Positions 1-64,000 of a stretch of 64,000 nucleotides of DNA are shown here, one piece after another (position 1 is the stretch's first letter; the number at the start of each line of letters is the position of its first letter). The notes under the pieces were generated by a model, which saw only the letters and a list, made by a program, of their open reading frames with translations, was not told where the DNA came from and did no database searches. Both the position numbers and the translations under genes were made by a program. Origin of the DNA: Vicinamibacterales bacterium (GTDB lineage Bacteria; Acidobacteriota; Vicinamibacteria; Vicinamibacterales; UBA2999). Location of the stretch: positions 43,114 through 107,113 of the forward strand of contig DATJFF010000163.1 of NCBI GenBank assembly GCA_035495795.1, given 5' to 3'.

Positions 1-594
1 CGGACTACTCCGCTGCCGGTGGAGTGCGTTGCGCGGGGCTACGTCTCCGGCTCGGGGTGGAAGGACTACAAGGCAACCGGCGAGATCTGCGGCCACGTGC
101 TCCCGGCCGGCCTGCGCGAATCGGCCAGGCTGCCGGAGCCGCTCTTCACACCGGCCACGAAGGCGGAATCCGGACACGACGAGAATATCAGTGAGGCGCT
201 GGCCGCCGCGGTGGTGGGCGCCGATCTCCTGGCGCGTCTCAAGTCGCTTACGATGGCGCTCTATCAGTTCGGCGTGGACCACGCCGCCGCACGCGGCATC
301 ATCCTCGCCGACACGAAGTTCGAGTTCGGCCTGACCGCCGAAGGCGAGCTGCTGCTCATCGACGAGATGATGACTCCGGATTCGTCACGATACTGGCCGG
401 CGGACCAATACGCGCCGGGCGGTCCGCAGCCGAGTTTCGACAAGCAGTACGTGCGTGACTACCTCGAGTCGATCAGCTGGAACAAGCGCCCGCCGGTACC
501 GTCGCTGCCTGAGGACGTAGTCGCGCGGACCCGCGACAAATATCTCGATGCGTTCCGTCGCCTGACCGGCGCGGAGCTCGTGACCGGCGCCTGA
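1..594 (+). CDS. purC: SAICAR synthetase (phosphoribosylaminoimidazole-succinocarboxamide synthase), C-terminal part; 5-prime end outside window
   Basis: Frame-1 ORF open to the left edge. Translation contains VARGYVSGSGWKDY, ADTKFEFGL and LIDEMMTPDSSRYW, conserved PurC core motifs. Stop at 592-594. Confidence 0.85.
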   Translation, partial: RTTPLPVECVARGYVSGSGWKDYKATGEICGHVLPAGLRESARLPEPLFTPATKAESGHDENISEALAAAVVGADLLARLKSLTMALYQFGVDHAAARGIILADTKFEFGLTAEGELLLIDEMMTPDSSRYWPADQYAPGGPQPSFDKQYVRDYLESISWNKRPPVPSLPEDVVARTRDKYLDAFRRLTGAELVTGA

Positions 595-613
595 GTGCGA
601 ACGGGACTTCGTC

Positions 614-820
614 GTGCGTGAGATCCTCGATCAGCTCGTCGCGGAGATGGTGGACAAGGGCATCCGGTACGAAGACGCGCAGCGGGAGTTCGAGAAGCGC
701 TTCATATCGCGGGTGGTGCAGCAGAGCGCCGGCAACCTGAGCCGGGCTGCCGACACGCTCGGCGTGCACCGCAACACGCTCACGCGCAAGATCAAGGATC
801 TCAAGATCCGGGCTCGCTGA
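614..820 (+). CDS. small Fis-family helix-turn-helix DNA-binding protein
   Basis: 68-aa ORF with GTG start. C-terminal GNLSRAADTLGVHRNTLTRKIKDLKI resembles the Fis/NtrC-type HTH. Confidence 0.6.
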   Translation: MREILDQLVAEMVDKGIRYEDAQREFEKRFISRVVQQSAGNLSRAADTLGVHRNTLTRKIKDLKIRAR

Positions 821-1072
821 CGCTCGGCGGGCTGGCTGCTCGCGGCCTTCGGGCCGCAGGCGCAGCCTCGCTGCCCAGGCCTCGCGCCTGGTGGCGCTCG
901 TCCGGCCGCGCAAGCCGCGCGTCATGGAGGACCCGGGACAGGGTTTGGGGATCCGGGTGGTTGAGTCCCGTGCTTCTTCCCCGCAGCCGCGAAGCGGCTG
1001 CCCGACGAGCCGCAACGCGGCGAGGCCTGCGCCGGCAAAGGCCGGGGCCTGCGGCGCGCGGCGACGAGGCCC

Positions 1073-1102
1073 TTGACAGGGCGCGCACCGCCTCCCTACA
1101 CT
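1073..1102 (+). promoter_or_regulatory. sigma-70-type promoter of groESL (TTGACA-N18-TACACT)
   Basis: TTGACA at 1073-1078 and TACACT at 1097-1102, directly abutting the CIRCE operator upstream of groES. Confidence 0.55.
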
Positions 1103-1128
1103 TAGCAGTCGGCAATACTGACTGCTAG
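1102..1128. promoter_or_regulatory. CIRCE (HrcA operator) inverted repeat
   Basis: TTAGCAGTC-N9-GACTGCTAG, a perfect 9-bp inverted repeat with a 9-nt spacer. It closely matches the consensus TTAGCACTC-N9-GAGTGCTAA and lies between the promoter and groES. Confidence 0.8.
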
Positions 1129-1265
1129 CCTCGCAAGGGGTCGAGTGCTAGCAGACGTGCAGCACCCCTGTTAGCACCACATAACCTCGGCGGTAGGCCC
1201 CGGGCACTGTGCTGCGGGCCCTTGGCCGGGGTTCGGCAACCCCTCGCGTAGACGGAGTAACGAGC

Positions 1266-3202
<1,937 letters not shown>

Positions 3203-3209
3203 GCGACGA

Positions 3210-3295
3210 GATCTGGTGATCTCGTGAGCTGGGGATCTGGAGATCTGATCTGGTGATCTGAGGATCTTTCGATCTATCTGGTGATCTTGTGATCT
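3210..3295 (+). repeat. tandem array of about 11 octamer units (GATCTGGT-like) carrying 10 GATC sites
   Basis: GATCT starts at 3210, 3218, 3234, 3242, 3247, 3255, 3263, 3271, 3283 and 3291, mostly 8 nt apart. The array lies between the groEL stop (3200-3202) and its terminator. Confidence 0.9.
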
Positions 3296-3296
3296 G

Positions 3297-3335
3297 GGCC
3301 CGGCGGCCTTTTGGCTGCCGGGCCTTTCTTTTTTT
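3297..3335 (+). terminator. intrinsic terminator of groESL
   Basis: GGCCCGGCGGCC-TTTT-GGCTGCCGGGCC stem-loop followed by TTTCTTTTTTT. Confidence 0.8.
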
Positions 3336-3483
3336 CCCGCTCCACCCAGCCTCAGGCGTAGTATTCCTTTCGCTCGACTCGGTGCCCTTCATTTCGCGTT
3401 GTACGGGCTGGTCGTTTCCGTTACTAGTCAGCGGGCTTTACCCTCACTCGGCGTCTTGCGGTGCTATCGGAAGGAGAACCCCT

Positions 3484-4134
3484 ATGCGACGTTTCGTGGT
3501 AACCGGAATCCTTGTCGGCCTGCTCGGTTGGATTGCCGCCGTCCCGGCTCAGGCTCAGGACAAGTCGGCACGCGGATCGGTGACCGCGGTTGGCATGGAC
3601 ACCGTCACTGTGAAGGCCGGCGCCCAGGAGCTCAAGCTCACGGTCGATGGGAAGACCGAAATCATCGCCGAAGGCGCGGGGACAGCCAACCGCGCGGCGG
3701 TTGCCAAAGGCGCCGCTGGCGCCAAGCTCGCCGATCTCGTCAAGGTCGGCGAGAATGTCGAAGTCAACTACCGCGAGGCCGGCGGCATGATGCACGCCAC
3801 CACCATCCGCAAGGTGCGTTCGACCGGTGCCGGCGGCGGCGGCGTGTCAGAACCCAAGGCGGCGACCCCGATGTCCAGCGGCACGGTGACCGCCGTGTCC
3901 GGAACCTCGCTGACCATCTCCGGCGCGAGCGGCGGTGGCGGCAAGTTCACGCAGACCTTTACGATCGACAGCGCCACCCACGTCGTCGCCGAAGGTGCCA
4001 GCACCGCCAGCGCCAAGGGCAAGGTCACCATCACCGATCTCGTGAAGAAGGACGACTCCGTCCAGGTGACCTACGTCGAGAGCGGCGGCACGCTCCGGGC
4101 CACCGAGGTCCGCAAGCGCAACACGAAGCCGTAA
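3484..4134 (+). CDS. secreted protein with two tandem ~85-aa repeats (DUF5666-like by pattern)
   Basis: ATG at 3484 is preceded by GGAAGGAG. Signal peptide MRRFVVTGILVGLLGWIAAVPAQA|Q. The internal duplication GSVTAVGMDTVTV...VEVNYRE / GTVTAVSGTSLTI...VQVTYVE is visible. Confidence 0.6.
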   Translation: MRRFVVTGILVGLLGWIAAVPAQAQDKSARGSVTAVGMDTVTVKAGAQELKLTVDGKTEIIAEGAGTANRAAVAKGAAGAKLADLVKVGENVEVNYREAGGMMHATTIRKVRSTGAGGGGVSEPKAATPMSSGTVTAVSGTSLTISGASGGGGKFTQTFTIDSATHVVAEGASTASAKGKVTITDLVKKDDSVQVTYVESGGTLRATEVRKRNTKP

Positions 4135-4160
4135 CCCGCGCGTCGGCGCGGACGACATCG

Positions 4161-4197
4161 GGCCCGGGCACGACATCGTGTTCGGGCCTTGCCTTTT
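4161..4197 (+). terminator. probable intrinsic terminator after the 3484-4134 gene
   Basis: GGCCCGGGCACG-ACAT-CGTGTTCGGGCC stem (with two G-U pairs) followed by TTGCCTTTT. Located at a convergent gene junction. Confidence 0.45.
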
Positions 4198-5282
4198 CAG
4201 GGCACGCTCGGCCGCTCGGTGGATTTCAGGAACTCCGCCAGGTACGGCCCGAACACCTGTGGCAGTGAATGCGTGCCGTGCCCGCGCGTCTCGTCGGAGA
4301 CCGGAATCAGCACGAATCTGCTGTGCGCCACCCTGCCAATCAGGTCCCGCATCATCGGCAGCTCCGGCGGGTTCACGAAGTCGTCGGCGGAGTTGATGGC
4401 CAGCAGCGGCGCCGTGATCTCGCCGAGGTGCGCCGATGGGTCGTAGTCCTCGGACGCCTGAAAATGGTAGATCGTGTCGTTTGCATCGGTCGTCTTCAGC
4501 CGCGTCTTGATCTGATCCTCCAGCCACGCGTCGGCGGCCGCGTGCGTCGGGAACTGTTTCTGCCATTGCAGCGGGACGCTCGTCGCCAGGAGCAGGAACC
4601 CGAGCGCGCTGGCCATGCCGCGCGGCGGCTCGGAGTACTCTCCGCCCTTCCAGGTCGGATCCGTGACGATTGCGTCGACCAGGAGCTTGCGCCAGACGCG
4701 ATTGCGCCCTGCCACTTCGACTGGATTGCTGGCCAGCGGCACCAGCCCGCGCGCGAACGACGGGTACATGTACCCCCACACCCACGCGTGCATCGCGCCC
4801 ATGGACGTTCCCATGATCAGCCGCAGCTCGGAGAGCCCGAGCGCCTCGGTCACCAGCTGGTGCTGTAGCCGCACCATGTCGGTGTAGCGGTATTTCGGGA
4901 AGCGCATGTGCAAGCCATCGCTCGGCTTGCTCGACTGCCCGTGCCCGATGTTGTCGGGAAGGATGATGAAGTAGCGCTCGGCATCGAGCAGCTGCCCCTT
5001 CCCGAACAGACGGCCGGCGTAGTTCTCGGACACGAACCCCCGCCCGCTGCCACCGGTGCCGTGAAGGATCATCACCGCATTGCGGACGACTCCGTCGGCG
5101 TCCTTCCGCGGCTGACCGATCGTGCGGTAGTGAATTCTGACTTCCGCGGCGCGGTCGCCGCTCTCGAACCGCACGTCGCGCGCGATGAAGTCGCGCTCCA
5201 CGGGCGGCGGGTAGCTGGCCTGCGCGACGGCCAGGGACGGAAGGGCGAGGAGAAACGCGAGCGCTTGGATGGTGCGGGTCAC
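4197..5282 (-). CDS. secreted alpha/beta-fold hydrolase/acyltransferase (MetX-like)
   Basis: Signal peptide ...LPSLAVA|QASY. GTSMG nucleophile elbow (LIMGTSMGAMHAW). Overall pattern resembles homoserine O-acetyltransferase-type alpha/beta enzymes. Lies 19 nt downstream of the carrier-protein gene. Confidence 0.75.
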   Translation of the reverse strand: MTRTIQALAFLLALPSLAVAQASYPPPVERDFIARDVRFESGDRAAEVRIHYRTIGQPRKDADGVVRNAVMILHGTGGSGRGFVSENYAGRLFGKGQLLDAERYFIILPDNIGHGQSSKPSDGLHMRFPKYRYTDMVRLQHQLVTEALGLSELRLIMGTSMGAMHAWVWGYMYPSFARGLVPLASNPVEVAGRNRVWRKLLVDAIVTDPTWKGGEYSEPPRGMASALGFLLLATSVPLQWQKQFPTHAAADAWLEDQIKTRLKTTDANDTIYHFQASEDYDPSAHLGEITAPLLAINSADDFVNPPELPMMRDLIGRVAHSRFVLIPVSDETRGHGTHSLPQVFGPYLAEFLKSTERPSVP

Positions 5283-5301
5283 GGCACGAATGTAACCCGG
5301 C

Positions 5302-5538
5302 TCAGGACTTGGGCCGCAACTCCTCCGAAAATTCCAGGATTGCTCGCATGCTGGCGAAGCGGCTGGGGGTGAACGCGTCGGTCGGGACGCGGGCGCCGGT
5401 CGTCTCTTCCACGAACAGCACCAGGTCGAACAGCGCCAGCGAATCGACGACCTCGCGGAGGTCGTCGTCGAGCGTCAGGGTGTCGCGGTATTGACGGAAG
5501 CGGCTCTTCAGGTAGCCGCGAAGCTGTGCTTCATTCAC
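5302..5538 (-). CDS. acyl/aminoacyl carrier protein (phosphopantetheine-binding, DltC-like)
   Basis: 78 aa from the GTG at 5538. Contains a DSL serine motif (VVDSLALFDLVLFVEE). Overlaps the stop of the upstream ligase gene by 8 nt. Confidence 0.7.
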   Translation of the reverse strand: MNEAQLRGYLKSRFRQYRDTLTLDDDLREVVDSLALFDLVLFVEETTGARVPTDAFTPSRFASMRAILEFSEELRPKS

Positions 5539-7009
5539 GGGGAGCTCCTCTGTCGAGCAGGTGACGCTGGATCTTGCCGGTGGCCGTCCGGGGGATACGC
5601 TCGGAGCGCACGAACCGTCGTGGAACCTTGTGGTGCGAGAGGCGCTCGGCGCAGAACGCGCCGAGCTCGACCGGGTCGAAGGCGGCACCAGGCACGACAT
5701 ACACCCAGACGACTTCACCCAGAAACGGGTGCGGCACCCCAACCGCTGCCGCGTCGGCAACGTCCGGGTGCGTCGAGACGACCGCCTCGATTTCGGCCAG
5801 GCTGATGCGCTCACCCGCCACCTTGACGATGTCCTTGGCCCGGCCGGTGATGAAGAGGCACGCGGTGCCGTCCAGGTACCCGACGTCGCCGGTATTGAGC
5901 CACCCCTTCTCGAGCACGCCTCCGGTCGCATCGGGATCTTCCCAGTAGCCCTGCATGACGTTCGGACCGTGCAGCCAGATCGCGCCTTCCGCACCGGCCG
6001 GCACGGGGTGGCCTTCACCGTCCCTGATCTCGATCGTCATCCCGGGAAGCACGCGGCCGACCGACTTCGGCTTCGCCGTCAGTTCATCATGAGGCAGGAA
6101 CGTGGCCCGCGTCGACGACTCGGTGAGGCCGTACATCGAGAAGATCGCGACGCGCGGCCACCCCTTCGCCAGCGCCTCCGTCGTCCAAACCGGCAGCGCA
6201 CCTCCTGAGGTCGTGATCGCGCGCAGGGCGCTCGGCACGGTCTCCGCCAGGTTCGATGAACGGGCCAGCATGTTCAAGTGGAACGGCACGACGCTGGCGA
6301 TGGTGCAGCCCTCTTTCGCGAGTCTGCCGAGCAACAGAGGCGCGGACCCGCTCTCCTCGATGAGCACGACTGACGCGCCGGCGGCGATCGCGGAAAGCAG
6401 GTTGCTCTTTCCGTAGGTGTGGGCCAGCGGCAAGATCAGGCCGTAGCGGTCATCCTCAGTCATCTCGAGGTACCGGCAGACTGCCTCGACGACGAACAGG
6501 ATGTTGCCGTGACTGAGTACCACCCCCTTCGGCAAGCCGGTGGTGCCCGACGTGAACACGACCGACGCGGGGGCATCGGTGCTTGGCGGAGCGACTGGCG
6601 CTCCCGCATCCGTGCCGCACTGTTCCAGGAAGGTGTCGAGCGAGAGCGTCGGGGCACCGACGACGATGCCTTCGAGATCGTCGCGGTCGGTCAGAACGAG
6701 CGCCGGCCTGACGCGATCGAGCAGGCGCGCGATGGTCTCCTTCTCCTCGCCGCGTCCGATCTCGACAGTGGTCGCACCCGCGAGCAGCGCGCCGAAGTAG
6801 GCCACGACATAGGCTGCAGAATTACCGGCGACGAACGCGACATAGGGCCGCTCGCAGGAGATAAGCGTGCCGCAGATCCGCGCTCCGGCGGCGGCCCGCG
6901 CGCCCAGTTCCTGGTAGGTCCATCGCTGTTCCCGCCAGACGAGCGCTTCCCGCGCCGGATGGCGCGCGACGGCGTCCGCGAAGAGACCGGCGATCGAGAA
7001 GCTGGTCAC
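5531..7009 (-). CDS. ANL-superfamily adenylating enzyme (AMP-dependent ligase, DltA/acyl-ACP ligase-like)
   Basis: TSGTTGLPKGV (A3), YGLTE (A5), NTGD (A7), GRAKDIVKVAGERI (A8) and PRTATGKIQR (A10) motifs. Confidence 0.9.
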   Translation of the reverse strand: MTSFSIAGLFADAVARHPAREALVWREQRWTYQELGARAAAGARICGTLISCERPYVAFVAGNSAAYVVAYFGALLAGATTVEIGRGEEKETIARLLDRVRPALVLTDRDDLEGIVVGAPTLSLDTFLEQCGTDAGAPVAPPSTDAPASVVFTSGTTGLPKGVVLSHGNILFVVEAVCRYLEMTEDDRYGLILPLAHTYGKSNLLSAIAAGASVVLIEESGSAPLLLGRLAKEGCTIASVVPFHLNMLARSSNLAETVPSALRAITTSGGALPVWTTEALAKGWPRVAIFSMYGLTESSTRATFLPHDELTAKPKSVGRVLPGMTIEIRDGEGHPVPAGAEGAIWLHGPNVMQGYWEDPDATGGVLEKGWLNTGDVGYLDGTACLFITGRAKDIVKVAGERISLAEIEAVVSTHPDVADAAAVGVPHPFLGEVVWVYVVPGAAFDPVELGAFCAERLSHHKVPRRFVRSERIPRTATGKIQRHLLDRGAPRE

Positions 7010-7022
7010 GACGACCGCGCGA

Positions 7023-8372
7023 TTACGTCAGCAATCGCGCGCAGAAACTGGCCATGCTGCTCCACGTATCGCTGGATTCCACCAGCCCGTGAAGCACGGC
7101 GTAGAAGCAGGACGTGAGCACGATTCCCATCACCGACCAGAGGCGGCTGTCTCCGAGGCCCGCGAAGCGCTCGGGAAAGCGGGTCGGCAGGGCCAGGACC
7201 GCGTATATCGCCGCAGCGTTGGCGAACCAGTAGATCAGGCCGGCGACCACGTTGGATACCGAGCTTTCGCCGGTGAGAATATCCGGCGAAATGTGCAGGA
7301 TACCGGAGGTGAGGAGCGCGCCGAACACCGCCAGGAACAGCTGCCGGTGCCGGCGCATGATCGGGAAGAACACGAACGTGATGATCCATTCCCGGGTCAG
7401 GATGTTCCAGCGCTGCCAGTGTTCATTGGGTGTCCGGGCCAGCAGCCAGTAGTTGAAGTTGCTCCGCACGCCGATTCCGAACAGCCGGACGATGCCGATG
7501 AACACGTTGAAGCGGAGCACGATGCCGCAGTAGTACGAGACGTAGTGGACGTACGAGGTCGCGAGCAGTGTGAACCCATGGACCGAGGCCAGCGGAAAGC
7601 GCGCCAGGAACCGGCTGCCGACCGATTGTGCAAATGACGCCGCGAGGGCGATATACAGGGCCCGCATGCCGGCCCAGCGCGTCGCCCGCAGGCGGTCGTC
7701 GCTCGCCGTACGCAGATCGTCGTAGGTGATTGCCGGACAGGTCACGAGACGGCACGAAATGTAGCTTGCGAACTCACGCAGCGACAACCGTCCGCGTGCC
7801 TGGCGGTGCGCCGAATACCAGAGCATCGGCATCAGCACCGGCCAACCGCCCAGGAAGACATCGACGGCGTCACCGGGCAGCAGCCGCGCCATCAGCACCG
7901 TGCACACCAGGCAGAAGCCGGCGACGACGAACGACAGCCGCAAGGGCGAAAGTGGAAGCTGCAGCAGCAGGTAGGTAGTGCCGACCACCGCCGCAATCGG
8001 GAGGGCGGATGGCGCATCGAGGCCGCCGTCGAGAACCGCGAATGGGAGGACCATCAGCGCGAGCAGCTTCAGCCGCACTTCGGTGGTCGAGAAGAACGTC
8101 AGGAGGAATGCAGCCAGCGCGATGGGAACAATCGGCGACAGGTGCGGGAGGCCGGCCAGCACCGGCCTTGGTTCGGGGTGCTGGAGCATGTAACCGCCCA
8201 GATACCGCGCGAGCAGCCAGAAGCGCGGTTCGAGGACGATGATGCCGATGGCGGCGAGCCCGAACCAGAGGAATTCCGAATCCTGGATGCGGGTGGACAG
8301 CGAGGCCGCGGCAGCGAACGCTGCTACGGGCCGGCGCTGGGAGATCGCTTCCGATGACTGCACAGACTGCAC
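7023..8372 (-). CDS. MBOAT-family membrane-bound O-acyltransferase (DltB/AlgI-like)
   Basis: Polytopic 449-aa protein. RSNFNYWLLARTPNEHWQRWNILTREW matches the MBOAT P-NF-N..A.S..EFW.RW(H/N) block. A conserved His follows 37 aa later (SGILHIS). GTG start. Confidence 0.75.
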   Translation of the reverse strand: MQSVQSSEAISQRRPVAAFAAAASLSTRIQDSEFLWFGLAAIGIIVLEPRFWLLARYLGGYMLQHPEPRPVLAGLPHLSPIVPIALAAFLLTFFSTTEVRLKLLALMVLPFAVLDGGLDAPSALPIAAVVGTTYLLLQLPLSPLRLSFVVAGFCLVCTVLMARLLPGDAVDVFLGGWPVLMPMLWYSAHRQARGRLSLREFASYISCRLVTCPAITYDDLRTASDDRLRATRWAGMRALYIALAASFAQSVGSRFLARFPLASVHGFTLLATSYVHYVSYYCGIVLRFNVFIGIVRLFGIGVRSNFNYWLLARTPNEHWQRWNILTREWIITFVFFPIMRRHRQLFLAVFGALLTSGILHISPDILTGESSVSNVVAGLIYWFANAAAIYAVLALPTRFPERFAGLGDSRLWSVMGIVLTSCFYAVLHGLVESSDTWSSMASFCARLLT

Positions 8373-8581
8373 GCTGCGAGGAATCCTTCCCCGGGTCAGG
8401 CAAAGCGGGTTCCGCCGCGGTCGGGAACCGTTCGTCTGGCTTAAGTCACTGAGAAAATTGGGGTTATCTCAGGGTTTGCCGGATCGTGAAACGTCGGGTT
8501 GGAGCCCGGAAGTCAACCTCCGCGGCGATTGTTGTCGGCACATTTGTGTGATTCGGGCCTGAGGCGAGCACCTGACTACCC

Positions 8582-9355
8582 TCAAAAAGTCACACGAAAC
8601 AGCTTCGGCCAGAGCTTGCCGGTAATCAGGAACGTCCGATCGGCCGGGTCGTAGGCGATCCCGTTCAGGACGTCGGCGCCGAGCCGCTCGGCGGGCTGCA
8701 GCAAACCTGCCGCGTCGATTCTCGCGGTCACGCGGCCGGTCTGCATATCGATGCGGACGATCGTGTCCGTCGTCCAGACATTCGCGTAGACATCGGTGCC
8801 GACACACTCGAGCTCGTTCAGCCGCGGCAGCGGGCGGCCGTTCTCGGTCACCTGAACGGTCCGAGTGACCGCGAACGTGCCCGGATCGCGCACCGTCAAG
8901 CTGTCGCCGCCGTTGCTCATGACGAGCGACCGGCCATCGTGGCAGAGGCCCCAACCCTCACCTTGGTACGCCATCTCTCCGACGCGGTTGAACGTGTTCT
9001 TGTCGTAGACGAAGACGCGGCCGTGTTGCCAGGTGAGCTGGAAGAGGCGGTTCCCGACGTCGGCGAGACCCTCCGCGAAGTAGGGAGCGTCGACTGGTAC
9101 TTGCTGCTTCACTGCCCCGCTCACCAGATCGACCTTGCGAAGCGAGGAGCGGCCGACCAGGCCCGTGCTCTCGTAGAGGATGCCGTCGCGCCAGATGAGG
9201 CCCTGCGTGAAGGCCTGGACATCGTGCGGGTAGGTCCGGAGGACCCTCACCTTGAGGATGGCAGGCGTCACCGCATTCGTTTGCGCGAGCGAGCCGCCGG
9301 AGGGCGCGCCGGCGAGCACCGCGGCGACAACGAGAAGCGAACCAGCTGCGCGCAT
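8582..9355 (-). CDS. glutaminyl-peptide cyclotransferase, plant-type (beta-propeller) QC
   Basis: YPHDVQAFTQGLIWRDGILYESTGLVGRSSLRKVDL, GEGWGLCHDG and NELECVGTDVYANVW are signature blocks of type-I glutamine cyclotransferase. Signal peptide ...GGSLA|QTNA. Confidence 0.85.
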   Translation of the reverse strand: MRAAGSLLVVAAVLAGAPSGGSLAQTNAVTPAILKVRVLRTYPHDVQAFTQGLIWRDGILYESTGLVGRSSLRKVDLVSGAVKQQVPVDAPYFAEGLADVGNRLFQLTWQHGRVFVYDKNTFNRVGEMAYQGEGWGLCHDGRSLVMSNGGDSLTVRDPGTFAVTRTVQVTENGRPLPRLNELECVGTDVYANVWTTDTIVRIDMQTGRVTARIDAAGLLQPAERLGADVLNGIAYDPADRTFLITGKLWPKLFRVTF

Positions 9356-9382
9356 CGCGCGAATCTCACCGGGTTCCGCGGC

Positions 9383-10267
9383 TCAGCGGAGCGTGAACGT
9401 CAGCTCGATGGTGATGATCACGGGAACCGGCTGGCCCTGGCGCATGCCGGGAGAGAAGCGCCAATTGCGAGCCGCCTTGATCGCTTCCTGGTCGAGCCCG
9501 AAGATCGGATCCAGCGACTTGGTGACCTTCACCTCACCCACCGAGCCGTCTGGCATCACGATGCACTCGAGCCACACCGAGCCCTGGACCTTGGCGCGCA
9601 TCGCATCCGCGGTGTATTGCGGCTTCACCTCGCGCAGGACGCGAGGCAAGGTGATCCCGGCGCCAGGCCGGAAAGCGCCGCCGCCGGTGCCGCCGCCGTA
9701 GCCGGGCCCGAGGCCGCTTCCGGTGCCAGGGCCGCTTCCGCTGCCGGTACCGGTTCCCGCTCCCCCTCCCGTCCCGGAGCCCTGCGATTCGCTTACGGGC
9801 GTCTCGCTGAGGATGGCACCGGGCAGCTGCTGTTCTGCCGCAGCCATGTTGACGACGGGCAGGTTCATGGCCGGCAGAGGCTCGGGCTCCTCCACTTTGG
9901 GGGGCGTCGGCGCCGGCTTCTTCTCGACCGGAACCGTGATCTTCTCCTTGCCAGGCACCTCAGCAGGACGGGGGGGCTCGGGGCGCTTGTTGCCGCCGCC
10001 ACCGCCACCACCACCCGGCCCTTCAATCGGCAGGAAGACAAGTCGATCGACCTTCAGTTCGGGCTGAGGCTCGAAGACCCTTGGCTCCGGCCGATACTGA
10101 ATCACCAGGATGGCGATCAGCACCATGATCGCGTGCGCGCCGACCGAGGCACCCGCGCCCACCCGCGACTGACGCTCCTCGAGCGAGAAGTGAATGTCGA
10201 TCGGGCGGTCCGGCCGGACGTGGAGCGGCCCTTCCGCTGCGGGCGTCGCGATGGTCGGGTCAGCCAT
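9383..10267 (-). CDS. tonB: energy transducer TonB
   Basis: N-terminal TM anchor, Pro/Gly-rich spacer (PEPPRPAEVPGKEK...) and a C-terminal TonB-C domain (PQYTADAMRAKVQGSVWLECIVMPDGSV...AARNWRFSPG). Confidence 0.8.
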   Translation of the reverse strand: MADPTIATPAAEGPLHVRPDRPIDIHFSLEERQSRVGAGASVGAHAIMVLIAILVIQYRPEPRVFEPQPELKVDRLVFLPIEGPGGGGGGGGNKRPEPPRPAEVPGKEKITVPVEKKPAPTPPKVEEPEPLPAMNLPVVNMAAAEQQLPGAILSETPVSESQGSGTGGGAGTGTGSGSGPGTGSGLGPGYGGGTGGGAFRPGAGITLPRVLREVKPQYTADAMRAKVQGSVWLECIVMPDGSVGEVKVTKSLDPIFGLDQEAIKAARNWRFSPGMRQGQPVPVIITIELTFTLR

Positions 10268-10371
10268 CAGAACAGTGGTCCCACGGCCATTGTGACCGAG
10301 CGATCTGGCACAAACAAGTGCAAAGCCAGCGCCATGCCGTTTTGACGCCTCAGGTGTACATCCGGCTTCGG

Positions 10372-10380
10372 TGCTACAAT
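10372..10380 (+). promoter_or_regulatory. extended -10 promoter element TGcTACAAT upstream of tatA
   Basis: TGCTACAAT lies 47 nt upstream of the tatA ATG. It is part of a 15-mer also found upstream of the ECF sigma gene. Confidence 0.35.
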
Positions 10381-10426
10381 TTGCGTTGAGGTGGCCGCCC
10401 GCCGTCCTCGAGGAGACTCGCTCACC

Positions 10427-10597
10427 ATGGAGGTCCTAGCCTTGTTCGGACCAATCGGCCTGCCAGAGATGTTGATCATCCTGGCGATCGTCATTCTCAT
10501 CTTCGGCGCCAATCGCCTTCCCGAGCTCGGTCGCGGAATCGGAGCCGGGATCAAGAACTTCAAGTCCTCCATCAAGGACGGTGAGAAGTCCGAGTAA
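10427..10597 (+). CDS. tatA: twin-arginine translocase subunit TatA/E
   Basis: MEVLALFGPIGLPEMLIILAIVILIFGANRLPELGRGIGAGIKNFK is canonical TatA. ATG at 10427 is preceded by GAGGAG. Confidence 0.85.
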   Translation: MEVLALFGPIGLPEMLIILAIVILIFGANRLPELGRGIGAGIKNFKSSIKDGEKSE

Positions 10598-10600
10598 CGC

Positions 10601-12499
10601 CTAGAGCAGCACCCGGGAGTCACCGACTCTCCGCGTGACTCGCTCGCGATCGAGAAACTCCAGCAACGGGATCGCATACTTGCGGGTGATGCCGTAGCGA
10701 TCCTTGAACTGGGCGACGTCAATTCGCACCACCCCGCCCGCGCCCTCGGCCTTGAGGGTCGCCATCTCTCCCTTCAACCGATCCAGCGCCTCCCTGTGCA
10801 CGACCAGGGTATCGAGCCGGACCAGCGTCTTCTGTCGTACCAGGTAGGCCGTCGCGGCCTCGGTCACGTCCGGGGATACGCCGGCGCGCTCCGCGATTGC
10901 CGCGCGGTCGGGCGGCGTCAGGCCGGCCTCGCGATACGCCTCGGCAACCTTTGCCACCGTCTCCTCTCCGCCGGGGAGCGATGCCTTGTGCGAAGGCAGC
11001 GCCAGCCGCTCGCGATCCACGATGGCCTTGGCCACCACGAGCCGGCGCATGGCCGCTTCGAAAATCGCCGGTTCGACTCCCGTGAACACGCGAGCGCGCG
11101 CTTCTTCCCTGGGCAGCCCTTCGCTGATCGGCTGCTGTTCGTGGAATGTCCCGACCAGGCGAAGCACGGCATCGCCGGCCGCCGCGATGGCCGGCGCGGC
11201 CACCAGCAAGTCTCCGACTTGAATCACGGTTCCCAGCCGCTGGAGAGCGGCAACTCTCTCGCCGACTTGCGCCGGGCGAATGCCGGCCCGGGCGACGGCG
11301 TCGCTGACCGGCACCCCACGGAGGCCGCGGTCCCGGATCATCGCCCCGAACGCTGCCGCCGAATCGGCCCCTTGCAGCTCGCGCAGCCGGCCCAGGCCCG
11401 CGGCACTGCGGATGCGCGGCACGGTCGGCGCTGGATCGAGGACGGTCGCCGCGCCAATCGTGAACGGCGGCGAATAGCTGCGGAGGATGACACGATCGCC
11501 ACGCGTCAGCACGGCCGGCTCCTCCAGCCGCAGGCGCGCGAGGGCGCGGCCGCCGCTTTCGATCGCCGGCGCATCGGCTCCGGCAATCGAGATCCGCGCG
11601 AGCACCTCCGCTGTCCCGTGATGGACCCGAACCCGCGCGCCATGGCGGAGCGGTCGTGTCGAGGGCAGCAACTCGATCTCCACGTCTGCCCGCCGCGTGA
11701 CTGCGAGCGTTTGCGGTGCGGCCAGCGTCTGGCCGCGACGGACATCGGCCGCGTCGATGCCCCCAAGGTTGATGGCGGTTCGCTGGCCGGCCGCGACCCT
11801 GTCGCGCGACTGTCCGTGCACCTGGATACCCCTTACCTTCGCCGCCTGGCTTCCCGGCAACAGCGCGAATTCCTCGCCGACGCCAATCTGCCCGCCGACG
11901 AGTGTCCCGGTTACGACGGTGCCGAACCCCTTCATCGTGAAGACGCGGTCGATGGGCAGCCGCACGGCGCCGGCTACCGGCCGCTCGTCAACGCGGGCCG
12001 CAGCCGCTTCGAGCACGCCTCGGAGCTGGTCCAACCCCTCGCCGGTCCGCGCCGACACCTGGACGATCGGTTTGTTCTCGAGGAACGAGCCGCGCACCAG
12101 GTCCGCGACCTCGAGCGCGACCAGCGCCCGCGTGTCATCGTCGGCCGCGTCCTGCTTGGTGATCACCACGCAGCCGTCGGACACGCGGAGCAGGCGGCAA
12201 ATGTCGAAATGCTCGCGGGTCTGCGGCATCACGCTCTCGTCGGCGGCGACGATCAGCATCACGAAGTCCACGCCGCCGACGCCGGCGAGCATCGTGCGGA
12301 CGAACTTTTCATGTCCCGGGACGTCGACGAACGCGACCTGCGCCTCGCCGATTGTCGCGTGCGCGAAGCCAAGCTCGATGGTGATGCCGCGCGCCTTCTC
12401 TTCCTTGAGTCGATCGGGATCGATGCCGGTGAGTGCGTGAACCAGCGTGCTCTTGCCGTGATCGATGTGCCCGGCGGTGCCGACGACGAGGCGAGTCAT
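10601..12499 (-). CDS. selB: selenocysteine-specific translation elongation factor SelB
   Basis: [46 protein letters not shown]-domain. 632 aa with C-terminal winged-helix repeats. Confidence 0.9.
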
Positions 12500-14592
12500 C
12501 GCTTCTTGCGGAACGCCCGCTCCTTCTTCCCAGGACGCTGCGCGCCCCGTCGCGGGCGCTTCACGGTCGTGCGCGGGCGCGCCTCGCGCCGTGGCCGGGC
12601 GGCGCGCACCTTGCGCCCAAGCGGCGCCTCACGCGGCGCGTCGAGCACCTGCTCCACCGCCAGGTCGATCATCCGGCGTTCGAGGTCCACCCGCGCGATG
12701 CGCACCCGCACGTGCTCGCCGAGCCGGTAGATTCGGCCGCCCCGCTCGCCGACCAGCGTGTGCGCCCCTTCGGTGAACCGGTAGTAGTCGTCGGCAAGCG
12801 TCGAGATATGCGCCAGGCCCTCCACGTAATGATCGACGAGCTCGACGAACAGCCCGAACGGCGCGACGCCGGTGATGTAGCCGTCGAAGCTCTCGCCGAC
12901 CTTGTCGGCCATGAACCGCACCTTCTTCCACTGCAGCAGCTCGCGTTCCGCCTCGTCGGCGCGCCGCTCGCGCTCGGAGGTGTGCCGGCCGACCTCCGGC
13001 AGGGACAATTCCAGCGCTTCGCGCCGCTCCTCCGTCACCCGCGTGTGCTGCAACTCGCGGAGCAGCCGATGAACGACCAGATCGGGATAGCGACGGATGG
13101 GGGACGTGAAATGGGTGTAGCTGGCCGCGGCGAGTCCGAAGTGACCCATGTTCACCGAGTCGTAGCGCGCCTTCTGCATCGTCCTCAGCATGAGGAAGGC
13201 GATTGGCCGCTCGACCGGCGTGCCGCGGATCTTCTCGACCAGCGCCTGGAAATGCCGCGGCGTCGGGCCGCCGTCGGGCGCGTTCAGCGAGTAGCCGAGC
13301 GTGCGGATGAAGGCCTCGAACTCCTCGACCTTCAGCGGGTCGGGCTGCTCGTGGATGCGGTAGAGCGACGGCATGCGTGCGTCTTCGAGGTGGCTCGCCA
13401 CCGTCTCGTTAGCGAGCAGCATGAACTCCTCGATCAGCCGGTGGGCAACGTTCCGCTCCGAGGCAATGATGTCTGCGACCAACCCCTCGGTATCCAGGAT
13501 CACCTGAGGTTCCGGAAGGTCGAAGTCGACCGATCCACGCCGGCGACGGGATTGGTTGAGGACCGCGAACAGATCTGCCATCAGCTCGAAGGCCGGGACG
13601 AGCGGCGCGTAGCGCTCGCGAAGCTCCTCGTCGCCCGTCAGGATGGCGTTGACGGAGGTGTAGGTCATGCGCTCGGTGCTGCGAATCACGCCATCGTGGA
13701 TCTCGTGCCTGACGACGTCACCATGCGGCGTCACTTCCATCAGACAGGACTGGACGAGCCGGTCTACGTGCGGCTTGAGGGAACAGAGTCCCGTGGCCAG
13801 CGCCTCGGGAAACATGTGGACGGCGCGCTCGGGAAAGTACACCGACGTGCCGCGCTCGTATGCCTCGCGATCGAGCGCGCTTCCCTCTTTCACGTAGTGC
13901 GACACGTCGGCAATGTGGACGCCCAGCCAGTAATGACCGTTCGGCAGGCGCTCGATCGAGATCGCGTCGTCGAAATCGCGCGCGTGCTCGCCGTCGATTG
14001 TGACCACGATGCGATCGCGAAAATCGGTTCGGCCCTTGATGTCGGCTGGACGCACGGCGGGGCCGATGCGCTCGGCTTCGGCGATCGCTTCGGCGCCGTG
14101 TCCGTCCGGGATGTCGTGCTTGTGCACGATGATCGCGGTGTCTACGCCGGGATCCTCGAGACGGCCGAGCACTTCACTGACCGCGCCCTGCGCCGGCTGT
14201 CCCGCCGCGGCGTGGCGCGTGACCTCGACGACGACCATCTGCCCCGGCTCGGCGTTCGCGATATCGCGGCGCCCGATCAGGACATCGTCCATGCTGCGGC
14301 GGTCGAACGGGACGACATAGCCCTGGCCGACGCGGTCGCGCTCGAAGCGCCCGACGATCTGGCGTGGCGGAGGCGCGCTCGGCCGCGGCGGCCGGCGGCC
14401 CTGCTCGCGCGGCAGCGCGTACAACTGGCCTCGCACGAGCACGAGCGATCCATCGGATAGAAGTTGTCGAAGCGCCCGTTTGGCGCCGGCGCGCTCAAGG
14501 CGCGGAACGCGGAGGAGGCGGAGGATTTCGTCGGCCCGCGCGGGCCGGGAGAGCCGATCCCGTAATCGGGTCAGCAGTTCAGACTTGTTCAC
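12496..14592 (-). CDS. rnr: ribonuclease R
   Basis: RNB catalytic core (DFDDAISIERLPNGHYWLGVHIADVSHYV, FTSPIRRYPDLVVHR), an S1 domain and a basic C-terminal tail. Start set to the GTG at 14592, giving a GTGA overlap with the upstream stop. Confidence 0.9.
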   Translation of the reverse strand: MNKSELLTRLRDRLSRPARADEILRLLRVPRLERAGAKRALRQLLSDGSLVLVRGQLYALPREQGRRPPRPSAPPPRQIVGRFERDRVGQGYVVPFDRRSMDDVLIGRRDIANAEPGQMVVVEVTRHAAAGQPAQGAVSEVLGRLEDPGVDTAIIVHKHDIPDGHGAEAIAEAERIGPAVRPADIKGRTDFRDRIVVTIDGEHARDFDDAISIERLPNGHYWLGVHIADVSHYVKEGSALDREAYERGTSVYFPERAVHMFPEALATGLCSLKPHVDRLVQSCLMEVTPHGDVVRHEIHDGVIRSTERMTYTSVNAILTGDEELRERYAPLVPAFELMADLFAVLNQSRRRRGSVDFDLPEPQVILDTEGLVADIIASERNVAHRLIEEFMLLANETVASHLEDARMPSLYRIHEQPDPLKVEEFEAFIRTLGYSLNAPDGGPTPRHFQALVEKIRGTPVERPIAFLMLRTMQKARYDSVNMGHFGLAAASYTHFTSPIRRYPDLVVHRLLRELQHTRVTEERREALELSLPEVGRHTSERERRADEAERELLQWKKVRFMADKVGESFDGYITGVAPFGLFVELVDHYVEGLAHISTLADDYYRFTEGAHTLVGERGGRIYRLGEHVRVRIARVDLERRMIDLAVEQVLDAPREAPLGRKVRAARPRREARPRTTVKRPRRGAQRPGKKERAFRKKR

Positions 14593-15860
14593 TGGTTCAC
14601 TAATAACACTTGCAGGTCGCCGACGTTGGTGTCGGTGCGGCCCGTCCGCACGGTATCGCCGAGCGGACTGAAGAAATGGAAGGAGTCGTTGCGCGCCAGC
14701 ACGTCGGCCGGTGACGGCAGGCCGCGCGCCGCGGCGCGGGCCAGCGATTGCGCATCGACCCACGCCCCGGCGACATCGGTGAGCCCGTCGATCCCATCGG
14801 TGCCAATACTTGCTGCGACCGCATCGGGCACAGCGCGCATCGGTTCGACGAGCGCCAACGCGAACTCGAGATTTCGTCCGCCGACTCCGTCGGCACGCAC
14901 GGTGACGGTGGTCTCGCCAGACGAAAGCACGCAGACCGGCCCGCGGTGCCGGCGGGCGTCGGCGATGGCTGCCGCGAGCCAGGCTGGCGCGGCATCACGC
15001 GCTTCCCCGGTAATGCGCTCGGAGAGCATCGCCACGTGGTAGCCCTTGGCGTGCGCCGCCGCGGCCGCGGCTGACACCGCATCGGCTGCGCGGCCGACCA
15101 CGAATCCAGCGGCTCGCGCCAGCCGCTGATCGCCGGGCTTCGGCGTATCGGGGATGCGGCCGGCGAGCCCATCGTCGATCCGCGCGCGGAGAGCGGACGG
15201 GAGCCGGGCTGCGACATCGCGTGCCGCGAGCGCATCCGCGACGTCCTGCCATGTCGACGCGTCAGGCCAGCCGGGCCCGGATCCGATGACGCCGAGGTCA
15301 TCGCCCACGACGTCCGAGAGCGCCAGCGTCGTCGTCAGGCCTGGACAGGCTGCCGCGAGCCAGCCGCCTTTGACCAGCGACAGATGCTTGCGGAGCGCGT
15401 TCAACTGATGGATGTCGGCGCCAGCCAGCATGAAGGCCCGCGTCGCGGCCTGTTTGTCCTCGAACCCGAGCCCCTCGGCGGCTTCGGCCATCAGCGCCGA
15501 TGCCCCGCCGGAGACCAGCATCACGAGGTGCTCGTCCGGACCGACGGCCCGGGCCCGCCGCAACGCTTCGCGCGCCGCCTCACGGCTGCGCGCGTCGGGA
15601 AACGGATGACTGCCGGCGATGAAGTCGAGTGTCGCCGGCATGCCCGCCACGGGGTGGGAACCTATAGCCAGCGCCGTCTTCACTCTCAGCGCGGGTAACG
15701 CCATCAGTGCCGTGGCCATTGCCGGTGCGGCTTTGCCTGCGGCGACCATGTGCAGGGGTCCCTGCACGAGCCTCTCCCGTGCCGCGGGCAGTTGCCACGC
15801 GCGCGCGACGACACGGCTCGCCGACACGCCATCCAGGGCGGCGCGAATCACGTCGTGCAA
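14589..15860 (-). CDS. glycerate 2-kinase / hydroxypyruvate reductase family protein (DUF4147 + MOFRL)
   Basis: 423 aa. GKAAPAMA and GGETTV-like (SSGETTVTV) blocks, and a GTDGIDG motif typical of MOFRL glycerate kinases. Confidence 0.75.
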   Translation of the reverse strand: MHDVIRAALDGVSASRVVARAWQLPAARERLVQGPLHMVAAGKAAPAMATALMALPALRVKTALAIGSHPVAGMPATLDFIAGSHPFPDARSREAAREALRRARAVGPDEHLVMLVSGGASALMAEAAEGLGFEDKQAATRAFMLAGADIHQLNALRKHLSLVKGGWLAAACPGLTTTLALSDVVGDDLGVIGSGPGWPDASTWQDVADALAARDVAARLPSALRARIDDGLAGRIPDTPKPGDQRLARAAGFVVGRAADAVSAAAAAAHAKGYHVAMLSERITGEARDAAPAWLAAAIADARRHRGPVCVLSSGETTVTVRADGVGGRNLEFALALVEPMRAVPDAVAASIGTDGIDGLTDVAGAWVDAQSLARAAARGLPSPADVLARNDSFHFFSPLGDTVRTGRTDTNVGDLQVLLVNQ

Positions 15861-15880
15861 ATCAGTTGTAAGGGCTGGGG

Positions 15881-16204
15881 TCAGTGGACTTTGAGGGGGT
15901 CGGACCAGGCAGAAAGCCCGGTGACGACGTCGAACTCGCGGAGGAGCCGGGCCATCACTTGATCGGCGTCGGCCTTGACCGAGAGTTGTTCGAGGTCGGC
16001 CATGACGCGCTGGAGCGCCCGTTCGACCCCGCAGATGGCCTGCTCGGAAAAGTACTCACGCTGTTCCTGCAGGCACTGGTGATGTTTGAGAAATTCTTCG
16101 CGGTAGAACTCGATGAGGGCGGGCGAAATGAGCGGCGTAGATGCAGTGATCGCCGCGCGACGGTCGGTGAGGAAGTTCGGGACGCGGTTCCGTACCCTCG
16201 GCAT
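15881..16204 (-). CDS. hypothetical protein
   Basis: 107-aa ORF with high third-position GC in this frame, sitting in a same-strand gene chain. No recognisable motif. Confidence 0.5.
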   Translation of the reverse strand: MPRVRNRVPNFLTDRRAAITASTPLISPALIEFYREEFLKHHQCLQEQREYFSEQAICGVERALQRVMADLEQLSVKADADQVMARLLREFDVVTGLSAWSDPLKVH

Positions 16205-16243
16205 GTCCGACCCGACCAGTGTAAAGAGTTTGTTAAGCTCTTG

Positions 16244-17134
16244 TCAACGGGCTGCACGCGAGGCGATGACACCGGCGAGAGCGCCTACCGCCAGCCCCGC
16301 GAGTGTCAGCAGCAGAACCTGGGATACCCCGAGGAAGTCGACTGTTCCCCCTGACAGCACCCCCACCGCCGCGCCGCCTAACCACCCCTGAAAGAGCCAG
16401 AAGCCGATCCGGAGCGCAACCAGCGCGACAATCGCCCCGATGCCGCCGAGCAGCAGCCCTTCGATGATGAATGGCCCGCGAATGAAGCCGAGCGGGGCAC
16501 CGACGAGCTGCATGATGTCGAGCTCGTCGCGCCTGGCGTGCAGCGAAAGGCGAACCACGGCCGTCACGGTGAAAGCGGCGCCGAGCAGGAGCACCACAGT
16601 GACCGCAAAACCGGCGGCGCGGATTCCGGCGATGAGCGACAACACCCGCTCGAGCCAGCGCCGATCGAACTGCACGTCGGCAACCCCGTCGAGGGGCGTC
16701 ACGGCCTCGGAGAGGGCCGCAGCGGTGTCGGCCACGCGCGGTCCCGCTTGCAGCCGCACCTCGAACGACGCCGGGAATGGATTGGTGCCGACGGTCGTGC
16801 TGACGTCTGCCAGCTCGGGGAAGTCGGTTCTGAATCTCTCGAGCGCTGCTTCCTTCGAGAGGTAGTCCACGCTCTGCACACCGGCGTCGCCGGACAGCCG
16901 TGTCCGCACCGCCTCGCGTTCCACCTCCTGGATGTCGTCGCGCAGGAACACGGAGAATTCGGCCGACTCCATCCATTGGCGGACGAATTGCTGCAGGTTG
17001 GTGGTGACGAGGAGGAACCCGCCGAGGGCCAGGAAGGCGATGGCAATCGTCCCCACCGACATGATCGCGCCGCGCCCGCCGCGAATCAGGCTGGCGCGAG
17101 CCTCCTCGAATGCGAAGGCGAGGAGGCCCTTCAC
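16244..17134 (-). CDS. ftsX: cell division permease-like protein FtsX
   Basis: GTG at 17134 overlaps the ftsE stop (GTGA). 4-TM FtsX topology with a periplasmic loop. Confidence 0.85.
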   Translation of the reverse strand: MKGLLAFAFEEARASLIRGGRGAIMSVGTIAIAFLALGGFLLVTTNLQQFVRQWMESAEFSVFLRDDIQEVEREAVRTRLSGDAGVQSVDYLSKEAALERFRTDFPELADVSTTVGTNPFPASFEVRLQAGPRVADTAAALSEAVTPLDGVADVQFDRRWLERVLSLIAGIRAAGFAVTVVLLLGAAFTVTAVVRLSLHARRDELDIMQLVGAPLGFIRGPFIIEGLLLGGIGAIVALVALRIGFWLFQGWLGGAAVGVLSGGTVDFLGVSQVLLLTLAGLAVGALAGVIASRAAR

Positions 17135-17799
17135 GCGTGCTTCTCTCCGGTGTCGAGCCGGCCGTGCTCGAGATGGATGCTCCGCTTGCCGATGAAGCGG
17201 ATCAGCTCGGGGTTGTGCGTCGCGACGAGCACGGTGGTCCCGCGCAGGTTGATGTCGCGGAACAGCTTCATGATCTCGATCGACAGGTCGGGATCGAGAT
17301 TGCCGGTCGGCTCGTCGGCGAGGATGAGTTGCGGGTCGTTGACCAGCGCGCGGGCGATCGCGATTCGCTGCTGCTCGCCGCCCGAGAGCTCGGGCGGGAA
17401 GGCTTGCAGGCGATGCTGCAGCCCCACCCACTTCATCACCTGATACGTGCGGCGGCGCTGCTGATCGATCGGGATGCCGAGGACGCGCAGCGCGAACGAC
17501 ACGTTGTCGAACACGGTCTTGGTGGGAATCAGCTTGAAGTCCAGGAACACGAACCCCACCGTGCGCCTGTAGGCCTGGACTTCAGCCGGAGCGAGGCGGG
17601 CGAGGTTGCGTCCGGCCACGACCACGTCCCCTTCGGTCGGGCGCTCCTGGCGCAGCAGCAGCCTGAAGAGCGTCGTCTTGCCGGCGCCGCTCGCGCCGGT
17701 GAGGAAGACGAACTCGCCTTTGTCGATGGTCAGCGTCAGGTTGCGAAGCGCGTAGAACCCCCCGCCGTACGCCTTGCTGAGGTTCTGTGTTTCGATCAC
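17131..17799 (-). CDS. ftsE: cell division ATP-binding protein FtsE
   Basis: Walker A GASGAGKTT, signature LSGGEQQR and Walker [26 protein letters not shown] start. Confidence 0.9.
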   Translation of the reverse strand: MIETQNLSKAYGGGFYALRNLTLTIDKGEFVFLTGASGAGKTTLFRLLLRQERPTEGDVVVAGRNLARLAPAEVQAYRRTVGFVFLDFKLIPTKTVFDNVSFALRVLGIPIDQQRRRTYQVMKWVGLQHRLQAFPPELSGGEQQRIAIARALVNDPQLILADEPTGNLDPDLSIEIMKLFRDINLRGTTVLVATHNPELIRFIGKRSIHLEHGRLDTGEKHA

Positions 17800-19241
17800 G
17801 GCTGACCGATCGCCTTCTTGAGGAGTGCCGTGACCACTTTGGGATCAGCTTTCCCGCGCGAGGCCTTCATGACCTGGCCCACGAGGAACTGGAACTTGCG
17901 GTCCTTCCCTGCCTGGATCTCCGCGATCACGTCCGGGTGGCCGTCGACGACGGCGCGAACGTGCGGCTCCAGCGCACTCGTGTCCGAGACCTGCGCGAGG
18001 CCCTCCGCCTCGACGATCTCGGCAGCCGAGCGGCCTGTTGCCAGCATCGTCGCGAAGACGTCCTTGGCGACGGTCGAACTGATGATGCCGGCATCGACGA
18101 TGCGGATGAGCCCGCCGAGCGCGCCGGGCGACACGGGAAACGCTTCGATCCGCACGTCCTGCTCCTTCATCGTCCGCAGGACCTCGCCCATCACCCAGTT
18201 GCTGGCCGCCTTGGGCTGCGCGGCTGCCGCGGCGGCTGCCTCGAAGTAATCCGACAGGCCCCGCGATTCGGTGAGCAGCGCCGCATCGTAGGCCGGCAAC
18301 GCGTACTCGCGCTCGAGGCGATGGCGCCTTGCTTCAGGCAACTCCGGCAGCGCCTCGCGAAGCGCGTCGCGGCGAGCCGGTTCCACGACCAGCGGCGGAA
18401 GGTCCGGCTCCGGGAAGTACCGGTAGTCGTGCGCTTCCTCCTTGCTGCGCATCGAATACGTCTTCCCCTGCGCCGCGTCGAACAGGCGCGTTTCCTGGAC
18501 GACGCGGCCGCCGTGCTCGACGACGTCGATCTGGCGGCCGATTTCGTACTCGATGGCCTTCTGTAGGTAGCGGAACGAGTTGACGTTCTTGACTTCCGCC
18601 TTGGTGCCGAGGGTGGTGGACCCAATTGGGCGCACCGACACGTTCGCGTCGCAGCGCAGGCTCCCCTCGTCCATGTTGCCGTCGTTGACGCCGAGCCAGA
18701 CCAGCAGCTGCCGCAACCGCTCGAAGAAGAGAGCTGCTTCTTCCGCAGACCGCATGTCGGGCTCCGAGACAATCTCGATCAGCGGCACCCCGCTGCGGTT
18801 GAAATCGAGATACGTCTTCCGATCCGAGTCGGCGAACCCTTCATGCAGCGACTTGCCCGCGTCCTCTTCCATGTGAATGCGGGTCAGGTGGATGAACTTG
18901 CGCTGTCCGTCCACGTCGATCTCGAGACCGCCGCCCCTGGCGAGGGGCCACTCGTACTGCGAAATCTGGTAGCCCTTCGGGAGGTCTGGATAGAAGTAGT
19001 TCTTCCGGGCGAAGACCGAGCGTTCCTGCACGTCGCAGCCGAGCGCGAGCGCCGCGGTGACCGCGAAGTCCACGGCGCGTCCGTTCAGGACCGGGAGCGC
19101 GCCGGGCAACCCGATACAGACCGGGCAGACGTGGGTGTTCGGTGGCGCGCCGAAGTCGGTCGGACAACCGCAGAAGATCTTGGTGCGGGTCAGGAGCTGC
19201 GCGTGAATCTCGAGACCGATGACGGGTTCGAAGCCGGACAT
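17796..19241 (-). CDS. gatB: Asp-tRNA(Asn)/Glu-tRNA(Gln) amidotransferase subunit B
   Basis: MSGFEPVIGLEIHAQLLTRTKIFCGC...NVSVRP... is canonical GatB, 481 aa. Confidence 0.97.
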   Translation of the reverse strand: MSGFEPVIGLEIHAQLLTRTKIFCGCPTDFGAPPNTHVCPVCIGLPGALPVLNGRAVDFAVTAALALGCDVQERSVFARKNYFYPDLPKGYQISQYEWPLARGGGLEIDVDGQRKFIHLTRIHMEEDAGKSLHEGFADSDRKTYLDFNRSGVPLIEIVSEPDMRSAEEAALFFERLRQLLVWLGVNDGNMDEGSLRCDANVSVRPIGSTTLGTKAEVKNVNSFRYLQKAIEYEIGRQIDVVEHGGRVVQETRLFDAAQGKTYSMRSKEEAHDYRYFPEPDLPPLVVEPARRDALREALPELPEARRHRLEREYALPAYDAALLTESRGLSDYFEAAAAAAAQPKAASNWVMGEVLRTMKEQDVRIEAFPVSPGALGGLIRIVDAGIISSTVAKDVFATMLATGRSAAEIVEAEGLAQVSDTSALEPHVRAVVDGHPDVIAEIQAGKDRKFQFLVGQVMKASRGKADPKVVTALLKKAIGQP

Positions 19242-19246
19242 GTGAT

Positions 19247-19277
19247 GAATGCGGAAGAGCGTAACTCTTCCGCATTC
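19247..19277 (-). terminator. perfect 13-bp-stem hairpin between pckA and gatB (possible terminator or processing site; no U-tract)
   Basis: GAATGCGGAAGAG-CGTAA-CTCTTCCGCATTC. It ends 5 nt upstream of the gatB ATG (19241). Confidence 0.4.
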
Positions 19278-19293
19278 TACATGGCCTGCTTTC

Positions 19294-19335
19294 GCCTTGT
19301 GCCTTCTGCCTTGTGCCTTTTGCCTTCTGCCTTTT
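19294..19335 (-). repeat. heptamer tandem array, 6 units GCCTT(C/G/T)T (AGAAGGC in gene sense)
   Basis: GCCTTGT GCCTTCT GCCTTGT GCCTTTT GCCTTCT GCCTTTT. Starts 2 nt after the pckA stop (19338-19340). Confidence 0.9.
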
Positions 19336-19337
19336 CG

Positions 19338-20930
19338 TTAGACCTTCGGTCCCGCGTCCTTGACCGACGCCGGAACGTCGTTCTCGAACGCCTTGAAGTT
19401 CTCGGCGAACATGCGCGCCAGCTTCGCCGCCTGCTGATCGTAGGCGGCGCGGTCGGCCCACGTGCCGCGCGGGTCGAGGACGTTGGCCGGCACGCCGACG
19501 CAGCTGGTCGGCATATCGACGTTGAACACGGGATGGCGCTGGTAGCCGACGTGATCGAGCCCGCCCGACAGCGCGGCGCGAATCATCGCCCGGGTGTAGG
19601 CAATCTTCATCCGGTGCCCCACCCCGTACGGACCGCCGGTCCATCCGGTGTTTACCAGCCAGACACGCGACTGGTGCTTCTCGATACGCTCGCCCAACTG
19701 CCTGGCGTACACGTTCGGATTGAGCGGCAGGAACGGCGCACCAAAGCAGGTGCTGAAAGTCGCGGTCGGCTCGGTGACGCCCTTCTCCGTGCCCGCAACC
19801 TTCGCCGTGTATCCCGACAGATAGTGGTACATCGCGCTTTCAGGCGAGAGCCGCGCGATCGGCGGCAGGACGCCGTAGGCGTCGGCGGTCAGCATCACGA
19901 TGTTTTCCGGATGGCCGCCGATGCCCTCGAGCACCGCGTTGTCGATCAACTCAATCGAATACGCGCCGCGCGTGTTCTCGGTCAGCGACGCGTCATCGAA
20001 GTTGAGCGCGCGGGTCACCGGATCGACGACGACGTTCTCGAGCACCGTCCCGAAGCGGCGGGTCGTGCCGTAGATCTGCGGCTCGGCCTCCGCGGAGAGC
20101 TTGATCATCTTCGCGTAGCAGCCGCCCTCGAAATTGAAGACGCCGCGGTCGCTCCAGCCATGCTCATCGTCGCCAATCAGGCGGCGCTCCGGATCGCTCG
20201 AGAGCGTGGTCTTGCCGGTGCCCGACAGCCCGAAGAAGAGCGCGGTGTCGCCGTTCGGCCCGATGTTGGCCGAGCAGTGCATCGAGAGCACGCCCTGGAG
20301 CGGCAGGACGTAGTTGAGCACGCTGAAGATCGACTTCTTGTTCTCGCCGGCGTAGCTCGTGCCGGCGATGAGGATTTCTCGCTTCGCCAGGTTGAGCGCG
20401 ATGACGACCTCGGAGCGGGTCCCATGACGCGCCGGATCGGCCTTGAACGAGGGTGCGCAGAGGACGGTGAACTGCGGCTGGAAGCCGGCCAACTCCGCCG
20501 CCGGCGGGACGATGAACAGGTTTCGGACGAACAGATTGTGCCAGGCCATTTCCTGGACGAAACGCACCGAGAGGCGATATGCGGGGTCGGCGCCGGCGTA
20601 GAGGTCCTGGACGAAGAGTTCCTGCTGCCCGAGGTGCGCGACCAGGTCGGCGCGGAGCGCGTCGTATTGCGCGGCCTGGAGCGGCTTGTTGACCTTGCCC
20701 CACCAGATGTTTCCGGTGCTGGACGGCTCGTCGACGACGAACTTGTCGTTCGGCGACCGGCCGGTGTGGGCGCCGGTGCGGCAGACGAGGGGACCGTCGG
20801 CGGCGACCACCCCTTCACCACGCCGGATGGCGTGCTCGTAGAGAACTGCTGCCGGAAGGTTCGCGTGGACGGGCTTGCCGGCCCGAATCCCAAGCGCGTC
20901 CAGTCCCGGATCGGCCTGTACCGTACTCAT
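19338..20930 (-). CDS. pckA: phosphoenolpyruvate carboxykinase (ATP)
   Basis: 530 aa. [11 protein letters not shown] kinase-1a motif. Sequence is typical of ATP-dependent PckA throughout. Confidence 0.97.
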
Positions 20931-21038
20931 GTGTAAGCGACTCCCGTGCCGCCATCAGTCGCGGGCGGCATATGAACTATCGATCGTACTGATGGGTCCC
21001 GCGGCAAGTCAATAACTTAGAGCCATTCGTGGTGCAAC

Positions 21039-21047
21039 TGCTACAAT
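21039..21047 (+). promoter_or_regulatory. extended -10 promoter element TGcTACAAT upstream of the ECF sigma gene
   Basis: TGCTACAAT lies 36 nt upstream of the ATG at 21083. Same 15-mer TGCTACAATTTGCGT as at 10372-10386. Confidence 0.35.
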
Positions 21048-21082
21048 TTGCGTAAACAGGTCCGGGCAGACCTCCGTAAACC

Positions 21083-21733
21083 ATGGCAGGACGCAACACA
21101 GCCGGCGCAGACGTTTCGCCGCAGGCGAAGCCTGGTGACGTTACCTCGTCACCGGCGTCGCTGCTTGCGGCGGAGATAAAGCGCCTGGTGGCCAGCGGAG
21201 AGCGAGACGAGGCCCGCGAGCGCTTCGGGGCGCTCGTGGCGTTGCTCCAGCGGCGGGCCCTGCGGGTGGCCTTTCACTATCTGCGCAACCCGGCGGACGC
21301 CGACGAAGCGGTGCAGGACGCATTCATCAAGGTCTTCCTGCACATCGAGCAATATCGGGACGACCTGTCGTTCGACGTGTGGTTTACGCGCATTCTTGTG
21401 AACGCCTCACTCGACCGGTTGAAGGCCAGGACGCGGCACGATCGGCTGGTGACACCAGTTACCGACGAGCAGGACCAGCGCTCAGTGCACCAGGTGGCGA
21501 CCGGTGAGCCGTCGAGTGAGCGACGGTTGCTGGCGCAGGAACGGTGGGCTCGCGTCTCCCGTGAGGTCGCGGCGCTTCCAGATCGCCAGCGTCTGGTGTT
21601 CACGCTCAGTCAGGTGGACGAGCGCACGCCTGGCGAAATCGCGGCGGCGACGGGAATGAGTCCGGCCACGGTGCGGGTGCACCTGTTCAGGGCGTTGCGG
21701 AAGTTGAGGGGAGTGCTGGGGGAGGCGGGATGA
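21083..21733 (+). CDS. ECF-type RNA polymerase sigma-70 family factor
   Basis: Region 2 (ADADEAVQDAFIKVFLHIEQY...FDVWFTRILVNASLDRLK) and region 4 (PDRQRLVFTLSQVDERTPGEIAAATGMSPATVRVHLFRALRKLR). Confidence 0.85.
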   Translation: MAGRNTAGADVSPQAKPGDVTSSPASLLAAEIKRLVASGERDEARERFGALVALLQRRALRVAFHYLRNPADADEAVQDAFIKVFLHIEQYRDDLSFDVWFTRILVNASLDRLKARTRHDRLVTPVTDEQDQRSVHQVATGEPSSERRLLAQERWARVSREVAALPDRQRLVFTLSQVDERTPGEIAAATGMSPATVRVHLFRALRKLRGVLGEAG

Positions 21734-22224
21734 CCTCACACGACGATTCAGGAGCAAGGCGTCGCGACATCCTTGACGCTTATCGAGCGGCGGCGCGAGC
21801 CGATGCCGACGCCCATTTCGATGACCGCGCACTCGAGGCGCAGCGGCAGCGAATCCTGGCCCGTCTCGAGCAGGCCGGTCACCGTGCGAAGGTCCTGCCC
21901 TTCCCCGGTGCGCTGGCCACCACACGTCTCGGCGCCAGCACCAGCCGCCGGTGGATCAGCGCCGCGGCAGCCGCCGGCCTTCTCGTCGGCCTGCTCACCG
22001 GCCAACTGCTGCACGTGATACCCGGAAACAACTGGAGCCGCGCCGATCGCGGACCGTTCGCGCAGCCGGTGGCCTCGCCGCGACGGGCGATTGCCCCGGC
22101 CGTCGTCCAGACGTCGCTCGATCCGGATAACGTGCTTCTCGACGCCATCGATGCCGCCGTCGCGCGGCATGCCGTGACGGATCTGCGGGCGTTCGACGAC
22201 CTGACCTTCAGCGATCCCGACTGA
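21730..22224 (+). CDS. putative anti-sigma factor (single-pass membrane protein)
   Basis: ATGA overlap with the sigma gene. One TM segment (WISAAAAAGLLVGLLTGQLL). No zinc-finger motif, so the call is by context only. Confidence 0.45.
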   Translation: MTSHDDSGARRRDILDAYRAAARADADAHFDDRALEAQRQRILARLEQAGHRAKVLPFPGALATTRLGASTSRRWISAAAAAGLLVGLLTGQLLHVIPGNNWSRADRGPFAQPVASPRRAIAPAVVQTSLDPDNVLLDAIDAAVARHAVTDLRAFDDLTFSDPD

Positions 22225-22229
22225 CACGG

Positions 22230-23417
22230 ATGCCGGCGCTGATCTTCAGGAAGGGCCTCGACCTCAAGCACGAAGTCGCGGGCGTGCTCGCCGCCAGTTA
22301 CCACTCGGAACTGGTCGCCCGCATCAAGGAACAGGATTACCGCTTCACCTCGGGCCGGCTCACCGTGCACCTGGCGCGGGAGTTCGGCTTCTGCTACGGC
22401 GTCGACCGGGCCGTCGACTACGCCTACCAGGCCCGAAAGCGCTTCCCAACCCAGCGCGTCTACCTGACCGGCGAAATCATCCACAATCCCCATGTCAACG
22501 ATCAGCTCCGGGCGCAGGACATTCGGTTCCTGAGCGATCCGGGCCAGCCGGCCGAGCCGCTGGGTGCTGACGACGTGGTGATCCTGCCCGCGTTCGGCGT
22601 GACGATCGACGAGCTCGCGCGCCTCGATCGGACTGGCTGCACGCTTGTCGACACCACCTGCGGCTCGGTCCTGAACGTCTGGAAGAACGTCAAGCGCTAC
22701 GCGCAGGAGGGCCTCACTTCGATCATCCACGGCAAGTACTGGCACGAGGAGACGCAGGCAACGGCCTCGCAGGCTGTCGCCAACAACGGCGGCCATTATC
22801 TCGTCGTCCTCGACAAGGCCCAGGCCGAATATGTCTGCTCGTACATCGTCAACGGCGGCGCCCGCGATGCCTTTCTGACCGCGTTTGGCGACGCGATATC
22901 GCCCGGGTTCGATCCCGACCAGCATCTCCAGCGGATCGGCTGCGCGAACCAGACAACGATGCTCAGCTCGGAGTCGGTCGAGATTGGCGAGATGTTCCGC
23001 GAGGCGATGAAGGCGCGATACGGCGACGAGGGTCTCGCCGATCGGTTTCGGGCCTTCGACACCATCTGCTCCGCGACGCAGGATCGGCAGGATGCCGTCA
23101 TCCGGCTGCTCGACGAGCACAGGCTCGACCTGATGGTGGTGATTGGCGGCTACAACAGCAGCAACACCTGCAACCTTGCGCGCATCTGCGCCGCGCGCGT
23201 CCCTACCTATCACGTCGCGTCTCCGGACGGGCTCGTCTCCCCCGCGGAAGTGCGCCATCGGGATGTCGAGTCCAGGCTGGAAGTGACCACAACCGAGTGG
23301 CTGCCCGCGGACGGGCCGGTCACGGTCGGGATTACATCGGGGGCCTCGACCCCGGACAACCTGGTCGAGCAGGCGATCCGGACGCTGGAAGGGTTCGCCA
23401 CCGCGTCCCGCCCCTGA
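22230..23417 (+). CDS. ispH: 4-hydroxy-3-methylbut-2-enyl diphosphate reductase, long form with N-terminal extension
   Basis: REFGFCYGVDRAV, TCGSV(L)NVWK and GGYNSSNT blocks of IspH/LytB. 395 aa, about 50 aa of N-terminal extension precede the first Cys block. Confidence 0.92.
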   Translation: MPALIFRKGLDLKHEVAGVLAASYHSELVARIKEQDYRFTSGRLTVHLAREFGFCYGVDRAVDYAYQARKRFPTQRVYLTGEIIHNPHVNDQLRAQDIRFLSDPGQPAEPLGADDVVILPAFGVTIDELARLDRTGCTLVDTTCGSVLNVWKNVKRYAQEGLTSIIHGKYWHEETQATASQAVANNGGHYLVVLDKAQAEYVCSYIVNGGARDAFLTAFGDAISPGFDPDQHLQRIGCANQTTMLSSESVEIGEMFREAMKARYGDEGLADRFRAFDTICSATQDRQDAVIRLLDEHRLDLMVVIGGYNSSNTCNLARICAARVPTYHVASPDGLVSPAEVRHRDVESRLEVTTTEWLPADGPVTVGITSGASTPDNLVEQAIRTLEGFATASRP

Positions 23418-23469
23418 CGTGCACTCCCCCGTAAACACGGTCCCGCGCAGCGTCGTAAGGCGGGTAGGT

Positions 23470-23931
23470 ATGCGCGGTAAGTGGTTCATCTGTCTCGTTT
23501 TGTCTCTCTCGGTCACGGCTTGTACCGGGACCGCGTCAGCGCAGAGCTTCAAGTGGTGGCAGGACGACAAGTTCAAGGAAGAACTGGCCCTGACCGCCGC
23601 GCAGGTAACGCGTCTCGAGGAGATCTTCCAGACGCTCCAGCCAACGCTGAAAGGCCAGAAAGAAACCCTCGACAAGCTCGAGGCGCGTCTGTCGAAGGTG
23701 ATCAACGATCCCCGCTCCGACGAGGCGACGATGCTCCAGGTTTCCGAGCGCGTGGAAGCAGCGCGCGGCGAGTTGAGCAAGTCGCGGACGCTCCTGCTCT
23801 TTCGGATGCGCCGCATCCTGACGAGCGATCAAGATGTCAAAATGAAGGCGCTGCACGAACAGTGGGTTCGTGACCGCCGCAATCGTCCCAGCACTAGTCA
23901 GAAGCCCCCCGCATCGGGTCCGCAGGAGTGA
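23470..23931 (+). CDS. periplasmic Spy/CpxP-like (LTXXQ-motif) protein
   Basis: Signal peptide or lipobox (LSVTAC...ASA|QSF). LTAAQVTRLEEIF LTXXQ-type helix, overall helical and charged. Confidence 0.5.
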   Translation: MRGKWFICLVLSLSVTACTGTASAQSFKWWQDDKFKEELALTAAQVTRLEEIFQTLQPTLKGQKETLDKLEARLSKVINDPRSDEATMLQVSERVEAARGELSKSRTLLLFRMRRILTSDQDVKMKALHEQWVRDRRNRPSTSQKPPASGPQE

Positions 23932-23956
23932 GGCCGTGGTCTGTACGGAAGGAATT

Positions 23957-25687
23957 ATGAGGAACAGTGTGTGTGTCATCGCCGCCGCCGCGATTTTTGC
24001 GGCGGCCCCCGTTTACGCCCAGTCCAAGCAGGCTGCCGACGATGCCGCCCGGACGGACGCGGTCGTCAAGCAGGCGCTCGCCGGTTACCAGGACGCGCTG
24101 AAAACGCTCGATACCCAGTCCGAGCCGGATCCGCAGTCGCCGATCGGTCGCATGGCGCCCGGCGGCACGCGGCCGCTGAGCCTGGAAGAGAGCGTCGCCC
24201 TCGCGCTCGAACAGAATCTGGACATCCAGGTGTCGCGCCTCGACCCGCAGTCGGTGGATTTGCAGGTCGCGGGATTCCGGAACACCTATCGCCCCTCGCT
24301 GACCTCGACATTGGGACAGCGCGGCGCGACGGTGCCGGCGACGACCACCCTTGCCGGCGGCACCACCGGCGTAAACACCGACACCACGACGTATAACTTC
24401 GGCGTCGCCCAGCCCCTCACCTGGGGCGGCGGTTCGTTCGCCGTCGCGTGGAACAACGCCCGCGCCAACTCCACCGACATCCGCGTCAACTTCAACCCCA
24501 GCTTCACGTCGTTCCTGACCGCCAACTACACGCAGCCGCTCCTCCGCGGGTTCAAGATCGACAACACTCGCCAGCAGCTGCAGGTGTCGATGATCAACCG
24601 CGACATCTCCGAGGAGTCGGTGAAGGCAACTGTTGCGCAGACGGTCGCCAATGTAAGGAACGCGTACTGGGACCTGGTGTTCGCGCGCAACTCGGTGGAC
24701 GTCGCGCGTCGAGCGCTGTCGCTCGCCGAGCGGCTCGTCGCCGACAACGAGGCGCGGGTCGAGGTCGGCACGCTGGCTCCGCTCGATATCGTGCAGGCCC
24801 AGGCCGAGGCCGCGACGCGCCGCCAGACGCTGGCCGCTGCTGAAGCCGCGGCGTCCACCGCCGACCTCGCGCTCAAGCGCTATCTCGTGACGTCGACCGA
24901 GGACCCGCTCTGGCGCCAGGAGATCGTTCCCGTCGACGTGCCGTCGCTCGAGCCGCCGCCGACCGACGTCGAGGCCGCGGTCCGTCGCGCCGTCGCGGAG
25001 CGCACCGACGTCATCACCTCGCGCAAGACGCTCGAGACCAACGACGTCAATATGCGCTACTTCAAGAACCAGTCACTGCCAGCCGTGGACTTCAACGCGA
25101 CCTATGGCGCCCAGGGCATTGGCGGCGTCCGCGCCATCCGCACGGGCAGCGGTGCCGACGCGACGGTCACCGGCACGATCCCCGGCGGGTATTCCGACGC
25201 GCTCTCCGCGCTCACCAATCGTGACTTTCCGAACTGGAACGCGGCGGTGACGATGACCTATCCGCTGTTCGGCAACCAGGCGGAAGCGCAGTACGCGCGG
25301 GCCCGCGTTCAGAGGCAGCAGACCCAGACCCGGCTTCGCGCGCTCGAGGTTTCGATTGCCGCCGAAGTGGCCAACGCCGCGTTCACCGTGCAGGCGAACC
25401 TGCGCCGCGTCGAGGCGGCCAGCGCCGCGCGCGAGCTCGCGCAGAAGCGGCTCGACGCCGAGCAAAGCCGGTTCGAAGTCGGCCTCACGACCAACTACTT
25501 CGTGGTCCAGGCTCAGCGCGATCTGCGTGACGCGGAAAACACCGAGCTCCGCGCGCTCGCCGACTACCGCAAATCGCTCGTGAACTACGAGCGGGCACAG
25601 GTGGCTCCGGCGAGCGGCGGCACCAACGGCGCGGCCAACGCGACGGCCACGGCGGTTGCGATCAACGCCGTCGGCGGCACGCAGTAA
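23957..25687 (+). CDS. TolC-family outer membrane efflux protein
   Basis: Signal peptide ...APVYA|QSKQ. Two OEP repeats (LSLEESVALALEQNLDIQ..., VRNAYWDLVFARNSV...). Confidence 0.85.
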   Translation: MRNSVCVIAAAAIFAAAPVYAQSKQAADDAARTDAVVKQALAGYQDALKTLDTQSEPDPQSPIGRMAPGGTRPLSLEESVALALEQNLDIQVSRLDPQSVDLQVAGFRNTYRPSLTSTLGQRGATVPATTTLAGGTTGVNTDTTTYNFGVAQPLTWGGGSFAVAWNNARANSTDIRVNFNPSFTSFLTANYTQPLLRGFKIDNTRQQLQVSMINRDISEESVKATVAQTVANVRNAYWDLVFARNSVDVARRALSLAERLVADNEARVEVGTLAPLDIVQAQAEAATRRQTLAAAEAAASTADLALKRYLVTSTEDPLWRQEIVPVDVPSLEPPPTDVEAAVRRAVAERTDVITSRKTLETNDVNMRYFKNQSLPAVDFNATYGAQGIGGVRAIRTGSGADATVTGTIPGGYSDALSALTNRDFPNWNAAVTMTYPLFGNQAEAQYARARVQRQQTQTRLRALEVSIAAEVANAAFTVQANLRRVEAASAARELAQKRLDAEQSRFEVGLTTNYFVVQAQRDLRDAENTELRALADYRKSLVNYERAQVAPASGGTNGAANATATAVAINAVGGTQ

Positions 25688-25719
25688 GGATGGGGCCGGG
25701 CGGGGATCGAGATTCCTAT

Positions 25720-27048
25720 ATGCGCAAACTCGTGATTCTCGGGTTGCTCGTCGCCGCGGCCGGCGGCGCGGCAATCTACTTCGGCGTGTTCTCGAAGGAG
25801 CAGACTGCAGCCGCCGCTGGCGGCGACCAGTCCGGCGTGGGCGGCGGCCCTGGCGGCGCTCAGGCACGCCCGGGCGGCGGTCGGCCTGGCGGCCCGGGCG
25901 GCGGCTTCCGCCCGCCGATCACCGTCCAGATGACCGAGGCGGCCAAAGGAACGATCTCCGCGAACATGACCGTCGTCGGCAACCTGATTGGCGAGCAGAC
26001 GGTGGACGTGGTGCCGCGCGCTCCGGGACGTCTCGTCACCGTGAACGTCCAGCTCGGCGATCGTGTGAAGCGCGGCCAGCTCCTCGGGAAGATCGAAGAC
26101 TTCGAGATCGTCGAGCAAGTGAAGCAGGCCGAAGCGTCGCTCGAGGTCGCGAAGGCGACCATCCGGCAGCGCGACGCCGATCTCAAGGTGGCCGAGCTCA
26201 ACTTCGAGCGGTCCAAGAACCTGTTCGGCCGGCAGCTGCTCGCCAAGCAGGCGCTCGACGACGCGGAATCGCGCTTCCTCGCCGCCCAGGCTCAGCTCGA
26301 TCTGTCGCGGGCCCAGTCGACGCAGACGAGCGCCCGGCTCGACGAGTTGCAGATCAACCTGGGCAACACGCGCATCATTTCCCCTGTCGACGGGTTCGTC
26401 GCCAAGCGCAACGCCGATGCGGGCGCCTGGGTGTCGAATAACGCGCCAGTCGTGTCGGTAGTCGACATCTCGCGCCTGCGGCTGGTCGCCAACGTGGTGG
26501 AGAAGGATCTCCGCCTGGTCAACCAGGGCGATCCGGCCACCTTCGAGGTCGATGCTTTCCCCGGGGAGACGTTCAAGGGGCGTATCGCCCGCGTCGCGCC
26601 GGTGCTCGATCCGGCCACCCGCACCGCGCCGATGGAGGTCGAGATCGTCAATACCCAGAACCGCCTCAAGCCGGGCATGTACGCCCGGGTGCTGCTCGAG
26701 ATCGAGGAGCACAAGGACACGACGCTCGTGCCGAAAGTGGCGGTAGTGGACTTCGAAGGCAAGCGCGGCGTGTGGATTCCCGAGGGGGAGAACAAGGCGC
26801 GCTTCGTCGAGGTGAAGCTCGGGCTCGAGGACGCCGAACGAATGGAAATTCTCGAGGGCGTCAAACCCGGAGATCGTGTGGTCACCGACGGCGCAGCGTC
26901 GCTGCGATCGGGTGACACGATCGTCGGCCCCGGACAGAATGCCGAGGGCCAGGGCGGCGGCCGGCGCGGCCAGGGTCGCGGCCCTGGTCAGGGGCGGCAG
27001 CCCGGCGCCGGCGGCGCCTCGGGCGCTCCACCGCCGCGCGGCCAGTAG
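25720..27048 (+). CDS. efflux RND transporter periplasmic adaptor (MFP/HlyD family)
   Basis: N-terminal anchor, lipoyl/hairpin/beta-barrel pattern (NLGNTRIISPVDGFVAKRNADAGAWV), Gly-rich tails. Confidence 0.85.
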   Translation: MRKLVILGLLVAAAGGAAIYFGVFSKEQTAAAAGGDQSGVGGGPGGAQARPGGGRPGGPGGGFRPPITVQMTEAAKGTISANMTVVGNLIGEQTVDVVPRAPGRLVTVNVQLGDRVKRGQLLGKIEDFEIVEQVKQAEASLEVAKATIRQRDADLKVAELNFERSKNLFGRQLLAKQALDDAESRFLAAQAQLDLSRAQSTQTSARLDELQINLGNTRIISPVDGFVAKRNADAGAWVSNNAPVVSVVDISRLRLVANVVEKDLRLVNQGDPATFEVDAFPGETFKGRIARVAPVLDPATRTAPMEVEIVNTQNRLKPGMYARVLLEIEEHKDTTLVPKVAVVDFEGKRGVWIPEGENKARFVEVKLGLEDAERMEILEGVKPGDRVVTDGAASLRSGDTIVGPGQNAEGQGGGRRGQGRGPGQGRQPGAGGASGAPPPRGQ

Positions 27049-27079
27049 CAGACCGCACGAAGACAGAGGCACCCACCAT

Positions 27080-30000
27080 ATGAGCATTCCTCGTCTTGCG
27101 ATTCACCGGCCGGTGACGATGTTCATGATCAGCTTCGTGATCGTGCTGCTTGGCGCGATCTCGCTGACTCGGCTGCCGGTCGATCTGCTGCCCGACACGC
27201 AGTTCCCGAGCATCACGGTGCGCGTCAACTACACCGGGGTTGGACCGCTCGAGATGGAGGAACTCGTCACGCGCCCCATCGAACAGGCCGTGAGCGCAGT
27301 CGCCGGGCTCGATCGGGTCGAGTCCACATCCAATGAGGGCAACGCCAACGTGCGGCTCATGTTCGCTTGGGGCACCGATCTCAGCGAGGCGGCCGATGAC
27401 GTCCGAACCCGCATCGATCGCGTCCGCGGCCGGCTGCCGGAAGAGGCCGACCCGCCGACGATCTTCAAGTTCGATTCGAGCGCGATGCCGATCATGGGCA
27501 TCGGCGTCGAAGGCGACTACGACCCGGTCACGCTGCGCGAGCTCGCCCAGAACGACCTGTCGCCCCGCCTCGAGCGGGTCGGCGGCGTCGCGGCAGTGAC
27601 CGTCGACGGCGGCCTGCGCCGCCAGATTCGCATCGATCTGTCACGCGAAAAGATCACGGCGCTCAATCTGTCGCCGGATCGCGTGGTCCAGATCATGCGC
27701 ACCGAGAACCAGAACATCCCGCTCGGCGAGATCAACGACGCGAGCCGGACGTTGCTGCTGCGCAGCCCCGGCCAGTTCACCAATCTCGACGAGATTCGCA
27801 ACACCGTCGTCCTCACCCGCGCCGGCGTTCCGGTCTACCTCAAGGACATCGCCCAGGTCAGGGACGGCGCCGAGGATCGGCGCAACGTCACACGGATCAA
27901 CGGCCGTCCCGGTATCCGGATGCGCGTCACCAAGCAATCCGGCACCAATACCGTCCAGGTCGCCGAGGGCGTGCGGAAGGAGATCGAACGCATCAACCGT
28001 GAGGTCTCGGGCATGCGGCTCCAGCTGCTCGACGACCAGTCGGTGTTCATCCAGCGGGCGATTCACAGCGTCCAGGAGCACGCGATGATCGGCAGCGCCC
28101 TGGTCATCGCCATCATCTTCCTGTTCCTGCGCGACCTGAAGTCGACGCTGATCATCTGCACTTCGATCCCGATCTCGGTGATCGGCACGTTCGCCCTGCT
28201 CTACTTCGGCGGCTACACGCTGAACACGCTGACCTTCGGAGGGTTGGCGCTGGGCATAGGCATGATCGTGGACGCCGCGATCGTGGTGCTCGAGAACACC
28301 TACCGTCACCTCGAGATGGGCAAGGACCGCATCACCGCGGCGATCGACGGGTCTGAGGAGGTCTGGTCGGCGATTCTCGCCTCGACCCTCACCCATATCG
28401 CGGTCTTCGTGCCGATGCTGTTCCTCACCGGCGTGTCGAGCATCATGTTCGGGCAGCTGGCGGCGGTCGTATCGTTCTCGCTGGCGATGTCGCTGCTCGT
28501 GGCCGTGACGATCGTCCCGGTGCTGTGCTCGCGGCTGCTCGACCCGCCCAAGCACGCGAGCCAGCGCAGCGGGCTGAGCCGGCTCGTCGATCGCGGGCTC
28601 GATGGCCTCGACGCGTTCTACGCCCGCTCGCTGCACATCGCGCTCCGCCACCGGCCGACGGTCTTCGCGATTGGATTCGGCCTGTTCGCGGTCGCCATCT
28701 ACCTGCTGCCGCGGATCGGCTTCGAGTTCCAGCCGACGACCGACGAAGGCGAGGTCACGGTCGACACCGAGCTGGCGGTCGGCACCCGCATCGAGAACAC
28801 GGAGGCGGCGCTGATCCAGCTCGAGAACCGGATTCGCGAGCAAGTGCCCGAAGCCACGATGCTGATCACCCAGGCGGGTGGCGGCGGAGGCGGCGGTGGC
28901 TTCGGCAACCAGTCGACACACCGCGGCAGCATCCAGGTCCGCCTGGTGCCGCGATCCGAACGCCAGCGCTCCAACGAGCAGATCTCAATGGAGTTGCGGC
29001 GGCAGCTGTCCGGCATTCCCGGCGTCATCGTCCGGGCACGAGCCTCGGGCGGCCAGAACATGATGCGCGGCATGGGCAACCCGAACGGCGGCCGCGTCGC
29101 GGTTGAGATCATGGGGCACGACCTCGACACGTCGCGGCGCCTCGCCGAGGACGTCAAGACGCTGATGGACTCGACGCCGGGGGTTGCCGATTCGCGGATG
29201 CAGCGAGAGGAAGGAAGGCCCGAGCTTGCGGTGCGCGTCGATCGCGACAAGGCGGCCCTGCTGGGCATGACCGTCACCGGCGTCGCCGAGACAATTCGCA
29301 CCAACGTCGCCGGCACCCAGGCAGCGATGTTCCGCGAAGCCGGTAACGAGTACCCGATCGTGGTGCGGCTGCGCGAAGAGGACCGCGGCGAAGTGTCGTC
29401 GGTCGGCGACGTGCTGATCAGCGCTCCCGGCGGCCAGGTGCTCCCGGCCAAGAACGTCATGGTCATCGATCGCGACACCGGCCCGGTGTCGATCGAGCGC
29501 AAGAACCAGGAGCGGATCCAGCGGGTCAGCGCCGAGAACGAAGTCACGCTCAGCCAGGCCGTCGCGGCGGTCGAATCGCGGCTCGGCGAGATCAACGTGC
29601 CCAAGGACTTCGCGGTCGGCTTCGGCAGCGAGGTCGAAGAGCAGGCCAAGTCGTTCCGCGAGCTGCAGCTCGTGCTGATCCTCGCGATTATCCTCGTCTA
29701 CACCGTGATGGCCTCGCAGTACGAGTCGCTGCGCGATCCGTTCATCATCATCTTCTCGATCCCGCTGGCGGCAATCGGCGTGGTCGGCATGCTGCTGTTG
29801 ACCAAGACCGCCTTCAGCATGCAGGCCTACATCGGCGTGATCATGCTGGCGGGCATCGTCGTCAGCAACGCGATCCTGCTCGTGGATTACACCAACACGC
29901 TGCGCGAGCGCGACAAGATGACGCTTCGCGATGCGATCGAGACCGCGGGCCGCCATCGCCTGCGTCCGATCCTGATGACCTCGATCTGCACCGCGCTCGG

Positions 30001-30196
30001 CCTGGTGCCGATGGCGCTCGGCATCGGCGAGGGCGCGGAACTGCAGGCGCCGCTGGCCCGCGTTGTCATCGGCGGCCTGATCACCTCGACGATGATCACG
30101 CTGGTCTTCGTGCCGGCGATGTATACGCTGTTCGAGGAAGGCGTGCGCGGGCTCTTCAGGCGGGGGCGCCCGGCAGCGACCGAAGCAGCGCACTGA
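27080..30196 (+). CDS. RND efflux pump inner-membrane permease (AcrB/HAE family)
   Basis: [39 protein letters not shown] start. About 1038 aa with 12-TM AcrB architecture. Confidence 0.95.
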
Positions 30197-30629
30197 TGGT
30201 GGATCCGGTCACCGGGTCCTGCCAGTCAGGGGCAATCTCCGCGAGCGGCGCGAGCACGAAGCGCCGCTCGCGAAATCTCGGGTGCGGCACCTCCAGCCCT
30301 TCCACCTTCAGCACCTGGGTTCCGTAGAGGATCAGGTCCAAATCCAAGGTTCGCGGTGCGTACCTGTAGGGCCGCTCGCGGCCGTCCAGCCGCTCGATGG
30401 CGTGAAGCGAGGCGAGCAACTCCCTCGGCCCGAGCTCGGTCGTGCCGATCGCGGCCGCGTTGAGAAACGGCCCCTGCTCATCAGGGACGCCCTCAGGCGC
30501 CGTTTCAATGACGCGAGAGACGCGGATGTTCTCGAGGAGGCGGGAGAGCTCGCCGATCGCAAAGGTGAGGTGGGCGGCGCGATCGCCGATATTGCTGCCG
30601 AGCGAGATGGCGACAGGCGTGCGGGACAC
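30156..30629 (-). CDS. folK: 2-amino-4-hydroxy-6-hydroxymethyldihydropteridine diphosphokinase
   Basis: [23 protein letters not shown] and [16 protein letters not shown] motifs of HPPK. Its 3-prime end overlaps the RND gene end by 41 nt (convergent). Confidence 0.85.
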
Positions 30630-30640
30630 GCCCGTGGATG

Positions 30641-31135
30641 CTATTCCATCCAGCGCGTGGGCGCGACGACGCCGACCCGCGTGTTGATCGAGAGGTGGGT
30701 ACCGATGAGGTCGTCCCGCCCGGCCGCCGCCTGGTCGAAGATGCGCTTGTGCTCGAGCATCTCGCCGAGCACGACGTTCAGCATCCGCTGGTGGCGCGCG
30801 TGCGTCACCGTTTCGACCTTCGCCTTCCAGGTGTCGACGAACTGCTGGTTGGCGCGAGCGTCCTCGGCTGCCAGGGTCTGCCAGCCGGCCGCGCCGCCGG
30901 GCACTGTCACCGCCGGCCGGGCCGGATCCGCCGGAATCGAACCGCCGACGTCGAGCAGCGCATGCTGCACCCAGTAGACGTGGGTCTCTTCGCGACTGAT
31001 GACGTACTGGTAGGCGTTGTTAGCGTCGTAGGCGCTCACGTGACGCGCCACCTCTTCGTGACGGATCAGCAGCGCCAGACGCGCCAGGTAGAAATCGCGG
31101 AGCAGGTGCTGGAGCTCGCCGCTGACGTTGGTCAC
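30641..31135 (-). CDS. hypothetical helical protein
   Basis: Start set to the GTG at 31135 (GTGA overlap with the dksA-like stop). 164 aa with no recognisable motif. Confidence 0.5.
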   Translation of the reverse strand: MTNVSGELQHLLRDFYLARLALLIRHEEVARHVSAYDANNAYQYVISREETHVYWVQHALLDVGGSIPADPARPAVTVPGGAAGWQTLAAEDARANQQFVDTWKAKVETVTHARHQRMLNVVLGEMLEHKRIFDQAAAGRDDLIGTHLSINTRVGVVAPTRWME

Positions 31136-31470
31136 GCCTTCTGCTTCTCCTTGCAGGTGATGCACACCCGCGTCCACGGGATGGCGTTCAGCCGGGCCTC
31201 GGCGATCGGCTCGCCACAGTCGCGGCAGATGCCGTAGGTGCCCTTCTCGATGCGGACCAGTGCCTCGTCGATGGCCTGGAGGATCTTTGCGTCGGTCTGC
31301 TTCAGTCGCAGATGGATGTGCACTTCGTTGTTGCCAGCGGCCTGGTCGGCCATGTCGCCCTGCCGCCCGGTGTTGTGCTCCATCTGCTGCTGGAGGGGTT
31401 TGAGGCCGGCCGCCTGGGTCAACTCCGCCCGCTTGCGCTGCAGCGACTCCTTATAGACCGAAACGTTCAT
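31132..31470 (-). CDS. DksA/TraR-family C4-type zinc-finger protein
   Basis: C-terminal CRDCGEPIAEARLNAIPWTRVCITC four-Cys zinc finger preceded by a coiled-coil region. Confidence 0.8.
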   Translation of the reverse strand: MNVSVYKESLQRKRAELTQAAGLKPLQQQMEHNTGRQGDMADQAAGNNEVHIHLRLKQTDAKILQAIDEALVRIEKGTYGICRDCGEPIAEARLNAIPWTRVCITCKEKQKA

Positions 31471-31540
31471 CGACTAGCTACTCCCTGTGCGGCCCCCGGG
31501 GAGGGGCACCAACAGTTAAGTTTACCACGCAGGGGTAGGG

Positions 31541-31616
31541 GGAGGTGCGACAGGTGCCGCTGCGGGAGGTGCGACGGGTGCGGCAGGTGCCGGTGCGAAG
31601 GTGCGACGGGTGCACA
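31541..31616 (-). repeat. about 9 octamer-like units (GGTGCGAC / AGGTGCC on the plus strand)
   Basis: GGAGGTGCGACAGGTGC at 31541, GGAGGTGCGACGGGTGC at 31565, GAAGGTGCGACGGGTGC at 31597. GGTGC recurs about every 8 nt. Lies between the permease stop (31634-31636) and the dksA-like start (31470). Confidence 0.8.
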
Positions 31617-31633
31617 GGAGCGGAAGGTGTTCT

Positions 31634-34216
31634 CTACTCGGCACGGAGCGTCGAGAGCGGTTTGCGCTGGAGGACGTCCCAGCTGGCGCCGATGCCGACG
31701 GCGGCCACGAGCAGCGCAGTGGCCGCTACGCCGCCGATCGTGACCAGCGGCAGCCACCGGAACGGGATGTTCAACGCAAACCGGCTGATCCCCCAGGTGA
31801 GCCCGGCCGCGCCGGCGGCGCCAATCGCGCCCGCCAGCGTGCCCAGCAGGCCGTATTCAAGCAGCAGCACCGTGGTGATGAGCCGCCGGGTCGCGCCGAG
31901 CGTCTTGAAGATGGCCGCTTCGTAGATGCGCCGGAACTTGGTCATGGCGACCGCACCGATGAGGATCAGCAGGCCGCTCAGCACGACGAGCGAACCGACG
32001 ACGGTCACCGCGAGCGTGACGTTGTCCACCACCTTCTTGATCGCCTGCAGGATCTCCCGGCCGTCGATGACCGAGACGTTCGGTGCGACGCCGACGAGCT
32101 CGGCCTGAAGCAGCCCGCGGGTCGTGGCCTCAGCGGGGCCGCGGAAGAAGGCGATCGATCCATGCGGCGCCTGGTCCAGTACGCCGGGCCGGAACACGAA
32201 CATGAACCCGCCGGCGCGACTGTCGGACCACTCCACGTGGCGGACGCTGGTCACTCGCGCATCGATGGAGCGGCCGAGCACGTCGAAGCGCATCGTGTCG
32301 CCGACGTTGATCCTGAAGCGGGTGTGAATGCTCTCCTCGATCGACACCTCGGCGCCGCCGGCTTCGGCGTTCTGGGTTCGAGGTTCGGGGTTCGGGGTTC
32401 CCGATTTGGGGTTCTGGTCATTCCAGAACTTCCCCGCTATGACGCGCTCGTTCCGCTCCAGTTCCGGCCTGTAGGTGACCGTGTATTCGCGCGCGAGCGA
32501 GCCTCGCCCGCGAACGTCCTCGTAGTTCTCCAGCTGGATCTCGCGTCCCTCGACCCCGATCACCCGCGCGCGCAGGACCGGGAGGAGCCGCGGCGGCGCG
32601 GTTCCTGGATCCTGCCTCGCGATTACCGTCTGCCGGACGGCCTCGACCTGGTCGGCCTGCACGTCCAGCAGGAACATGTCGGGCGCGTCGGGTGACGTGT
32701 CCACGGCGAACTCGGAGATGAGGTTCTGCTGGAGCGATCGGACCCCGAGAATGAAGAAGCTGCCCAGGCCGACGGCGAGCAGCACGATGCGCACCTGGCT
32801 GCCGGGACGGCTCAACTGCAGCACCGCGTGACGCAGCGCGAACCAGCGCGATCGCGACAACGGCTTGATCAGCCGAACCAGCAGCGATCCCGCAAGGTGA
32901 AGCGCAACTGTCGTCACCGCCAGCCCGATCGTAACGACCAGTCCGACCCGCCAGGATCCCGCCTGCCAGACCGTGAGGAGGACGAGGCAGATCATGACCG
33001 CGGCAATCGCGACCCGCTGCGCCCAATCCAGCGTGCCCAGGTCGGATTGATCGCGCAGCAGCCGCGACGGCTTGACGTGGCGGATTTCGAGCAGCGGGAC
33101 GATCGCGAACAGCACGGAAATCGTGACGCCGATCGCCAGGCCCTGGAGCGCCGCACCAGGCGTGACGACGTAGTGCACGTCGAGCCCGTTCACTCCCGCA
33201 GGCAGGAGGATCGGAACCGCGGCGACTGCGGCCGCAGCCAGCGCGATGCCCAGGCCACTGCCGGCGATGCCGAGCAGCACGACCTGCGCCAGGTAGACGG
33301 CGAGCAGCTGCGACGACCGGGCACCGATGCACTTCAGCACCGCAATGCTCTTGATCTTCTGTTGTACGAACACGCGCGTCACGCTCGACACGCCGATGCC
33401 GCCGAGGATGACGATGACGAGTCCGACCAGGCTCAGGTAGTCCTCGGCGCGGGCGAAGTCCTCGCCGATGTCGTCCTCGGTGGTCTTGTAGGAACGGACA
33501 CGCGCGAACTGGTTCGCGAAATCACCGCGGAGCGACGAGACCAGCTTGTCGAGCGTCGCGTCCGGCGCCTTGATCAGCCGCTGATACGAGGCGCGGGTCC
33601 CGAAACCCAGCAGCCCTGCCTGCTGCAGCCCGGCGAACGACACGAACACGCGCGGGCCGAAGCTGAAAGCGCCCAGCCGCCGGCCCGGCTCGCTCTCGAT
33701 CAACCCACGAATCTCGAAACGCTGCCGGCCGATCAGCAGCGCGTCGCCGACGTTGACGCCGAGCTGTGCCTGGAGCTCCGGTCGAATCAACGCCCCGTTG
33801 TCGCCCAGCAATTCCGGCGTGAACGGCGCATCCCCGACCAGGACCATGCTCCCGTAGAACGGGAAGCCGGGCTCAACGGCCTTCAGCTCCACCATCCTCG
33901 TCCGCCCGTCACTGCGATCCGCCGCCCGCACCATCGTCGCCATCTCGATCGATTGGATGCTGGTCGCGCCGGCATCCCGCAGGCGGCCGTCGACGGCAGC
34001 GGCAAGCTCTGGCTTCAGAGGTTGGTTGCTCGTCACGATCGCATCGGCGGTAATCAGGGCGCGCGCTTCGCCGGCGAAGGTCTGCCTGACGCTCTGGATG
34101 ACGGAGCGGAGCGCGACAATCGCGCCGACGCCGACGGCGATGCACAGGAAGAAGAACAGCAGGCGTCGCCACGACGTCCGCAGCTCACGGGCGATCATGC
34201 GGGTGATGAAGGTCAT
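31634..34216 (-). CDS. FtsX-like ABC transporter permease, fused double module (YbbP-like)
   Basis: 860 aa with two FtsX-type 4-TM modules. ATGA overlap with the upstream ATPase gene. Confidence 0.85.
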   Translation of the reverse strand: MTFITRMIARELRTSWRRLLFFFLCIAVGVGAIVALRSVIQSVRQTFAGEARALITADAIVTSNQPLKPELAAAVDGRLRDAGATSIQSIEMATMVRAADRSDGRTRMVELKAVEPGFPFYGSMVLVGDAPFTPELLGDNGALIRPELQAQLGVNVGDALLIGRQRFEIRGLIESEPGRRLGAFSFGPRVFVSFAGLQQAGLLGFGTRASYQRLIKAPDATLDKLVSSLRGDFANQFARVRSYKTTEDDIGEDFARAEDYLSLVGLVIVILGGIGVSSVTRVFVQQKIKSIAVLKCIGARSSQLLAVYLAQVVLLGIAGSGLGIALAAAAVAAVPILLPAGVNGLDVHYVVTPGAALQGLAIGVTISVLFAIVPLLEIRHVKPSRLLRDQSDLGTLDWAQRVAIAAVMICLVLLTVWQAGSWRVGLVVTIGLAVTTVALHLAGSLLVRLIKPLSRSRWFALRHAVLQLSRPGSQVRIVLLAVGLGSFFILGVRSLQQNLISEFAVDTSPDAPDMFLLDVQADQVEAVRQTVIARQDPGTAPPRLLPVLRARVIGVEGREIQLENYEDVRGRGSLAREYTVTYRPELERNERVIAGKFWNDQNPKSGTPNPEPRTQNAEAGGAEVSIEESIHTRFRINVGDTMRFDVLGRSIDARVTSVRHVEWSDSRAGGFMFVFRPGVLDQAPHGSIAFFRGPAEATTRGLLQAELVGVAPNVSVIDGREILQAIKKVVDNVTLAVTVVGSLVVLSGLLILIGAVAMTKFRRIYEAAIFKTLGATRRLITTVLLLEYGLLGTLAGAIGAAGAAGLTWGISRFALNIPFRWLPLVTIGGVAATALLVAAVGIGASWDVLQRKPLSTLRAE
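32366..32414 (-). repeat. heptamer tandem array (GGGGTTC-like, 7 units) inside the permease CDS
   Basis: GGCGTTC TGGGTTC GAGGTTC GGGGTTC GGGGTTC CCGATTT GGGGTTC. In gene sense it encodes NPKSGTP NPEPRTQ NAEAGGA. Confidence 0.8.
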
Positions 34217-34902
34217 CGGCCCGCCACCGTCCCGACGTGATCTTCGGTCACGGCCCGCCCGTCGCGGAGCATCAGCCGTGCGTCCGCGACTGCCGCGACG
34301 CTGGCGTCGTGCGTGACGATCACCAGCGTCACCCGGCGCGTGTGCCGGACGTGCATCAGGAGATCGAGAATGTGCCGTCCGTTCGTGCTATCGAGGTTGC
34401 CGGTCGGCTCGTCGGCCAGCACCAGCGGTGGGTCGTTGGCCAGCGCCCGCGCGATTGCGACCCGCTGCTGCTCGCCGCCCGAAAGCTGCGACGGGTAGTG
34501 ATGCCCGCGATCGTGGAGGCCGACCTCGTCGAGCAGCGCCTGGGCGCGCGCGGCGGCGTCGGCGCGCCCGGCGATCTCCATCGGCACCTGGATGTTCTCG
34601 AGCGCCGTCAGCGACGGCACGAGGTGGAAGAACTGGAAGACGAAGCCGATCTTCTCGCCCCGCAGACCCGCCAGCGCGTCCTCGTCGAGCTTCGTGATGT
34701 CCACGCCGTCGATGTGAATCTCTCCTGACGTCGGTGCGTCGAGGCCGGCAATCAGGCCGAGCAGAGTGGATTTGCCGCTGCCCGACGGCCCGATGATTGC
34801 CAGGCACTGCCCGTCGGGCACGTCGATCGTGAGCGGATGCAGGATGGTGAGCGGCGCGTCGCCGCTCTGCACGGTCTTGCTGACGCCTCGAAGCGCGATC
34901 AT
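34213..34902 (-). CDS. ABC transporter ATP-binding protein (YbbA/LolD-like)
   Basis: Walker [10 protein letters not shown], signature LSGGEQQR and Walker [13 protein letters not shown]. Confidence 0.92.
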
Positions 34903-35621
34903 GAAGTCCCGGCGGCCGAGAGGATCGGTTCCAGCGCCTTCCAGACCGTGTCAGCGACTCGCCGCGCTCCCTCGGGATTGGGGTGGATGCCGTCCGCCTG
35001 GTTGAGCGAGGGATCTCCGGCAACACCCTCGAGCAGAAATGGAATCAGCGGCACATGGTAGGTGCGCGCGAGATCGGGATACACCTGGCGGAACTTCGCC
35101 GTGTAGTCCGGACCGTTATTGGGCGGCGCCTCCATGCCGGCGAGAATGACTGCTACGCCGCTACCCTGCGCGCGCTCGATGATCGCCGCCAGGTTCTTCT
35201 TCAGATCGTCGGGCGGCAGGCCGCGCAATCCATCGTTTCCGCCAAGGGCGATGACGAGCACGCGGGCATGTCCCTGCATCGACCACTCGAACCGGCGCAG
35301 TCCGCCGGCTGATGTATCACCCGACACGCCGGCGTTGACGACGGCGAACTTCAGCCCTCGCTCGTCGAGCCGCTGCTGGATCAGCGCCGGAAAGCTCAAG
35401 TCCTCGCGCAACCCGAGCCCGGCGGTCAGGCTGTCCCCGAGGAACACCACTTCTGGCCGGTCATCCTGGACCGCGGCGGGTACCGGCGTCGGCGCCGGGG
35501 CGACAGCAGGAGGCGCCGCAACTGGAGGAGCCGGCGCGGGCGCGTCAGCTCCCGGCGTCGAACACGCCTGAGAACCAGCCAACGCCACCGCAGCCGCAAG
35601 AATCAGAAAGGAGTGCCGCAC
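34899..35621 (-). CDS. SGNH/GDSL arylesterase-thioesterase (TesA-like), probable lipoprotein
   Basis: Lipobox LAGSQAC. VVFLGDSLTAG (block I), GGNDGLR (block III) and DGIHPN (block V). Confidence 0.85.
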   Translation of the reverse strand: MRHSFLILAAAVALAGSQACSTPGADAPAPAPPVAAPPAVAPAPTPVPAAVQDDRPEVVFLGDSLTAGLGLREDLSFPALIQQRLDERGLKFAVVNAGVSGDTSAGGLRRFEWSMQGHARVLVIALGGNDGLRGLPPDDLKKNLAAIIERAQGSGVAVILAGMEAPPNNGPDYTAKFRQVYPDLARTYHVPLIPFLLEGVAGDPSLNQADGIHPNPEGARRVADTVWKALEPILSAAGTS

Positions 35622-35670
35622 GAACTTCGTACCTGATTATACGAAGGACGCGCGGTGCCGGGTCCGGGCC

Positions 35671-36423
35671 TCAGCTGACGGCGATCACGAGCGCGGTCGC
35701 ATTGTCGCTGGTCCGCCTCGACAGCGCCTCTTCGACCAGCGCGCTCGCAATCTGATCCGCTGTCCCGCCGCGCCGAACGACCTCGGCAATCGCCGCGGCA
35801 TCGAGGCGGCCATGGATACCGTCCGTGCACAGCACGAAGAGATCTCCAGCCTCGAGCTGCTCTTCGCGGGCTTCAGGGTGCAGGTCTTCGCGCGTGCCGA
35901 CGACGCTCGTCAGGACGTGCTTGAGCGGATGGTTCGACATCGCGCGGTCATCATCGGCTACGCCGACGACGGCCGACAGCCAGGTGTCGTCGCTCGTCAA
36001 CTGCTCGAGCTCGCCATTCCGGAACCGGTAAATGCGGCTGTCCCCTACCCCCACCAGGACGGCCTGGTCGCCACGAGCGAGGATGGCCACCACCGTCGTG
36101 CCCATTCCCTCCATCGCCACGTTGTTGCATCCGCCGTCGTAGACCCTGCGGTTCGCGAGCCTGACCGCGGTGAGCAGGCGGTTGACATCGATCGAGGACC
36201 CGGCCTCGTACGGGAATGGCCAGGTCTGCTCCTGCCCGTCCCGGGTTTCGCGGACGAACTGGCGAATCGACTCGGTGGCCATCCGGGATGCGACTTCCCC
36301 GGCATTGTGGCCGCCCATCCCGTCCGCGACGACGAAAAGGCCCAGATCGAGGTCCCACTCGAGCCAGTCCTGGTTCATGGTCCGGGGTCCCGTCTCGCTC
36401 CGGCCTCCCGCATTCAAGGTCAT
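35671..36423 (-). CDS. PP2C-family Ser/Thr protein phosphatase
   Basis: RTMNQDW, FVVADGMGGHNAGEVAS and LCTDG motifs. Confidence 0.85.
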   Translation of the reverse strand: MTLNAGGRSETGPRTMNQDWLEWDLDLGLFVVADGMGGHNAGEVASRMATESIRQFVRETRDGQEQTWPFPYEAGSSIDVNRLLTAVRLANRRVYDGGCNNVAMEGMGTTVVAILARGDQAVLVGVGDSRIYRFRNGELEQLTSDDTWLSAVVGVADDDRAMSNHPLKHVLTSVVGTREDLHPEAREEQLEAGDLFVLCTDGIHGRLDAAAIAEVVRRGGTADQIASALVEEALSRRTSDNATALVIAVS

Positions 36424-36448
36424 TGGTGGCGCGCCAATTTTATGAAGA

Positions 36449-39409
36449 GTGGATACTTGGTATACTCAACCGGTGCTTAGTGTTCAGCTGCAACCTGTGC
36501 TGGCCCGGGCTGCGGTGGCCATCGACCGCGGCCAAGCCACCACAGCGGTTGACCAGCTGGCACCCGTGCTCCGCAACACCGCATCGCTCACCCGAACCGA
36601 CGAACTCGCCATCCGCGCCGTCCTTGCCGAAGCCTACCTGCTGCTCGGTGATCTCACGCAAGCGGCCACCGCCGTCGGGCGCTCGCCCGACACCATCCGC
36701 GAACCGGTTCCGCCAGTCATTCTCTCAAATCTTTGGCGCGCGCATGGCCGCGTCGCGTTCGCGCGCGGCGAGCAGTCCCGCGCGATTGCGCTTCACAGCC
36801 GCGCCCTGAAACAGGCCGAGACCGCGCACGACTCGCGCGCGATCGGACTCGCCCACTTCTGCCTCGGGCAGTGCTACCGCAAGGTCGGCGATCTCTCGAT
36901 CGTCCGCGAGCATATCGCGGAAGCAGCCGCCGCATTGCACGCTGCCGGCGATCGACGGTACCTCGCCCAGGTCCACTCGCTGTCGGCGACCATGCTGGCG
37001 CAGGCCGGCCGCTACGACGAAGCGGCCTCGGCCCTGCGCCAGGCCGAGAGCCTCGCCACCGCCATTCAGGCCGACGACGTGCTCGCCATGGTCTACGGGA
37101 ACCAGGCGAATGTGGCGCTGATCCGTCACCGGTACGATCAGGCGCTGGCCCTCGCCGAGCGGGCCGTCGCCGTGCACGAGGGCATCGGCCAGGGCCCGGG
37201 CCTCTCGCGATCGCTCGCCACGCTCGGCCAGATTTGCGTTCGCCTCGGCCATCTCGAGCGCGCCGACGCGGTCCTGCATCGCGCGCTCGACGTCCGGACC
37301 GCGGTGCAGTTCCACGAGACCACCGGCGCGGTGTACGACACGCTCGCGCAGATGTCGCTGATGCGCGGCGACTACGAGCATGCGGCGGAGTACCTGCGGC
37401 GCGCCGCCGATGCGTTCGGCGCGTACGGGCGCAACACGAGCCGGTGGTACGAGTGGTCGCTGCGGGTGATTTCCGCCCGGCTTGCGACGCGCCGCGGCCG
37501 TCCTGACGACGCGCTCGGCATCGCCGATGAGATCGCCCGCTCGCCGGCGGCGCCGCCGGCCGAGACGATCGAAGCGGAGCTGATCGCCGCCGAGGCGCTG
37601 CTGTCCGCCGAGCGGGTCGACGAGGCCGAGCATCGTCTTCTGCAGGTCGAGAGCCGGTTGGATCCGCGGACCACGCCTGGCGCGTGGGGCGAGTTCCTCC
37701 GCCTGCGCGGGAGCCTCCGTGCCAAGCAGGCCCGCGCCACCGAGGCGTACCACGACATCGCCCAGAGCTCGAGTGTCTTCGAGCTGGTCGGCGAACGCTA
37801 TCAGTCGGCGGTCAGCCAGCTGGCGCTCGCCCGCCTGGCTGCCAGCGCCGGCGCCAAGTCCACGTCGGATCGCCACTACAGCTACGCCGCGCAGGTGTTC
37901 CAGGCGCTCGGCGCGACGCGCGATCTCGAGGAAGTCCGGGCTGCGATGAACGTCCCGCCGTCAGTGGGCACCGGCGAGTACGTCGGCTCGCCGGCCGACG
38001 CCGACGATGCCCTGGTCAAGCGGCTCGTCGACGCCGCGGTGCTGCCCGATCTGCTCGCCCGCGAGCTGGCCACCGCGATGCTCGAGGCCGTGGGCGCTGA
38101 CATCACCGTGGTCTTCGTGCAGCTGCCGGGCGGTGATGTCCGGGTCGTATCGTTTGCGGGCTCGGACATGGAAGGAGCCCGCAGTGTCGCGCGCCTTGCG
38201 GTAGCCGGCGCGAGCTACGGGCCCGGCGTCCTGTTGCTGGAACCGGTCGGACGCGACACGGACGGCCCGCGCTCCGTGGCGATCGCCTCGTCGCGCCCGG
38301 CGGGCCATCCGGTCCTGCGGCGGGTCCGGATGATGGCCGCCGTCGCCCGGCAGGGCTTCGACCTCTGCGGCGCCCGCGAGCACGGCGGCGCGCCGGCGGA
38401 TCCGATCATCACCGAGCGTCCGCTCGAGCCGCTGCTTCCCGGATTCGTCTGCGCCAGCGGCGCGATGCACAAAGTCGTCGATCAAATCCAGCGGCTGCAG
38501 GGCAACGACCTCACGGTGCTGATCACCGGCGAGAGCGGAACAGGCAAGGAGCTGATCGCCCGCGCGATCCACGTCGGCTCGCCGCGGAGCGCCGCCACCT
38601 TCCTCCCCTACAACTGCACGACGACCACGCGCGAGCTCGCCGACAGCCAGCTGTTCGGGCACCGGCGCGGTTCGTTCACGGGGGCGGTCTCGGATCAACC
38701 AGGCCTGGTGCGGACCGCGGCCGGCGGGACGCTCTTCCTCGACGAAGTCGGCGATCTGCCGCTCGACGTGCAGCCGAAGCTGCTCCGCTTCCTCGAGCAG
38801 GGCGAGATCATGCCGGTCGGCGAGACGCGTCCCCAGCGCGTGGACGTCCGCGTCCTGGCGGCAACCAACGCGGATCTCGAACAGCGCGTTGCCGAAGGGA
38901 AATTCCGTGAAGATCTGTACTATCGTCTCAGCGTGATCCGCATCCACGTGCCGCCGCTCCGGCAACGGCGCGAGGAGATCCCGCACCTCAGCACCTACTT
39001 CCTGCGCGAAGCGTCGGATCGTCTCGGCAAGCCCGACGTGCAGCTTGGCTCCGACGTCCTCGAGCTCTTCGCGCAGTACTGGTGGCCTGGTAACGTCCGT
39101 CAACTGCGGAATGAGATTCAGCGCGCGGTGGCGATGGCCTCGCCGGGAGGGCTGGTCGGGCCGCAGCACCTCTCTGCGGATCTAACCGCCGCTCCCGCGT
39201 CCCGCATCGACACGCCGGGCGCGTCGCGGATCTCGTTGCGCGGAGGACAGACGCTGGCGTCGGTTGTCGACGACATCGAACGCGAACTGATTCGCGAGTC
39301 GTTGTCCCGTAACCGTGGGAACATCTCGGAAACCGCGCGCGCGCTCGGCCTCACGCGGCGGGGCCTGTACCTCAAACTCCGTCGCCTCGGTCTCGAAGGA
39401 CCTGCGTAA
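36449..39409 (+). CDS. sigma-54-dependent transcriptional activator with N-terminal TPR array and GAF-like domain
   Basis: AAA+ core VLITGESGTGKELIARAIH, GSFTGA (GAFTGA variant), FLDEVGDL, C-terminal Fis HTH NISETARALGLTRRGLYLKLRRLGL. The start is uncertain: the GTG at 36449 is only 25 nt from the divergent PP2C start, and the GTG at 36473 is an alternative. Confidence 0.85.
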   Translation: MDTWYTQPVLSVQLQPVLARAAVAIDRGQATTAVDQLAPVLRNTASLTRTDELAIRAVLAEAYLLLGDLTQAATAVGRSPDTIREPVPPVILSNLWRAHGRVAFARGEQSRAIALHSRALKQAETAHDSRAIGLAHFCLGQCYRKVGDLSIVREHIAEAAAALHAAGDRRYLAQVHSLSATMLAQAGRYDEAASALRQAESLATAIQADDVLAMVYGNQANVALIRHRYDQALALAERAVAVHEGIGQGPGLSRSLATLGQICVRLGHLERADAVLHRALDVRTAVQFHETTGAVYDTLAQMSLMRGDYEHAAEYLRRAADAFGAYGRNTSRWYEWSLRVISARLATRRGRPDDALGIADEIARSPAAPPAETIEAELIAAEALLSAERVDEAEHRLLQVESRLDPRTTPGAWGEFLRLRGSLRAKQARATEAYHDIAQSSSVFELVGERYQSAVSQLALARLAASAGAKSTSDRHYSYAAQVFQALGATRDLEEVRAAMNVPPSVGTGEYVGSPADADDALVKRLVDAAVLPDLLARELATAMLEAVGADITVVFVQLPGGDVRVVSFAGSDMEGARSVARLAVAGASYGPGVLLLEPVGRDTDGPRSVAIASSRPAGHPVLRRVRMMAAVARQGFDLCGAREHGGAPADPIITERPLEPLLPGFVCASGAMHKVVDQIQRLQGNDLTVLITGESGTGKELIARAIHVGSPRSAATFLPYNCTTTTRELADSQLFGHRRGSFTGAVSDQPGLVRTAAGGTLFLDEVGDLPLDVQPKLLRFLEQGEIMPVGETRPQRVDVRVLAATNADLEQRVAEGKFREDLYYRLSVIRIHVPPLRQRREEIPHLSTYFLREASDRLGKPDVQLGSDVLELFAQYWWPGNVRQLRNEIQRAVAMASPGGLVGPQHLSADLTAAPASRIDTPGASRISLRGGQTLASVVDDIERELIRESLSRNRGNISETARALGLTRRGLYLKLRRLGLEGPA

Positions 39410-39504
39410 TTGGTTACGAAGTAATCAATTTCGACATGCTCTGTATACCAGGTATCCTCGCCACTGCCGAGACAGTCTGTCCATAAAGTACCTTCGAATA
39501 CGTC

Positions 39505-39520
39505 AGGAGGGCCCTTTGCA
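39505..39520 (+). promoter_or_regulatory. weak candidate sigma-54 promoter (GG-N10-GC spacing, -12 TTTGCA)
   Basis: AGGAGGGCCCTTTGCA. GG at 39506-39507 and GC at 39518-39519 have the correct spacing, and the -12 element is good, but the -24 element is poor (AGGAGG versus TGGCAC). About 124 nt upstream of the 39644 ATG. Confidence 0.2.
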
Positions 39521-39643
39521 ACCTGACGCCGCACGATCCTGACTTGCGCGCAAAGGCGGCGTGGAACTTGGAATAGCCGGGGTGTCGGATCGTTCGTTGT
39601 TTCACCCGCGTGAAATGCGCCGTTCACCCTGGAGCCCGTCGTT

Positions 39644-40024
39644 ATGAACCACGCCACCGTCGCCAGCCTCGCCAGCACCCGTTCCTCCAGCCTGCCCGCC
39701 CGGCTCACCTGGAAAGACGCGAATGGGGCCATGCGCTTCACCTCTGTCAAAGCCAGCGACCTCACCGACACCGGCGTCGTCGTGGAATGCGAGAGTGCCG
39801 TGTCGCTGCCGCTGTATCGCCTGGTGCACCTGCAGGTCGAGAAGTCGGCCCGCGAGTGGGTGGAGTTGCCGCAGCCGCTCCGCGACGGACGCGTGCTGTC
39901 GGCGGTCTGGCAGGTCGCGCCGTGCAAGCCGTCCACCGGCACGCCCGGCGGATACGCGCTGCGATTCATGACGCCGCCGGCCCAGGCCTGCGACGCCGCC
40001 ACGATGCGCCGCCGGGCCTCCTAG
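39644..40024 (+). CDS. PilZ-like domain protein
   Basis: 126 aa. SDLTDTGVVVE resembles the PilZ DxSxxG block (Ser to Thr), and the beta-rich pattern fits. The RxxxR motif is degenerate (TRSSSLPAR). Confidence 0.4.
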   Translation: MNHATVASLASTRSSSLPARLTWKDANGAMRFTSVKASDLTDTGVVVECESAVSLPLYRLVHLQVEKSAREWVELPQPLRDGRVLSAVWQVAPCKPSTGTPGGYALRFMTPPAQACDAATMRRRAS

Positions 40025-40034
40025 AGGACCGGGG

Positions 40035-40934
40035 TCACTGCGCCTGCTTGCGCCAATAGCGCGCCAGGCCAGCCCAGACTTGCTCGAACGGCGCTGCCGC
40101 TTCGAGCGCCGCCGCGTCGCGTTCCGAGAGAGCTCCCCGCGCCTCGGTCCGCATGCGGGCGACAAAGGATGCCACTCGCTCCTGATCCGACTCCCCATCG
40201 GAGAGCGATTGGCGGACGATTTCGGCCATTGCGTCCAGCACCACCCGATATCGCGGCAGGTACTCGCTGGCGTCCGGTACGAGCCCGAAGTGCGTCAACA
40301 GGAGGGCGCTCGGCTGCCACGCGGCGATGCGCTCCAGGCTGCCGTACCAGGCCGGCAGATCCACGTCGGGAGGCGGCGTCGCGGCAATCATGTAACCGCC
40401 AACGATGCAGATGCCGCCGGTGTCGCCGATGTAGGCCGTCCGGTCGTCCCGATCGAAGTACGACACGTGGTGCACCGCGTGGCCCGGCGTATAAGCCACC
40501 TCCAGCGTCCGGCCGCCCGCCTGCAGCTGCTCGCCCCCGCTCAGCACCTCCACCCGATCGGCAGGCGCCGGCTCGAACGCGCCCCAGAGCGTGTCCATCT
40601 GGTCGCCGTACAGCCTGGTCGCGCTCGAAATCAGTTTCGCGGGATCGATCATGTGCGGCGCCCCGCGCTCGTGGACCGAAACGGTCGCATGCGGAACGCG
40701 GCGAAGGATCGTGCCCGTCGCGCCGGCGTGATCGAGGTGGATGTGCGTGAGCAGGACCGACCGCACGTCGGCGAGTGAGCCACCGAGCCGCGCCAGGCCC
40801 GCTTCGAGTGCCGGCAGGCACGTCGTCGGTCCGGGGTCGATCACCGCGAATCCGTCAGGTCCGGTCAGCACGGCGGCCGCGATGACTCGCTCGCGGCCCT
40901 GGAAATTGAGGTCGACGATCTCCACGGCGGTCAA
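40035..40934 (-). CDS. MBL-fold metallo-hydrolase
   Basis: LLTHIHLDHAG metal-binding motif. Start set to the TTG at 40934 (TTGA overlap with the upstream stop); the GTG at 40925 is an alternative. Confidence 0.8.
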   Translation of the reverse strand: MTAVEIVDLNFQGRERVIAAAVLTGPDGFAVIDPGPTTCLPALEAGLARLGGSLADVRSVLLTHIHLDHAGATGTILRRVPHATVSVHERGAPHMIDPAKLISSATRLYGDQMDTLWGAFEPAPADRVEVLSGGEQLQAGGRTLEVAYTPGHAVHHVSYFDRDDRTAYIGDTGGICIVGGYMIAATPPPDVDLPAWYGSLERIAAWQPSALLLTHFGLVPDASEYLPRYRVVLDAMAEIVRQSLSDGESDQERVASFVARMRTEARGALSERDAAALEAAAPFEQVWAGLARYWRKQAQ

Positions 40935-41497
40935 TCGTGGAACGACAGATGCCGCCGCTCCGAGACGAAGCGGCCGTCCGGCTCCGGCACGAAGATCAGG
41001 CACTCCTCGAGATCCCCGCCGTAGACGTGCAGGGTCAGCGATGGTGTGTCGGGGCGTGCATTTTCGATCACGTGATGGTCGGTCGGCGGAATCAGGCGGC
41101 CGGCTTCGCCGCTGCCAGCCACGACGGTCTGTCGCGGCTGAATGTTGTAGCGGTGATCGGGTTCCTCGGTGACGTCGTATTGCGTAACCGCGATCTGCCC
41201 TTCGACCACGCCTTCCACGCACCACAGGCCGCCATGGTCGTGCACTGGCGTCCCCTGCCCTGGTCCCCAGGTCATCACGATTGCGGTGTACCGGCCCTGC
41301 GGATCGCGGTGCAGGAGCCGCCTCGCGTAACCGTCCGCACGAGTTGCACGGAAGGTGTCCGGAAGCACGACTCCACCACTGGCGAGCTCATGCTCGAGCA
41401 CGCCTTTCACCGCGCGCGTGATGGCCTCCACCGACCCGGCGTTCACCGCCTCGTCGAGCCGGGCCACGAGCGCCGAACAGAGCTGGTCGGTCTGCAT
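40931..41497 (-). CDS. cysteine dioxygenase type I-like cupin
   Basis: TWGPGQGTPVHDHGGLWCVEGVVEGQI and HHVIEN cupin His motifs typical of bacterial CDO homologues. Confidence 0.7.
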   Translation of the reverse strand: MQTDQLCSALVARLDEAVNAGSVEAITRAVKGVLEHELASGGVVLPDTFRATRADGYARRLLHRDPQGRYTAIVMTWGPGQGTPVHDHGGLWCVEGVVEGQIAVTQYDVTEEPDHRYNIQPRQTVVAGSGEAGRLIPPTDHHVIENARPDTPSLTLHVYGGDLEECLIFVPEPDGRFVSERRHLSFHD

Positions 41498-41505
41498 CGC
41501 GTTCT

Positions 41506-41545
41506 GCCTTCGCCTTGTGCCTTCGCCTTGTGCCTTCTGCCTTGT
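41506..41545 (-). repeat. 6/7-mer tandem array GCCTTC / GCCTTGT / GCCTTCT (AGAAGGC in gene sense)
   Basis: GCCTTC GCCTTGT GCCTTC GCCTTGT GCCTTCT GCCTTGT. Lies 14 nt after the S9 peptidase stop (41560-41562) and 8 nt before the CDO-like start (41497). Confidence 0.9.
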
Positions 41546-41559
41546 TGTTGTTCCCCAGC

Positions 41560-43956
41560 CTACTTCTTCAGGTTCGCGTCGAACAACTTGAGGATCCGCT
41601 TGTACTCATCCGCCCAGCTCGTCGCCTCGATGAACCCGTGGTCCTCGACCGGGTAGACGGCCAGTTCCCAGTTCTCTTTCCGCAGCTCGATGAGGCGCTG
41701 CGCGAGGCGAACCGAGTCCTGGAAGTGCACGTTGGTGTCGACCATGCCGTGGCAGATGAGGAGCGCGCCCTTCAACCCATCGGCAAAGAAAATCGGAGAG
41801 CTTTTCCGGTACGTCTCTTCCGAGGACTGCGGCTCGTCGAGGATGTTCGACGTGTAGGAATGGTTGTAGTGCGCCCAGTCGGTGACCGGACGCAGGGCGG
41901 CGCCAGCCGCAAACGTGTCGGGAGAGGTGAACATCGCCATCAGCGTGATGAAGCCGCCGTAGCTGCCGCCGTACACGCCGACGCGGCGGGCGTCCACGTT
42001 CTGCGACGCCGCCAGATACCCGGCGCCATCCACGACGTCGTCGAGATCGTGACCGCCCATCCATCCGTAGATCGCGGTGCGCCAGTCTCGGCCGTAGCCC
42101 GCGCTGGCGCGGTAGTCGGGATCGAGCACCACGTAGCCCTGCGACGCCAGCACGTGGTGAAACATGTACTCGCGGTAGTACGACGACCAGTAGCGGTGCG
42201 CGTTCTGCAGATACCCGGCCCCGTGCACGAACACCACCGCCGGCCGCGACGGATGGCGCCGGGCGCCGACCATCTCGGGCGTGAACAGACGCGCGTATAC
42301 CATCGCGCCGTCACGAGCCTTGTATTGAATGAGCTGCGGCTCCACCCACTTGAAGCCGCGCCACTCGTCGGAGGTACTCGTCGTCACCTGCGTGGGGGTG
42401 GCGCCGGCCCGGTTCGGCATCAGGAACACCTCGGGTGGACGATTCGACGCTGACGAGATCAGTCCGAGCATCTCCCGGTCCGGCGAAACCGAGGCCTGGT
42501 GCGCACCCGCCGCTGTGGTCAGGCGCTCGCGCGATCCCCCATCGACCGACACCCGGTAAATGTGACGCTCGCCGGGGTGCGCCTCGCTCGATTCGAGATA
42601 GAAGTGACCGCCATCCGGCGAGAGCTCGACCCGATCGATCTCGAAGGTACCTTGGGTAATCGCGGTGCCGGACGGTGAGTCGGCGATCACGTCGACGGTG
42701 TAGAGCTGCATCCAGCCGGTGTGCTCGGCGAGGAACCAGACGCGACGGTTGTCGCGCAGCCAGCCGAGACCGCCCGCGATGTTCCCGCTCGGGCCGATCT
42801 CCCGGACCCAGGCGCTGTCGTGGATCGTGTCCAGCACGCGCGTCTTGCCGCTTGCGGGATCGACGCGGACCAGCCACCGATCGGTGTTGTCGTCGGAACG
42901 GATGCTCGCCACCGCCTGGTTGCCATCGCCCGACAACAGCAGCGATGTCCATCGGACTTCACGCGACGGCTTCGGGGCGGGCGGGGGCGTCGCCGGCGCC
43001 TCGTCCGAGGTGTCCCCCATCTTCGGCCGTGGAATCTCTTGGGCGTCCACGATGCCCTCGAGCCCGGCCCACACCGCCTCCCCGTTCCGCAGGTTGAGGA
43101 TCGCGAGACGTCGCCGATCCTGCGCGTCGCCGACTTTGGTGCGAGACTGAATGTCTTCGGTGTACGCCGACTCGCTGACGAAGCGCGGAACGACGGCCGT
43201 ACGGGACTGCGCCCGTTCGGTGACTAGCAGGTAGGCGTAGATCCCGTCTCCGGATACTGCGGCATCGGTGACCGACTGGCGCTCGGCGAGCTCGAAGCGC
43301 GGCAGCGCCCGTTCGGCCTCGCGCGCTTCCCGCCGCTCGCGGCGGGCGCGTTCCTGCTCCACCCAGTCCAGGATGTGCGCCTCTTCGCGACGCAGCGCCC
43401 GCTGACTGTCGGTCATCTTCGAGTCCGGCCGCTTCTGGGCGACGTCGGTGAGCTGGACGAGCCCGCCGCTCCCGTCGAGGGGAACCAGGAACAGGTTGTT
43501 GTCCCGGACGAAGGTCACCGCGGTCTCGTTGCGGGCCCAGCGCGGCGACGACTCCGCGGCGGTGGTTCGCGTGATGTCGATTCGCCGATTCTCGGTGGTG
43601 TCGATGACAACGATGTCGCCGTTGTCGACGCCGAGTTGCCGCCGCCGGGCCGCGTCCCATTGTCCCGTGGGCAGCGGCGCCGAGCGGCGCTCGTTCTCCG
43701 TCAGCCGGCGCGGCGCGCCTCCGGCCCTGTTCACGACCCACGTCGCCGCCACATCGTCTTTCGGCTGCCGCCATTCGAAGTAGAGCCGCTGCGAGTCACC
43801 GGACCAGCGGGTGTTGTCGGGAGGATAGCCGACGAGATCGGGCCCGCGCATGATGCTGTCTACGGTCAGCGGAAACGAACGGGCGGCGGTCTGCGATTGG
43901 ACGAACGTAGTGAGCGCGACGAGGGCCAGGCCTGCCGCGGCAAGGGGCTTGGGCAT
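41560..43956 (-). CDS. S9-family serine peptidase (prolyl oligopeptidase / dipeptidyl peptidase type) with N-terminal beta-propeller
   Basis: GGSYGGFITLMAM nucleophile elbow and a C-terminal HGMVDTNVH block. Start moved to the ATG at 43956 (MPKPLAAAGLALVAL signal peptide), because the longer track ORF translates the repeat array. Confidence 0.9.
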   Translation of the reverse strand: MPKPLAAAGLALVALTTFVQSQTAARSFPLTVDSIMRGPDLVGYPPDNTRWSGDSQRLYFEWRQPKDDVAATWVVNRAGGAPRRLTENERRSAPLPTGQWDAARRRQLGVDNGDIVVIDTTENRRIDITRTTAAESSPRWARNETAVTFVRDNNLFLVPLDGSGGLVQLTDVAQKRPDSKMTDSQRALRREEAHILDWVEQERARRERREAREAERALPRFELAERQSVTDAAVSGDGIYAYLLVTERAQSRTAVVPRFVSESAYTEDIQSRTKVGDAQDRRRLAILNLRNGEAVWAGLEGIVDAQEIPRPKMGDTSDEAPATPPPAPKPSREVRWTSLLLSGDGNQAVASIRSDDNTDRWLVRVDPASGKTRVLDTIHDSAWVREIGPSGNIAGGLGWLRDNRRVWFLAEHTGWMQLYTVDVIADSPSGTAITQGTFEIDRVELSPDGGHFYLESSEAHPGERHIYRVSVDGGSRERLTTAAGAHQASVSPDREMLGLISSASNRPPEVFLMPNRAGATPTQVTTSTSDEWRGFKWVEPQLIQYKARDGAMVYARLFTPEMVGARRHPSRPAVVFVHGAGYLQNAHRYWSSYYREYMFHHVLASQGYVVLDPDYRASAGYGRDWRTAIYGWMGGHDLDDVVDGAGYLAASQNVDARRVGVYGGSYGGFITLMAMFTSPDTFAAGAALRPVTDWAHYNHSYTSNILDEPQSSEETYRKSSPIFFADGLKGALLICHGMVDTNVHFQDSVRLAQRLIELRKENWELAVYPVEDHGFIEATSWADEYKRILKLFDANLKK

Positions 43957-44000
43957 GCCTTTCACTCTAGCAGGCTGCTGAACTGCGACAGCCTGCGATG

Positions 44001-44070
44001 ACAAGGCAGAAGGCAGAAGGCAGAAGGCAAAAGGCAGAAGGCAGAAGGCCGAAGGCAGAAGGCCGAAACC
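44001..44070 (-). repeat. heptamer tandem array, 9-10 units AGAAGGC on the plus strand (GCCTTCT in gene sense)
   Basis: ACAAGGC (AGAAGGC)x3 AAAAGGC (AGAAGGC)x2 CGAAGGC AGAAGGC CGAAACC. Starts 1 nt after the GNAT stop (44072-44074) and is inverted relative to 41506-41545. Confidence 0.9.
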
Positions 44071-44071
44071 C

Positions 44072-44602
44072 TCAACGACGCTGGTTGCGATACGCCGCAT
44101 AGAGCCGCTGATCGCGGACTTCGCCATACTTGATGGCGCTCTGTCGCAATCGCCCTTCGAGCACGTAGCCGGCTTTCTCGAGGACGCGGATCGACGCGGA
44201 GTTGGACTCGAACGGGACGGCGAACAGGCGGGTCAGCTCGAACTTCGCAAACGCAAAGTCTGTGACCGCCCGCAGCGCCGCGGTCGCCAGGCCGCGCCCC
44301 CAGAACGGCTGGCCGAGCCAGTACCCGATCTCGGCCGAGACTCGTTCAATGTCGTGACCCAGTTGGAGGCCGATGCCGCCGACGACCGAGCCGTCGAGCG
44401 CAATCGCCCACACGCTTTCGACCGGCTGCTGCGCCACCCAGTGCAGAAAGCCGAGCCCATCCACGGCTTCGTAGGGATGAGGAAAGCGATCGCGCAGGTT
44501 GCGGGCCACATCGCGATTGTTCGCGATGCGCACCAGCGGCTCGAGGTCGTGCTCCCGCCACGTCCGCACTTCAGCGCCAGCGATCGGCAGATCCAGCTTC
44601 AT
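44072..44602 (-). CDS. GNAT-family N-acetyltransferase (RimJ/RimL-like)
   Basis: IGYWLGQPFWGRGLATAALRAVTDFAF acetyl-CoA-binding block. Confidence 0.85.
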   Translation of the reverse strand: MKLDLPIAGAEVRTWREHDLEPLVRIANNRDVARNLRDRFPHPYEAVDGLGFLHWVAQQPVESVWAIALDGSVVGGIGLQLGHDIERVSAEIGYWLGQPFWGRGLATAALRAVTDFAFAKFELTRLFAVPFESNSASIRVLEKAGYVLEGRLRQSAIKYGEVRDQRLYAAYRNQRR

Positions 44603-44771
44603 AGGGTCCCCCGCGGCTCGTTCCGTGGTTCGCGTACGAATCTCCCGGCCCTATTGATCGGCCGGCAGGACACGAGAAGTCGCGCGGCGTCAGCAGGGCG
44701 CGTTCGGAGTCAACGAAGGGTGGAACGATCTTCCTGGCAGGCGAACTGCGGTCGCGATCCGGGCGAGACTG

Positions 44772-45632
44772 TCAGCGCGTGCGGCCCCCAAACGTATCGC
44801 ACGACTGAATATCGCCGGACGTCAGACCACGGCGCAACCACTCCACGCGCTGCTGAGACGATCCGTGCGTGAAGCTCTCCGGCACCACCCGCCCCTGCGA
44901 CTGCTGCTGCAGGCGGTCGTCGCCGATCGAGGCGGCGGCACGCAAACCTTCTTCAGCGTCACCGGGATCGAGCCTGTTCTGCTGGGCAGCATAGTGTCCC
45001 CAGACTCCGGCGTAGCAATCTGCCTGCAGCTCGAGCCGGACTGAGAGCTGATTGGCTTCGGTCTCCGACGACTGCTGCTGAAGCCTCGACACCTTCTGGT
45101 TCGTGCCGACCAGGTTCTGGATGTGATGCCCGACTTCGTGCGCCACGACGTACGCCTGTGCGAAGTCGCCGGGGGCCCCGAAGCGCTGGTCCAACTCGCG
45201 GAAGAACGAGAGATCCAGATACACCTTGTGATCGGACGGGCAATAGAAGGGACCGGTCGCGGACGACGCCGATCCGCATGCCGACTGCACCGCGTTGTCG
45301 AACAGCACGAGCACCGGCGGTTGGTATTGCTCGCCTGCCTTGGCGAAGATCGAGGTCCAGGTGTCTTCGATGTTGCCCAGCGTTCTGCCGATGAACTTCG
45401 ACTGTGGATCGTCGCCGGCGGAGCCGGTTGGCACTTCCTCCTGCGCCGGGCCGCCGCCACCGCCTCCAGTCATCTGCAGCAGCGAGAGCGGGTTCACCCC
45501 GGTTATCCACGAGATGACGAGGACGATGAGGATGGTGCCGATGCCCCCGCCGCCGATGCCGACAGGGCCTCCCATCCGCATGCCGCGACGATCCTCAATA
45601 TTGGTGCTTTCGCGCTGATCCTCGAGCCGCAT
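44772..45632 (-). CDS. YpfJ-family putative neutral zinc metallopeptidase
   Basis: MRLEDQRESTNIEDRRG start, one TM segment, and YVVAHEVGHHIQN HExxH motif, characteristic of the YpfJ family. Confidence 0.85.
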   Translation of the reverse strand: MRLEDQRESTNIEDRRGMRMGGPVGIGGGGIGTILIVLVISWITGVNPLSLLQMTGGGGGGPAQEEVPTGSAGDDPQSKFIGRTLGNIEDTWTSIFAKAGEQYQPPVLVLFDNAVQSACGSASSATGPFYCPSDHKVYLDLSFFRELDQRFGAPGDFAQAYVVAHEVGHHIQNLVGTNQKVSRLQQQSSETEANQLSVRLELQADCYAGVWGHYAAQQNRLDPGDAEEGLRAAASIGDDRLQQQSQGRVVPESFTHGSSQQRVEWLRRGLTSGDIQSCDTFGGRTR

Positions 45633-45723
45633 GGCGGTAGCTTATATCGCGGCTGCAATCGCTGCGCCACATTGTCGATCGGGGCGACGCCACCTCGACC
45701 GCAGCCGGCGGTAGAATCGCCAC

Positions 45724-46224
45724 ATGTCGGAAACGGTCGTGCGCGCGACCGGCGCGGCCGTGACCATCGCCTACGCCGCGCTCATCGCATGGCTCGCAGC
45801 GTCGCAGCCGCAATCGATTGCGGAGGTCACCGGGGGCCTTGCTGCCACCGTTGGCGCGTACGAAGTGGATGCGGTCAGCTTCGGGGAGGGACGGCAGATG
45901 TTCCTCCGCGACGAGTTCGAGGCCGCCCGCTCGGCCTGGTCCCGAGCCGATCCCGCCGGCCGCGACCCCCGGACGCAGTTCTACGTCGCCTACAGTTACT
46001 ATCGCCAGGGCTGGGGACGGCTGAGTCACGACGATGCGTTGTACGCCGCGGGACTCGACACGCTGAACCGCGCGGTCGCGGCGGCGCCGGGCGGACGCAT
46101 CGTCGTGTCCGATCCCGAACTGCAGTTGCACACCGCAGACGAGCTCGGCGCCGAGCTGCGTGCCGGGCAGCGGCGCGAGTGGTCGGACCTGAACCCGATG
46201 CGGGTGTTCGGGAGCCGCAAATGA
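45724..46224 (+). CDS. hypothetical membrane-anchored protein
   Basis: N-terminal TM (AAVTIAYAALIAWLAA) followed by a helical soluble part. TAGAAT -10-like element just upstream. Confidence 0.5.
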   Translation: MSETVVRATGAAVTIAYAALIAWLAASQPQSIAEVTGGLAATVGAYEVDAVSFGEGRQMFLRDEFEAARSAWSRADPAGRDPRTQFYVAYSYYRQGWGRLSHDDALYAAGLDTLNRAVAAAPGGRIVVSDPELQLHTADELGAELRAGQRREWSDLNPMRVFGSRK

Positions 46225-46871
46225 CGCCCGCGCGCGAGGCCTTTGCCCTTCCGCTCACCTTTCTCACGGTGGTGCTCATCGGCGCTATCCGCCTCACTAC
46301 GCCCGTCGCGATCGTGCCGCCGACGCTGTTCTCGCTCGTCCTCGGCAGCATCCTGATGACCGTATTCATCCAGAGCGGCACGCTGGATCCCTCGCGTCTT
46401 GTCGGCGGCGACCGCTCGGCCTGGGCCAACACCAACGGGCTGCTGGCGCTGGTGGCGCTGTTTCTCGCCAACGCGCAGGTCATCTCGAGGCTGACGCCTG
46501 ACAGCGGCTTCCCCGCGCTCGTCGTCGGCGCGCTGTTCCTGGTCACGCTGCTTCAACTCGCCGCTGCCGCGCTGGATCGCGTGCGCTGCCTCAGGGTCTG
46601 GGGTGTCACCCTGCTCTCGGCCTTCGTACTCAAGTTCATTGTCGTCGCCACCCTCGCGGGCCCGGCCGACCGCCCGATGGCGCGGGCACTCCAGGCCCTC
46701 GTCGAAGGCCTGACCTTTGGCAACTTTTCGCAGCCGGTGGAACGCGCCGCGGCTGGCTATCTCACCTTCGCGATGCTCGCCGTGTACCTGATGGGCCTTG
46801 TTCTCCTTCCGTGCCTGCAGCACAGCGCGCTGTCGCAGACCAAGGCAGTGCTCCTACCTCCTGACTCCTGA
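46221..46871 (+). CDS. hypothetical polytopic membrane protein
   Basis: ATGA overlap with the upstream gene. About 6 hydrophobic segments. This is only the C-terminal third of the 582-aa track ORF. The stop codon lies inside the heptamer array. Confidence 0.55.
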   Translation: MTPAREAFALPLTFLTVVLIGAIRLTTPVAIVPPTLFSLVLGSILMTVFIQSGTLDPSRLVGGDRSAWANTNGLLALVALFLANAQVISRLTPDSGFPALVVGALFLVTLLQLAAAALDRVRCLRVWGVTLLSAFVLKFIVVATLAGPADRPMARALQALVEGLTFGNFSQPVERAAAGYLTFAMLAVYLMGLVLLPCLQHSALSQTKAVLLPPDS

Positions 46872-46899
46872 CTCCTACCTCCTGATTCCTGGCTCCTGT
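46851..46899. repeat. heptamer tandem array, 7 units CTCCTGA/CTCCTAC (TCAGGAG/GTAGGAG on the minus strand)
   Basis: CTCCTAC CTCCTGA CTCCTGA CTCCTAC CTCCTGA TTCCTGG CTCCTGT at a convergent junction. Confidence 0.9.
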
Positions 46900-46901
46900 C
46901 C

Positions 46902-47366
46902 TTAGCGCAGCGTTGACCACACTTCGCGTCGGACTGCGTCGCGCAGTTCCGCGGAGCGGGCGCTGTTCGCCTTGCGTTGCGCTTCGTCCGGTACGACGCG
47001 GAGCGTGGCGGCGTCGAGACCGGGCCCAAGATCATCGACGGCGACCAGGTTCTTCACCTTGAAGATCCGGAGGTGTGTCCAATCGGGTTTCGTACCGTCC
47101 GGGTTGGATGTGGCCAATACCGTGGTCACCTCGAGGAAGGCACCTGCGCGGCGCGCGTCTTCGTCGATCTTTTCAGCGGTGCCCTTGATGTAGGCGCTGT
47201 ACTCCTCGAGCCGGCCGGGGCGTGCGCGCCAGTAATAGGCCACGTAGGCCGGCGCGTCGCCGGGCGCCTGAACGGCCGCGCGGGCATGTAGTGTCCATTC
47301 GTTCATGCCGGCGGTGACAAGAGCCGCCATCGCCACGATCACGCCAACGAGCACGGTTCGCTTCAT
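46902..47366 (-). CDS. hypothetical exported or anchored protein (alpha+beta barrel-like)
   Basis: N-terminal hydrophobic segment MKRTVLVGVIVAMAALVTAG, high GC3 in frame, no firm motif. Confidence 0.55.
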   Translation of the reverse strand: MKRTVLVGVIVAMAALVTAGMNEWTLHARAAVQAPGDAPAYVAYYWRARPGRLEEYSAYIKGTAEKIDEDARRAGAFLEVTTVLATSNPDGTKPDWTHLRIFKVKNLVAVDDLGPGLDAATLRVVPDEAQRKANSARSAELRDAVRREVWSTLR

Positions 47367-47445
47367 CGTTCTGCCTTTCTCACGGGTGGCGGGCTTCGCC
47401 GAAGATTTCCGATTCCTCGACAGGGACTTCTACTTGGAGAGGAAC

Positions 47446-48243
47446 ATGATGATCCGAACTTTCATCGCCTTCGCCGCCGCAACTGCGTTACTCGCGGCCC
47501 CGGCAGCGGCGCAACCGCGACTATCGTTGTCGGCGACCGTGGCTTCGCCGGGCGAGCGTGTGACGGTAACCCTGACCGGCAGCCCAGGAGAGTACTACGC
47601 GGTGCTCGGCAGCACCGTCAACGAAGGGTTTAGCTACGCGGGCGTCGCGCTGGGCGTCGGTCGCGACGTTGTTATCCTCGCGCGCGGCGTACTGGATGGC
47701 AGCGGGCAGGCGCAGGCGGCGGTTCAGCCCCCCTTCGCGGGGACCGTCCTGGACCGGTACTACCTGCAAGCCGTCACCTCTACAACGCCCGACTTCGTGC
47801 CGCTTCAGGCGTCGTCTTCACGCGCCGTGCGCAACGGAGATGTGGTCCTCGGATTGCCTGGCACAGCGGGTCCCGCGGGGCCCACCGGACCTTCCGGCCC
47901 GCAAGGGCCTGCGGGCGCCGCTGGTCCGATCGGGCCGATCGGACCGGCCGGTCCTCAGGGCCTGCCTGGGCCTGCCGGCGCCACCAACGTCCGTGTTCGA
48001 ACCCGGTATGCGCTGGCATCTGCCTACCTCTTTGGCGAAGTGCTGGTGCCATGTGAAAACGGCGAGCGCGCGACCGGCGGCGGCGGTCACTCGGGCGGTC
48101 AGATAGGCCTGACACTCACCCAGACCGGGCCGTACCCACAGTTAAGCGACGGAGAAACGCCCACCGGCTGGTTCGCAACGTTTCAGAACACGACGGGGCA
48201 ATCCCGATATGTTTACGGGTACGCGATCTGCGTCGCGCCGTAG
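47446..48243 (+). CDS. secreted collagen-like triple-helix repeat protein
   Basis: Signal peptide ...[12 protein letters not shown], an N-terminal beta-rich domain, 15 uninterrupted G-X-Y triplets, and a Cys-containing C-terminal domain ([12 protein letters not shown]...YAICVAP). Confidence 0.7.
47851..47985 (+). repeat. collagen-like (G-X-Y)15 coding repeat
   Basis: [45 protein letters not shown]. Confidence 0.9.
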
Positions 48244-48272
48244 AGCAGTAGTGAGTCCGCGTCGGAGGGGCG

Positions 48273-48632
48273 TCAGCGCTCGGGTGGCTGCGCGTCGAGG
48301 AACGCCTTCAGCGCAGCGTCTACCTCGCGGCGAGCGGCGGCCTCCTCACGCCGCAACGCGGCCGTCCTGATGTGATCCACCGCGCGTGATACCAGCTCAC
48401 CCACGGGGAGCGACACGCGCACGAACTCACCCCTCATGATCTCGGGCTGCACGAGCGTCAGCGGGCCAAGCTTTCGCGAGACTCGAGGAGGGTCGGTAGG
48501 GACCGGGGTGGTGCCGAAGACCGGCGCGGGCTGCTGCAGGGCAATGCTGATTCTTTCGAGGGACAATTCCTGGGCTCGCAGCACCATCGGCCACGAGCTC
48601 GTGACGACAATCGCGATGGCAAGCCGCCGCAT
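48273..48632 (-). CDS. hypothetical secreted protein
   Basis: Signal peptide MRRLAIAIVVTSSWPMVLRA|QELS. 119 aa. Confidence 0.5.
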   Translation of the reverse strand: MRRLAIAIVVTSSWPMVLRAQELSLERISIALQQPAPVFGTTPVPTDPPRVSRKLGPLTLVQPEIMRGEFVRVSLPVGELVSRAVDHIRTAALRREEAAARREVDAALKAFLDAQPPER

Positions 48633-48684
48633 CGCCGATAGGACGATTCAAACCCGCCTTTGGCCTGCCTTCCGCTACGAGCGG

Positions 48685-48915
48685 TTACCTTCGACCGGAC
48701 TTGGAACTGCTCCGCCGGTGAAGCCGAAACAGAATCAACAGGTGCTGTTCGTTGAGGATGTCGCGCTCACGACGGATCGCCGACTCCAGGGCTGGAAAGT
48801 CCTTCCGCTGAAGCGCTGCCATCCCCTCAGCGTGGGCTTCGTCGAAGCGCGCCTTCAACTCGCGAAACCCATCGTGCTCGCTATTGATAAGGGTCTGCCC
48901 GGGTGGCTTCGCCAT
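48685..48915 (-). CDS. hypothetical small helical protein
   Basis: 76 aa from the ATG at 48915. Lies in a locally lower-GC stretch with only moderate GC3. Confidence 0.35.
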   Translation of the reverse strand: MAKPPGQTLINSEHDGFRELKARFDEAHAEGMAALQRKDFPALESAIRRERDILNEQHLLILFRLHRRSSSKSGRR

Positions 48916-48969
48916 GGTCCATTCCCCACGATGACGGCGCACACTCCTCCGCTTCACGGCACCTGCGCT

Positions 48970-49146
48970 TCAGCTCGGCACCGACGGCCAGTGTTCCTCG
49001 CTGGACTGCTGCCAGGTGTGGCCATGGTTACAGCGATACGTCGTCGTGCGGGTCCCGGCCCCTAACCGCAATGCCACCGCCCGCCCTCGCCTTCGACAGG
49101 TGGGGCATGGCCTGTAACCGCTGAGCCGTTCCGGATATCGCATCAT
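48970..49146 (-). CDS. possible small zinc-ribbon protein
   Basis: 58 aa: MMRYPERLSGYRPCPTCRRRG...YRCNHGHTW (CPxC ... CxHxH). Low GC3, so coding status is uncertain. Confidence 0.3.
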   Translation of the reverse strand: MMRYPERLSGYRPCPTCRRRGRAVALRLGAGTRTTTYRCNHGHTWQQSSEEHWPSVPS

Positions 49147-49236
49147 CTCCGCCCTGCATGTCACGAAAGCAAAACGCTGGCCGTTACCGGCCGTATTCGA
49201 GCGCGGTTTCCGGCTCAGGCGTATAACTATCTGCCT

Positions 49237-49677
49237 ATGACGAGCTCCCTTGAGTCGCAACGCCGCCGATTTCTTCGTCACGGGTTCACGTTTCTCTTTC
49301 TCGCCGTGTGGCTCGGAATTGCCACGGCCACCCTGCCGCATCCCCGGGCATGGCTGGCAGCGCACCTCACCGCGTTCTTCACATGCCTGATTCTGGTAAC
49401 GATTGGGCTGGTCTGGCGGGAGTTGCGCCTCACCGAGCGCCAGCGTTCGATTGCGCAGGTCGCCGGCTTCATGTCGGCATATCTCGGCCTGGCGGGAAAC
49501 GTCTTCAGCGCGATCGTGGATCTGCCGGGGCCGGCATCGCATCCCGGTGTCACGCCGCCCATGCCCCAGGCTGCCGTCTTCTTCACGCTGCTGGCGGTCA
49601 TCCTCCCGGCGACACTGATTGCGTTCGGACTGGTGATGTATGGAATGCGGGGGGAGCCCACCTCGGCCGGGAGCTGA
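49237..49677 (+). CDS. hypothetical 4-TM membrane protein
   Basis: 146 aa with four clear hydrophobic helices. Confidence 0.55.
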   Translation: MTSSLESQRRRFLRHGFTFLFLAVWLGIATATLPHPRAWLAAHLTAFFTCLILVTIGLVWRELRLTERQRSIAQVAGFMSAYLGLAGNVFSAIVDLPGPASHPGVTPPMPQAAVFFTLLAVILPATLIAFGLVMYGMRGEPTSAGS

Positions 49678-49696
49678 TGAGGATCGGGCTCGCCGG

Positions 49697-51856
49697 TCAG
49701 TCGAACCCGAGGCGAAGCCCGCCGTTGAAGACTCGTCCATCGAGCGGCGCCCAGGCGTCCACGGTCCACCGGCCGTCCGCCCCGGGAGCGGGTCGTACTA
49801 ACGAATCCCACCGTGTCTGACGCGCGTCGGTGAGGTTCTCGGCGTTGATGAACAGTCGCACCGGCCCGAACTTGCGTTCAGCCAGGAAGCCGAACGAGAT
49901 GTAGCCGCGCGATTGTGAGCGGTACGGGTTCGCCTCGAGGCGCTGCGGGCCCGTGTAATAAGCCTCGAGCCCAACTCGGCCGGCATTCTCCGCTTCCCAC
50001 ATGCCGACGAGGCCGGCACTGTGCCGCGGCGTGAGTGGAGCATCCTGCCGTCCGCCGAAGCCGGTTTCGCGCGAGCGGACGTAGGCATAGGTGCCCGTTG
50101 CAGAGTACCGCCCCGCTCGCATGGTGGCGAGAACCTCGGCGCCGATGTTCGTCGACGGCTCGGGTCGCGTGAAGAGTGCGTACGCTTCCTCACGTTCGGT
50201 ACCAAGGGCGTCTCGCACGCGCGAAGCGAAGAAAGTCCCGGTCAACGACACACGGCCAATCCGGCGGGTCAGGTCTACGGAGGTGCTGGCGCCGCGCTCG
50301 GCTTCGAGGCTGCCGATCATCGTCAATCGCGAAAGGCCGGCGGCCTCGGTTTCCTCGGTCAGCGGCGTCGAGGCGAAGAACCCCTGGCCCGCCGACACCC
50401 GACTGGTCCACTCCCCGGCTCGAAAGAGCGCCGCCACCCGCGGACTGAAGAACGTACCGTACTCGTCGTGCACGTCGAGCCGCGCGCCAAGAGACACTGA
50501 CATCCACGGCCGCAGGTCGATATCGTCCTGCGCGAACACGCCGCCCGTGTTGTAGGTGTACGCGAACCGCGGCACATCACGGGGCTGGTAGTCGTCACGC
50601 TCGTACGCCAGGCCCGTCACCCATGTGTGCGCTCCCGCCGCTCCGCGCAGCGCCAGTTCCGAGAACAGCGTGTCGTGCGCGTCTCGCTCGCGCACGTTGC
50701 CGAAGCGATGGTCGTGACGCTGCCAGGCTGCGGCGCCGCGGGCGGTCAGTACGTACTGTTCGTGGATCAGCGTCTGGACCGTACCGCCCATGTCGTAGCG
50801 TCTCGTATCGAGCGACTCGATGTACGGCGCACCGGTGGCGGCGAGCACGCCATCGTCCATCGTGCCCCCATCGCGATTCTCGACGGTGGCTCCGGCGGTG
50901 AGGAACGCCGAACGACCATTGCCTCCGTCCCAGAAGACGCGCGGCCGCACCACGCCACGAACGTACGCGGCAAGGTCGGCCCACTGATCGTCATCGCGAT
51001 CAACCTGGGACTGTCGATGGCCGCCGCCGAGGAGTGACGCACTCCAACCCTGGCGAGCGGGGGACGCGAGGAAAACGACGCCGTCAGTCGCGCCGAGGCT
51101 CGACTGGTTGAAGAGGAACTCTTGCAGCGCCCTTGCGGCCGGTCGGCGCGACAGCAGGTTGACGACGCCGCCCATCGCTCCCGCGCCATACAGCGACGAC
51201 GCAACGCCTTTGATGACCTCGACCTGGCCGAGGTCCATCGGTGGAATCTGAAGAAGGCCAAGACCGCCCGCCTGTTGGCCGAACAACGGCAGCCCATCGC
51301 TGAAGAACCGCGTGTAGCGCCCCTTCATGCCCTGCACACGGACCGCCGCTGCACCGATCGACGGCGAAGTCGCCTGGACGCGCAGGCCGCCCATCTCGTT
51401 GAGCATCATGACGATGTCGCCGGGCGTCATGAGCATCTTTTCCTCGATCTCCTCGCGGCCCAGGACCTCGACCCGGGTGGGCTGCTCTTCCAGCCGCCGC
51501 CCGGTGCGGGTGGTGGCGACCACCACCACTTCTTCCTCCAGTTGCGGCGACGGGGCCAGCGTGATCACGACCCGCTGTTCCCGGCCAGCTTCGACAACGA
51601 CCTCGGTCGTTTCCTCCAGATACCCGGTCAAACGCGCCGAGATCCTCGTCGAGCCCTCTGGCAGCGACAGGGACACATGGCCAGCGTTATCAGTAACGCC
51701 GGAGGCCCGGCCGGCGACAACGATCGCGCCCGAGAGCAGGCCGTTCTCGCTGCGAACCTCGACGCTTACGATGCCAGTCCTTGCGTCTTGAGCGCCAGGC
51801 GTCGCCATCGCACACACGACTATCCACACCACCAACGCTCTGCGCACGCAGAACAT
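49697..51856 (-). CDS. TonB-dependent receptor with N-terminal carboxypeptidase-regulatory-like domain
   Basis: Signal peptide ...ATPGA|QDAR, a CarboxypepD_reg-like beta-sandwich, a plug ([23 protein letters not shown]), and a C-terminal beta-barrel ending ...GGLRLGFD. Confidence 0.9.
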
Positions 51857-51945
51857 TCTTCCTCATTACGGTTCGCCTGAAACCTGCACCAGGTGGCCGC
51901 ATCAAAGGTCGGTGTTCGGCACACTCGTCCAGAGCGGAGAATCTC

Positions 51946-53046
51946 ATGAAGGCTATCGCCGTTTTTCCCGGTACACCCAACAGCGCGCACCTGGCAGAAC
52001 TCGCCAAACCCTCGATCGCCGACGTTGCCAACGGCCGGGGCGTACTCGTCAAGGTCCTGCGCGTGGGAGTCGATGGCACGGACCGGGAGATCAATGCCGC
52101 TGAGTACGGCGCCGCACCCGACGGCTACAACTTTCTGGTCATCGGCCACGAGGGCTTCGGCCGGGTTGAGGCGGTCGGTCCGAACGTCTCGTTCATTCGT
52201 CCCGGCGACTTCGTGGTCGCGACGGTCAGGCGTCCCGGCTCGAGCATCTACGACGCCATCGGTTTGCAGGACATGACCACCGACAGCCAGTACTTCGAGC
52301 GCGGCATCAACCTCCGACACGGCTACCTGACCGAGTACTACGTCGAGGACGAGGAGTTCGTCGTCAAGGTGCCGCCCGGCATCCGCGATGTCGGCGTCTT
52401 GCTCGAACCGATGACGGTCGCGCAGAAAGGCATCGCCCAGGCGTACGAGATCCAGCGGCGGATGAAGGTCTGGCGACCGCGCACCGCCGCTGTGATGGGA
52501 TCAGGTACGTTGGGTTTGCTCGCGTCGCTCGTACTCAGGCTGCGCGGGCTTCAGGTCACCACCTTCGGGCGCACGATGCTTCCGTACGCCAATGCCACCC
52601 TGCTCGACCAGATTGGCGCGCGCTACGTCAGCACCGCCGAGCGGAGCATCACCGACACCGCCGGTGACGCCGGTTTCGACCTGATTTTCGAGGGCACGGG
52701 CTCCTCGGCGGTGGTTTTCGACAGCATGCAGGCGCTCGCGAAGAACGGCGTGCTGGTGCTGACCAGCATCACCGGTGGCCACCGGACGCTCGAGATACCG
52801 GCCGACCGGATCAACCTCGAGTTCGTGCTGGGCAACAAGGTGATGGTCGGCAGCGTCAACGCCAGCCGCGAGAACTTCGAGAGCGGCGTGCGCGACATGT
52901 CGCAGGCCGAGGCGGAGTACCCCGGCTGGCTGCGGCAGCTGCTCACGGATCCGGTCCGCGGATTGGAGAACTACGCCGAGCTCTTCGAGCGCCTGCAGAA
53001 CCCGAACGGGGCCATCAAGATCTTCTGCGAAGTTGCCGCCTCGTAA
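51946..53046 (+). CDS. zinc-dependent MDR-family dehydrogenase, glucose 1-dehydrogenase-like
   Basis: MKAIAVFPG...[13 protein letters not shown]...[13 protein letters not shown] zinc-ADH pattern. GSGTLGL Rossmann motif. Confidence 0.8.
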
Positions 53047-53059
53047 GGATCTCGAGGAT

Positions 53060-54208
53060 ATGACGCGCCTGTTCGCTCCCCTCCAGCTCCGTGGGCACCT
53101 CGGCGAAGCGGCCCATAAAGTCACCTGGCTCGAGCTCTTCTTCGATCTGATCTTCGTGGCCGCCGTCGCGCAGGTGGCCGAGCCGCTCCACGACGACTAT
53201 TCCTTCGCCGGCGTCTTCCGATTTGCGACCCTGTTCGCCTTGATCTGGTGGGCCTGGACGGGATACACCGTTTTTGCCACACGTTTCCACGCCGATGACG
53301 GGATGCAGCGGCTGCTGATGCCGCTGCAGATGTTCGTCGTCGCGGCGATGGCAGCCAACGCCGAGGACCAGCTGCACAGCCGATCGTCGGCAGGGTTCAT
53401 GGCCGGATACGGAGTCCTGCGCCTGATTCTGATCGCCCAGTATCTCCGCGCCCGACACTTGCCCATCGCCCGCGATCTCACGTTGCGCTACGTTGCGGGT
53501 TACGGGACCGCTGCGGTCATCTGGCTGGTCTCCGCCTTGCTGGCGGCGCCGGCCCGCTATGCTCTCTGGGCGGGCGCGTTCGCGATCGATCTCGGCACCC
53601 CCTGGCTGACGCTGCCCCACGCCATCAGGTTGCCGCCCAACCCCTCGCACCTGCCCGAGCGCTTTGGTTTGTTCACCCTCATCTTGCTGGGCGAGTCGGT
53701 TGTCGCGGTGATGCGCGGGATGCGGAGTCAGCAGGACTGGACGCCGGTTGCCGCGCTCTCAGCATTCGGAGGCATGGCACTGCTGTTTGGCGTCTGGTGG
53801 TGGTATTTCGACGTCGCCGCCGCGGCCTCCGAACGGTCTGTCCGGACCCGACCCGATGCAATCCGGTTCAATCTCTGGAGCTACGCGCATTTCCCGCTCT
53901 ACGTCGGCCTCGTCGTCATGGCCGTCGGCGTGCAACGCAGCGTATCCGCGGCGCAGTGGGCCTTCTCTGGCGAGGATGCCTTACTGGTGACCGGAGGCGC
54001 GGCGGCAGTGGTGATTGCCATGACTGCCATTGGCGGAACGTGCGACCGAGGGCTGAGGCGCTCAGCCGGCTGGCTCGCCGGCGCGCTCCAGGCGCTTGCG
54101 CAGCAGCAGGTTCCGGTAGCCCCGCGGATGGTCGTCGACCGCGGCAATCACTTCGAATCCGTGCCGGGCGTAGAAGGCAGGCGCCTGGAAGCTGAAGGTC
54201 ATGAGTAG
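53060..54208 (+). CDS. low-temperature-requirement LtrA-family membrane protein
   Basis: VTWLELFFDLIFVAAVAQ signature, polytopic. The 3-prime 147 nt overlap the convergent GNAT gene, so the true end is uncertain. Confidence 0.7.
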   Translation: MTRLFAPLQLRGHLGEAAHKVTWLELFFDLIFVAAVAQVAEPLHDDYSFAGVFRFATLFALIWWAWTGYTVFATRFHADDGMQRLLMPLQMFVVAAMAANAEDQLHSRSSAGFMAGYGVLRLILIAQYLRARHLPIARDLTLRYVAGYGTAAVIWLVSALLAAPARYALWAGAFAIDLGTPWLTLPHAIRLPPNPSHLPERFGLFTLILLGESVVAVMRGMRSQQDWTPVAALSAFGGMALLFGVWWWYFDVAAAASERSVRTRPDAIRFNLWSYAHFPLYVGLVVMAVGVQRSVSAAQWAFSGEDALLVTGGAAAVVIAMTAIGGTCDRGLRRSAGWLAGALQALAQQQVPVAPRMVVDRGNHFESVPGVEGRRLEAEGHE

Positions 54209-54532
54209 GACGGACGTGCAGCCGCGCTGCCGGGCCTCCTGCTCTGCAGCCTCGAGCAGCGCGGTACCCAGTCCTTGCCGGCGCCGCGACTCCTCGACCC
54301 AGAACTGACGAATCTCGAGGCAGCCACCCCAGGTATTTCCTGAGAGACCGGCGGCGATTCGATCGCTCTCATCTCTCACGACAATCGACAGCCACTCACC
54401 ATCGGTGACTCCCGTCGCCGCCGAGTTGAACTCGTAGATCCGATCTTCGAGGTATTGCGCGACGCCGGGCGATGGCTCACTGCTGACACCGAGCTCGGGA
54501 CGCGGCAACCACTCGCGCGTGTCCATGTCCAT
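54062..54532 (-). CDS. GNAT-family N-acetyltransferase
   Basis: FWVEESRRRQGLGTALLEAAEQEARQRG acetyl-CoA-binding block. Confidence 0.8.
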   Translation of the reverse strand: MDMDTREWLPRPELGVSSEPSPGVAQYLEDRIYEFNSAATGVTDGEWLSIVVRDESDRIAAGLSGNTWGGCLEIRQFWVEESRRRQGLGTALLEAAEQEARQRGCTSVLLMTFSFQAPAFYARHGFEVIAAVDDHPRGYRNLLLRKRLERAGEPAG

Positions 54533-54625
54533 GGTTGGGGACTTCGATGCGGCGCGCCCACCGCGCGTTTCACGGAAACCCCGTGAGGGGTGCCTTCATC
54601 CAAGCGGGCACTTCAAGGAGGACCG

Positions 54626-54844
54626 ATGCCGATGACCGCAGAAGCCGAGACGACCGCACTGATGATGTGGCGCATCCGGGGCGAGTTCCTGGAGATGCCG
54701 GGGCTGCGTTTGACGAGCGAGCAGGCGGCCCGCCTGTGGCACGTAGACGTAGCGACCTGCACGATCGTGCTGAGCCGGCTGGTCTCGGATCGATTCCTGA
54801 GCCGGACCCGATCGGGCGCTTACGTCCGGGCCGACGCGGTGTGA
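54626..54844 (+). CDS. hypothetical small protein (possible winged-helix regulator)
   Basis: ATG at 54626 lies 5 nt after AGGAGG. 72 aa. The stop is 1 nt before the aquaporin start. Confidence 0.4.
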   Translation: MPMTAEAETTALMMWRIRGEFLEMPGLRLTSEQAARLWHVDVATCTIVLSRLVSDRFLSRTRSGAYVRADAV

Positions 54845-54845
54845 C

Positions 54846-55598
54846 ATGCACCCCCAACCGCGCCGGCCCGCTCGCCGTGCGTGGCACCCCGAATATCTGT
54901 TCGAGGCCACGCTCCTCGCCACCTTCATGGTGGCCGCGCTGGCCTTCACGATCCTTGTCGAGCATCCCGACTCGCCCGTGCGCCGGGCGATCGCACCCGG
55001 CATTCTCCGCCGTCTGCTGATCGGCCTCGGCATGGGTGCGACGGCGATCACGTTGATTTACTCGCCCTGGGGCCGGCGGTCCGGAGCGCACATGAACCCG
55101 GCCACGACCCTGACCTTCGCCCGGCTTGGGCTCGTCCCGCCCGGGACCGCGCTCGGCTATATCGCAGCGCAGTTCGCCGGAGGAACCGCGGGTGTCTGGC
55201 TCGGCCGGCAGTTGTTCGGACCCATCGTGGAGCACAACGCCGTCCGGTTCGCGGTGACCACGCCGACGGCCGGAGTGCTACTGGCCTTCGTTGCTGAACT
55301 GACGATGACGGCTCTTCTGATGACTCTCGTGCTCGTCGCGGCCCGAAATGCCATCTGGCGGCCGCGAACCGGCGTCATCGCCGCCGCCTGCGTGGCCACC
55401 TTCATCACCATCGAGGCGCCGGTCTCGGGAATGAGCCTGAACCCGGCACGGACGTTCGCGTCGGCCGTGTGGGCCCACGAGTTCACGGGCCTGTGGCTCT
55501 ACTTCTTCGCGCCGGCACTGGGGATGCTGCTCGGCGCCGAAATCGCGCGTCACCTGTATCCCGCCAGCAAGGACCCATCATGCAGCACTACGACGTAA
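54846..55598 (+). CDS. MIP-family channel (aquaporin/glycerol facilitator-like)
   Basis: Two NPA boxes: GAHMNPATTL and GMSLNPARTF. Confidence 0.9.
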   Translation: MHPQPRRPARRAWHPEYLFEATLLATFMVAALAFTILVEHPDSPVRRAIAPGILRRLLIGLGMGATAITLIYSPWGRRSGAHMNPATTLTFARLGLVPPGTALGYIAAQFAGGTAGVWLGRQLFGPIVEHNAVRFAVTTPTAGVLLAFVAELTMTALLMTLVLVAARNAIWRPRTGVIAAACVATFITIEAPVSGMSLNPARTFASAVWAHEFTGLWLYFFAPALGMLLGAEIARHLYPASKDPSCSTTT

Positions 55599-57148
55599 TC
55601 ATCATCGGCAGCGGTGCCGGCGGCGGCACGCTCGCCTACAGACTCGCCAGCTCGGGGCTCCAAGTCCTGATTCTCGAGCGTGGTGACTACGTGCCTCGGG
55701 AGAAAGCGAACTGGGACTCTCACGCAGTCAACGTCGAGGCACGCTACCACACGAAAGAAGCGTGGCGGGACCGCGACGGTGCGCCCCTTCACCCCCACAC
55801 CAACTACTACGTGGGCGGCAATACCAAGTTCTATGGGGCGGCCCTGTTCCGGCTGCGCGAAGAAGACTTCCGCGAACGGCCGCATCACGATGGCGTCTCA
55901 CCGGCCTGGCCGATCGATTACGCGGACCTCGAGCCGTACTACGCCGAAGCGGAGCGTATCTACCAGGTCCACGGTGAGCGCGGCGCAGATCCGACAGAGC
56001 CTTGGTCGTCGTCTCCGTATCCCTTCCCGGCCGTATCGCATGAGCCGCGCATTCAGCAGTTGCACGACGACCTCGCACGCACCGGCCTGCGTCCGTTCCA
56101 TGTCCCGTTGGGCGTTCGCCTCGACGAAGCGAATCCGCAGGCGAGCGCCTGCATCCGGTGCGGCACTTGCGACGGTTTCCCATGCCTGGTCCAAGCCAAG
56201 AGTGACGCGCAGGTGATGTGCGTCGATCCGGCGCTTCGTTACCCGAACGTGAGCCTCATGACCAACGCTCAGGCGCTCCGTCTCGAGACCAGTGCCTCGG
56301 GCCGCGAGGTGACCGGCGTCGTCGTGCGGCATCTTGGCACCGAGACAACGCTCCGCGCCGATGTGGTCGTCGTCAGCTGCGGCGCGATCAACTCGGCGGC
56401 CCTGCTCCTTCGCTCTGCCAACGATCGGCATCCACAGGGACTGGCGAACCGCTCCGGAGCGGTCGGCCGCCACTACATGGGCCACGTGAATTCGGTCGTC
56501 CTCGCCATCTCGACGACGCCGAATCCGACGGTGTTCCAGAAGACCCTGGCGGTCAACGACTTCTATTTCGGAGACGAGACGTTCCCCTACCCGATGGGCC
56601 ACATCTCATTCGTCGGGAAGCTGGATGCCGTGGCGCTCGGCGCCGGAGCCCCGCCGTTTGTGCCGGGGATGACCCTGGACCTGATTGCGAAGCACTCGCT
56701 GGACTTCTGGCTGACGTCAGAGGACCTGCCTGACCCTGAGAATCGGGTCACGCTCGATCGCGAAGGCAACATCGTGCTCTCGTACACACCGAACAACCTG
56801 GAGGCGCATGGCCGCCTCGTCAAGCGGCTGGAGTATCTCCTCGAGCACATCGGTGCCCGTCACATCATCCGCCGCAACCTGTTCGTCGGGCAGCGGATTC
56901 CGTTGGCGGGCGTAGCCCACCAGAACGGGACGATCAGGTTCGGGCGGGATCCTCAGGCCTCGGCGCTCGACGTCAACTGCCGTGCTCACGACATCGACAA
57001 CCTCTACGTGGTCGACGGCAGCTTCTTCCCGTCCAGCGCCGCGGTCAACCCGGCGTTGACCATCATGGCCAACGCCTTGCGGATCGGCGACCACCTTTTC
57101 GATCGCTTCGGTGCCCGGACCGGGGAGGTGGCTCGTGCGGCGCAGTAG
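55580..57148 (+). CDS. GMC-family FAD-dependent oxidoreductase
   Basis: MQHYDVIIIGSGAGGGTLAYRLA FAD fingerprint. C-terminal HQNGTIRFG...NLYVVDGSFFPSS GMC block. Confidence 0.9.
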   Translation: MQHYDVIIIGSGAGGGTLAYRLASSGLQVLILERGDYVPREKANWDSHAVNVEARYHTKEAWRDRDGAPLHPHTNYYVGGNTKFYGAALFRLREEDFRERPHHDGVSPAWPIDYADLEPYYAEAERIYQVHGERGADPTEPWSSSPYPFPAVSHEPRIQQLHDDLARTGLRPFHVPLGVRLDEANPQASACIRCGTCDGFPCLVQAKSDAQVMCVDPALRYPNVSLMTNAQALRLETSASGREVTGVVVRHLGTETTLRADVVVVSCGAINSAALLLRSANDRHPQGLANRSGAVGRHYMGHVNSVVLAISTTPNPTVFQKTLAVNDFYFGDETFPYPMGHISFVGKLDAVALGAGAPPFVPGMTLDLIAKHSLDFWLTSEDLPDPENRVTLDREGNIVLSYTPNNLEAHGRLVKRLEYLLEHIGARHIIRRNLFVGQRIPLAGVAHQNGTIRFGRDPQASALDVNCRAHDIDNLYVVDGSFFPSSAAVNPALTIMANALRIGDHLFDRFGARTGEVARAAQ

Positions 57149-58148
57149 CACTGGCGCCGCTGCGGCGCTGCTGGTGCTCTCGCTCGTCTCCCTTGACGGT
57201 TGGTCTCCGGACATCAACCCTCAAACGGCACGGGCGGTGGAATCAGTTGGGATGACGGTGTCGAACCTTGAACGGAGCGTCGCGTTCTTCCGCGACGTGC
57301 TCACCTTCGAGCTGATCGATCAGTTCGAGGACGCCGGACGCGACACCGAGCTCCTCACCGGCGTGTTCGGAGCTCGGACTCGCTCGGCGCGGATGCGCCT
57401 TGGCACGGAGCTGCTGGAACTGACGGAGTTCCTCGCGCCGCGCGGACGTCCCTACCCACCTGACACGCGCGGCAATGACCAGTGGTTCCAGCATGTCGCG
57501 GTCGTCGTCTCGGACATGGACGCGGCCTACCAGCGGCTCCGGGACCATGGAGTCTCGCATGCGTCGACAGCTCCACAACGGCTTCCAGATTGGAATCCCA
57601 ACGCCGGTGGAATCGAGGCGTTCTACTTCCGGGATCCGGACGGGCACTTTCTCGAAGTGCTGCACTTTCCGCCCGGCAAGGGCGACACCAGGTGGCACAG
57701 CGCAGGGCGGCTGTTCCTCGGCATCGACCACACCGCGATAGTGTCCACCGACACCGAACGATCGCTGCGTTTCTATCGCGACGGCCTGGGGCTGAGCGTC
57801 GCTGGCGGCGCCGAGAACTTCGGCATCGAGCAGGAACACCTGAACAACGTCTTCGGCGTGCGGCTGCGAATCACCACGCTGCGGACGCAAAGCGGGCCAG
57901 GCGTCGAGCTGCTCGAATACCTCGCGCCGCGAACCGGCCGGCCCACACCGATCGACGCCAGCGCCGCGGATCTGGCCCACTGGCAGACCACCGTGACCGT
58001 CCCGGCCGTGGCGCGCTTCATCCACGTGCTGTCCGGCGGATGGCTCGTCTCGCCATCGGTTGTCCAGGCGCCCAGCGACCGCGGGTTCGCCCGCGGCCTG
58101 CTCGTCCGCGACCCGGACGCGCATGGCGTTCGGCTCGTCGAACGCTGA
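57135..58148 (+). CDS. two-domain VOC (glyoxalase/bleomycin-resistance/dioxygenase) family protein
   Basis: Two repeats of VOC modules (VGMTVSNLERSVAFFRDVLTFE and IDHTAIVSTDTERSLRFYRDGLGL). GTG at 57135 overlaps the GMC gene end. Confidence 0.75.
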   Translation: MRRSSTGAAAALLVLSLVSLDGWSPDINPQTARAVESVGMTVSNLERSVAFFRDVLTFELIDQFEDAGRDTELLTGVFGARTRSARMRLGTELLELTEFLAPRGRPYPPDTRGNDQWFQHVAVVVSDMDAAYQRLRDHGVSHASTAPQRLPDWNPNAGGIEAFYFRDPDGHFLEVLHFPPGKGDTRWHSAGRLFLGIDHTAIVSTDTERSLRFYRDGLGLSVAGGAENFGIEQEHLNNVFGVRLRITTLRTQSGPGVELLEYLAPRTGRPTPIDASAADLAHWQTTVTVPAVARFIHVLSGGWLVSPSVVQAPSDRGFARGLLVRDPDAHGVRLVER

Positions 58149-58226
58149 AACGTTTGGGCCCGCGATCCATCCAAGCAACGTCGTTCGTTTTCGTTCATTC
58201 GTCACGGATAAAGGAGCACACAGATC

Positions 58227-58631
58227 ATGACTCTCGTTTCCTCTCTCACCCGCGCCGCGTTGGCGCTCGCCGCCGTGGTCGTTCTCTCGGCCAGCGCCCT
58301 CGCGCAGAACGCGCACATGACCGGCACGTTCAGCGGCGCCAAGGTCAACGCCGGCACCGTCACCCACTCGATGCAGGGCGGCAAGCACGTGCTGACGCTG
58401 TCCGCCGACTTCAAGGTGCCCGACACGCCCGACCCGCACTGGCAGGTCGTTGACTCGAAGGGCACCGTCTATCTGCTGCAGCGGCTCGGGGTCAAGGACA
58501 ACAAGGTGAACACCTCGATCACGCTGCCCGCCTACATCAAGGACGTCGCCAGGGTGCAGATCTACTGCGCCTGGGCCGAGGCCGTCCTCGGCGAGGCGTC
58601 CTTCTCCTCTACGCTCAGCCTCACCGAATAA
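58227..58631 (+). CDS. secreted DM13-like domain protein
   Basis: Signal peptide ...SASALA|QNAH. GTFSGA...HSMQGGKHVLTLSADFKVPDTPDPHW pattern resembles DM13. Confidence 0.45.
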   Translation: MTLVSSLTRAALALAAVVVLSASALAQNAHMTGTFSGAKVNAGTVTHSMQGGKHVLTLSADFKVPDTPDPHWQVVDSKGTVYLLQRLGVKDNKVNTSITLPAYIKDVARVQIYCAWAEAVLGEASFSSTLSLTE

Positions 58632-58692
58632 CCCCGCACATCGGCCGCTGGCCGCGCGTATGTCGCGGCCAGCCGGCCCGAGGGCTTTCATC

Positions 58693-59577
58693 ATGAAACT
58701 CATCAGCGCACTCACACTCTCGCTCTTCGTGTGCCTTGCTCCGGCCGGAGCGATGGCCCAGGTCATGACGCCAGCGCTCGATGCGGCGTCCGCATCGCGG
58801 CTCGCGGCACTTGCCGCTGCCGAAGCGAAAACGCGAAATGCCGGCGGCTCCATTGCCGTCGTCGACGCAGGCGGACACCTGTTGTTCCTGCAGCGTCTCG
58901 ACAATACCTTCCCGGCGGCGGCGGCCGTTTCGATCGAAAAGGCGCGCACTGCGGCCACGTTCCGGATGCCGACCCGCAACTTCGAAGACGCGATCAAGAA
59001 CGGCCGGCAGGCGCTGCTCGGCGTCGGCGTGATCACGCCGCTCCAGGGTGGCGTGCCCGTCACGATCGACACGCAGGTCGTCGGTGCCATCGGCGTCAGC
59101 GGCGCGCATACCGCACAGGAAGACGACGCGATCGCGCAGGCGGCCGTGACGGCGTTCATGACCGCGCCGGCCATGTCGGGTGGGCATGAGGAAGTCGCCT
59201 ACTTGAACGACTCGCAGGTGATGCAGGCCTTCGCCAAGGGCATGCCGCTCCTCGAAACCGCGGACTACAAGATTCACGCGAGCCGCCGAGTGGAGGCGGG
59301 CCAGGCGGAAGTCCACACGCGCGATACCGACATCATCTACGTCCTGCAGGGCAGTGTCACATTTGTGACCGGTGGCACCGTTATCGATCCGCAGACCACG
59401 GCCGCCGATGAGATCCGCGGCGCGCGCATCGAGGGCGGAACCACACGCGCGCTCAACACAGGCGACGTGATGGTCGTGCCTGCGGGAGTGCCGCACTGGT
59501 TCTCGCAGGTGGACGAGACGTTCCTCTACTACGTGGTGAAGGCCACTGCGCCCGAGACGGCGAGGGGGACGCGATGA
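58693..59577 (+). CDS. secreted GlcG/HbpS-like (DUF336) domain fused to a C-terminal cupin
   Basis: Signal peptide ...APAGAMA|QVMT. AVVDAGGHLLFLQRLD...GGVPV...IGAIGVSGA GlcG blocks. C-terminal ...VLQGSVTF...GDVMVVPAGVPHWF cupin. Confidence 0.7.
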   Translation: MKLISALTLSLFVCLAPAGAMAQVMTPALDAASASRLAALAAAEAKTRNAGGSIAVVDAGGHLLFLQRLDNTFPAAAAVSIEKARTAATFRMPTRNFEDAIKNGRQALLGVGVITPLQGGVPVTIDTQVVGAIGVSGAHTAQEDDAIAQAAVTAFMTAPAMSGGHEEVAYLNDSQVMQAFAKGMPLLETADYKIHASRRVEAGQAEVHTRDTDIIYVLQGSVTFVTGGTVIDPQTTAADEIRGARIEGGTTRALNTGDVMVVPAGVPHWFSQVDETFLYYVVKATAPETARGTR

Positions 59578-61205
59578 TCGGCACCCGTCTGGTAGCGGCG
59601 GTCGCGGTTGCGGCTTTGTCGGTGCCGCTGGCCGCCGCGCCAGCCGCAGTCCGTGGACCGATCGACGGCCGCCCGGACGCCGTGGTCGATCTGAACGCGG
59701 CCGACGGGCTCGCCCTCGTCGGCGGGACCTGGCAGGTCCGCGAGACCGGCCTCGTCCCGGCGAGGTTCAAACGAGTGGCGCCGAATCTCACGCCCACTGG
59801 TTCCGACGCCGACACGTTCGACATCGCTGACAAGCCTGGCAGCAGCGGGTTCGAGCACGCGGCGTGGACCGCCGTCCGCCCCGGGGGGCTGCATGATCGT
59901 GTCGGGCCAGGACGCAGCTCATTTGCCTGGTATCGCCTGCACCTGACCATGCCGGCAAAGGTTGGCGACGTCGATCTCGGCGGGCTCGCGGCGGTCTTCG
60001 AGATCGTCGTGGACGATTACGCGGAGGTCTGGCTGAATGGGCAGCTGACCCGCGGGCTCGGCCAGCAGGGAGGGTCGCTGGTCGCCGGCTTCAACGCTCC
60101 GAACCGGGTCGTACTGACCCGCGACGCGCGACCCGGGCAGACGTTCGACATCGCGGTGTTCGCGGCGAACGGTCCGCTTTCCGATCCGCCGGCGAACTAC
60201 ATCTGGGTGCGATCGGCTGCGATCGACTTCTATCGTCCTCGCCCCGGCGTCCGGGAGACGCCGCCCGGCGTGGAACAGAAGGACGCCCGGCTACCGGCGC
60301 TGCTCGGGGACAGACCCGTGCTCGAACGTCTGGCCACAGGCTTCCAGTTCACCGAAGGGCCGGTGTGGGTTCCGACCGAGCAGGCGCTCCTCTTCTCCGA
60401 CCCGAACGACAACACGATCTACCGGTGGAGCGAGGATGCGGGCCTCTCCGTCTTCCGCACTAAGAGCGGATACTCCGGCGTTGATATCGGCCTCTACCAT
60501 CAGCCCGGATCGAATGGCCTGGCGCTCGACGCGCAAGGCCGGCTGACCATCGCCGAACACGGAAACCGCCGGATCACGCGACTCGAGAAGAACGGTGTGA
60601 TCACAGTGCTGGCCGATCGCTTCCAGGGGAAGCGGCTGAACAGCCCGAACGACCTCGTGTACAAGTCGGACGGCGCCCTCTATTTCACCGATCCGCCTTT
60701 CGGATTGCCGCGCGTGTTCGAAGATCCCAGTAAAGAGCTGCCGTTCAGCGGCGTCTATCGATGGCGGGACGGCCGCCTGGATCTGCTGGCCACCGACTTC
60801 ACGGGGCCGAACGGGATCGCATTCTCGCCGGACGAGCGCTACCTGTACGTGACCAACTGGGACGAGAAGAGGAAGGTTGTGATGCGCTATGACGTCACCG
60901 CCGACGGTGGGCTCAGCAAAGGCCGCGTGTTCTTCGACATGACTGCTGCAGCCGGCGAAGAAGCGCTCGATGGCGTGAAGGTCGACGCGGCCGGGAACCT
61001 CTATGTATCGGGGCCAGGCGGGCTGTGGGTCATCGGCGCGGACGGCGTACACCTCGGCACGCTGAGGCTGCCGGAGCTGGCCGCGAACCTCGCGTGGGGC
61101 GATGCGGATGGCAGGAGCCTCTATCTCACCGCCCGCACGGGTCTCTACCGGCTGAGAACGACCATCGGCCGCAGTTTCGCGCCAGCGAGCGTCACCAGCC
61201 GATGA
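59574..61205 (+). CDS. secreted SMP-30/gluconolactonase/LRE-like beta-propeller protein with N-terminal sugar-binding-like domain
   Basis: ATGA overlap with the upstream gene. FTEGPVW, NSPNDLVYKSDGALYFTDP and PNGIAFSPDERYLYV blocks. Confidence 0.8.
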   Translation: MIGTRLVAAVAVAALSVPLAAAPAAVRGPIDGRPDAVVDLNAADGLALVGGTWQVRETGLVPARFKRVAPNLTPTGSDADTFDIADKPGSSGFEHAAWTAVRPGGLHDRVGPGRSSFAWYRLHLTMPAKVGDVDLGGLAAVFEIVVDDYAEVWLNGQLTRGLGQQGGSLVAGFNAPNRVVLTRDARPGQTFDIAVFAANGPLSDPPANYIWVRSAAIDFYRPRPGVRETPPGVEQKDARLPALLGDRPVLERLATGFQFTEGPVWVPTEQALLFSDPNDNTIYRWSEDAGLSVFRTKSGYSGVDIGLYHQPGSNGLALDAQGRLTIAEHGNRRITRLEKNGVITVLADRFQGKRLNSPNDLVYKSDGALYFTDPPFGLPRVFEDPSKELPFSGVYRWRDGRLDLLATDFTGPNGIAFSPDERYLYVTNWDEKRKVVMRYDVTADGGLSKGRVFFDMTAAAGEEALDGVKVDAAGNLYVSGPGGLWVIGADGVHLGTLRLPELAANLAWGDADGRSLYLTARTGLYRLRTTIGRSFAPASVTSR

Positions 61206-61333
61206 TCGGATGCACCGGGTGGTGCCTGGTCACGGCTGCAGCACCCGGGTTGGCGCGAGCGGAGCCGACCGTTTCGCATTGAACGAGAACCGACGGGTCC
61301 GTCCGGCATCAAAACAGTGGCGAGGAACGTAAT

Positions 61334-61582
61334 GTGACCTGCCGCGAGTTCACCGAGCGCCTCGCCGACCATCTCGACGGCACCCTGCCGCAGCGATCGG
61401 ATCGAGCCGCGCGCCGACATGTGGCTCGGTGCCGGAGTTGCCGGCACTACCGGGCCCACTACCGCGCGACTGTGAATGCGGTGCACGCGCTCGCCGAATG
61501 GGACGCTGTGGAAGCCGAATCCGACGAAGCGGTCGATCTCTCGCGGCTGTTGTTTGCGCTCGCAGCCCGATCGGTGCATTGA
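61334..61582 (+). CDS. putative zf-HC2 anti-sigma factor-like protein
   Basis: MTCREFTERLADHLDG...HVARCRSCRH matches the H-x3-C-x2-C anti-sigma zinc-finger pattern. GTG start, 82 aa, no TM segment. Confidence 0.5.
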   Translation: MTCREFTERLADHLDGTLPQRSDRAARRHVARCRSCRHYRAHYRATVNAVHALAEWDAVEAESDEAVDLSRLLFALAARSVH

Positions 61583-61583
61583 G

Positions 61584-63524
61584 TCAATCGGAGCGGGCCC
61601 GGACCTGTTCCAGAACCGGCTTGAGCGTTTCGAGATAAGGCTGCAGTTCCCGCTCCAGGGGGACGAAGACCATCCAACCGGACCGGTCGGCCCTTGCGCG
61701 CTCGATCTCGCTCTTCACGAGATCGCCGTCTCCAAGCCCTGCGGCGAGCAGCGCGAGGTGGTACGGTGACACGTACCTGGTAGCGGCCCTCGCTCGCAGC
61801 GCTTGCAATCGTTCCCGGGCTCGCGCGACGTCACCACTTCGCGCTTCGACGTAACCGAGGTGCGCCTCCATGTAGTCGCGGCCGCCGGCATATTGCTCCG
61901 CCTTCGCGATCGCCTCGCGCGCCGCTGCAGCATCTCCCAACTCGCGCCGGGTCTGCGCGAGCCCGAGCCAGGCCGAGGCAAACTCGGGACCGAGCTCCAG
62001 CGCCCGCGTGAACTCGCGGGCGGCTTCGTCGAACCGGCCGGCGTAGTACAGCCGGTAGCCGAGCGTCGTACCCGCCACGGCAGACAGCGGATCGAGCGCC
62101 GCCGAGCGCCGTGCCTCGTCGACCGCCTCGTCGAACCGGCGCTGGACCGTGTAGACCGTCGAGAGGTATTGGTGCGCTTGCGCGAAACTGGCGTTGAGCG
62201 CAAGCGCCCGGCCGAGGTCCTGCGCGGCGGCATCCGGATCCCACTGTAGCCAGAGCCGGATCATGCCTCGCACTGCGTAGCCATCCGGCAGCGCCGGGTC
62301 GAGCGCGATGGCGCGCTCCGCAGCGTCTCGGGCTCGCGACAGCAGCACGCTGGGTCGATCGAACTCCCATCCAGGCGCCCCGAGCACGTGGTACACGTCG
62401 GCCAGGCCGGCATACGCCGGCGCCAGGTTCGGGTCAAGCGCGATCGCCTGTTCGAAATACTCGCGCGCCCGCTCCAGCGACACCTCGGTCGCCTGCAGGC
62501 GCAGGTAGCGGCCGCGGAGCACGGCTTCGTATGCGGCTGCCGACGGGAGGCGCGGAACAACCGTCGTTCGCAGCACGGACATCGCCAGCGACTCGGCGAC
62601 CCGCATCGCCACGTCGCGCTCGGTCAGCAGGACGTCGCCGATCTCGCGGTCGTAGGTCTCCGCCCATAACTGTGTCTGGGTTGCGACGTCGATCAGCTGG
62701 GCGGCAATCCGGATGCGGGGGCCGCTGCGGCGAACGCTTCCTTCAAGCGCGTACGCGATGCCAAGCTCGCGGCCGATGTCGGCCACACTTCTGCCGCTTC
62801 CCCGATAGCTGACTACCGTCGTCCGCGCGATGACGCCGAGTTTCTCGGGGTTGAGGGCGCCGAGCTGTGCGATCAGCTCGTCCGTGAACCCCGCACTGAG
62901 GTAGTCCTGGTCGGCGTCGCCGCTGTTGTTCGCAAACGGCAGCACGGCCAGCATCGGACGCCCCGTGACAACCCGATTACCCGGCCAGCCGCGGACAGTG
63001 AGGACTCCCGCAGCACCGAGGAAGGCGACGGCGGCAAGCATCGCCGCCCACCTCCACTTGCGGGCCGCAGGTGCTTTAGGCGGATGCGCTGCAGGGACAG
63101 CAACGGTTTCGACTCCCGGCGACTCGGCTGGCGCGGCTGTCGGCTGTGGAACCGCCGCCGGGACGGAATTCGGCGCCGGCCGCTCGACGCGATGGACGGG
63201 TGCCAGGAAGCGATAGCCGCGTCGCGGCAGCGTCTGGATGTATCGGGGAGCATCCGCCGAATCACCGAGCGCCGAGCGCAGGCGGTTCATCGCCGCATTC
63301 AGCCCGTGGTCGAAGTCGACGAAGGTGTCCTCCGCCCACAACCGATGCTTGAGCTCTTCGCGCGTGACGATGTCGCCTGCCGCCTCGAGAAGGAGCAGCA
63401 GAATGTCGAACGGCCGGCCCCGCAGCCGTACCTCGAGTCCGCCGCGGCGCAGCGACGCCGACGCGAGATCGACCTCGAAGGTCCCGAATCGATACCCTGC
63501 CGGGGGCGCGGGCGAACCGGACAT
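61584..63524 (-). CDS. CadC/OmpR-type winged-helix regulator with TM segment and C-terminal TPR array
   Basis: YRFGTFEVDL...RPFDILLLLLEAAGDIVTREEL...TLPRRGYRF wHTH, a TM segment (WRWAAMLAAVAFLGAAGVL), and multiple TPR repeats. Start set to the ATG at 63524; the longer track ORF runs to 63695. Confidence 0.8.
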   Translation of the reverse strand: MSGSPAPPAGYRFGTFEVDLASASLRRGGLEVRLRGRPFDILLLLLEAAGDIVTREELKHRLWAEDTFVDFDHGLNAAMNRLRSALGDSADAPRYIQTLPRRGYRFLAPVHRVERPAPNSVPAAVPQPTAAPAESPGVETVAVPAAHPPKAPAARKWRWAAMLAAVAFLGAAGVLTVRGWPGNRVVTGRPMLAVLPFANNSGDADQDYLSAGFTDELIAQLGALNPEKLGVIARTTVVSYRGSGRSVADIGRELGIAYALEGSVRRSGPRIRIAAQLIDVATQTQLWAETYDREIGDVLLTERDVAMRVAESLAMSVLRTTVVPRLPSAAAYEAVLRGRYLRLQATEVSLERAREYFEQAIALDPNLAPAYAGLADVYHVLGAPGWEFDRPSVLLSRARDAAERAIALDPALPDGYAVRGMIRLWLQWDPDAAAQDLGRALALNASFAQAHQYLSTVYTVQRRFDEAVDEARRSAALDPLSAVAGTTLGYRLYYAGRFDEAAREFTRALELGPEFASAWLGLAQTRRELGDAAAAREAIAKAEQYAGGRDYMEAHLGYVEARSGDVARARERLQALRARAATRYVSPYHLALLAAGLGDGDLVKSEIERARADRSGWMVFVPLERELQPYLETLKPVLEQVRARSD

Positions 63525-63710
63525 GGAGCCGAGGGTGAGGTGGGACGACTCTACTACACTCGAAACGCCGGTGAGATGTCCGCCCAACTCATTTGGTTTC
63601 ATGCGCTTACCGAATGAGGAACTTCTGAGCGCCGAGTGCGCGACAAAGGCCTCCCACACTCGTATCCTCCGCATGGTAGTGCCATCGAACCCCACTGAAC
63701 GGAGGCTGAC

Positions 63711-64000
63711 ATGGACGCTCTCGAAACCCTGATCCGGCGCGACGGCCCGGCCTTGCTGAGCATTGCGCGGTGCTGGCTGGGAAGCAGCCCTGCGGCGCTG
63801 GAAGCCATCGCTGATGCCGTCGCCACGGTGGGCTGCCGCCGGGAACCGGCCGTCGATGGCCCCGCTCTGAGGGCGGCCGTCCTCACCATCGCCATCGAGC
63901 GTCTGGCTGAGGTCTCGCAGTGTGACGAGGAGACACTCGCCGACCTGCTGCCGGCCTACGACGCCTCCGGCGCACGCGTGACCCGACCTGGCGAGGAACC
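63711..64000 (+). CDS. possible ECF sigma-like protein, N-terminal part (runs off the window)
   Basis: Open frame from the ATG at 63711 to the window end. LIRRDGPALLSIARCWLGSSPAALEAIADAV is loosely sigma-70 region-2-like. Confidence 0.3.
   Translation, partial: MDALETLIRRDGPALLSIARCWLGSSPAALEAIADAVATVGCRREPAVDGPALRAAVLTIAIERLAEVSQCDEETLADLLPAYDASGARVTRPGEE

Follow-up and report, generated by a model that had tools for sequence, protein, structure and literature searches.

The seven tandem-repeat arrays of the 64,000-nucleotide stretch of DNA analysed here (the window) are probably hypermutable heptanucleotide (7–9 nt) simple-sequence repeats (VNTRs, "long SSRs"), a genome-wide trait of Vicinamibacteria without a dedicated ribosome-related function. 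Whole units are gained and lost between closely related strains, unlinked loci within a genome have units in common, and the arrays are almost restricted to spacers and final gene codons. The window belongs to a genome of a soil lineage in the Vicinamibacteria (Acidobacteria subdivision 6).

Seven arrays and their neighbours

Using Tandem Repeats Finder, I recovered all seven arrays (a to g) of the initial annotation at their places (7/7), and the neighbouring genes and distances given there were upheld by sequence reading, the gene map and Pfam. Gene calls were made with a home-made codon-usage caller, whose starts are imprecise. In 50 simulated windows (Markov-1, composition-matched), there were 0 arrays with a period of 6–9 and at least four copies.

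3210–3297, no strand given: array a, period 8, 11.9 copies of GATCTGGT, about 11–12 degenerate units
3296–3335, plus strand: intrinsic terminator of groESL, 13-pair GC-rich stem followed by the U-tract TTTCTTTTTTT
19247–19277, minus strand: hairpin beside array b, strong 14-pair stem, no U-tract
19286–19335, no strand given: array b, period 7, 7 units GCCTTNT on the plus strand
31541–31622, no strand given: array c, period 8–9, about 9–10 degenerate units of 7–9 nt with a CGCACC core (gene sense), about 9.8 copies by Tandem Repeats Finder (31543–31622)
32363–32417, no strand given: array g, period 7, GGGGTTC-type heptamers within a permease coding sequence
41497–41545, no strand given: array d, periods 7 and 13, 7 units GCCTT(C/GT/CT) on the plus strand
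43970–43996, minus strand: hairpin beside array e, modest 8-pair stem, present in the centroid structure
44001–44070, no strand given: array e, period 7, 9–10 units AGAAGGC on the plus strand, 91% matches
46851–46899, no strand given: array f, period 7, 7 units CTCCTGA/CTCCTAC

Array a lies between the groEL stop codon (3200–3202) and the terminator, its first unit 7 nt past the stop; there are ten GATC sites in 3203–3300. In the relative L082, whose GroES is identical, only GGGCTCGA ×2 is found at this site, while the terminator is retained. Array c is 12–18 nt from the stop codon of a MacB/FtsX permease gene (31634), with the conserved dksA leader on its other side. Array f encodes the final 6 codons and the TGA stop (46869–46871) of the gene at 46221–46871 and ends 2–3 nt short of the stop of the convergent gene at 46902–47366. 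Array g encodes a PNPEPRTQN-type loop.

The remaining three arrays are of the AGAAGGC/GCCTTCT type. Array b lies between the pckA stop codon (19338–19340), which is 2 nt away, and gatB. Array d is 14 nt from the stop codon of an S9 peptidase gene (41560) and occupies the 62-nt spacer between this stop and the ATG of a cysteine-dioxygenase-like gene (41497). Given the plus-strand units, the mRNA reads AGAAGGC in both b and d. Array e (9.3 copies by Tandem Repeats Finder, at 44003–44067) lies 1 nt past the GNAT stop codon (44072), 45 nt ahead of an S9 peptidase start (43956), and since its plus strand is AGAAGGC, the mRNA reads GCCUUCU. It was also found that b, d and e adjoin the start of the next gene, a feature absent from the initial annotation: the distance is 0 nt for d, about 45 nt from b to gatB, and about 45 nt from e to the S9 peptidase gene.

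Hairpins had been reported next to several arrays. Those beside a (the canonical terminator) and b were confirmed, while the one beside e, lying between the array and the S9 peptidase start, is modest. The hairpin beside b separates the array from the gatB start (19241) and is absent from the list of terminator-like structures; the whole spacer folds with −33.6 kcal/mol (z = −6.4). The whole array e spacer folds no better than shuffled sequences (z = −0.19). Arrays b to f themselves are unstructured in folding, no Rfam family matches the arrays, and none of the seven window arrays has an inverted partner; all are single.

Copy number and lineage

Comparison of orthologous junctions for copy number, as the initial annotation had proposed, revealed that arrays c, d, e and g differ among related contigs. 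Against 9–10 units in the window, array e counts 6, 7, 7, 7 and at least 18 in contigs of other soil samples whose flanks are about 99% identical; beyond the array, two contigs continue with a different sequence. In contigs with identical DksA, array c numbers between about 4 and about 17 units, the downstream 70 nt being conserved, and the array d spacer has alleles of 62, 64 and 70 nt. Array f could be compared with one contig, L230, and shows no difference there. Since unit numbers differ between contigs with about 99% identical flanks, the arrays behave as hypermutable simple-sequence repeats. The coding-sequence array g changes in 21-nt (3-unit) steps only: the window is longer than five related contigs by exactly 21 nt (3 units, 7 amino acids), and thus the reading frame is kept. 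In L098, the array g region is shorter by 13 amino acids.

Arrays of 7-nt units are a characteristic of this lineage of soil Acidobacteria. They are about 12 times denser in 27 related loci than in loci of other taxa, with 89 period-7 rows per Mb in Vicinamibacterales versus 7.5 in the others (54 loci). Among rows with at least four copies in 28 Vicinamibacterales sequences, period 7 accounts for 48, period 8 for 9 and period 9 for 8, with at most 2 for each other period. The sequence (AGAAGGC)4 is present in at least 120 metagenome contigs.

Position, orientation and possible functions

Is the placement at stop codons a rule? The bias claimed in the initial annotation holds within same-direction spacers, where arrays lie on the stop side in 15 cases versus 4 in Vicinamibacterales loci (hand-corrected counts) and nearer the stop in 11 versus 6 in metagenome loci. 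The claim that arrays are specific to stop codons does not hold, since divergent (5′–5′) spacers contain them equally often, an outcome that the initial annotation itself had named as counter-evidence: of the spacers in the 27 related loci, 8 of 64 divergent, about 21–25 of 311 same-direction and 7 of 65 convergent ones contain an array, and in at least four divergent cases the flanking genes have high coding scores. The stop-codon association is a bias, not a rule. Of the 41 period-7/8 elements, only 2 are located well inside coding sequence, and several overlap open reading frames in the final codons only.

It had also been suggested that the units resemble the Shine-Dalgarno/anti-Shine-Dalgarno pair and that the arrays, as mimics, bind, release or recycle ribosomes in 3′ UTRs. 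GGTGATC in array a indeed matches the complement of the canonical 16S tail over 7 nt, the minus strand of array f reads AGGAG, and array d, adjoining a start codon with AGAAGG in the mRNA, could be a ribosome-binding site. The resemblance is at chance level: when 54 arrays were compared with the canonical 16S tail or its complement (the window does not contain this organism's own tail), 16.7% of units had a match of at least 5 nt versus 11.9% of random heptamers. With respect to transcription, one and the same unit is found either way round, b and d against e in the window and 15 versus 8 in metagenome loci. Purine-sense arrays are mostly distant from the next start, the majority of units in relatives (for example ATTGAGG, AACTACG, CTAATCC, CCAAATT and CGCACCG) are unrelated to Shine-Dalgarno sequences, and the Shine-Dalgarno signal of the lineage is weak, a GGAG, GAGG or AGGA core preceding only about 15% of genes according to crude start calls. 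A ribosome-related role is thus highly improbable.

In the relatives, an array is often accompanied by its reverse complement, and the two fold into long hairpins (−42 to −138 kcal/mol). Of 22 such pairs, about 20 are located in same-direction or convergent spacers. The purine arm comes first in 36 of 38 inverted pairs, including 21 of 21 of the AGAAGGC type at independent loci, and the polarity of single arrays matches that of the pairs (Fisher p = 0.001). Together with the stop-side bias, this layout, in which a purine- and A-rich 5′ arm and a pyrimidine- and T-rich 3′ arm are read on both strands as in a bidirectional terminator, might indicate that the arrays, single or paired, are functional gene 3′-end elements for bidirectional pausing or termination or for mRNA 3′-end protection, as REP/BIME. 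This is unlikely, for the window arrays are all single and b to f are unstructured, divergent spacers are occupied as often, and presence and copy number vary freely among close strains. Moreover, G-rich units such as GGGATTC give no U-rich tail, and groEL has a canonical terminator after array a, which L082 keeps without the array.

Shared units, slippage and known repeats

Within a genome, 23.6% of unit pairs differ by at most one mismatch, the share being 6.7% for pairs from different genomes and 2.2% for random heptamers (p = 0.001, permutation). In L025, one 14-nt higher-order unit occurs at two loci (4974 and 19331), and window arrays b and d have a GT/CT unit alternation in common. These shared patterns at unlinked arrays, the excess of common units within and also between genomes, the strict polarity, the abundance of (AGAAGGC)4 in metagenome contigs and the two contigs with another flank beyond array e could be explained by a dedicated process, such as a unit-specific DNA-binding protein, a recombinase or template switching, in a selfish or protein-platform system. 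Its activity would copy arrays between loci and create the inverted partners. I consider this quite unlikely: arrays with one unit in common share neither motifs in their flanks nor terminal repeats or target duplications, an associated gene was not found, one genome holds several unrelated unit families (GCCTTCT, CGCACC-type, CTCCTGA, GATCTGGT and GGGGTTC), and the alternative flanks of array e may be assembly chimeras formed via the shared repeat.

With slippage as the preferred reading, a short heptamer duplication would seed an array, which would grow or shrink by slipped-strand mispairing in replication or repair. Purifying selection would clear arrays from coding sequence, promoter and leader DNA, so that they would build up where constraint is lowest; in same-direction spacers, this may be the stretch from the stop codon to the terminator or the next promoter. 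Units common to several loci may result from recombination or gene conversion between arrays, or from a unit-specific slippage bias. The differing unit numbers of c, d, e and g, the groEL terminator of L082, the scarcity of elements deep within genes and the lack of a consistent RNA logic (mixed orientation, unstructured b to f, no Rfam match) speak for slippage. Neutral slippage alone leaves unexplained the sharing of units across unlinked loci, the higher-order unit of L025, the purine-arm-first polarity of pairs with the matching single arrays, and the preference for 7 nt; many arrays also lie within about 4 nt of a stop codon, closer than expected if they simply occupied "free DNA".

Several known systems were compared. 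The REP unit of enterobacteria, about 35 nt long and associated with RAYT transposases, is an imperfect palindrome. Like REP/BIME, the arrays are multi-copy, intergenic and often at gene 3′ ends, and the paired arrays of relatives form hairpins; the analogy drawn in the initial annotation fails for the window arrays, which are head-to-tail 7–8-nt units without a palindromic unit. Phase-variation (contingency-locus) repeats of Haemophilus and Neisseria have units of 1–5 nt, with some heptamers, in promoters or 5′ coding sequences of surface-antigen genes. Their copy number likewise changes by slippage, whereas the arrays here lie mostly at gene ends, beside housekeeping genes (groEL, pckA, gatB and dksA). 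The likeness to the heptameric STRR repeats of cyanobacteria was apt, and the arrays form a real family. STRR units are CCCCAGT, TTGGTCA and CAACAGT, none of which is among the arrays listed for the loci examined. Both are non-coding tandem heptanucleotides with several unit families per genome, differing in unit sequences and lineage; STRR heptamers are tandemly amplified in non-coding DNA of heterocystous cyanobacteria such as Calothrix PCC 7601 (cited in PMC4692102). TAACTGA direct repeats of marine Beggiatoaceae, some cyanobacteria and Bacteroidetes (MacGregor 2015, PMC4679880) are also intergenic heptamer arrays with 7-nt-step indels between strains and a scattered phylogenetic distribution, but they consist of one unit, mostly in forward orientation a few nucleotides upstream of start codons, in contrast to the stop-codon bias, mixed orientation and many units found here.

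As summarized in PMC4679880 and PMC4692102, Mrazek, Guo and Shah (2007) described long SSRs of 5–11 nt, with heptanucleotides as the most abundant class in many bacteria, typically in large, high-GC, non-host-adapted genomes; unit lengths that are not a multiple of 3 are kept out of coding sequence, and polymerase slippage is the proposed cause. The present arrays share the abundance of heptamers, the coding exclusion of non-triplet units and the proposed slippage, although the ten genomes richest in 5–11-nt repeats, as given in these summaries, include no Acidobacteria. A close match is with the G-rich heptamers found in Xanthomonas (GGGAATC) and in Nostoc/Anabaena (GGGGAYT), about 90% of which are intergenic (Rehm et al. 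2015, PMC4692102). These lie close to the upstream gene end (mean 28 nt versus 160 nt), occur on both strands with frequent convergent inverted pairs, have the G-rich strand as coding strand downstream of genes and as non-coding strand upstream, and differ in length among close relatives. The 7-nt period, intergenic location near the upstream gene end, both strands, inverted pairs, polarity and length variation are all found here. The differences are the phylum (Acidobacteriota), the several unrelated unit families per genome, the divergent spacers, which are not depleted in the present sample, and the units, most of which have no GGG tract, as a G-quadruplex would require; thus, quadruplex formation cannot be the common denominator. 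In position bias, inverted pairs and polarity the arrays agree with these repeats, and they are of a kind already known from Xanthomonas and cyanobacteria. Any effects on expression would be side effects: array a moves the groEL terminator about 90 nt away from the stop codon, array d provides a purine-rich leader adjoining a start codon, and array f furnishes a stop codon.

Seven arrays in the window

All seven tandem-repeat arrays claimed in the initial annotation were found in place by Tandem Repeats Finder. Their extents and neighbours in the window are as follows.

Array a: 3210-3297, GATCTGGT, about 12 copies, beside groEL
Array b: 19286-19335, GCCTTNT, 7 copies, between pckA and gatB
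Array c: 31543-31622, 8-9-nt units, about 10 copies, between the permease gene and dksA
Array g: 32363-32417, GGGGTTC-type units, within the coding sequence of the permease
Array d: 41497-41545, GCCTT(C/GT/CT), between the S9 peptidase gene and a cysteine-dioxygenase-like gene
Array e: 44003-44067, AGAAGGC, 9.3 copies, between the GNAT gene and the S9 peptidase gene
Array f: 46851-46898, CTCCTGA/CTCCTAC, where the gene at 46221-46871 meets the convergent gene at 46902-47366

The arrays are head-to-tail iterations of 5-12 copies each and exceed the length expected by chance, as long SSRs do. Simulation of 50 windows that preserve the dinucleotide statistics gave 0 arrays with a period of 6-9 and 4 or more copies. 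The neighbouring genes had been named groEL, ATP-dependent PEP carboxykinase, MacB/FtsX permease, S9 peptidase and GNAT acetyltransferase, and these names hold in a codon-usage gene map, in Pfam scans and in the Pfam notes on related contigs. The distances reported from array to stop codon are also correct on reading the sequence. It had been overlooked that arrays b, d and e lie just upstream of the next gene as well; array d directly adjoins the ATG at 41497. Start codons are approximate in the gene calls, which come from my own codon-usage map.

Do the arrays have a structural role at the RNA level? The initial annotation placed hairpins beside several of them. The one after array a is a canonical terminator and the one by array b is a strong 14-pair stem, while the one by array e turned out to be weak. 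The hairpin after array a (3296-3335) is separate from the repeat and is the sole intrinsic terminator at the arrays. The arrays themselves do not qualify as intrinsic terminators, lacking a GC-rich stem-loop with a U-tract. Likewise, the suggested analogy with REP elements was not borne out. REP/BIME identity, which implies an imperfect palindromic unit of about 35 nt, was rejected; no inverted repeat or other REP-like structure exists at the arrays, the folding of arrays b-f is no better than that of shuffled sequence, and no inverted partner of any array was found in the window. Across the whole window, Rfam 15 gave no match at gathering score and no tRNA was found.

Several other features were observed in the window. 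The mechanical ORF of the S9 peptidase (41560-44127, minus strand) has an extra 171 nt upstream and runs on through array e, because AGAAGGC iterations have no stop codon in any frame; the true start is likely to be the ATG at 43956, ahead of a signal-peptide-like N-terminus. The GCC/GGT-rich repeats of period 3, 6 and 18 at 9676-9776 and 9992-10015, within the minus-strand gene at 9383-10267, are ordinary in-frame coding repeats with no relation to the heptamer family. The whole window has 528 GATC sites, while about 196 are expected from its base composition, and 10 of them lie within 98 nt (3203-3300) around array a. GATC is also present in each unit of some arrays in relatives (L007, one of the fetched comparison loci).

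Distribution in Vicinamibacterales and position relative to genes

Are these arrays peculiar to the window? The nearest relatives of its S9 peptidase are in metagenome-assembled genomes of Vicinamibacterales / Acidobacteriota, at no more than 70% identity. Repeat scans were performed on 80 fetched loci, and then on a 539-kb set made up of the window and 27 Vicinamibacterales loci. Among the rows with at least 4 copies in the latter set, 48 have period 7, 9 have period 8 and 8 have period 9, while every other period has at most 2. The density of period-7 rows is 89 per Mb in the Vicinamibacterales set versus 7.5 per Mb in other taxa (933 kb). Thus, the arrays are a lineage-wide and roughly 7-nt-specific trait and are not peculiar to the window.

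A Bacteroidota metagenome-assembled genome has 11 copies of TCAGAAA about 40 nt past the stop codon of an S9 peptidase homologue (L063, 12366-12445). Therefore, isolated gene-end heptamer arrays exist outside the Acidobacteria too. Arrays flank the S9 peptidase gene in several genomes, with different units; the frequency of arrays at these junctions is roughly equal to the background of about 10% of spacers and gives no evidence of positional conservation.

Only 2 of 41 period-7/8 elements lie deep in a coding sequence, and the remainder are in spacers or in the last codons of genes. Unit lengths that are not divisible by 3 are thus kept out of the interior of coding sequences. Many arrays abut or include a stop codon. 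In the window, arrays a, b, c and e are closer to a stop codon than to the next start codon, and array d is tied. In the same-direction spacers of the Vicinamibacterales set, arrays nearer the stop outnumber those nearer the next start by 15 to 4, a count in which arrays overlapping the 3′ end of an ORF were corrected by hand because the automatic test was flawed for them. In independent metagenome loci with (AGAAGGC)n, the corresponding numbers are 11 and 6.

The initial annotation took placement immediately after stop codons as the general pattern, and named beforehand equal frequency at gene 5′ ends as refuting. By my own gene calls and in a small sample, array-bearing spacers number 8 of 64 where the flanking genes diverge, about 21-25 of 311 where they run in the same direction and 7 of 65 where they converge. 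At least 4 of the array-bearing divergent spacers have flanking genes with high coding scores. Therefore, a stop-side bias is supported in same-direction spacers, but it is not a rule, as divergent spacers also carry arrays. The latter could not show in the window because there are only six divergent spacers there.

Copy-number variation between strains

Natural alleles of the arrays were obtained from other assemblies that encode exact copies of the window proteins. These comparators were assembled from metagenomes, a process in which repeats can be collapsed or mis-joined. With this limit, array e varies between soil samples: its GCCTTCT unit is present 6, 7, 7, 7, 9-10 or at least 18 times, between flanks that are about 99% identical. 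Among contigs that encode an identical DksA, array c has about 4 units at one extreme and about 17 at the other, and the 70-nt dksA leader on its downstream side is conserved. The spacer alleles of array d are 62, 64 and 70 nt in length. Array g, the in-gene array, shows an exact 21-nt difference (3 units, or 7 amino acids) that keeps the frame, and 13 amino acids are missing at its site in one relative. A relative with identical GroES has kept the groEL terminator and has only two copies of GGGCTCGA in place of array a. Array f is identical in its single comparator (L230). Exact copies of the gatB product beside array b, or of the 154-aa product of the gene at 46902-47366 beside array f, are not on record. 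Arrays c, d, e and g differ by whole-unit copy-number steps between close strains with conserved flanks, as VNTRs do. The variation of the window arrays is classical slipped-strand VNTR behaviour, and selection within the gene permits only frame-preserving steps.

The loci compared also showed features of their own. The segment from array c to the dksA start (31471-31540, including a small hairpin, GCCCCTCCCCGGGGGC) is near-invariant over about 10 contigs that differ widely in array c itself, and is probably the dksA promoter or leader. Past the conserved groEL terminator, the related locus L082 has at 7445-7535 a degenerate repeat of the TCGTCCGCAC type, of period 9-10 nt, which is absent from the window. 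Two other contigs match the window at about 99% identity as far as array e and then continue into unrelated sequence (L091 from about 840, L093 from about 905). These alternative flanks were matched neither in the window nor in any other fetched locus, and their origin is either a recombination event at the repeat or chimeric assembly through arrays that share a unit.

Unit sequences, polarity and relation to known repeats

The initial annotation related the units to the Shine-Dalgarno and anti-Shine-Dalgarno sequences. For each unit, tripled and read on both strands, the longest common substring with AGAAAGGAGGTGATCC was compared with that of 5000 random heptamers; this is the canonical 16S tail, used because there is no rRNA in the window. 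The longest match of 54 units to the tail or its complement averages 4.0 nt versus 3.5 nt for random heptamers, and matches of at least 5 nt occur in 16.7% of units versus 11.9% of random heptamers. This is no meaningful enrichment. The orientation is also inconsistent: in the GCCTTCT family, the mRNA reads AGAAGGC at arrays b and d and GCCUUCU at array e, and orientations relative to transcription divide 15 to 8 in metagenome loci. Relatives have units that do not resemble Shine-Dalgarno sequences. The Shine-Dalgarno signal itself is weak here, with GGAG, GAGG or AGGA in the 25 nt upstream of about 15% of genes versus a background of 5-7% (334 confident genes with crude starts in the window and 27 Vicinamibacterales loci). 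Locally, the likeness is relevant only at array d, where purine-rich units form the leader abutting the start codon. No new ribosome-related element emerges from these results.

The likeness to STRR repeats proposed in the initial annotation was apt, and the repeat family is real. Heterocystous cyanobacteria carry the STRR heptamers CCCCAGT, TTGGTCA and CAACAGT. None of these units is among the arrays scanned in the window and related loci, and the host here belongs to the Acidobacteriota.

According to Mrazek 2007, as summarised in PMC4679880, the long SSRs of many large genomes of high GC content are most commonly heptanucleotides, with polymerase slippage proposed as their cause. The TAACTGA arrays of Beggiatoaceae are a further example and have a start-codon bias (PMC4679880). 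In Xanthomonas and Nostoc, Rehm et al. 2015 (PMC4692102) described GGGAATC and GGGGAYT arrays that are about 90% intergenic, with mean distances of 28 nt to the upstream gene and 160 nt to the next. They occur on both strands with many convergent inverted pairs, and their G-rich strand is the coding strand downstream of genes and the non-coding strand upstream (PMC4692102). Their length differs among close relatives, and no function is known (PMC4692102). Such heptamer loci serve in Xanthomonas strain-typing schemes; apart from this use as VNTR markers, the literature search found no later study of what the Xanthomonas repeats do, nor any report of such heptamer arrays in Acidobacteria.

The Vicinamibacteria arrays have period, position bias and polarity in common with the Xanthomonas and Nostoc repeats, as well as pairing at related loci, and are likewise intergenic and nearer the end of the upstream gene. 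The window has no convergent inverted pairs, but these are abundant in relatives and have the same polarity, the G-rich arm coming first. There, an array is often accompanied, 10-70 nt away, by its reverse complement, and the two form long hairpins of -42 to -138 kcal/mol, for example at the following loci.

L003: 20430-20538
L025: 18195-18343 and 19331-19434
L072: 12396-12481
L002: 17511-17733

The purine-rich arm comes first in 36 of 38 such pairs and the G-rich arm in 33 of 38. The layout 5′-(AGAAGGC)n...(GCCTTCT)n-3′ holds for every one of the 21 AGAAGGC-type pairs, which come from 21 unrelated loci. The polarity of single arrays at the nearest gene boundary, start or stop, matches that of the pairs (Fisher p = 0.001). 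There are also differences from Xanthomonas and Nostoc. A Vicinamibacteria genome carries several families of units, the majority of them unable to form a G-quadruplex. A GGG tract, as needed for a quadruplex from at least 4 units, is missing in the units of arrays a, b, c, d, e and f; among the window arrays it is present only in g (GGGGTTC), and among relatives in some arrays (L008, GGGATTC). The depletion between divergent genes described by Rehm et al. was not seen in the Vicinamibacteria sample, which is small and uses my own gene calls.

Units recur within a genome. The share of unit pairs that differ by no more than one mismatch is 23.6% within genomes and 6.7% across genomes, and random heptamers give 2.2% (permutation p = 0.001 for within-genome recurrence). 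In the window, GCCTTCT is common to arrays b, d and e, and a GT/CT alternation to b and d; two loci of L025 share a 14-nt higher-order unit. A mobile-element signature was rejected, as arrays with the same unit have no shared flanks, terminal repeats or target duplications.

The best explanation, which I hold with fair confidence, is that the arrays are lineage-typical hypermutable heptanucleotide SSRs located where the genome tolerates them. Simple slippage does not explain the unit recurrence, the inverted pairs and the polarity. These sequence patterns would be compatible with recombination between arrays, with copying templated by hairpins, or with selection, such as for bidirectional termination. 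There is a small chance that a dedicated mechanism lies behind the unit sharing and strict polarity. It is similarly improbable, if conceivable, that the arrays of Vicinamibacteria, and by extension of Xanthomonas and cyanobacteria, are not passive products of slippage but the output of polarity-constrained unit copying between spacers that builds purine-arm-first inverted pairs; the pairs would then be bidirectional transcription barriers (hairpin or R-loop) at gene boundaries, and the single arrays of the window half-elements.

Vicinamibacteria, which rank with the most abundant bacteria of soil and are seldom cultured, are now shown to have dense, strain-variable heptamer arrays. These can be used as ready-made VNTR markers for strain tracking in soil metagenomes, and they are a likely source of contig breaks and chimeras. 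The long-noted and unexplained excess of 7-nt repeats now reaches a further phylum. Since position bias, pairs and polarity of the Xanthomonas type occur in units that are unable to form G-quadruplexes, a quadruplex explanation is argued against, and the search for the cause is narrowed.

Follow-up and report, generated by a model that had tools for sequence, protein, structure and literature searches.

In our study, the window (the whole stretch of 64,000 nucleotides analysed) was found to contain a rare, self-contained cassette of three genes, encoding an MBOAT-fold acyltransferase, an ANL ligase and a carrier protein, which probably loads an organic acid on the carrier and passes it via the MBOAT protein to the cell envelope. 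The cassette works like the Dlt system of Gram-positive bacteria, yet it is not Dlt. From sequence comparison we lean, with confidence only a little above even, to the explanation that the trio was acquired horizontally and would carry out carrier-dependent O-acylation of an envelope glycan, and that the adjacent secreted hydrolase lies outside the system. The features of the locus were as follows; L038 and L039 are Vicinamibacterales relatives without the trio.

5301-8585, minus strand: cassette as a whole (leader, MBOAT, ligase, carrier), 3,285 bp; blastn against L038
7023-8372, minus strand: MBOAT-fold membrane acyltransferase, 449 aa; Pfam, Foldseek, alignment
5531-7009, minus strand: ANL adenylate-forming ligase, 492 aa; Pfam, PDB, motif alignment
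5302-5538, minus strand: carrier protein, 78 aa; translation, family profile
8373-8585, minus strand: non-coding leader, 213 nt, which came with the cassette; ORF, Rfam and promoter scans
5283-5303, minus strand: relic of the 3' end of a glutaminyl cyclase gene; comparison with L038
4197-5282, minus strand: secreted MetX-like alpha/beta hydrolase, PRK06489 family; NCBIfam, synteny
8582-9355, minus strand: glutaminyl cyclase; Pfam Glu_cyclase_2, 326 bits
9383-10267, minus strand: TonB; Pfam TonB_C, 65 bits
4160-4189, no strand assigned: GC-rich hairpin where the hydrolase and DUF5666 genes converge; terminator scan

The four open reading frames from MBOAT to hydrolase were confirmed on the minus strand with the junctions that the sequence-only reading had described: 13 nt between the MBOAT and ligase genes, an 8-nt overlap of the ligase stop by the carrier start, and 19 nt between the carrier and hydrolase genes. 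No terminator-like site was found in a scan of 5283-8585. The hairpin at 4160-4189 scored as a terminator on the plus strand only, and we infer that it also ends the minus-strand transcript. The leader is presumed to be the promoter region; it contained no match to the sigma-70 consensus and no RNA motif known to Rfam. A DltX-like ORF, suggested earlier as a search target for 8373-8581, was not found there, the sole minus-strand ORF in the leader being 35 aa long and not hydrophobic. TonB, OEP/RND efflux and TonB-dependent receptor genes were all present in the window, in agreement with the diderm context read previously, and neither polysaccharide genes nor an SGNH gene was found in the 64 kb.

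Profile and structure searches upheld all four family assignments (MBOAT, ANL ligase, carrier and MetX-like hydrolase). The MBOAT protein scored 35.3 bits against Pfam PF03062 (gathering threshold 27), and most members of its clade fell under that threshold in precomputed annotations. The clade is rare, amounting at 50% identity to about 20 clusters in a set of 1.84 billion representatives, and the closest relative outside its own species was at most 51% identical, or 46% among near-full-length matches. The AlphaFold model had a pLDDT of 79.5 and a pTM of 0.80; its low-confidence region, residues 305-341, is the most conserved motif of the protein. Foldseek ranks 1-13 were all MBOATs, the first being DltB (8jem, TM 0.53-0.59), nearly equalled by PORCN and LPCAT3, with HHAT and DGAT1 also among the top matches. 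The only significant PDB match by sequence was DGAT1: residues 292-360 aligned without gaps to residues 347-415 of human DGAT1, pairing N323 with N378 and H360 with H415 at the same spacing of 37 residues, and H360 also aligned with H447 of plant DGAT1. The roles of these residues, and of the His289/His336 pair of DltB, were taken from PMC11035591. N323, H360 and Y424 were invariant in an alignment of 21 family sequences, giving a catalytic His with an Asn partner upstream, where Asn, Asp or His is expected some 35-47 residues away. The clade carries Asn at the position of DltB His289 and so has no His/His pair, and the score against the DltB model TIGR04091 was 20.3 bits (cut-off 375). The C-terminal FxYxxF acyl-shuttle motif was absent from the clade alignment; a distant MBOAT of locus L037, which ends FMYAQF, was the positive control. 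The clade ends in ...Y(x)xRL(x), and its only invariant late Tyr was Y424, in 'FYxxL' within the last TM helix.

The ligase contained both ANL domains (AMP-binding 239.6 bits, AMP-binding_C 66 bits in Pfam), with the A3 P-loop (TSGTTGxPKG), the A8 hinge and the A10 catalytic Lys intact. It had been read earlier as at least as close to acyl/aryl ligases as to DltA, and this was borne out. The best PDB match was MenE (5e-55), with DltA at just 1e-35, and across PDB and NCBIfam the best matches were MenE and fatty-acyl-CoA ligases; the exosortase-A-associated model TIGR03098 gave 245.9 bits, below its cut-off of 592. The segment 'PLAHTYG' aligned with 'PLFHISG' of MenE, placing Gly where the NRPS FD(x)S motif has Asp, and 26 orthologues contained Gly or Ala at the PheA Asp235 position within an invariant PLxH(T/S)Y(G/A)K. 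Because the ligase lacks the alpha-amino-binding Asp of DltA and amino-acid A-domains, D-alanine or another alpha-amino acid bound in the DltA/NRPS manner is an unlikely substrate.

The carrier by itself had no match in Pfam and weak AsbD/AmcB carrier matches in NCBIfam. A profile of its 16-member family matched the PigG peptidyl carrier protein (2.6e-10), DltC (6bug/8jf2, 4.5e-8) and PltL, and 11 of the 16 members matched PP-binding (PF00550). The protein fits the pattern of carriers, which are four-helix proteins of about 80 aa with a conserved Ser in (D/H)S(L/I) where helix 2 begins. V31-D32-S33 was invariant in the family (V-D-S-L in the window), and Ser33 is the predicted phosphopantetheine site.

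The MBOAT, ligase and carrier genes were found adjacent in 23 distinct complete loci from at least four phyla; four further loci cut by contig ends were counted apart, and there was one exception. This co-conservation is far above chance. The hosts were Gemmatimonadota (Longimicrobiales), Acidobacteriota, Planctomycetota/Phycisphaerae and one 'Deltaproteobacteria' MAG, and the ligase of the window grouped with Longimicrobiales-type loci (L001, L019, L020), outside the acidobacterial clade. The two nearest outgroup MBOATs examined likewise adjoin AMP-ligase and carrier-like ORFs. The trio often lies inside polysaccharide clusters with Wzy_C, glycosyltransferases, a Polysacc_synt flippase and AsnB-like amidotransferases. 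Related loci also carry GDSL/ALGX-like proteins whose N terminus forms a TM helix, and such SGNH neighbours were present in only five of them (L001, L002, L019, L020, L023). The candidate extracytoplasmic partner, where there is any, is this membrane-anchored SGNH/AlgX-like protein. No DltX microprotein with a C-terminal FxYxxF was found near any trio locus.

On the glycan explanation, the cassette would have inserted between the cyclase and hydrolase genes of a Vicinamibacterales-like acidobacterium. The ligase would adenylate a carboxylic acid without an alpha-amino group and attach it as a thioester to the phosphopantetheine of carrier residue Ser33, as the intact motifs, gene overlap and homology suggest. 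The acyl-carrier would then dock with the MBOAT protein from the cytoplasmic side, and H360 with N323 would move the acyl group to the periplasmic side; this step is suggested by a fold like that of DltB, by the conservation of the catalytic pair and by the strict linkage of the three genes. Finally, to judge by gene neighbourhoods, the acyl group would become an ester on an envelope glycan, exopolysaccharide or O-antigen-like polymer. In related loci this would probably proceed via the membrane-anchored SGNH/AlgX-type transferase whose gene adjoins the trio, and in the window genome via a partner encoded elsewhere or by direct transfer from the MBOAT protein. MBOATs and membrane-anchored or periplasmic SGNH/AlgX-like proteins are likewise combined in the polysaccharide loci of PatA/PatB, AlgI/AlgJ/AlgX and WssH-type systems, as in the five loci above. 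These systems, however, use acetyl-CoA without ligase or carrier, and their MBOATs end in two additional TM helices that bear the FxYxxF Tyr shuttle at the C-terminus (PMC12148441), whereas the trio MBOAT always comes with ligase and carrier, is of DltB size and lacks FxYxxF.

Several observations count against a glycan acceptor. No SGNH neighbour was detected, at tblastn sensitivity, in the acidobacterial and planctomycete trio loci, nor is there one in the window, which also lacks polysaccharide genes. The clade lacks both DltX and the FxYxxF shuttle, and all characterised bacterial MBOAT-SGNH systems use that shuttle (PMC12148441). The Asn/His pair and the sole significant PDB sequence matches are those of a lipid acyltransferase, DGAT1. 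The same evidence favours a direct acylation of lipid or glycolipid, in which a DGAT1/ACAT/LPLAT-like MBOAT without SGNH partner or acyl shuttle would modify a membrane-embedded lipid, lysolipid, lipid A or core, hopanoid or lipid-linked sugar. We regard this as unlikely. An Asn/His pair is typical of eukaryotic MBOATs, the N323/H360 spacing is that of DGAT1 (roles from PMC11035591), and the eukaryotic lipid enzymes share with the clade a conserved W-x-x-W-N motif; unlike the trio MBOAT, they use acyl-CoA and no carrier, and overall identity is about 13-16%. The trio stands alone, without polysaccharide or SGNH genes, in the window and about ten acidobacterial loci, and a bare three-gene insertion suggests that the cassette is self-sufficient. 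On the other side, DltB is the best structural match, even if PORCN and LPCAT3 follow closely, the trios of Gemmatimonadota, Planctomycetota and delta-type hosts are embedded in polysaccharide clusters with Wzy_C and SGNH genes, and the ligase, with 492 aa and no FAAL-type insertion, gives no support for a long-chain substrate.

The place of the hydrolase was judged chiefly from synteny. It scored 499.7 bits against NF005071/PRK06489 (cut-off 305) and 102.5 bits against homoserine O-acetyltransferase MetX TIGR01392 (cut-off 500), and it contains a MetX-like GTSMG elbow. The sequence-only reading had treated the four genes as one unit, with the hydrolase in the place of DltD as terminal extracytoplasmic transferase. 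Co-transcription is likely, given the shared strand, the 19-nt gap and no predicted terminator before 4160-4189; a signal peptide was read by eye, and MetX-type enzymes are true acyltransferases that act via an acyl-Ser intermediate. However, the hydrolase adjoins the trio in none of the 23 other loci, and only the trio is co-conserved. In L038 and L039, gene tables showed TonB, glutaminyl cyclase and hydrolase genes to be contiguous, the cyclase stop overlapping the hydrolase start. By blastn, window 8586-17589 aligned with L038 2-8994 and window 4225-5300 with L038 8983-10058, while 5301-8585 had no counterpart in L038 or L039. The sequence CGGGTTACATTCGTGCCGTGA, encoding RVTFVP and a stop, sits just upstream of the hydrolase (5283-5303); in L038 (8950-9030 compared) it is the true cyclase stop, overlapping the GTG start of the hydrolase, and most of the 19-nt junction is thus left over from the 3' end of the cyclase gene. 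The segment 5301-8585 is an insertion between the glutaminyl cyclase and hydrolase genes. The hydrolase family gave at least 7,999 matches at E<=1e-40, and identity was 74-98% throughout the best 120, against at most 51% for the MBOAT protein outside its own species. The hydrolase is a pre-existing neighbour and no member of the cassette; at this site it predates the trio, TonB and the cyclase are its ancestral upstream partners, and it is now probably co-transcribed with the cassette by read-through. The four-gene system is therefore largely refuted by synteny and very improbable. An ancestral trio lost in L038 and L039 was also considered, and the cyclase relic argues against it.

The DltB/DltA/DltC-like logic noted earlier for the first three genes holds, and in a diderm acidobacterium, which synteny places in the Vicinamibacterales. 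A comparable arrangement in a diderm is AlmEFG of Vibrio cholerae, in which a DltA-like ligase and a carrier feed an envelope acyltransferase; unlike in the trio, the transferase is no MBOAT but AlmG, a lipid A acyltransferase of the LABLAT family at the cytoplasmic face, and the system uses glycine as its substrate. Dlt-related loci are also known in Bordetella (dra) and in some enterobacteria that are pathogens of plants and insects. Firmicutes Dlt (DltA/DltC/DltB with DltX and DltD), the only characterised bacterial MBOAT pathway with a carrier protein (PMC12148441), shares with the trio the tight gene linkage and the relay of the acyl group from adenylating enzyme to small carrier to DltB-fold MBOAT, but the trio hosts are diderm and the genes lie either in a polysaccharide cluster or in no such setting. 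That the trio is a true Dlt orthologue D-alanylating an envelope polymer is extremely improbable: the identical three-component logic, the DltC match of the carrier profile and the top fold match to DltB are outweighed by the very low TIGR04091 score, the Asn in place of DltB His289 (PMC11035591), a ligase without the amino-binding Asp and nearer to MenE and acyl-CoA ligases than to DltA, and the lack of both DltX and DltD in the window.

A self-sufficient, carrier-fed bacterial MBOAT, which without SGNH partner or known Tyr shuttle would directly esterify a membrane-embedded acceptor with an unusual non-amino acyl group, is a possibility that we consider doubtful; as acceptors, lipids, lipid A or core and lipid-linked glycans were named. 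In one variant, the invariant Y424 may act as a novel kind of acyl-shuttle Tyr within the MBOAT protein itself. If true, such an MBOAT would be a founding example that bridges DltB and the eukaryotic DGAT/LPLAT enzymes mechanistically and travels from phylum to phylum as a unit of three genes.

Four minus-strand open reading frames were found exactly where the sequence-only reading had placed them. The junctions were 13 nt between the MBOAT and ligase genes, an 8-nt overlap between the ligase and carrier genes, and 19 nt between the carrier and hydrolase genes. The genes of the region are as follows.

7023-8372, minus strand: MBOAT, 449 aa
5531-7009, minus strand: ANL ligase, 492 aa
5302-5538, minus strand: carrier protein, 78 aa
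4197-5282, minus strand: secreted MetX-like alpha/beta hydrolase, 361 aa
8582-9355, minus strand: glutaminyl cyclase, upstream of the MBOAT, ligase and carrier genes (the trio)
9383-10267, minus strand: TonB, upstream of the trio
3289-4134, plus strand: DUF5666 gene, downstream of and convergent with the hydrolase gene

The GroES and GroEL genes lie beyond the DUF5666 gene, downstream of the hydrolase. The GC content of the trio and hydrolase region was ~66-67%, and GC3 in the three large ORFs was 0.83-0.88, which is typical of real genes in the window. The diderm host supposed earlier was confirmed by genes elsewhere in the window for an RND efflux set (OEP, HlyD, AcrB) and for a TonB-dependent receptor.

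The family of this MBOAT is very small, with 65 clusters (90% identity) out of 5.8 billion, and the nearest relative outside the window's species was 51% identical at best (46% among near-full-length matches). When 1.84 billion representatives were searched exhaustively with the family profile, about 20 full-length clusters scored ≥319 bits; below these, scores fell sharply to ≤90 bits (other MBOATs). The one-genome-per-species GTDB set contained only 13 loci of the family, all in MAGs of Acidobacteriota, Planctomycetota/Phycisphaerae and one 'Deltaproteobacteria' bin; Longimicrobiales (Gemmatimonadota) were added by named protein matches. Altogether 37 loci were collected and searched with the window proteins. 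The MBOAT, ligase and carrier genes were adjacent in 23 distinct loci, mostly in that order and as ligase, carrier, MBOAT in two planctomycete lineages, while in 4 further loci the MBOAT and ligase genes ran to the contig end. The sole exception (locus L013) was the second of two MBOAT paralogues in one MAG, which has a full trio as well. The linkage was strict across phyla, and the catalytic residues were intact in all three proteins. The two paralogues belong to the Planctomycetota MAG JAUXGE01, with the full trio at L004/L014; at L013 no ligase was found within 10 kb of the MBOAT, and a carrier-like ORF was present nearby (6877-7191). The hydrolase, cyclase and TonB genes were found beside the trio, among the 37 loci, in L018 only, which together with L040 represents 94.6-98% identical fragments of one species, that of the window. 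The four genes had been read as one cluster; the trio stood as a unit and the hydrolase fell outside it, in a 3+1 arrangement.

The hydrolase was a full-length member of NCBIfam PRK06489 (500 bits vs 305), related to MetX yet far under the MetX cut-offs, and an N-terminal signal-peptide-like sequence and a GTSMG elbow were read directly. Its family is very large (at least 7,999 matches at E≤1e-40); each of the best 120 had 74-98% identity, and Vicinamibacterales occurred among those with names. Two relatives without the trio, a 207-kb metagenome contig (L038) and a Vicinamibacterales MAG (L039), contained the order ABC/FtsX, glycerate kinase-like, RNase R, SelB, TatA, TonB, glutaminyl cyclase and hydrolase, followed by convergent GroEL/GroES and then SAICAR synthase, which is the window order, trio excepted. 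By blastn, L038 2-8994 matched window 8586-17589 and L038 8983-10058 matched window 4225-5300, and window 5301-8585 had no counterpart in L038. The cyclase gene of L038 ends in a stop that overlaps the start of the hydrolase gene (…CGGGTTACATTCGTGCCGTGATT…). The L038 string CGGGTTACATTCGTGCCGTGA was kept in the window as non-coding DNA directly upstream of the hydrolase start, and the window's cyclase gene has its own RVTF* end. This relic and the trio-less relatives show the 19-nt junction to be an insertion scar. Judging from the aligned sequences, the trio was gained in the window lineage, not lost in the two relatives, and the hydrolase was present at the site before it. The proposal that this MetX-fold protein replaces DltD was therefore not upheld, since it is the older resident and accompanies the trio in L018 only.

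The insertion borders contained no terminal direct or inverted repeats, only chance-level repeats, and no mobility genes. A target-site duplication was rejected, as the duplicated cyclase 3' end (RVTF codons) was only ~8/12 nt alike by visual count. A second indel was found beside the hydrolase, where window 3247-4224 (978 bp) corresponds to merely 75 bp in L038. Within it lie the DUF5666 gene and two hairpins (3296-3325 and 4160-4189); the segment was missing in L039 too and present in L040. A local hotspot for gene gain seems to lie on either side of the hydrolase gene. The SelB selenocysteine elongation factor gene (window 10601-12499), whose synteny was kept in L038 and L039, implies selenoprotein use in this Vicinamibacterales lineage.

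No terminator-like site was predicted inside the cassette (5301-8585, including the leader), the first hairpin being that at 4160-4189. Transcription of the hydrolase gene probably continues, by read-through from the cassette, which would explain the operon-like look of the four genes. A sigma-70 consensus scan for a promoter gave no match, and an Rfam scan of window 3000-10500 for a substrate-naming riboswitch gave no RNA motif. A DltX-like ORF (25-90 aa, hydrophobic, with an FxYxxF-like end), contemplated earlier for the leader (8373-8581), was not found there, nor near a trio in any of the 37 loci. The scan recovered the AlgI/PatA-type C-terminus in one collected locus (L037), which shows that it works.

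The MBOAT assignment was borne out by the HMM search, at 35.3 bits vs the Pfam threshold of 27; against the DltB equivalog model the protein reached 20 bits (cut-off 375). An AlphaFold model built from 21 family sequences (pLDDT 79.5, pTM 0.80; poor over residues 305-341) matched only MBOATs in the PDB by fold, DltB first (TM 0.53-0.59), followed by PORCN, HHAT, LPCAT3, ACAT2 and DGAT1. By sequence, the only significant PDB matches were to DGAT1, and these were weak with the family profile; the DltB likeness was thus visible by fold search and not by profile search of the PDB. Residues 292-360 aligned gap-free with human DGAT1 347-415, where N323 corresponds to Asn378 and H360 to the catalytic His415, and plant DGAT1 His447 (H447A mutant entry) aligned in the same way. 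The active pair is His289/His336 in DltB and Asn/His in DGAT1, ACAT1 and PORCN (PMC11035591); by this alignment, the pair of the trio MBOAT family is of the eukaryote type. N323, H360 and the motif YWLLARTPNEHWQRWNILxREW were invariant or nearly so across the family. The lowest AlphaFold confidence (pLDDT 32-38) fell on the family's most conserved stretch, residues 305-341, the YWLLARTPNEHWQRWN motif with N323 within it, and was likely caused by the shallow 21-sequence alignment. Y424 in 'FYxxL' was the sole invariant late tyrosine, and helix boundaries and loop charges, read by eye, would put it in the last TM helix, in its outer half.

Of the outgroup MBOATs, the nearest two that were examined (P0216 and P0213) show the RW(N/S)…H pattern as well. 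They scored ≤90 bits to the trio MBOAT profile, gave no NCBIfam match and adjoined an AMP-binding ligase and carrier-like ~80-aa ORFs (loci L041 3729-8252 and L042 1-7573); L041 has an SDR/KR gene besides. These two outgroups hint at a wider carrier-fed MBOAT assemblage beyond Dlt and the trio family.

As an ANL enzyme the ligase was complete, with AMP-binding at 240 bits and the C-domain at 66 bits. Its best matches were MenE, then oxalate-, fatty-acyl- and 4-coumarate-CoA ligases, with no close characterised homologue among its database matches. It was far closer to MenE (5e-55) than to DltA (1e-35), in agreement with the earlier view that it is at least as acyl/aryl-like as DltA. In pairwise alignments, its 'PLAHTYG' paired with MenE 'PLFHISG', and a Gly occupied the position of the NRPS FD(x)S aspartate, which binds the substrate amino group. 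The PLxH(T/S)Y(G/A)K motif, the P-loop and the A10 lysine were invariant in 26 orthologues. The Gly and the invariant motif make an alpha-amino acid bound in the DltA/NRPS way, including D-alanine, an unlikely substrate. In a neighbour-joining tree the window ligase clustered with Longimicrobiales-type loci, not with the acidobacterial clade, a grouping in a simple distance tree that is consistent with inter-phylum transfer.

The window carrier alone gave no Pfam match, only weak NCBIfam matches (AsbD, AmcB) and a weak PDB match (PigG). Its identity as a carrier protein held at the family level: a 16-sequence profile with invariant V31-D32-S33 matched PigG at 2.6e-10 and the D-alanyl carrier protein DltC at ~5e-8, and PP-binding was matched by 11 of the 16 members.

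In Longimicrobiales-type loci (L001, L019, L020/L021) the trio lies beside Wzy_C, PQQ-type GSDH, AsnB-like amidotransferases, glycosyltransferases and GDSL/ALGX-like proteins with an N-terminal TM helix. The delta-type locus contained glycosyltransferases and a GDSL protein near the trio, and the planctomycete locus AsnB, NAD synthase, Wzy_C and a Polysacc_synt flippase. Further acyl-handling genes crowd around the trio in L001 (2993-11799). An acyl-CoA dehydrogenase gene lies directly upstream of the MBOAT gene and another AMP-ligase gene downstream, and a second PP-binding protein and a protein of 859 aa with an SGNH-like segment are also encoded; together these possibly tailor the carrier-bound acyl group. 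The trio was found alone among unrelated genes in about 10 acidobacterial loci, with an ACIII-like respiratory complex, and in the window, with TonB and cyclase; in the acidobacterial L010 (71% GC) a GC3 filter placed the real upstream genes, the ACIII-like complex, on the other strand. In acidobacterial loci (L007, L009-L012, L015-L017, L031, L034) a conserved Cys-rich protein of ~140-170 aa, a putative lipoprotein with a lipobox-like 'LACG' and an internal repeat and without a Pfam match (e.g., L011 13169-13687), was encoded after the trio, often with a PD40/TolB-like propeller next. Both were rejected as universal partners, being lineage synteny only and absent from the window.

Taken together, the trio is Dlt-like logic in a separate, very rare MBOAT clade of diderm soil and freshwater phyla. 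The ligase would load the carrier, which would then donate to the MBOAT on the cytoplasmic side, in the manner of DltC and DltB. This Dlt-like logic of three genes survives from the sequence-only interpretation, and the hydrolase as terminal transferase does not. Dlt shares the working logic and the DltB-like fold; however, the trio failed all tests of Dlt membership that could be applied, lacking a match to the DltB model, the His/His pair, DltX, DltD and the amino-binding Asp of DltA. Dlt has been treated as the only bacterial MBOAT pathway with a carrier-protein acyl donor, whereas non-Dlt MBOAT-SGNH pathways have no carrier protein and use a C-terminal FxYxxF tyrosine shuttle (PMC12148441). 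The polysaccharide/GDSL neighbourhoods in the relatives follow the same pattern as such polymer acylation, but the trio always occurs with a carrier, and its MBOAT is DltB-sized, with neither DltX nor FxYxxF. Since these shuttle elements are missing and many trios stand alone, direct acylation of a membrane-embedded acceptor, in a DGAT- or LPLAT-like manner, is a substantial alternative, against which stands the polysaccharide/SGNH context in the Longimicrobiales-type, delta-type and planctomycete loci. A PatA/AlgI-type acetylation system was rejected, as the trio has no acyl-shuttle motif and possesses a ligase and a carrier.

No description of an MBOAT, ANL ligase and carrier outside Dlt was found in the full-text literature searched, the coverage of which was incomplete. 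As far as homology and linkage indicate, the trio is a rare, undescribed, mobile Dlt-like module. Its ligase is unlike amino-acid activators, and it lies within polysaccharide clusters in many genomes. Through the insertion, sister genomes that have and lack the cassette can be set side by side in a clean natural comparison. If confirmed, the trio would represent a novel kind of acylation of the envelope or exopolysaccharide, by a group that is neither acetyl nor D-alanyl, and a compact module of three genes able to install it; it would also offer a natural test of whether the DltX/FxYxxF acyl shuttle is universal among bacterial MBOATs.

Follow-up and report, generated by a model that had tools for sequence, protein, structure and literature searches.

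Is the Q-rule, in which Gln is the dominant first residue (+1) of signal peptidase I (SPI) substrates and an exported glutaminyl cyclase (QC) faces the periplasm, a property of the Bacteroidetes, or can the same combination be found in a high-GC member of the Acidobacteriota? This question is raised by the stretch of 64,000 nucleotides analysed here (hereafter, the window), in which a preliminary description had pointed out a QC gene next to tonB together with a recurrent Gln after the cleavage sites of exported proteins, taking the rule to be known from Bacteroidetes but not described for a lineage like this one. In Bacteroidetes, the mean Q-value is 71% (Bochtler et al. 2018, PMC5837995), pyroglutamate has been seen by mass spectrometry and QC stabilises extracytoplasmic proteins (PMC5837995, PMC10653852), and plant-type QCs from this phylum have been used in place of PgQC in P. 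gingivalis (mBio 2023, PMC10653852). The rule has been stated to hold for Bacteroidetes and not for other phyla (PMC10653852), and the literature casts it as a hallmark of the former and a reason to target their cyclases. The phyla analysed in 2018 were Bacteroidetes, Chlorobi, Spirochaetes, Chlamydiae and Cyanobacteria, with Q-values under 9% in most Chlorobi, under 20% in Chlamydiae and Spirochaetes, and a handful of high-Q outliers with 'no obvious pattern', i.e., Ignavibacterium album (77%), Chloroherpeton (55%) and about 5% of cyanobacteria (40-67%) (PMC5837995). These outliers, which resemble the case described here in their high Gln(+1) outside Bacteroidetes proper, show that more than one phylum can have the trait; unlike them, Acidobacteriota, Chloroflexota and Deinococcota lay outside that analysis. 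Our full-text literature search bore out the preliminary description on this point, since the Q-rule came up only in papers on Bacteroidetes, plus the few Chlorobi/Ignavibacteria and cyanobacterial outliers, and no paper was found in it linking Acidobacteria with the Q-rule or with glutaminyl cyclase.

The cyclase gene and its immediate surroundings comprise the following features (in the leaders given here and below, a slash marks the cleavage site):

8582 to 9355, minus strand: gene for a glutaminyl cyclase of the plant type (PF05096 match; 257 aa)
9355 to 9284, minus strand: signal peptide of the cyclase (residues 1-24), with Gln25 as the predicted mature N-terminus
9356 to 9382, minus strand: tonB-cyclase spacer of 27 nt, with a Shine-Dalgarno-like stretch (GGTGAG) shortly ahead of the ATG
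9383 to 10267, minus strand: gene for a TonB-family protein of 294 aa (PF03544 TonB_C, E 6e-18; TIGR01352), directly upstream of the cyclase

That an exported plant-type QC is encoded at 8582-9355, as had been proposed, was confirmed by its active-site residues, its SPI signal peptide and a Pfam profile search, in which PF05096 (Glu_cyclase_2) matched residues 24-257 with an E-value of 1.8e-97 and a score of 326 bits (curated cut-off 22.3); the match takes in positions 17-249 of a profile 249 positions long, i.e., nearly its full length. The protein also aligns over ~220-228 residues with four QCs of solved structure, namely those of Zymomonas mobilis (3nol, E 9e-66), Xanthomonas campestris (3mbr), Myxococcus xanthus (3nok) and papaya (2faw, E 3e-49), with E-values from 9e-66 to 1e-49 for the three bacterial enzymes, and these alignments point to a five-bladed beta-propeller fold. 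In the papaya enzyme, Q24, E69, N155 and K225 are thought to be catalytic (Bochtler et al. 2018, PMC5837995). The residue alignment to 2faw places Q51, E95, N180 and K247 of the window cyclase at these positions, and all four are invariant across 26 aligned cyclase homologues. The first of them sets the window enzyme, which has Gln there as papaya does, apart from the Xanthomonas enzyme XcQC, which carries a Glu that lowers its activity (PMC5837995). By its sequence, the protein belongs to the plant-type QCs and has kept its active site intact, and it would be expected to convert N-terminal Gln into pyroglutamate. The Zymomonas, Xanthomonas and Myxococcus enzymes resemble it in family, shared active site, export and Gram-negative host; we know of no report on these organisms that describes a Gln(+1) bias across the proteome or a physiological set of QC substrates and, more generally, of no established physiological substrates for bacterial plant-type QCs.

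The N-terminus of the cyclase (MRAAGSLLVVAAVLAGAPSGGSLA/QTN) begins with charged residues, continues with a hydrophobic core and closes with a site of the small-x-small kind, SLA/Q, so that the cyclase itself has an SPI-type leader with Gln at +1. No Cys is found within its first 40 residues and hence no lipobox, which makes it an SPI substrate and not a lipoprotein. Among 109 close homologues of the cyclase, 65 (about 60%) show Ala, Gly or Ser followed by Gln at this place ([AGS]/Q), and 16 a lipobox.

The placement of the cyclase directly downstream of tonB, with a gap of 27 nt, also holds. The upstream product carries the TonB_C domain at residues 215-293, with a visible Pro-/Gly-rich linker before it, and 27 nt lie between its TGA stop codon at 9385-9383 and the cyclase ATG at 9355. 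A simple scan detected no promoter- or terminator-like sites in 8300-10700, around both genes, a result compatible with (but no proof of) their probable co-transcription. When the window proteins were searched by tblastn against 162 fetched loci, the order RNase R, SelB, TatA, TonB, cyclase and alpha/beta hydrolase, with GroEL nearby, was recovered in 15 of them, the TonB-cyclase distance being 4-212 nt in most and about 1.0-1.4 kb in L001, L092 and L093. GroEL is 91-97% identical across these syntenic loci, and those that come from named genomes (L001, L002 and L007) are all titled Acidobacteriota. The tonB linkage is missing in all the non-syntenic QC loci examined. Within the conserved block, a TatA gene (10391-10597, plus strand) and a gene for a SelB-like selenocysteine elongation factor (10601-12499, minus strand) lie immediately upstream of tonB. 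On the other side, three genes (5302-8372, minus strand) separate the cyclase from the hydrolase: one for an AMP-binding enzyme (5531-7009), one for a membrane acyltransferase resembling MBOAT/DltB proteins (7023-8372) and an ORF of 78 aa containing a DSL motif, which was considered as a carrier protein but not named so, having no Pfam match. This stretch looks like an inserted Dlt-like acylation cassette, because the cyclase directly adjoins the hydrolase, without the three intervening genes, in L083, L086, L090 and L093.

How general is Gln at +1 among the exported proteins of the window? To count it, we used a home-made scorer (not SignalP) that requires a positive start and a hydrophobic core and chooses the best site from positions -3 and -1 only, being thus blind to +1. 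An automatic pipeline made of our own ORF caller and this scorer proved either too permissive or too strict, as loose filters admitted cytoplasmic proteins of E. coli (CarB, ThiQ) and strict ones lost half of the true window leaders; for this reason the window leaders were curated by hand. The resulting sample consists of 14 SPI-type leaders in 64 kb and is not a proteome; the leader at 35621 belongs to a lipoprotein. Besides the cyclase, these leaders are:

3484 to 4134, plus strand: DUF5666 exported protein, leader ...AAVPAQA/QDKS
4197 to 5282, minus strand: exported alpha/beta hydrolase, leader ...PSLAVA/QASYPPP (blind scorer, AQA/S)
23470 to 23931, plus strand: LTXXQ/Spy-like periplasmic protein, leader ...TGTASA/QSF
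23957 to 25687, plus strand: TolC-like outer-membrane efflux protein, leader ...AAAPVYA/QSK
41560 to 43956, minus strand: exported S9/DPP-IV-type peptidase, leader ...TTFVQS/QTAARS (blind scorer, TAA/R)
47446 to 48243, plus strand: exported protein with collagen-like repeats, leader ending in AAA/Q
48273 to 48632, minus strand: small exported protein that matches no family, leader ...WPMVLRA/QEL
49697 to 51856, minus strand: TonB-dependent receptor, leader ending in PGA/Q (blind scorer, AMA/T)
58227 to 58631, plus strand: small exported protein that matches no family, leader ...LSASALA/QNA
58693 to 59577, plus strand: exported HbpS-like and cupin protein, ambiguous leader end, AGA/MAQ or AMA/QVM (blind scorer, AGA/M)
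46902 to 47366, minus strand: exported protein without Gln at +1, ...ALVTA/GMN
57135 to 58148, plus strand: glyoxalase-family protein with a hydrophobic N-terminus, without a good cleavage site and without Gln at +1
59574 to 61205, plus strand: SMP-30/gluconolactonase-like exported protein without Gln at +1, ...LAAAPA/AVR

The preliminary description had counted 11 sites with Gln at +1 and about three exported proteins lacking it. The latter are the last three of the list, and all 11 N-termini of the former exist, although that count had been made with Gln in mind. The blind scorer found Gln at +1 in 7 of the 14 leaders (3484, 9355, 23470, 23957, 47446, 48632 and 58227), and at 5282, 43956, 51856 and 58693 it preferred, with a slightly better score, a site two to four residues away from the one first proposed. 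Homologues restore 5282, 43956 and 51856, giving 10 of 14, and 58693 stays ambiguous. With 14 leaders and a home-made predictor, the Q-value of the window thus amounts to 50% by the blind count and to 71-79% when homologues are taken into account. No other residue comes close to Gln in frequency at +1 of the window leaders, the proteins carrying it come from unrelated protein families, and in the same leader sets Gln is rare at +2 and -2. As a baseline, the same pipeline applied to 250 kb of E. coli K-12 gave Gln at +1 in 3 of 23 leaders (13%), with Ala the commonest residue. Under a baseline of 13%, the binomial probability of 7 or more such leaders among 14 is 9e-4, and that of 10 or more is 8e-7; with a baseline of 20%, the two values become 0.012 and 5e-5. 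Strict automatic filters left 3 of 8 to 4 of 11 window leaders with Gln, values that alone are not significant against E. coli. Taken together, the window has a strong Gln(+1) bias, and chance is an unlikely source of it. High GC was rejected as its cause, given that Gln makes up 3.7% and Ala 12% of the residues of all window proteins, so that GC should favour Ala at +1.

Homologous leaders fix several of these sites independently of the scorer. In the DUF5666 protein, Gln is kept in 3/3 orthologues while positions -3 to -1 change (AQA in the window, VYA/QDT in L083, IHA/QSS in L090). In the hydrolase, Gln stands three residues ahead of a [YF]P.P motif in 7/7 orthologues, again with varying -3 to -1, and this conserved spacing fixes the site as AVA/Q. 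Such a constant +1 Gln amid changing neighbours would look like the pattern expected of selection acting on +1. The S9 peptidase, whose start is the same in the database gene call, has close homologues that read LSA/QPH, LAA/QPR and LVS/QPR at the aligned place, and among 113 homologues a canonical site before Gln is present in 54. In a further 38 of the 113, +1 is Asp or Glu and Gln follows at +2 (e.g., LGA/EQS and ITA/DQQ), so that Gln, where it does not occupy +1, is still no more than one residue away. For the TonB-dependent receptor, at least 89 of 120 homologues contain [AGS]Q in the N-terminal stretch (a regular-expression count that includes some truncated sequences and false matches), by eye usually just ahead of the first beta-strand, which supports PGA/Q as the probable cleavage site. 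The collagen-like protein, for its part, has an orthologue in L171 with the leader PVSA/QPQ. Apart from its leader, this protein (47446-48243) matches the collagen triple-helix repeat PF01391 (E 1e-7), and its L171 counterpart (12183-12971) adjoins a TonB-dependent receptor. The LTXXQ/Spy-like protein, for which a lipobox had been mentioned as an alternative, does have one at 23470-23541: SVTA/C lies at residue 18 beside the good SPI site ASA/Q at residue 25, and either pathway fits.

Does the pattern extend beyond this one genome? The window homologues of the S9 peptidase and of the receptor bear the names Vicinamibacterales or Acidobacteria, which together with the synteny places the window in the Acidobacteriota, probably in the Vicinamibacterales. 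Searches for exact copies of the cyclase and of the protein at 59574 retrieved no record, and one with GroEL contributed no more than 8 kb of genes for cytoplasmic proteins. The neighbourhoods of such homologues with 74-80% identity (about 150 kb) were inspected for their own leaders. With the anchor genes left out, about 9-10 of 13-14 leaders end in A/Q (~70%). In L171 this applies to 6 of 6 (S9-like peptidase, receptor, collagen-like protein, DUF7452 protein, OMP beta-barrel and one unknown), and the leaders of L165, L167, L172 and L173 mostly have Gln at +1. Gln(+1) in L172 is not limited to Sec substrates, because its alanine racemase homologue (12790-14013) has a twin-arginine leader, MPRMKRRSFL...SASA/QKP.

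For a broader view, 80 genome and 80 metagenome loci were chosen for the presence of a related cyclase alone and run through the automatic pipeline, which is noisy and makes the group percentages only rough. Gln at +1 was counted as follows:

Syntenic relatives: 8 of 15
Chloroflexota: 13 of 25 (by eye, nearly all clean leaders)
Trueperaceae: 3 of 3
Other Acidobacteriota: 9 of 26
Myxococcota: 4 of 21
Metagenome loci with 53-65% cyclase identity: 3 of 21
Actinomycetota: 0 of 3

In more distant QC-bearing loci, Gln(+1) thus ranges from 0 to about 50%. No Gln bias was seen in the Actinomycetota loci (0/3 to 0/9), in Blastocatellia L048, in Terracidiphilus L074 or in many metagenome loci, and the metagenome (3/21), Myxococcota (4/21) and Actinomycetota (0/3) counts led us to reject a Q-rule common to all genomes with a QC. 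Because the bias is so uneven across QC-bearing loci, the cyclase gene alone is no predictor of the rule; the loci that show the bias are those with the closest QCs (74-82% identity, syntenic). Outside Acidobacteriota, nearly all clean leaders end in A/Q in Chloroflexota L021, L022, L026, L038, L039, L049, L067, L072 and L080 and in Trueperaceae L041 and L043 (Deinococcota), in both groups in small counts and from QC-bearing loci only; examples from the two groups are PAQA/QNG, PALA/QDM, LVTA/QNN and AVFA/QTA.

Set beside the Bacteroidetes, the window shares with them, as far as its 14 leaders go, the dominance of Gln at +1 of SPI substrates (50-79%, against a mean of 71% there), a QC that is exported to face the periplasm, and a pattern that covers periplasmic, outer-membrane and secreted classes; with the Flavobacteriia it further shares the QC type (PF05096). 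The rule as defined for Bacteroidetes calls for a species Q-value above about 48%, to which the window figures (7/14 blind, 10/14 informed) and the ~70% of the relatives can be compared as the outcome of 64 kb plus about 150 kb and a home-made predictor. The differences are these: the host of the window belongs to the high-GC Acidobacteriota, its cyclase is a soluble SPI substrate and not a lipoprotein, and this cyclase sits in a conserved tonB-QC pair.

From all this, it is probable that the host, an acidobacterium and probably a member of the Vicinamibacterales, runs the same N-terminal capping system as the Bacteroidetes. Sec (and probably also Tat) substrates would be cut by SPI, most often leaving Gln at the new N-terminus, the soluble periplasmic plant-type cyclase (8582-9355) would turn this Gln into pyroglutamate, and the N-terminus blocked in this way would shield envelope and secreted proteins from aminopeptidases. 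Both the pyroglutamate on the mature proteins, with its protective role, and the link of the Gln bias to this particular cyclase are drawn here by analogy with the Bacteroidetes and should be read as predictions. An exported S9 peptidase in the window, and exported S9 and M13 peptidases in the relatives, where M13 lies beside the S9 homologue, fit a protease-rich envelope in which protection from exopeptidases would be of use. The interpretation offered in the preliminary description is in this sense supported by everything that a sequence can test. Some points count against such a capping system, namely the lack of a membrane anchor in the cyclase, when 87% of the Bacteroidetes plant-type QCs are membrane-anchored lipoproteins of the inner membrane, the small sample (14 window leaders and about 14 in relatives, from a home-made scorer), the 3/8 to 4/11 left by strict filters, the presence of Gln at +1 in no more than about 60% of the cyclase's own homologues, the low activity of XcQC, a close relative of solved structure, and the many QC-bearing loci without Gln bias. 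Given these loci, the substrates of the cyclase could be few.

The latter thought can be taken further, to a Gln(+1) bias that is real but independent of the cyclase, arising from a preference of SPI or from some advantage in translocation or stability, with the cyclase acting on a few dedicated substrates. N-terminal Gln also cyclises spontaneously. That QC presence does not predict the bias speaks for such a decoupling (0/3 to 0/9 in Actinomycetota, none in L048 and L074, 3/21 in the metagenome loci with 53-65% identity), as does the fact that about 60% of bacterial plant-type QCs fall outside Bacteroidetes. We nonetheless consider it unlikely, since QC and bias are functionally tied in Bacteroidetes, the loci showing the bias are marked by the closest, syntenic QCs (74-82% identity), and the cyclase is exported to the very compartment where Gln N-termini arise. 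Less likely still is that the cyclase has a TonB-linked envelope function, such as maturing one receptor, a plug or an exported peptide, and that the wide Gln pattern is incidental to it. Adjacency to tonB across 15 loci (4-212 nt in most) would suit this idea, and most members of the TonB-dependent receptor family keep Gln at +1, but the bias also spans the hydrolase, the TolC-like protein, the S9 peptidase, the collagen-like protein, an OMP beta-barrel and small unknown proteins, and the other QC loci examined all lack the linkage to tonB.

Could the pattern simply result from picking, among several plausible A-x-A sites, the one that precedes Gln? Four of the 11 sites first proposed were not the top choice of the blind scorer, and strict filters leave 3/8 to 4/11. 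However, the scorer that ignores +1 still returns 7/14, with Gln on top, where E. coli has 13%; few leaders of these sets have Gln at +2 or -2; the orthologue alignments fix the position of Gln independently; and L171 gives 6/6. An artefact of site choice is thus highly improbable, the least credible of these readings, and the capping system shared with the Bacteroidetes is the one retained here.

What would be new in this case is a known Q-rule system in another phylum, with a cyclase that is soluble and has a conserved place next to tonB. Its occurrence in Acidobacteriota, which are abundant in soil, would make N-terminal pyroglutamate capping a more general bacterial strategy, with the trait being either ancient or acquired repeatedly together with the cyclase, and signal-peptide predictors and N-terminomics searches in these phyla should expect pyroglutamate (-17 Da). 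Going one step further, we would tentatively suggest, on slightly less than even expectations, that the Q-rule is a polyphyletic envelope trait, which arises wherever a plant-type QC has taken on the general capping of N-termini. With the same reserve, it may take in Vicinamibacterales-like bacteria, Anaerolineae (Chloroflexota) and Trueperaceae, and leave out Actinomycetota, some Acidobacteriota and Myxococcota. If this polyphyletic reading were true, lineages would have gained the rule repeatedly, in datable events that each rewrote +1 across a whole secretome. The cyclase-bearing lineages without the bias offer a natural comparison for what selects for the rule.

At the gathering threshold, Rfam gave no match anywhere in the window. 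Its intergenic regions hold several short-period tandem repeats. One of them, AAGGCAG repeated 9 times at 44003-44067, lies just upstream of the start of the S9 peptidase, and its reverse complement, CTGCCTT, is repeated 7 times at 19286-19333. Further intergenic tandem arrays, with units of 7 to 33 nt, are located at 3210-3297, 31543-31622, 41497-41545 and 46851-46898.

Follow-up and report, generated by a model that had tools for sequence, protein, structure and literature searches.

Gene organization and repeat arrays at the S9 peptidase locus

The window, that is, the whole 64-kb stretch of DNA analyzed here, carries on its minus strand, in order of transcription, a GNAT acetyltransferase gene (44072 to 44602), a gene encoding an S9 (prolyl oligopeptidase/DPP-IV-like) peptidase (41560 to 43956; Pfam PF00326 and PF00930) and a cysteine-dioxygenase-like gene of the CDO_I cupin type (CDO-like; 40931 to 41497). 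This gene order, as proposed in an initial annotation of the sequence, is confirmed by the ORF list and Pfam. A gene encoding a metallo-beta-lactamase-fold protein comes after the CDO-like gene on the same strand, and a Zn peptidase is also found among the neighbors.

Both junctions flanking the S9 gene are occupied by tandem heptamers. Array B (44003 to 44067, minus strand) is non-coding and consists of about nine units, reading AGAAGGC on the plus strand and GCCUUCU in the mRNA sense (TRF: period 7, 9.3 copies, 91% matches). It lies 4 nt past the GNAT stop codon and 46 nt short of the S9 start codon and is by itself almost devoid of structure (−9.4 kcal/mol). Array A (41497 to 41545, minus strand) begins 14 nt past the S9 stop codon and adjoins the CDO-like ATG. 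Its approximately 6.5 irregular units read GCCTTGT/GCCTTC(T) on the plus strand and ACAAGGC/AGAAGGC/GAAGGC in the mRNA sense, resulting in Shine-Dalgarno-like GAAGG motifs every 6 to 7 nt upstream of the CDO-like start. For this array, TRF reports a period of 13 or 7, made up of irregular 6- and 7-nt units, with period 7 at 41512 to 41545. Upstream of the S9 gene no stop codon interrupts its frame, which runs across array B as far as an ATG at 44127, illustrating how heptamer arrays can artefactually lengthen ORFs; the true start is at 43956, the N-terminus is signal-peptide-like, and S9 proteins of relatives align from residue 1.

The two arrays had been described as inverted tandem repeats of one heptamer on either side of the S9 gene, and this description holds in every particular. 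The 14-mer GCCTTCTGCCTTGT at 41532 to 41545 has its exact reverse complement, ACAAGGCAGAAGGC, at 44001 to 44014, and when counted on the sequences the match extends to 20 of 21 positions (41525 to 41545 versus 44001 to 44021). The third array of the same unit that had been reported near 19.3 kb is likewise recovered by TRF, which places it at 19286 to 19335 (minus strand; period 7, 14 or 21, with period 7 at 19286 to 19333). This array C reads GCCTTGT/GCCTTCT/GCCTTTT on the plus strand, belongs to the family of arrays A and B, has the 24-mer TTCGCCTTGTGCCTTCTGCCTTGT in common with array A, and is situated between the stop codon of a pckA-like gene (19338) and the start of a gatB-like gene (19241). 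Allowing up to two mismatches, the 12-mer GCCTTCTGCCTT occurs 24 times in the window against 4.1 ± 2.2 times in shuffled sequences, and 18 of these occurrences fall inside the three arrays. All three are located in spacers between co-directional genes, two with the family unit on the plus and one on the minus strand.

A local hairpin (GCAGGCUG...CAGCCUGC; 43968 to 43998, minus strand) separates array B from the ribosome-binding region of the S9 gene, which consists of GAAAGG, a single nucleotide and the AUG. The hairpin is not followed by a U-run and is kept in the strain-level contigs L201 and L202 introduced below. Neither a sigma-70-like promoter nor an intrinsic terminator was found between 40000 and 46000, and the GNAT, S9 and CDO-like genes overlap or nearly abut in relatives; co-transcription of the three genes is therefore plausible. 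Public RNA contigs (runs X25 to X27) cover the interior of the S9 gene only. No Rfam family was detected in the window.

Array copy number varies among strains and the arrays are absent from more distant relatives

Three contigs of 96 to 99% nucleotide identity to the window (L201, L202 and L203) were reached via members of the 90%-identity cluster of the S9 protein, as the exact S9 protein of the window matched no contig. At one and the same site, array B comprises nine units in the window, five in L201 and four in L202. Array A comprises about 6.5 units in the window, seven in both L201 and L203, and nine in L202. Among near-identical strains, copy numbers thus change in 7-nt steps while sites and orientation are unchanged. 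Units are gained and lost in A independently of B, and sequence variation among the units shows no covariation that would preserve pairing: ACAAGGC and 6-nt GAAGGC units in array A oppose GCCUUCU in array B. An all-against-all megablast of 200 loci turned up no further pair of nearly identical, array-bearing loci in which copy numbers could be compared.

Beyond the strain level, the bracket is absent from all relatives in which it was sought, and the idea that it might be conserved in related genomes fails accordingly. Neither array is present at the orthologous junctions of L001 and L002 (both 70% amino acid identity to the window), P0004 (84%), L204 (80%), L206 (77%) and L205. The junctions in these array-free relatives measure −4 to 20 nt and leave no room for arrays: the GNAT gene overlaps the S9 gene in L001 (ATGA) and is 16 to 20 nt away from it in L002 and P0004, and the S9/CDO-like junction in L204, L205 and L206 consists of an 11-nt spacer only, GCTAGAGAACC or GCTAGAGCGTC. 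In relatives lacking the GNAT gene, the upstream neighbor of the S9 gene is divergently oriented.

Taken together, it is likely that arrays A, B and C are hypervariable heptanucleotide simple sequence repeats (SSRs) belonging to a single dispersed (AGAAGGC)n/complement family, and that the bracketing of the S9 gene by A and B is incidental rather than selected. The arrays would have arisen recently, in a species-level lineage of a Vicinamibacteria-like acidobacterium, inside otherwise tiny operon junctions. Slipped-strand mispairing during replication, to judge from its footprint, would account for the unit-wise changes, and the inverted orientation of A and B would be the 50:50 outcome expected for two neighboring members of a family. 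On the mRNA, the AGAAGGC units of array A would offer a Shine-Dalgarno-like GAAGG once every 7 nt ahead of the CDO-like start codon, so that gain and loss of units would be tolerated there; array B would act as a C/U-rich spacer lacking structure in the 3' region of the GNAT gene, and any RNA pairing between the two would be a by-product. The presence of two arrays of the same family at both S9-flanking junctions in one recent lineage is nonetheless a mild coincidence, with a probability roughly estimated at 0.05 to 0.1 for three arrays in about 55 spacers.

The same comparisons bear on the suggestion that the arrays, as inverted repeats of approximately 45 to 65 bp lying 2.4 kb apart, serve homologous or site-specific recombination and constitute a DNA inversion switch that flips the S9 gene. 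The assemblies that extend across both arrays, three in number (the window, L201 and L202) and admittedly a small sample, are collinear and show one orientation; L201 aligns to the window in one 3566-nt HSP. The neighboring genes encode neither a recombinase nor an invertase domain, for RecA-mediated exchange the arms are short as well as imperfect, and inversion would uncouple the S9 gene from its ribosome-binding site and operon, with no alternative promoter being evident. In four soil metagenomes, the region 40800 to 44000 is represented by low-depth Logan contigs only, which break at array A; heptamer arrays break short-read assemblies, and as metagenome contigs end at the arrays they provide no positive evidence for inversion. 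We therefore regard an inversion switch as exceedingly improbable.

Dispersed heptamer arrays in Vicinamibacteria and related loci

In 302 kb of Vicinamibacteria loci, period 7 is specifically over-represented: 14 such arrays were found, and all other periods between 4 and 15 were represented once at most. TRF identified 332 period-7 arrays across 139 loci, and several unrelated heptamer units coexist in one genome. The AGAAGGC unit itself is also carried by locus L019 and by many contigs from soil metagenomes, exact (AGAAGGC)x4 being present in no fewer than 120 metagenome contigs. Among soil bacteria, uncultured Acidobacteriota (Vicinamibacteria and relatives) harbor abundant heptamer SSR arrays with lineage-specific units, a feature for which our literature search retrieved no description in Acidobacteriota.

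As judged from gene calls made in the metagenome loci with a crude GC3-based finder, arrays are scarce between divergent genes (9 of 79, compared to 91 of 414 background spacers; p = 0.03), and solo arrays lie more often closer to the upstream stop codon (33 versus 11). Where two solo arrays of one family are neighbors, their orientation is inverted in nine cases and direct in seven. Among inverted pairs, 51 of 65 have a gap of less than 100 nt, and in 45 of 50 canonical close pairs the G-rich arm comes first. The A-B pair, with its C/T-rich arm first and a gap of 2457 nt, is unlike these close hairpin pairs. We also considered whether A and B could be the two arms of a canonical hairpin pair, split by insertion of the S9 gene into its loop; this was rejected because the arm order is opposite to that of 45 of the 50 canonical pairs and because the S9 gene is syntenic without arrays in relatives. 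Canonical terminators as the general content of close-pair loops were likewise dropped, with only 2 of 33 loops qualifying under a strict perfect-stem rule. By eye, the loops in L090, L110 and L120 look terminator-like, which is anecdotal.

Intergenic heptameric SSRs have been described in Xanthomonas (GGGAATC) and Nostoc (GGGGAYT) (Rehm et al. 2015; PMC4692102). In Xanthomonas, GGGAATC arrays form 70 to 75 close convergent pairs, 7 to 8% of the arrays lie in divergent spacers, and their length varies between species (PMC4692102). The over-representation of heptamers has been ascribed to polymerase slippage (Mrazek et al. 2007, as cited in PMC4692102). Like these SSRs, the arrays described here are dispersed, intergenic tandem 7-nt units on both strands of a high-GC genome, scarce between divergent genes, different in length among close relatives and found next to housekeeping genes, including groES/groEL. 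The related loci moreover share with them many close convergent pairs (G-rich, then C-rich) capable of forming stem-loops. The differences are an acidobacterial host, several unrelated units, two solo arrays flanking one gene and, as AGAAGGC/GCCTTCT lacks G-tracts, no G-quadruplex potential. The habits of the acidobacterial arrays, namely proximity to stop codons, few occurrences between divergent genes and close pairs with the G-rich arm first, match those in Xanthomonas and cyanobacteria. That such similar habits recur in different phyla speaks for a general mechanism underlying the excess of period-7 repeats in bacteria, whether mutational or linked to transcription-unit ends.

REP/BIME (REPIN) elements of enterobacteria and pseudomonads are also dispersed and lineage-specific, are confined to spacers at gene 3' ends and often occur as inverted hairpin doublets. 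Each REP, though, is a fixed palindrome some 35 nt long that RAYT transposases mobilize, whereas the arrays studied here are built of 7-nt units and expand unit by unit.

Possible effects of the arrays on gene expression

Independently of any long-range pairing, slippage might tune expression locally: in array A it would alter the spacing or number of GAAGG motifs, in array B the length of the GNAT-S9 spacer, and the outcome would be heritable, reversible expression variation among cells. Copy-number polymorphism indeed falls precisely at the sites of arrays A and B, and array A adjoins an ATG, in place of the ancestral 11-nt spacer. Modulation of expression by an intergenic heptamer SSR is known for Haemophilus influenzae hmw1A (PMC12721329). 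The cyanobacterial STRR and the TAACTGA repeats of Beggiatoaceae, cyanobacteria and Bacteroidetes are also dispersed tandem heptamers in non-coding spacers, and some of them directly precede a start codon, in the same way as array A precedes that of the CDO-like gene; a role in translational regulation has been proposed for such start-proximal repeats (PMC4679880). On the other hand, TAACTGA sets contain two to six copies of one unit conserved across taxa and are mostly start-proximal (PMC4679880), in contrast to the arrays found here, which have 4 to 17 units, differ in unit between lineages and in relatives are mostly stop-proximal. The genes flanked in the window (pckA/gatB, groEL, macB/dksA and the S9 gene) are ordinary metabolic or housekeeping genes rather than typical surface or contingency genes. 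Moreover, the 7-nt periodicity holds GAAGG at a similar distance from the start at any copy number, so that the effect may be nil. Contingency tuning of this kind is in our view unlikely.

The initial annotation had further proposed that A and B could form a long-range duplex enclosing the S9 cistron. In the model as considered here, GCCUUCU 5' of the S9 cistron on a GNAT-S9-CDO mRNA would pair with AGAAGGC 3' of it in an imperfect stem of about 44 bp, which would be cleaved by RNase III or mask the CDO-like ribosome-binding site and be tuned by copy number. As to pairing capacity, this proposal stands for a naked transcript that contains both arrays. The exact inverted 14-mer alone is not significant in 64 kb, where we estimate a few to be expected by chance; complementarity at the level of the arrays is significant, in silico co-folding giving a duplex of −74.5 kcal/mol (RNAduplex) against −36.3 ± 5.0 kcal/mol in shuffles. 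When the 2.7-kb RNA extending from the GNAT end to the CDO-like start is folded as a whole, 44 nt of array A are base-paired to array B in the MFE structure, contributing about −66 kcal/mol. The duplex potential is retained in L201 and L202, no promoter or terminator consensus separates the three genes, and these are coupled in relatives. A strong duplex that appears in the MFE fold and persists in both strains may therefore affect expression.

That the bracket is a designed device is not supported. It is missing from every relative examined at or below 84% amino acid identity, and the arms show neither coordinated copy numbers nor covariation of their unit variants. The inverted orientation is what chance predicts, given the near-equal numbers of inverted and direct solo neighbors, and the arm order is the reverse of that in canonical G-rich-first pairs. 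Any arrays of the family in opposite sense would pair as well, as illustrated by array C with array B (−76.5 kcal/mol). In addition, the divergent upstream neighbor of the S9 gene in GNAT-less relatives suggests that this gene may have its own promoter, in which case array B would not be part of the S9 mRNA.

The stems that enclose rRNAs in rRNA operons and are processed by RNase III join complementary segments 1.5 to 3 kb apart around a functional untranslated RNA, and are conserved and covarying. The A-B bracket, by contrast, is young at the strain level, hypervariable and wrapped around a translated cistron. By analogy, the closest real precedent for RNase III processing at arrays A and B would rather be hmw1A of H. 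influenzae, in which a transcribed 5'-UTR SSR, (ATCTTTC)n, varies in copy number by slippage and gives rise to an RNase III-processed hairpin (PMC12721329). That hairpin, however, has been shown experimentally and is local, formed by the repeats and an adjacent G-rich region of one 5'-UTR (PMC12721329), whereas here a translated ORF separates each array from its predicted partner, at a distance of 2.4 kb. Overall, we consider a copy-number-tuned long-range duplex quite unlikely to operate at this locus. Very improbable, too, is the reading in which such a stem covers the CDO-like start codon or is a substrate of RNase III, with slippage in either array adjusting how much S9 product is made relative to CDO-like product. 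If true, it would represent a long-range counterpart of the SSR- and RNase III-based mechanism of hmw1A, operating in a free-living acidobacterium from soil. Under the incidental SSR reading preferred here, the locus rather calls for caution: inverted repeats derived from a dispersed, fast-evolving SSR family need not signal design. As typing markers, such arrays could help to tell strains of uncultured soil bacteria apart.

Other short-period arrays in the window

Elements of the same class but with different units are found elsewhere in the window. Approximately 12 copies of GATCTGG(T) (3210 to 3297, plus strand) are located between the GroEL stop codon (3202) and a terminator-like hairpin with a T-run (3298 to 3336). 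A heptamer array at 46851 to 46898 (minus strand), reading CTCCTGA on the plus strand and UCAGGAG in the mRNA sense, lies 3 nt past the stop codon of the ORF at 46902 to 47366. No close inverted heptamer pair is present anywhere in the window. The motif GCTAGAG, considered as a general start-proximal element, was dropped, as it occurs only once in the window.

Heptamer arrays can also enter proteins in frame, as exemplified by a MacB-like permease: a TTCGGGG array (plus-strand reading; 32363 to 32417, minus strand) inside the MacB/FtsX-like ORF corresponds to a 14-amino acid in-frame insertion relative to an 80%-identical ortholog. Downstream of this gene, a degenerate GGTGCGAC-type array (31543 to 31622, minus strand) is situated between the MacB/FtsX-like stop codon (31634) and the DksA start (31470). 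This array is missing from the 80-nt spacer of relative L204, which carries heptamer-type elements at other junctions.

Inverted heptamer arrays flank the S9 peptidase gene

Array A (41497-41545; plus strand TCGCGTTCTGCCTTC GCCTTGT GCCTTC GCCTTGT GCCTTCT GCCTTGT; TRF score 75) and array B (44003-44067; plus strand (AAGGCAG) x 9.3 with three point variants; TRF score 109) lie in inverted orientation on either side of the S9 peptidase gene (43956-41560, minus strand). Sequence and gene layout thereby confirm the bracket described in the initial annotation, including its exact 14-mer reverse-complement pair, the inverted match over 20 of 21 positions and a third array of the same unit family, array C (19286-19335; plus strand GCCTT[G/C/T]T units; TRF score 73). 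With up to two mismatches, the 12-mer GCCTTCTGCCTT occurs 24 times in the window, compared with 4.1 ± 2.2 times in shuffles, and 18 of these matches are located inside arrays A, B and C.

The S9 gene is preceded by a GNAT acetyltransferase gene (44602-44072) and followed by genes for a cysteine-dioxygenase-like (CDO-like) cupin (41497-40931) and a metallo-beta-lactamase-fold protein, all on the minus strand. In mRNA sense, array B reads (GCCUUCU)n and begins 4 nt past the GNAT stop codon; downstream of it lie a conserved local hairpin (43968-43998) and the ribosome-binding region of S9. Array A reads (A[C/G]AAGGC)n, begins 14 nt past the S9 stop codon and extends to the CDO-like AUG. Upstream of its start, the S9 frame continues without a stop across array B and reaches an ATG at 44127, within the 3' end of GNAT (41560-44127, minus strand), and a longest-ORF gene caller would append 57 spurious residues, a repeat-encoded peptide among them. 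The signal-peptide-like N-terminus and agreement with relatives place the true start at 43956.

The arrays are recent and variable in length

Relatives of the S9 protein are found in Acidobacteriota, mainly in Vicinamibacterales MAGs, the best species representative being 70% identical. In the nearest species representatives synteny is kept (Zn peptidase ... GNAT-S9-CDO) and the arrays are absent: GNAT and S9 overlap (ATGA) in locus L001, while L002 has a 16-nt GNAT-S9 spacer and its CDO-like ATG lies at most ~10 nt from the S9 end. Closer relatives, found by protein search, likewise have no room for arrays A and B. The S9-CDO spacer is 11 nt in P0004 (84% amino acid identity; GNAT-S9 spacer 20 nt), in L204 and L205 (80%; GCTAGAGAACC) and in L206 (77%), the last three lacking GNAT upstream.

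Three strain-level contigs, L201, L202 and L203, belong to the same 90% protein cluster as the S9 protein of the window and are 96-99% identical in nucleotide sequence. Both arrays are present in L201 and L202, and array A in the partial contig L203, at the same sites and in the same orientation as in the window. Array B counts 9 units in the window, 5 in L201 and 4 in L202 (it falls outside the coverage of L203), and array A ~6.5, 7, 9 and 7 units in the window, L201, L202 and L203, respectively. Apart from unit number, the flanking sequences are nearly identical. Such a pattern is the mark that slipped-strand mispairing leaves in a simple-sequence repeat (SSR) of recent origin. In L202 gene calling splits S9 (334-2729) into two ORFs (334-2349 and 2349-2729), suggesting either a frameshift, and possibly a pseudogene, or an assembly error.

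L204 carries at least five heptamer arrays of its own at junctions that are array-free in the window (1995-2067, 4786-4852, 5694-5760 and 7775-7920; units GAAGTAG, TCCYACT, TCCTACC and AGGAGAC/CCTCCTC), one set forming a G-rich-first pair between convergent genes, and L206 has no heptamer arrays in 15 kb; the arrays therefore turn over quickly. Array content also differs strongly between related lineages.

As these comparisons show, arrays A and B are hypervariable heptanucleotide SSRs of recent origin and belong to a dispersed family; the bracket is probably an incidental inverted pair of such repeats. They would expand and contract through replication slippage and persist where little harm is done, between a stop codon and the initiation signals of the next gene. 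Array A would have taken the place of the 11-nt spacer and now offers a Shine-Dalgarno-like GAAGG at intervals of 6-7 nt ahead of the CDO-like AUG, so that gain or loss of units would have almost no effect on initiation; array B would represent a C/U-rich unstructured spacer.

Long-range pairing and inversion

According to the initial annotation, arrays A and B might form an RNase III-type mRNA duplex around S9. Strong pairing was borne out in silico, but we found no evidence of function or of conservation beyond strains. The co-folding energy (RNAduplex) is -74.5 kcal/mol, compared with -36.3 ± 5.0 for shuffles; on its own, either array is nearly unstructured. In the minimum free energy fold of a 2691-nt RNA (GNAT end to CDO start), 44 nt of array A pair with array B, and the fold loses 66 kcal/mol when B is barred from pairing. 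The interval 40000-46000 contains no consensus for a sigma-70-type promoter or an intrinsic terminator, and the overlap or close abutment of these genes in relatives points to an operon, so that pairing on one mRNA is physically plausible. In two soil metatranscriptomes, the few short contigs are confined to the S9 interior.

The predicted duplex is thermodynamically real, and L201 and L202 retain comparable pairing potential. However, any two family members of opposite sense pair just as well (C with B, -76.5 kcal/mol), the bracket is conserved only at strain level (the L001, L002, P0004 and L204-L206 junctions lack arrays), and the lengths of A and B drift independently. Moreover, the ACAAGGC and 6-nt GAAGGC units of A would give mismatches and bulges against GCCUUCU of B, not compensated pairs. 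In relatives without GNAT a divergent gene precedes S9, and therefore S9 may have its own promoter near its start, leaving array B off the S9 mRNA. We argue that A-B pairing is a by-product rather than a selected structure. Its nearest experimentally grounded analogue, the RNase III-processed hairpin of the (ATCTTTC)n 5' UTR of Haemophilus influenzae hmw1A (PMC12721329), is local, whereas the pairing predicted here is long-range.

Use of the arrays as inverted repeats for flipping S9 finds no support: the three assemblies spanning both arrays, a small sample, are collinear, L201 aligning with the window as a single 3566-nt HSP, and no recombinase domain occurs among the neighbouring genes. Logan contigs from soil metagenomes are broken within the arrays.

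Heptamer arrays in related loci

A lag-self-match test on Vicinamibacteria loci totalling 302 kb detected 14 arrays of period 7 versus 0-1 for each other period from 4 to 15, and TRF found 332 arrays of this period in 139 of 201 sequences. Different lineages have units of their own (ATTGCGG, CGGGATT, AGAAGCA, CTAATCC and others); locus L019 shares AGAAGGC with the window, and exact (AGAAGGC)x4 occurs in at least 120 metagenome contigs, with a median GC of 61% among the matches listed.

Adjacent same-family arrays in the TRF set are inverted in 65 cases and direct in 10, with a gap below 100 nt in 51 of the 65 inverted pairs. Close inverted pairs (e.g., L008 4539-4616, L090 3507-3641, L110 9014-9229 and L204 7775-7920) form long predicted hairpins with energies from -47 to -157 kcal/mol. 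In 45/50 close pairs the G-rich (purine-rich) arm leads (30/31 for the AGAAGGC family; p = 4e-9), a strand-symmetric order in which the transcript of either strand runs 5'-R-array, loop, Y-array-3'. A terminator-like stem and T-run occupy a few of the loops (L057, L090, L110, L120), but only 2 of 33 by a strict rule. When close-pair members are set aside, neighbouring same-family solo arrays are inverted in nine cases and direct in seven, as chance would give. Arrays lie between divergent genes in 9/79 cases, compared with 91/414 background spacers (p = 0.03). Where the spacer is co-directional, the upstream stop is closer to the solo array in 33 cases and the downstream start in 11 (median 13 nt from the stop versus 65 nt to the next start), stop distances being robust and start distances less so with the crude GC3-GC2 ORF picker used for these loci.

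The A-B pair begins with its C/T-rich arm, its two arrays are separated by 2457 nt and neither has a close partner; the pair therefore consists of two solo arrays rather than a stretched canonical close pair.

Such repeats are of a known kind, of which the Acidobacteriota arrays are a further member; no account of them in this phylum was found in the literature searched. Their behaviour matches that of the intergenic heptameric SSRs of Xanthomonas and Nostoc. Xanthomonas genomes carry 183-186 GGGAATC arrays each, 7-8% of them between divergent ORFs, with lengths that differ between related species and 70-75 close convergent pairs capable of forming stem-loops (PMC4692102), the same arrangement as the G-rich-first pairs. 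Cyanobacterial STRR and TAACTGA repeats also belong to this kind (PMC4679880). PMC4692102 also cites a 2007 finding of an excess of heptamers among bacterial SSRs, for which the polymerase footprint is a possible cause. G-rich-first pairing and stop-codon proximity are features of the clade-wide repeat biology that are shared with Xanthomonas.

Other arrays in the window

Short-period arrays with differing units are frequent in the window, and all six non-coding arrays start 2-14 nt past a stop codon. About 12 units of GATCTGG(T) (3210-3297) lie downstream of the GroEL stop (3202) and ahead of a hairpin with T-run that resembles a terminator (3298-3336), and therefore inside the groEL 3' UTR. 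A degenerate GGTGCGAC-type array (31543-31622) separates a MacB-like gene from dksA. A CTCCTGA array (plus strand unit; 46851-46898) starts 3 nt past the stop codon of ORF 46902-47366; in mRNA sense, (UCAGGAG)n repeats AGGAG, a strong Shine-Dalgarno-like motif. Counting those of arrays A and B, three spacers in 5.4 kb bear arrays.

A TTCGGGG array (plus strand unit; 32363-32417) lies inside the MacB/FtsX-like permease ORF (31634-34216, minus strand) as a 14-residue in-frame insertion (around NDQNPKSGTPNPEPRTQN) relative to an 80%-identical ortholog (L204:19712-22252), the frame being kept because the extra 42 nt equal six heptamers (2 x 21).

Between array C and the gatB-like start, a perfect 13-bp hairpin (19247-19277; GAATGCGGAAGAG cgtaa CTCTTCCGCATTC) lies 5 nt before the ATG, with no obvious Shine-Dalgarno sequence between them. 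Arrays A (41522-41545) and C (19291-19314) share an identical 24-mer, TTCGCCTTGTGCCTTCTGCCTTGT, including the variant order G, C, G, which could mean that one locus was copied to the other and that the two did not grow independently, or could be coincidence.
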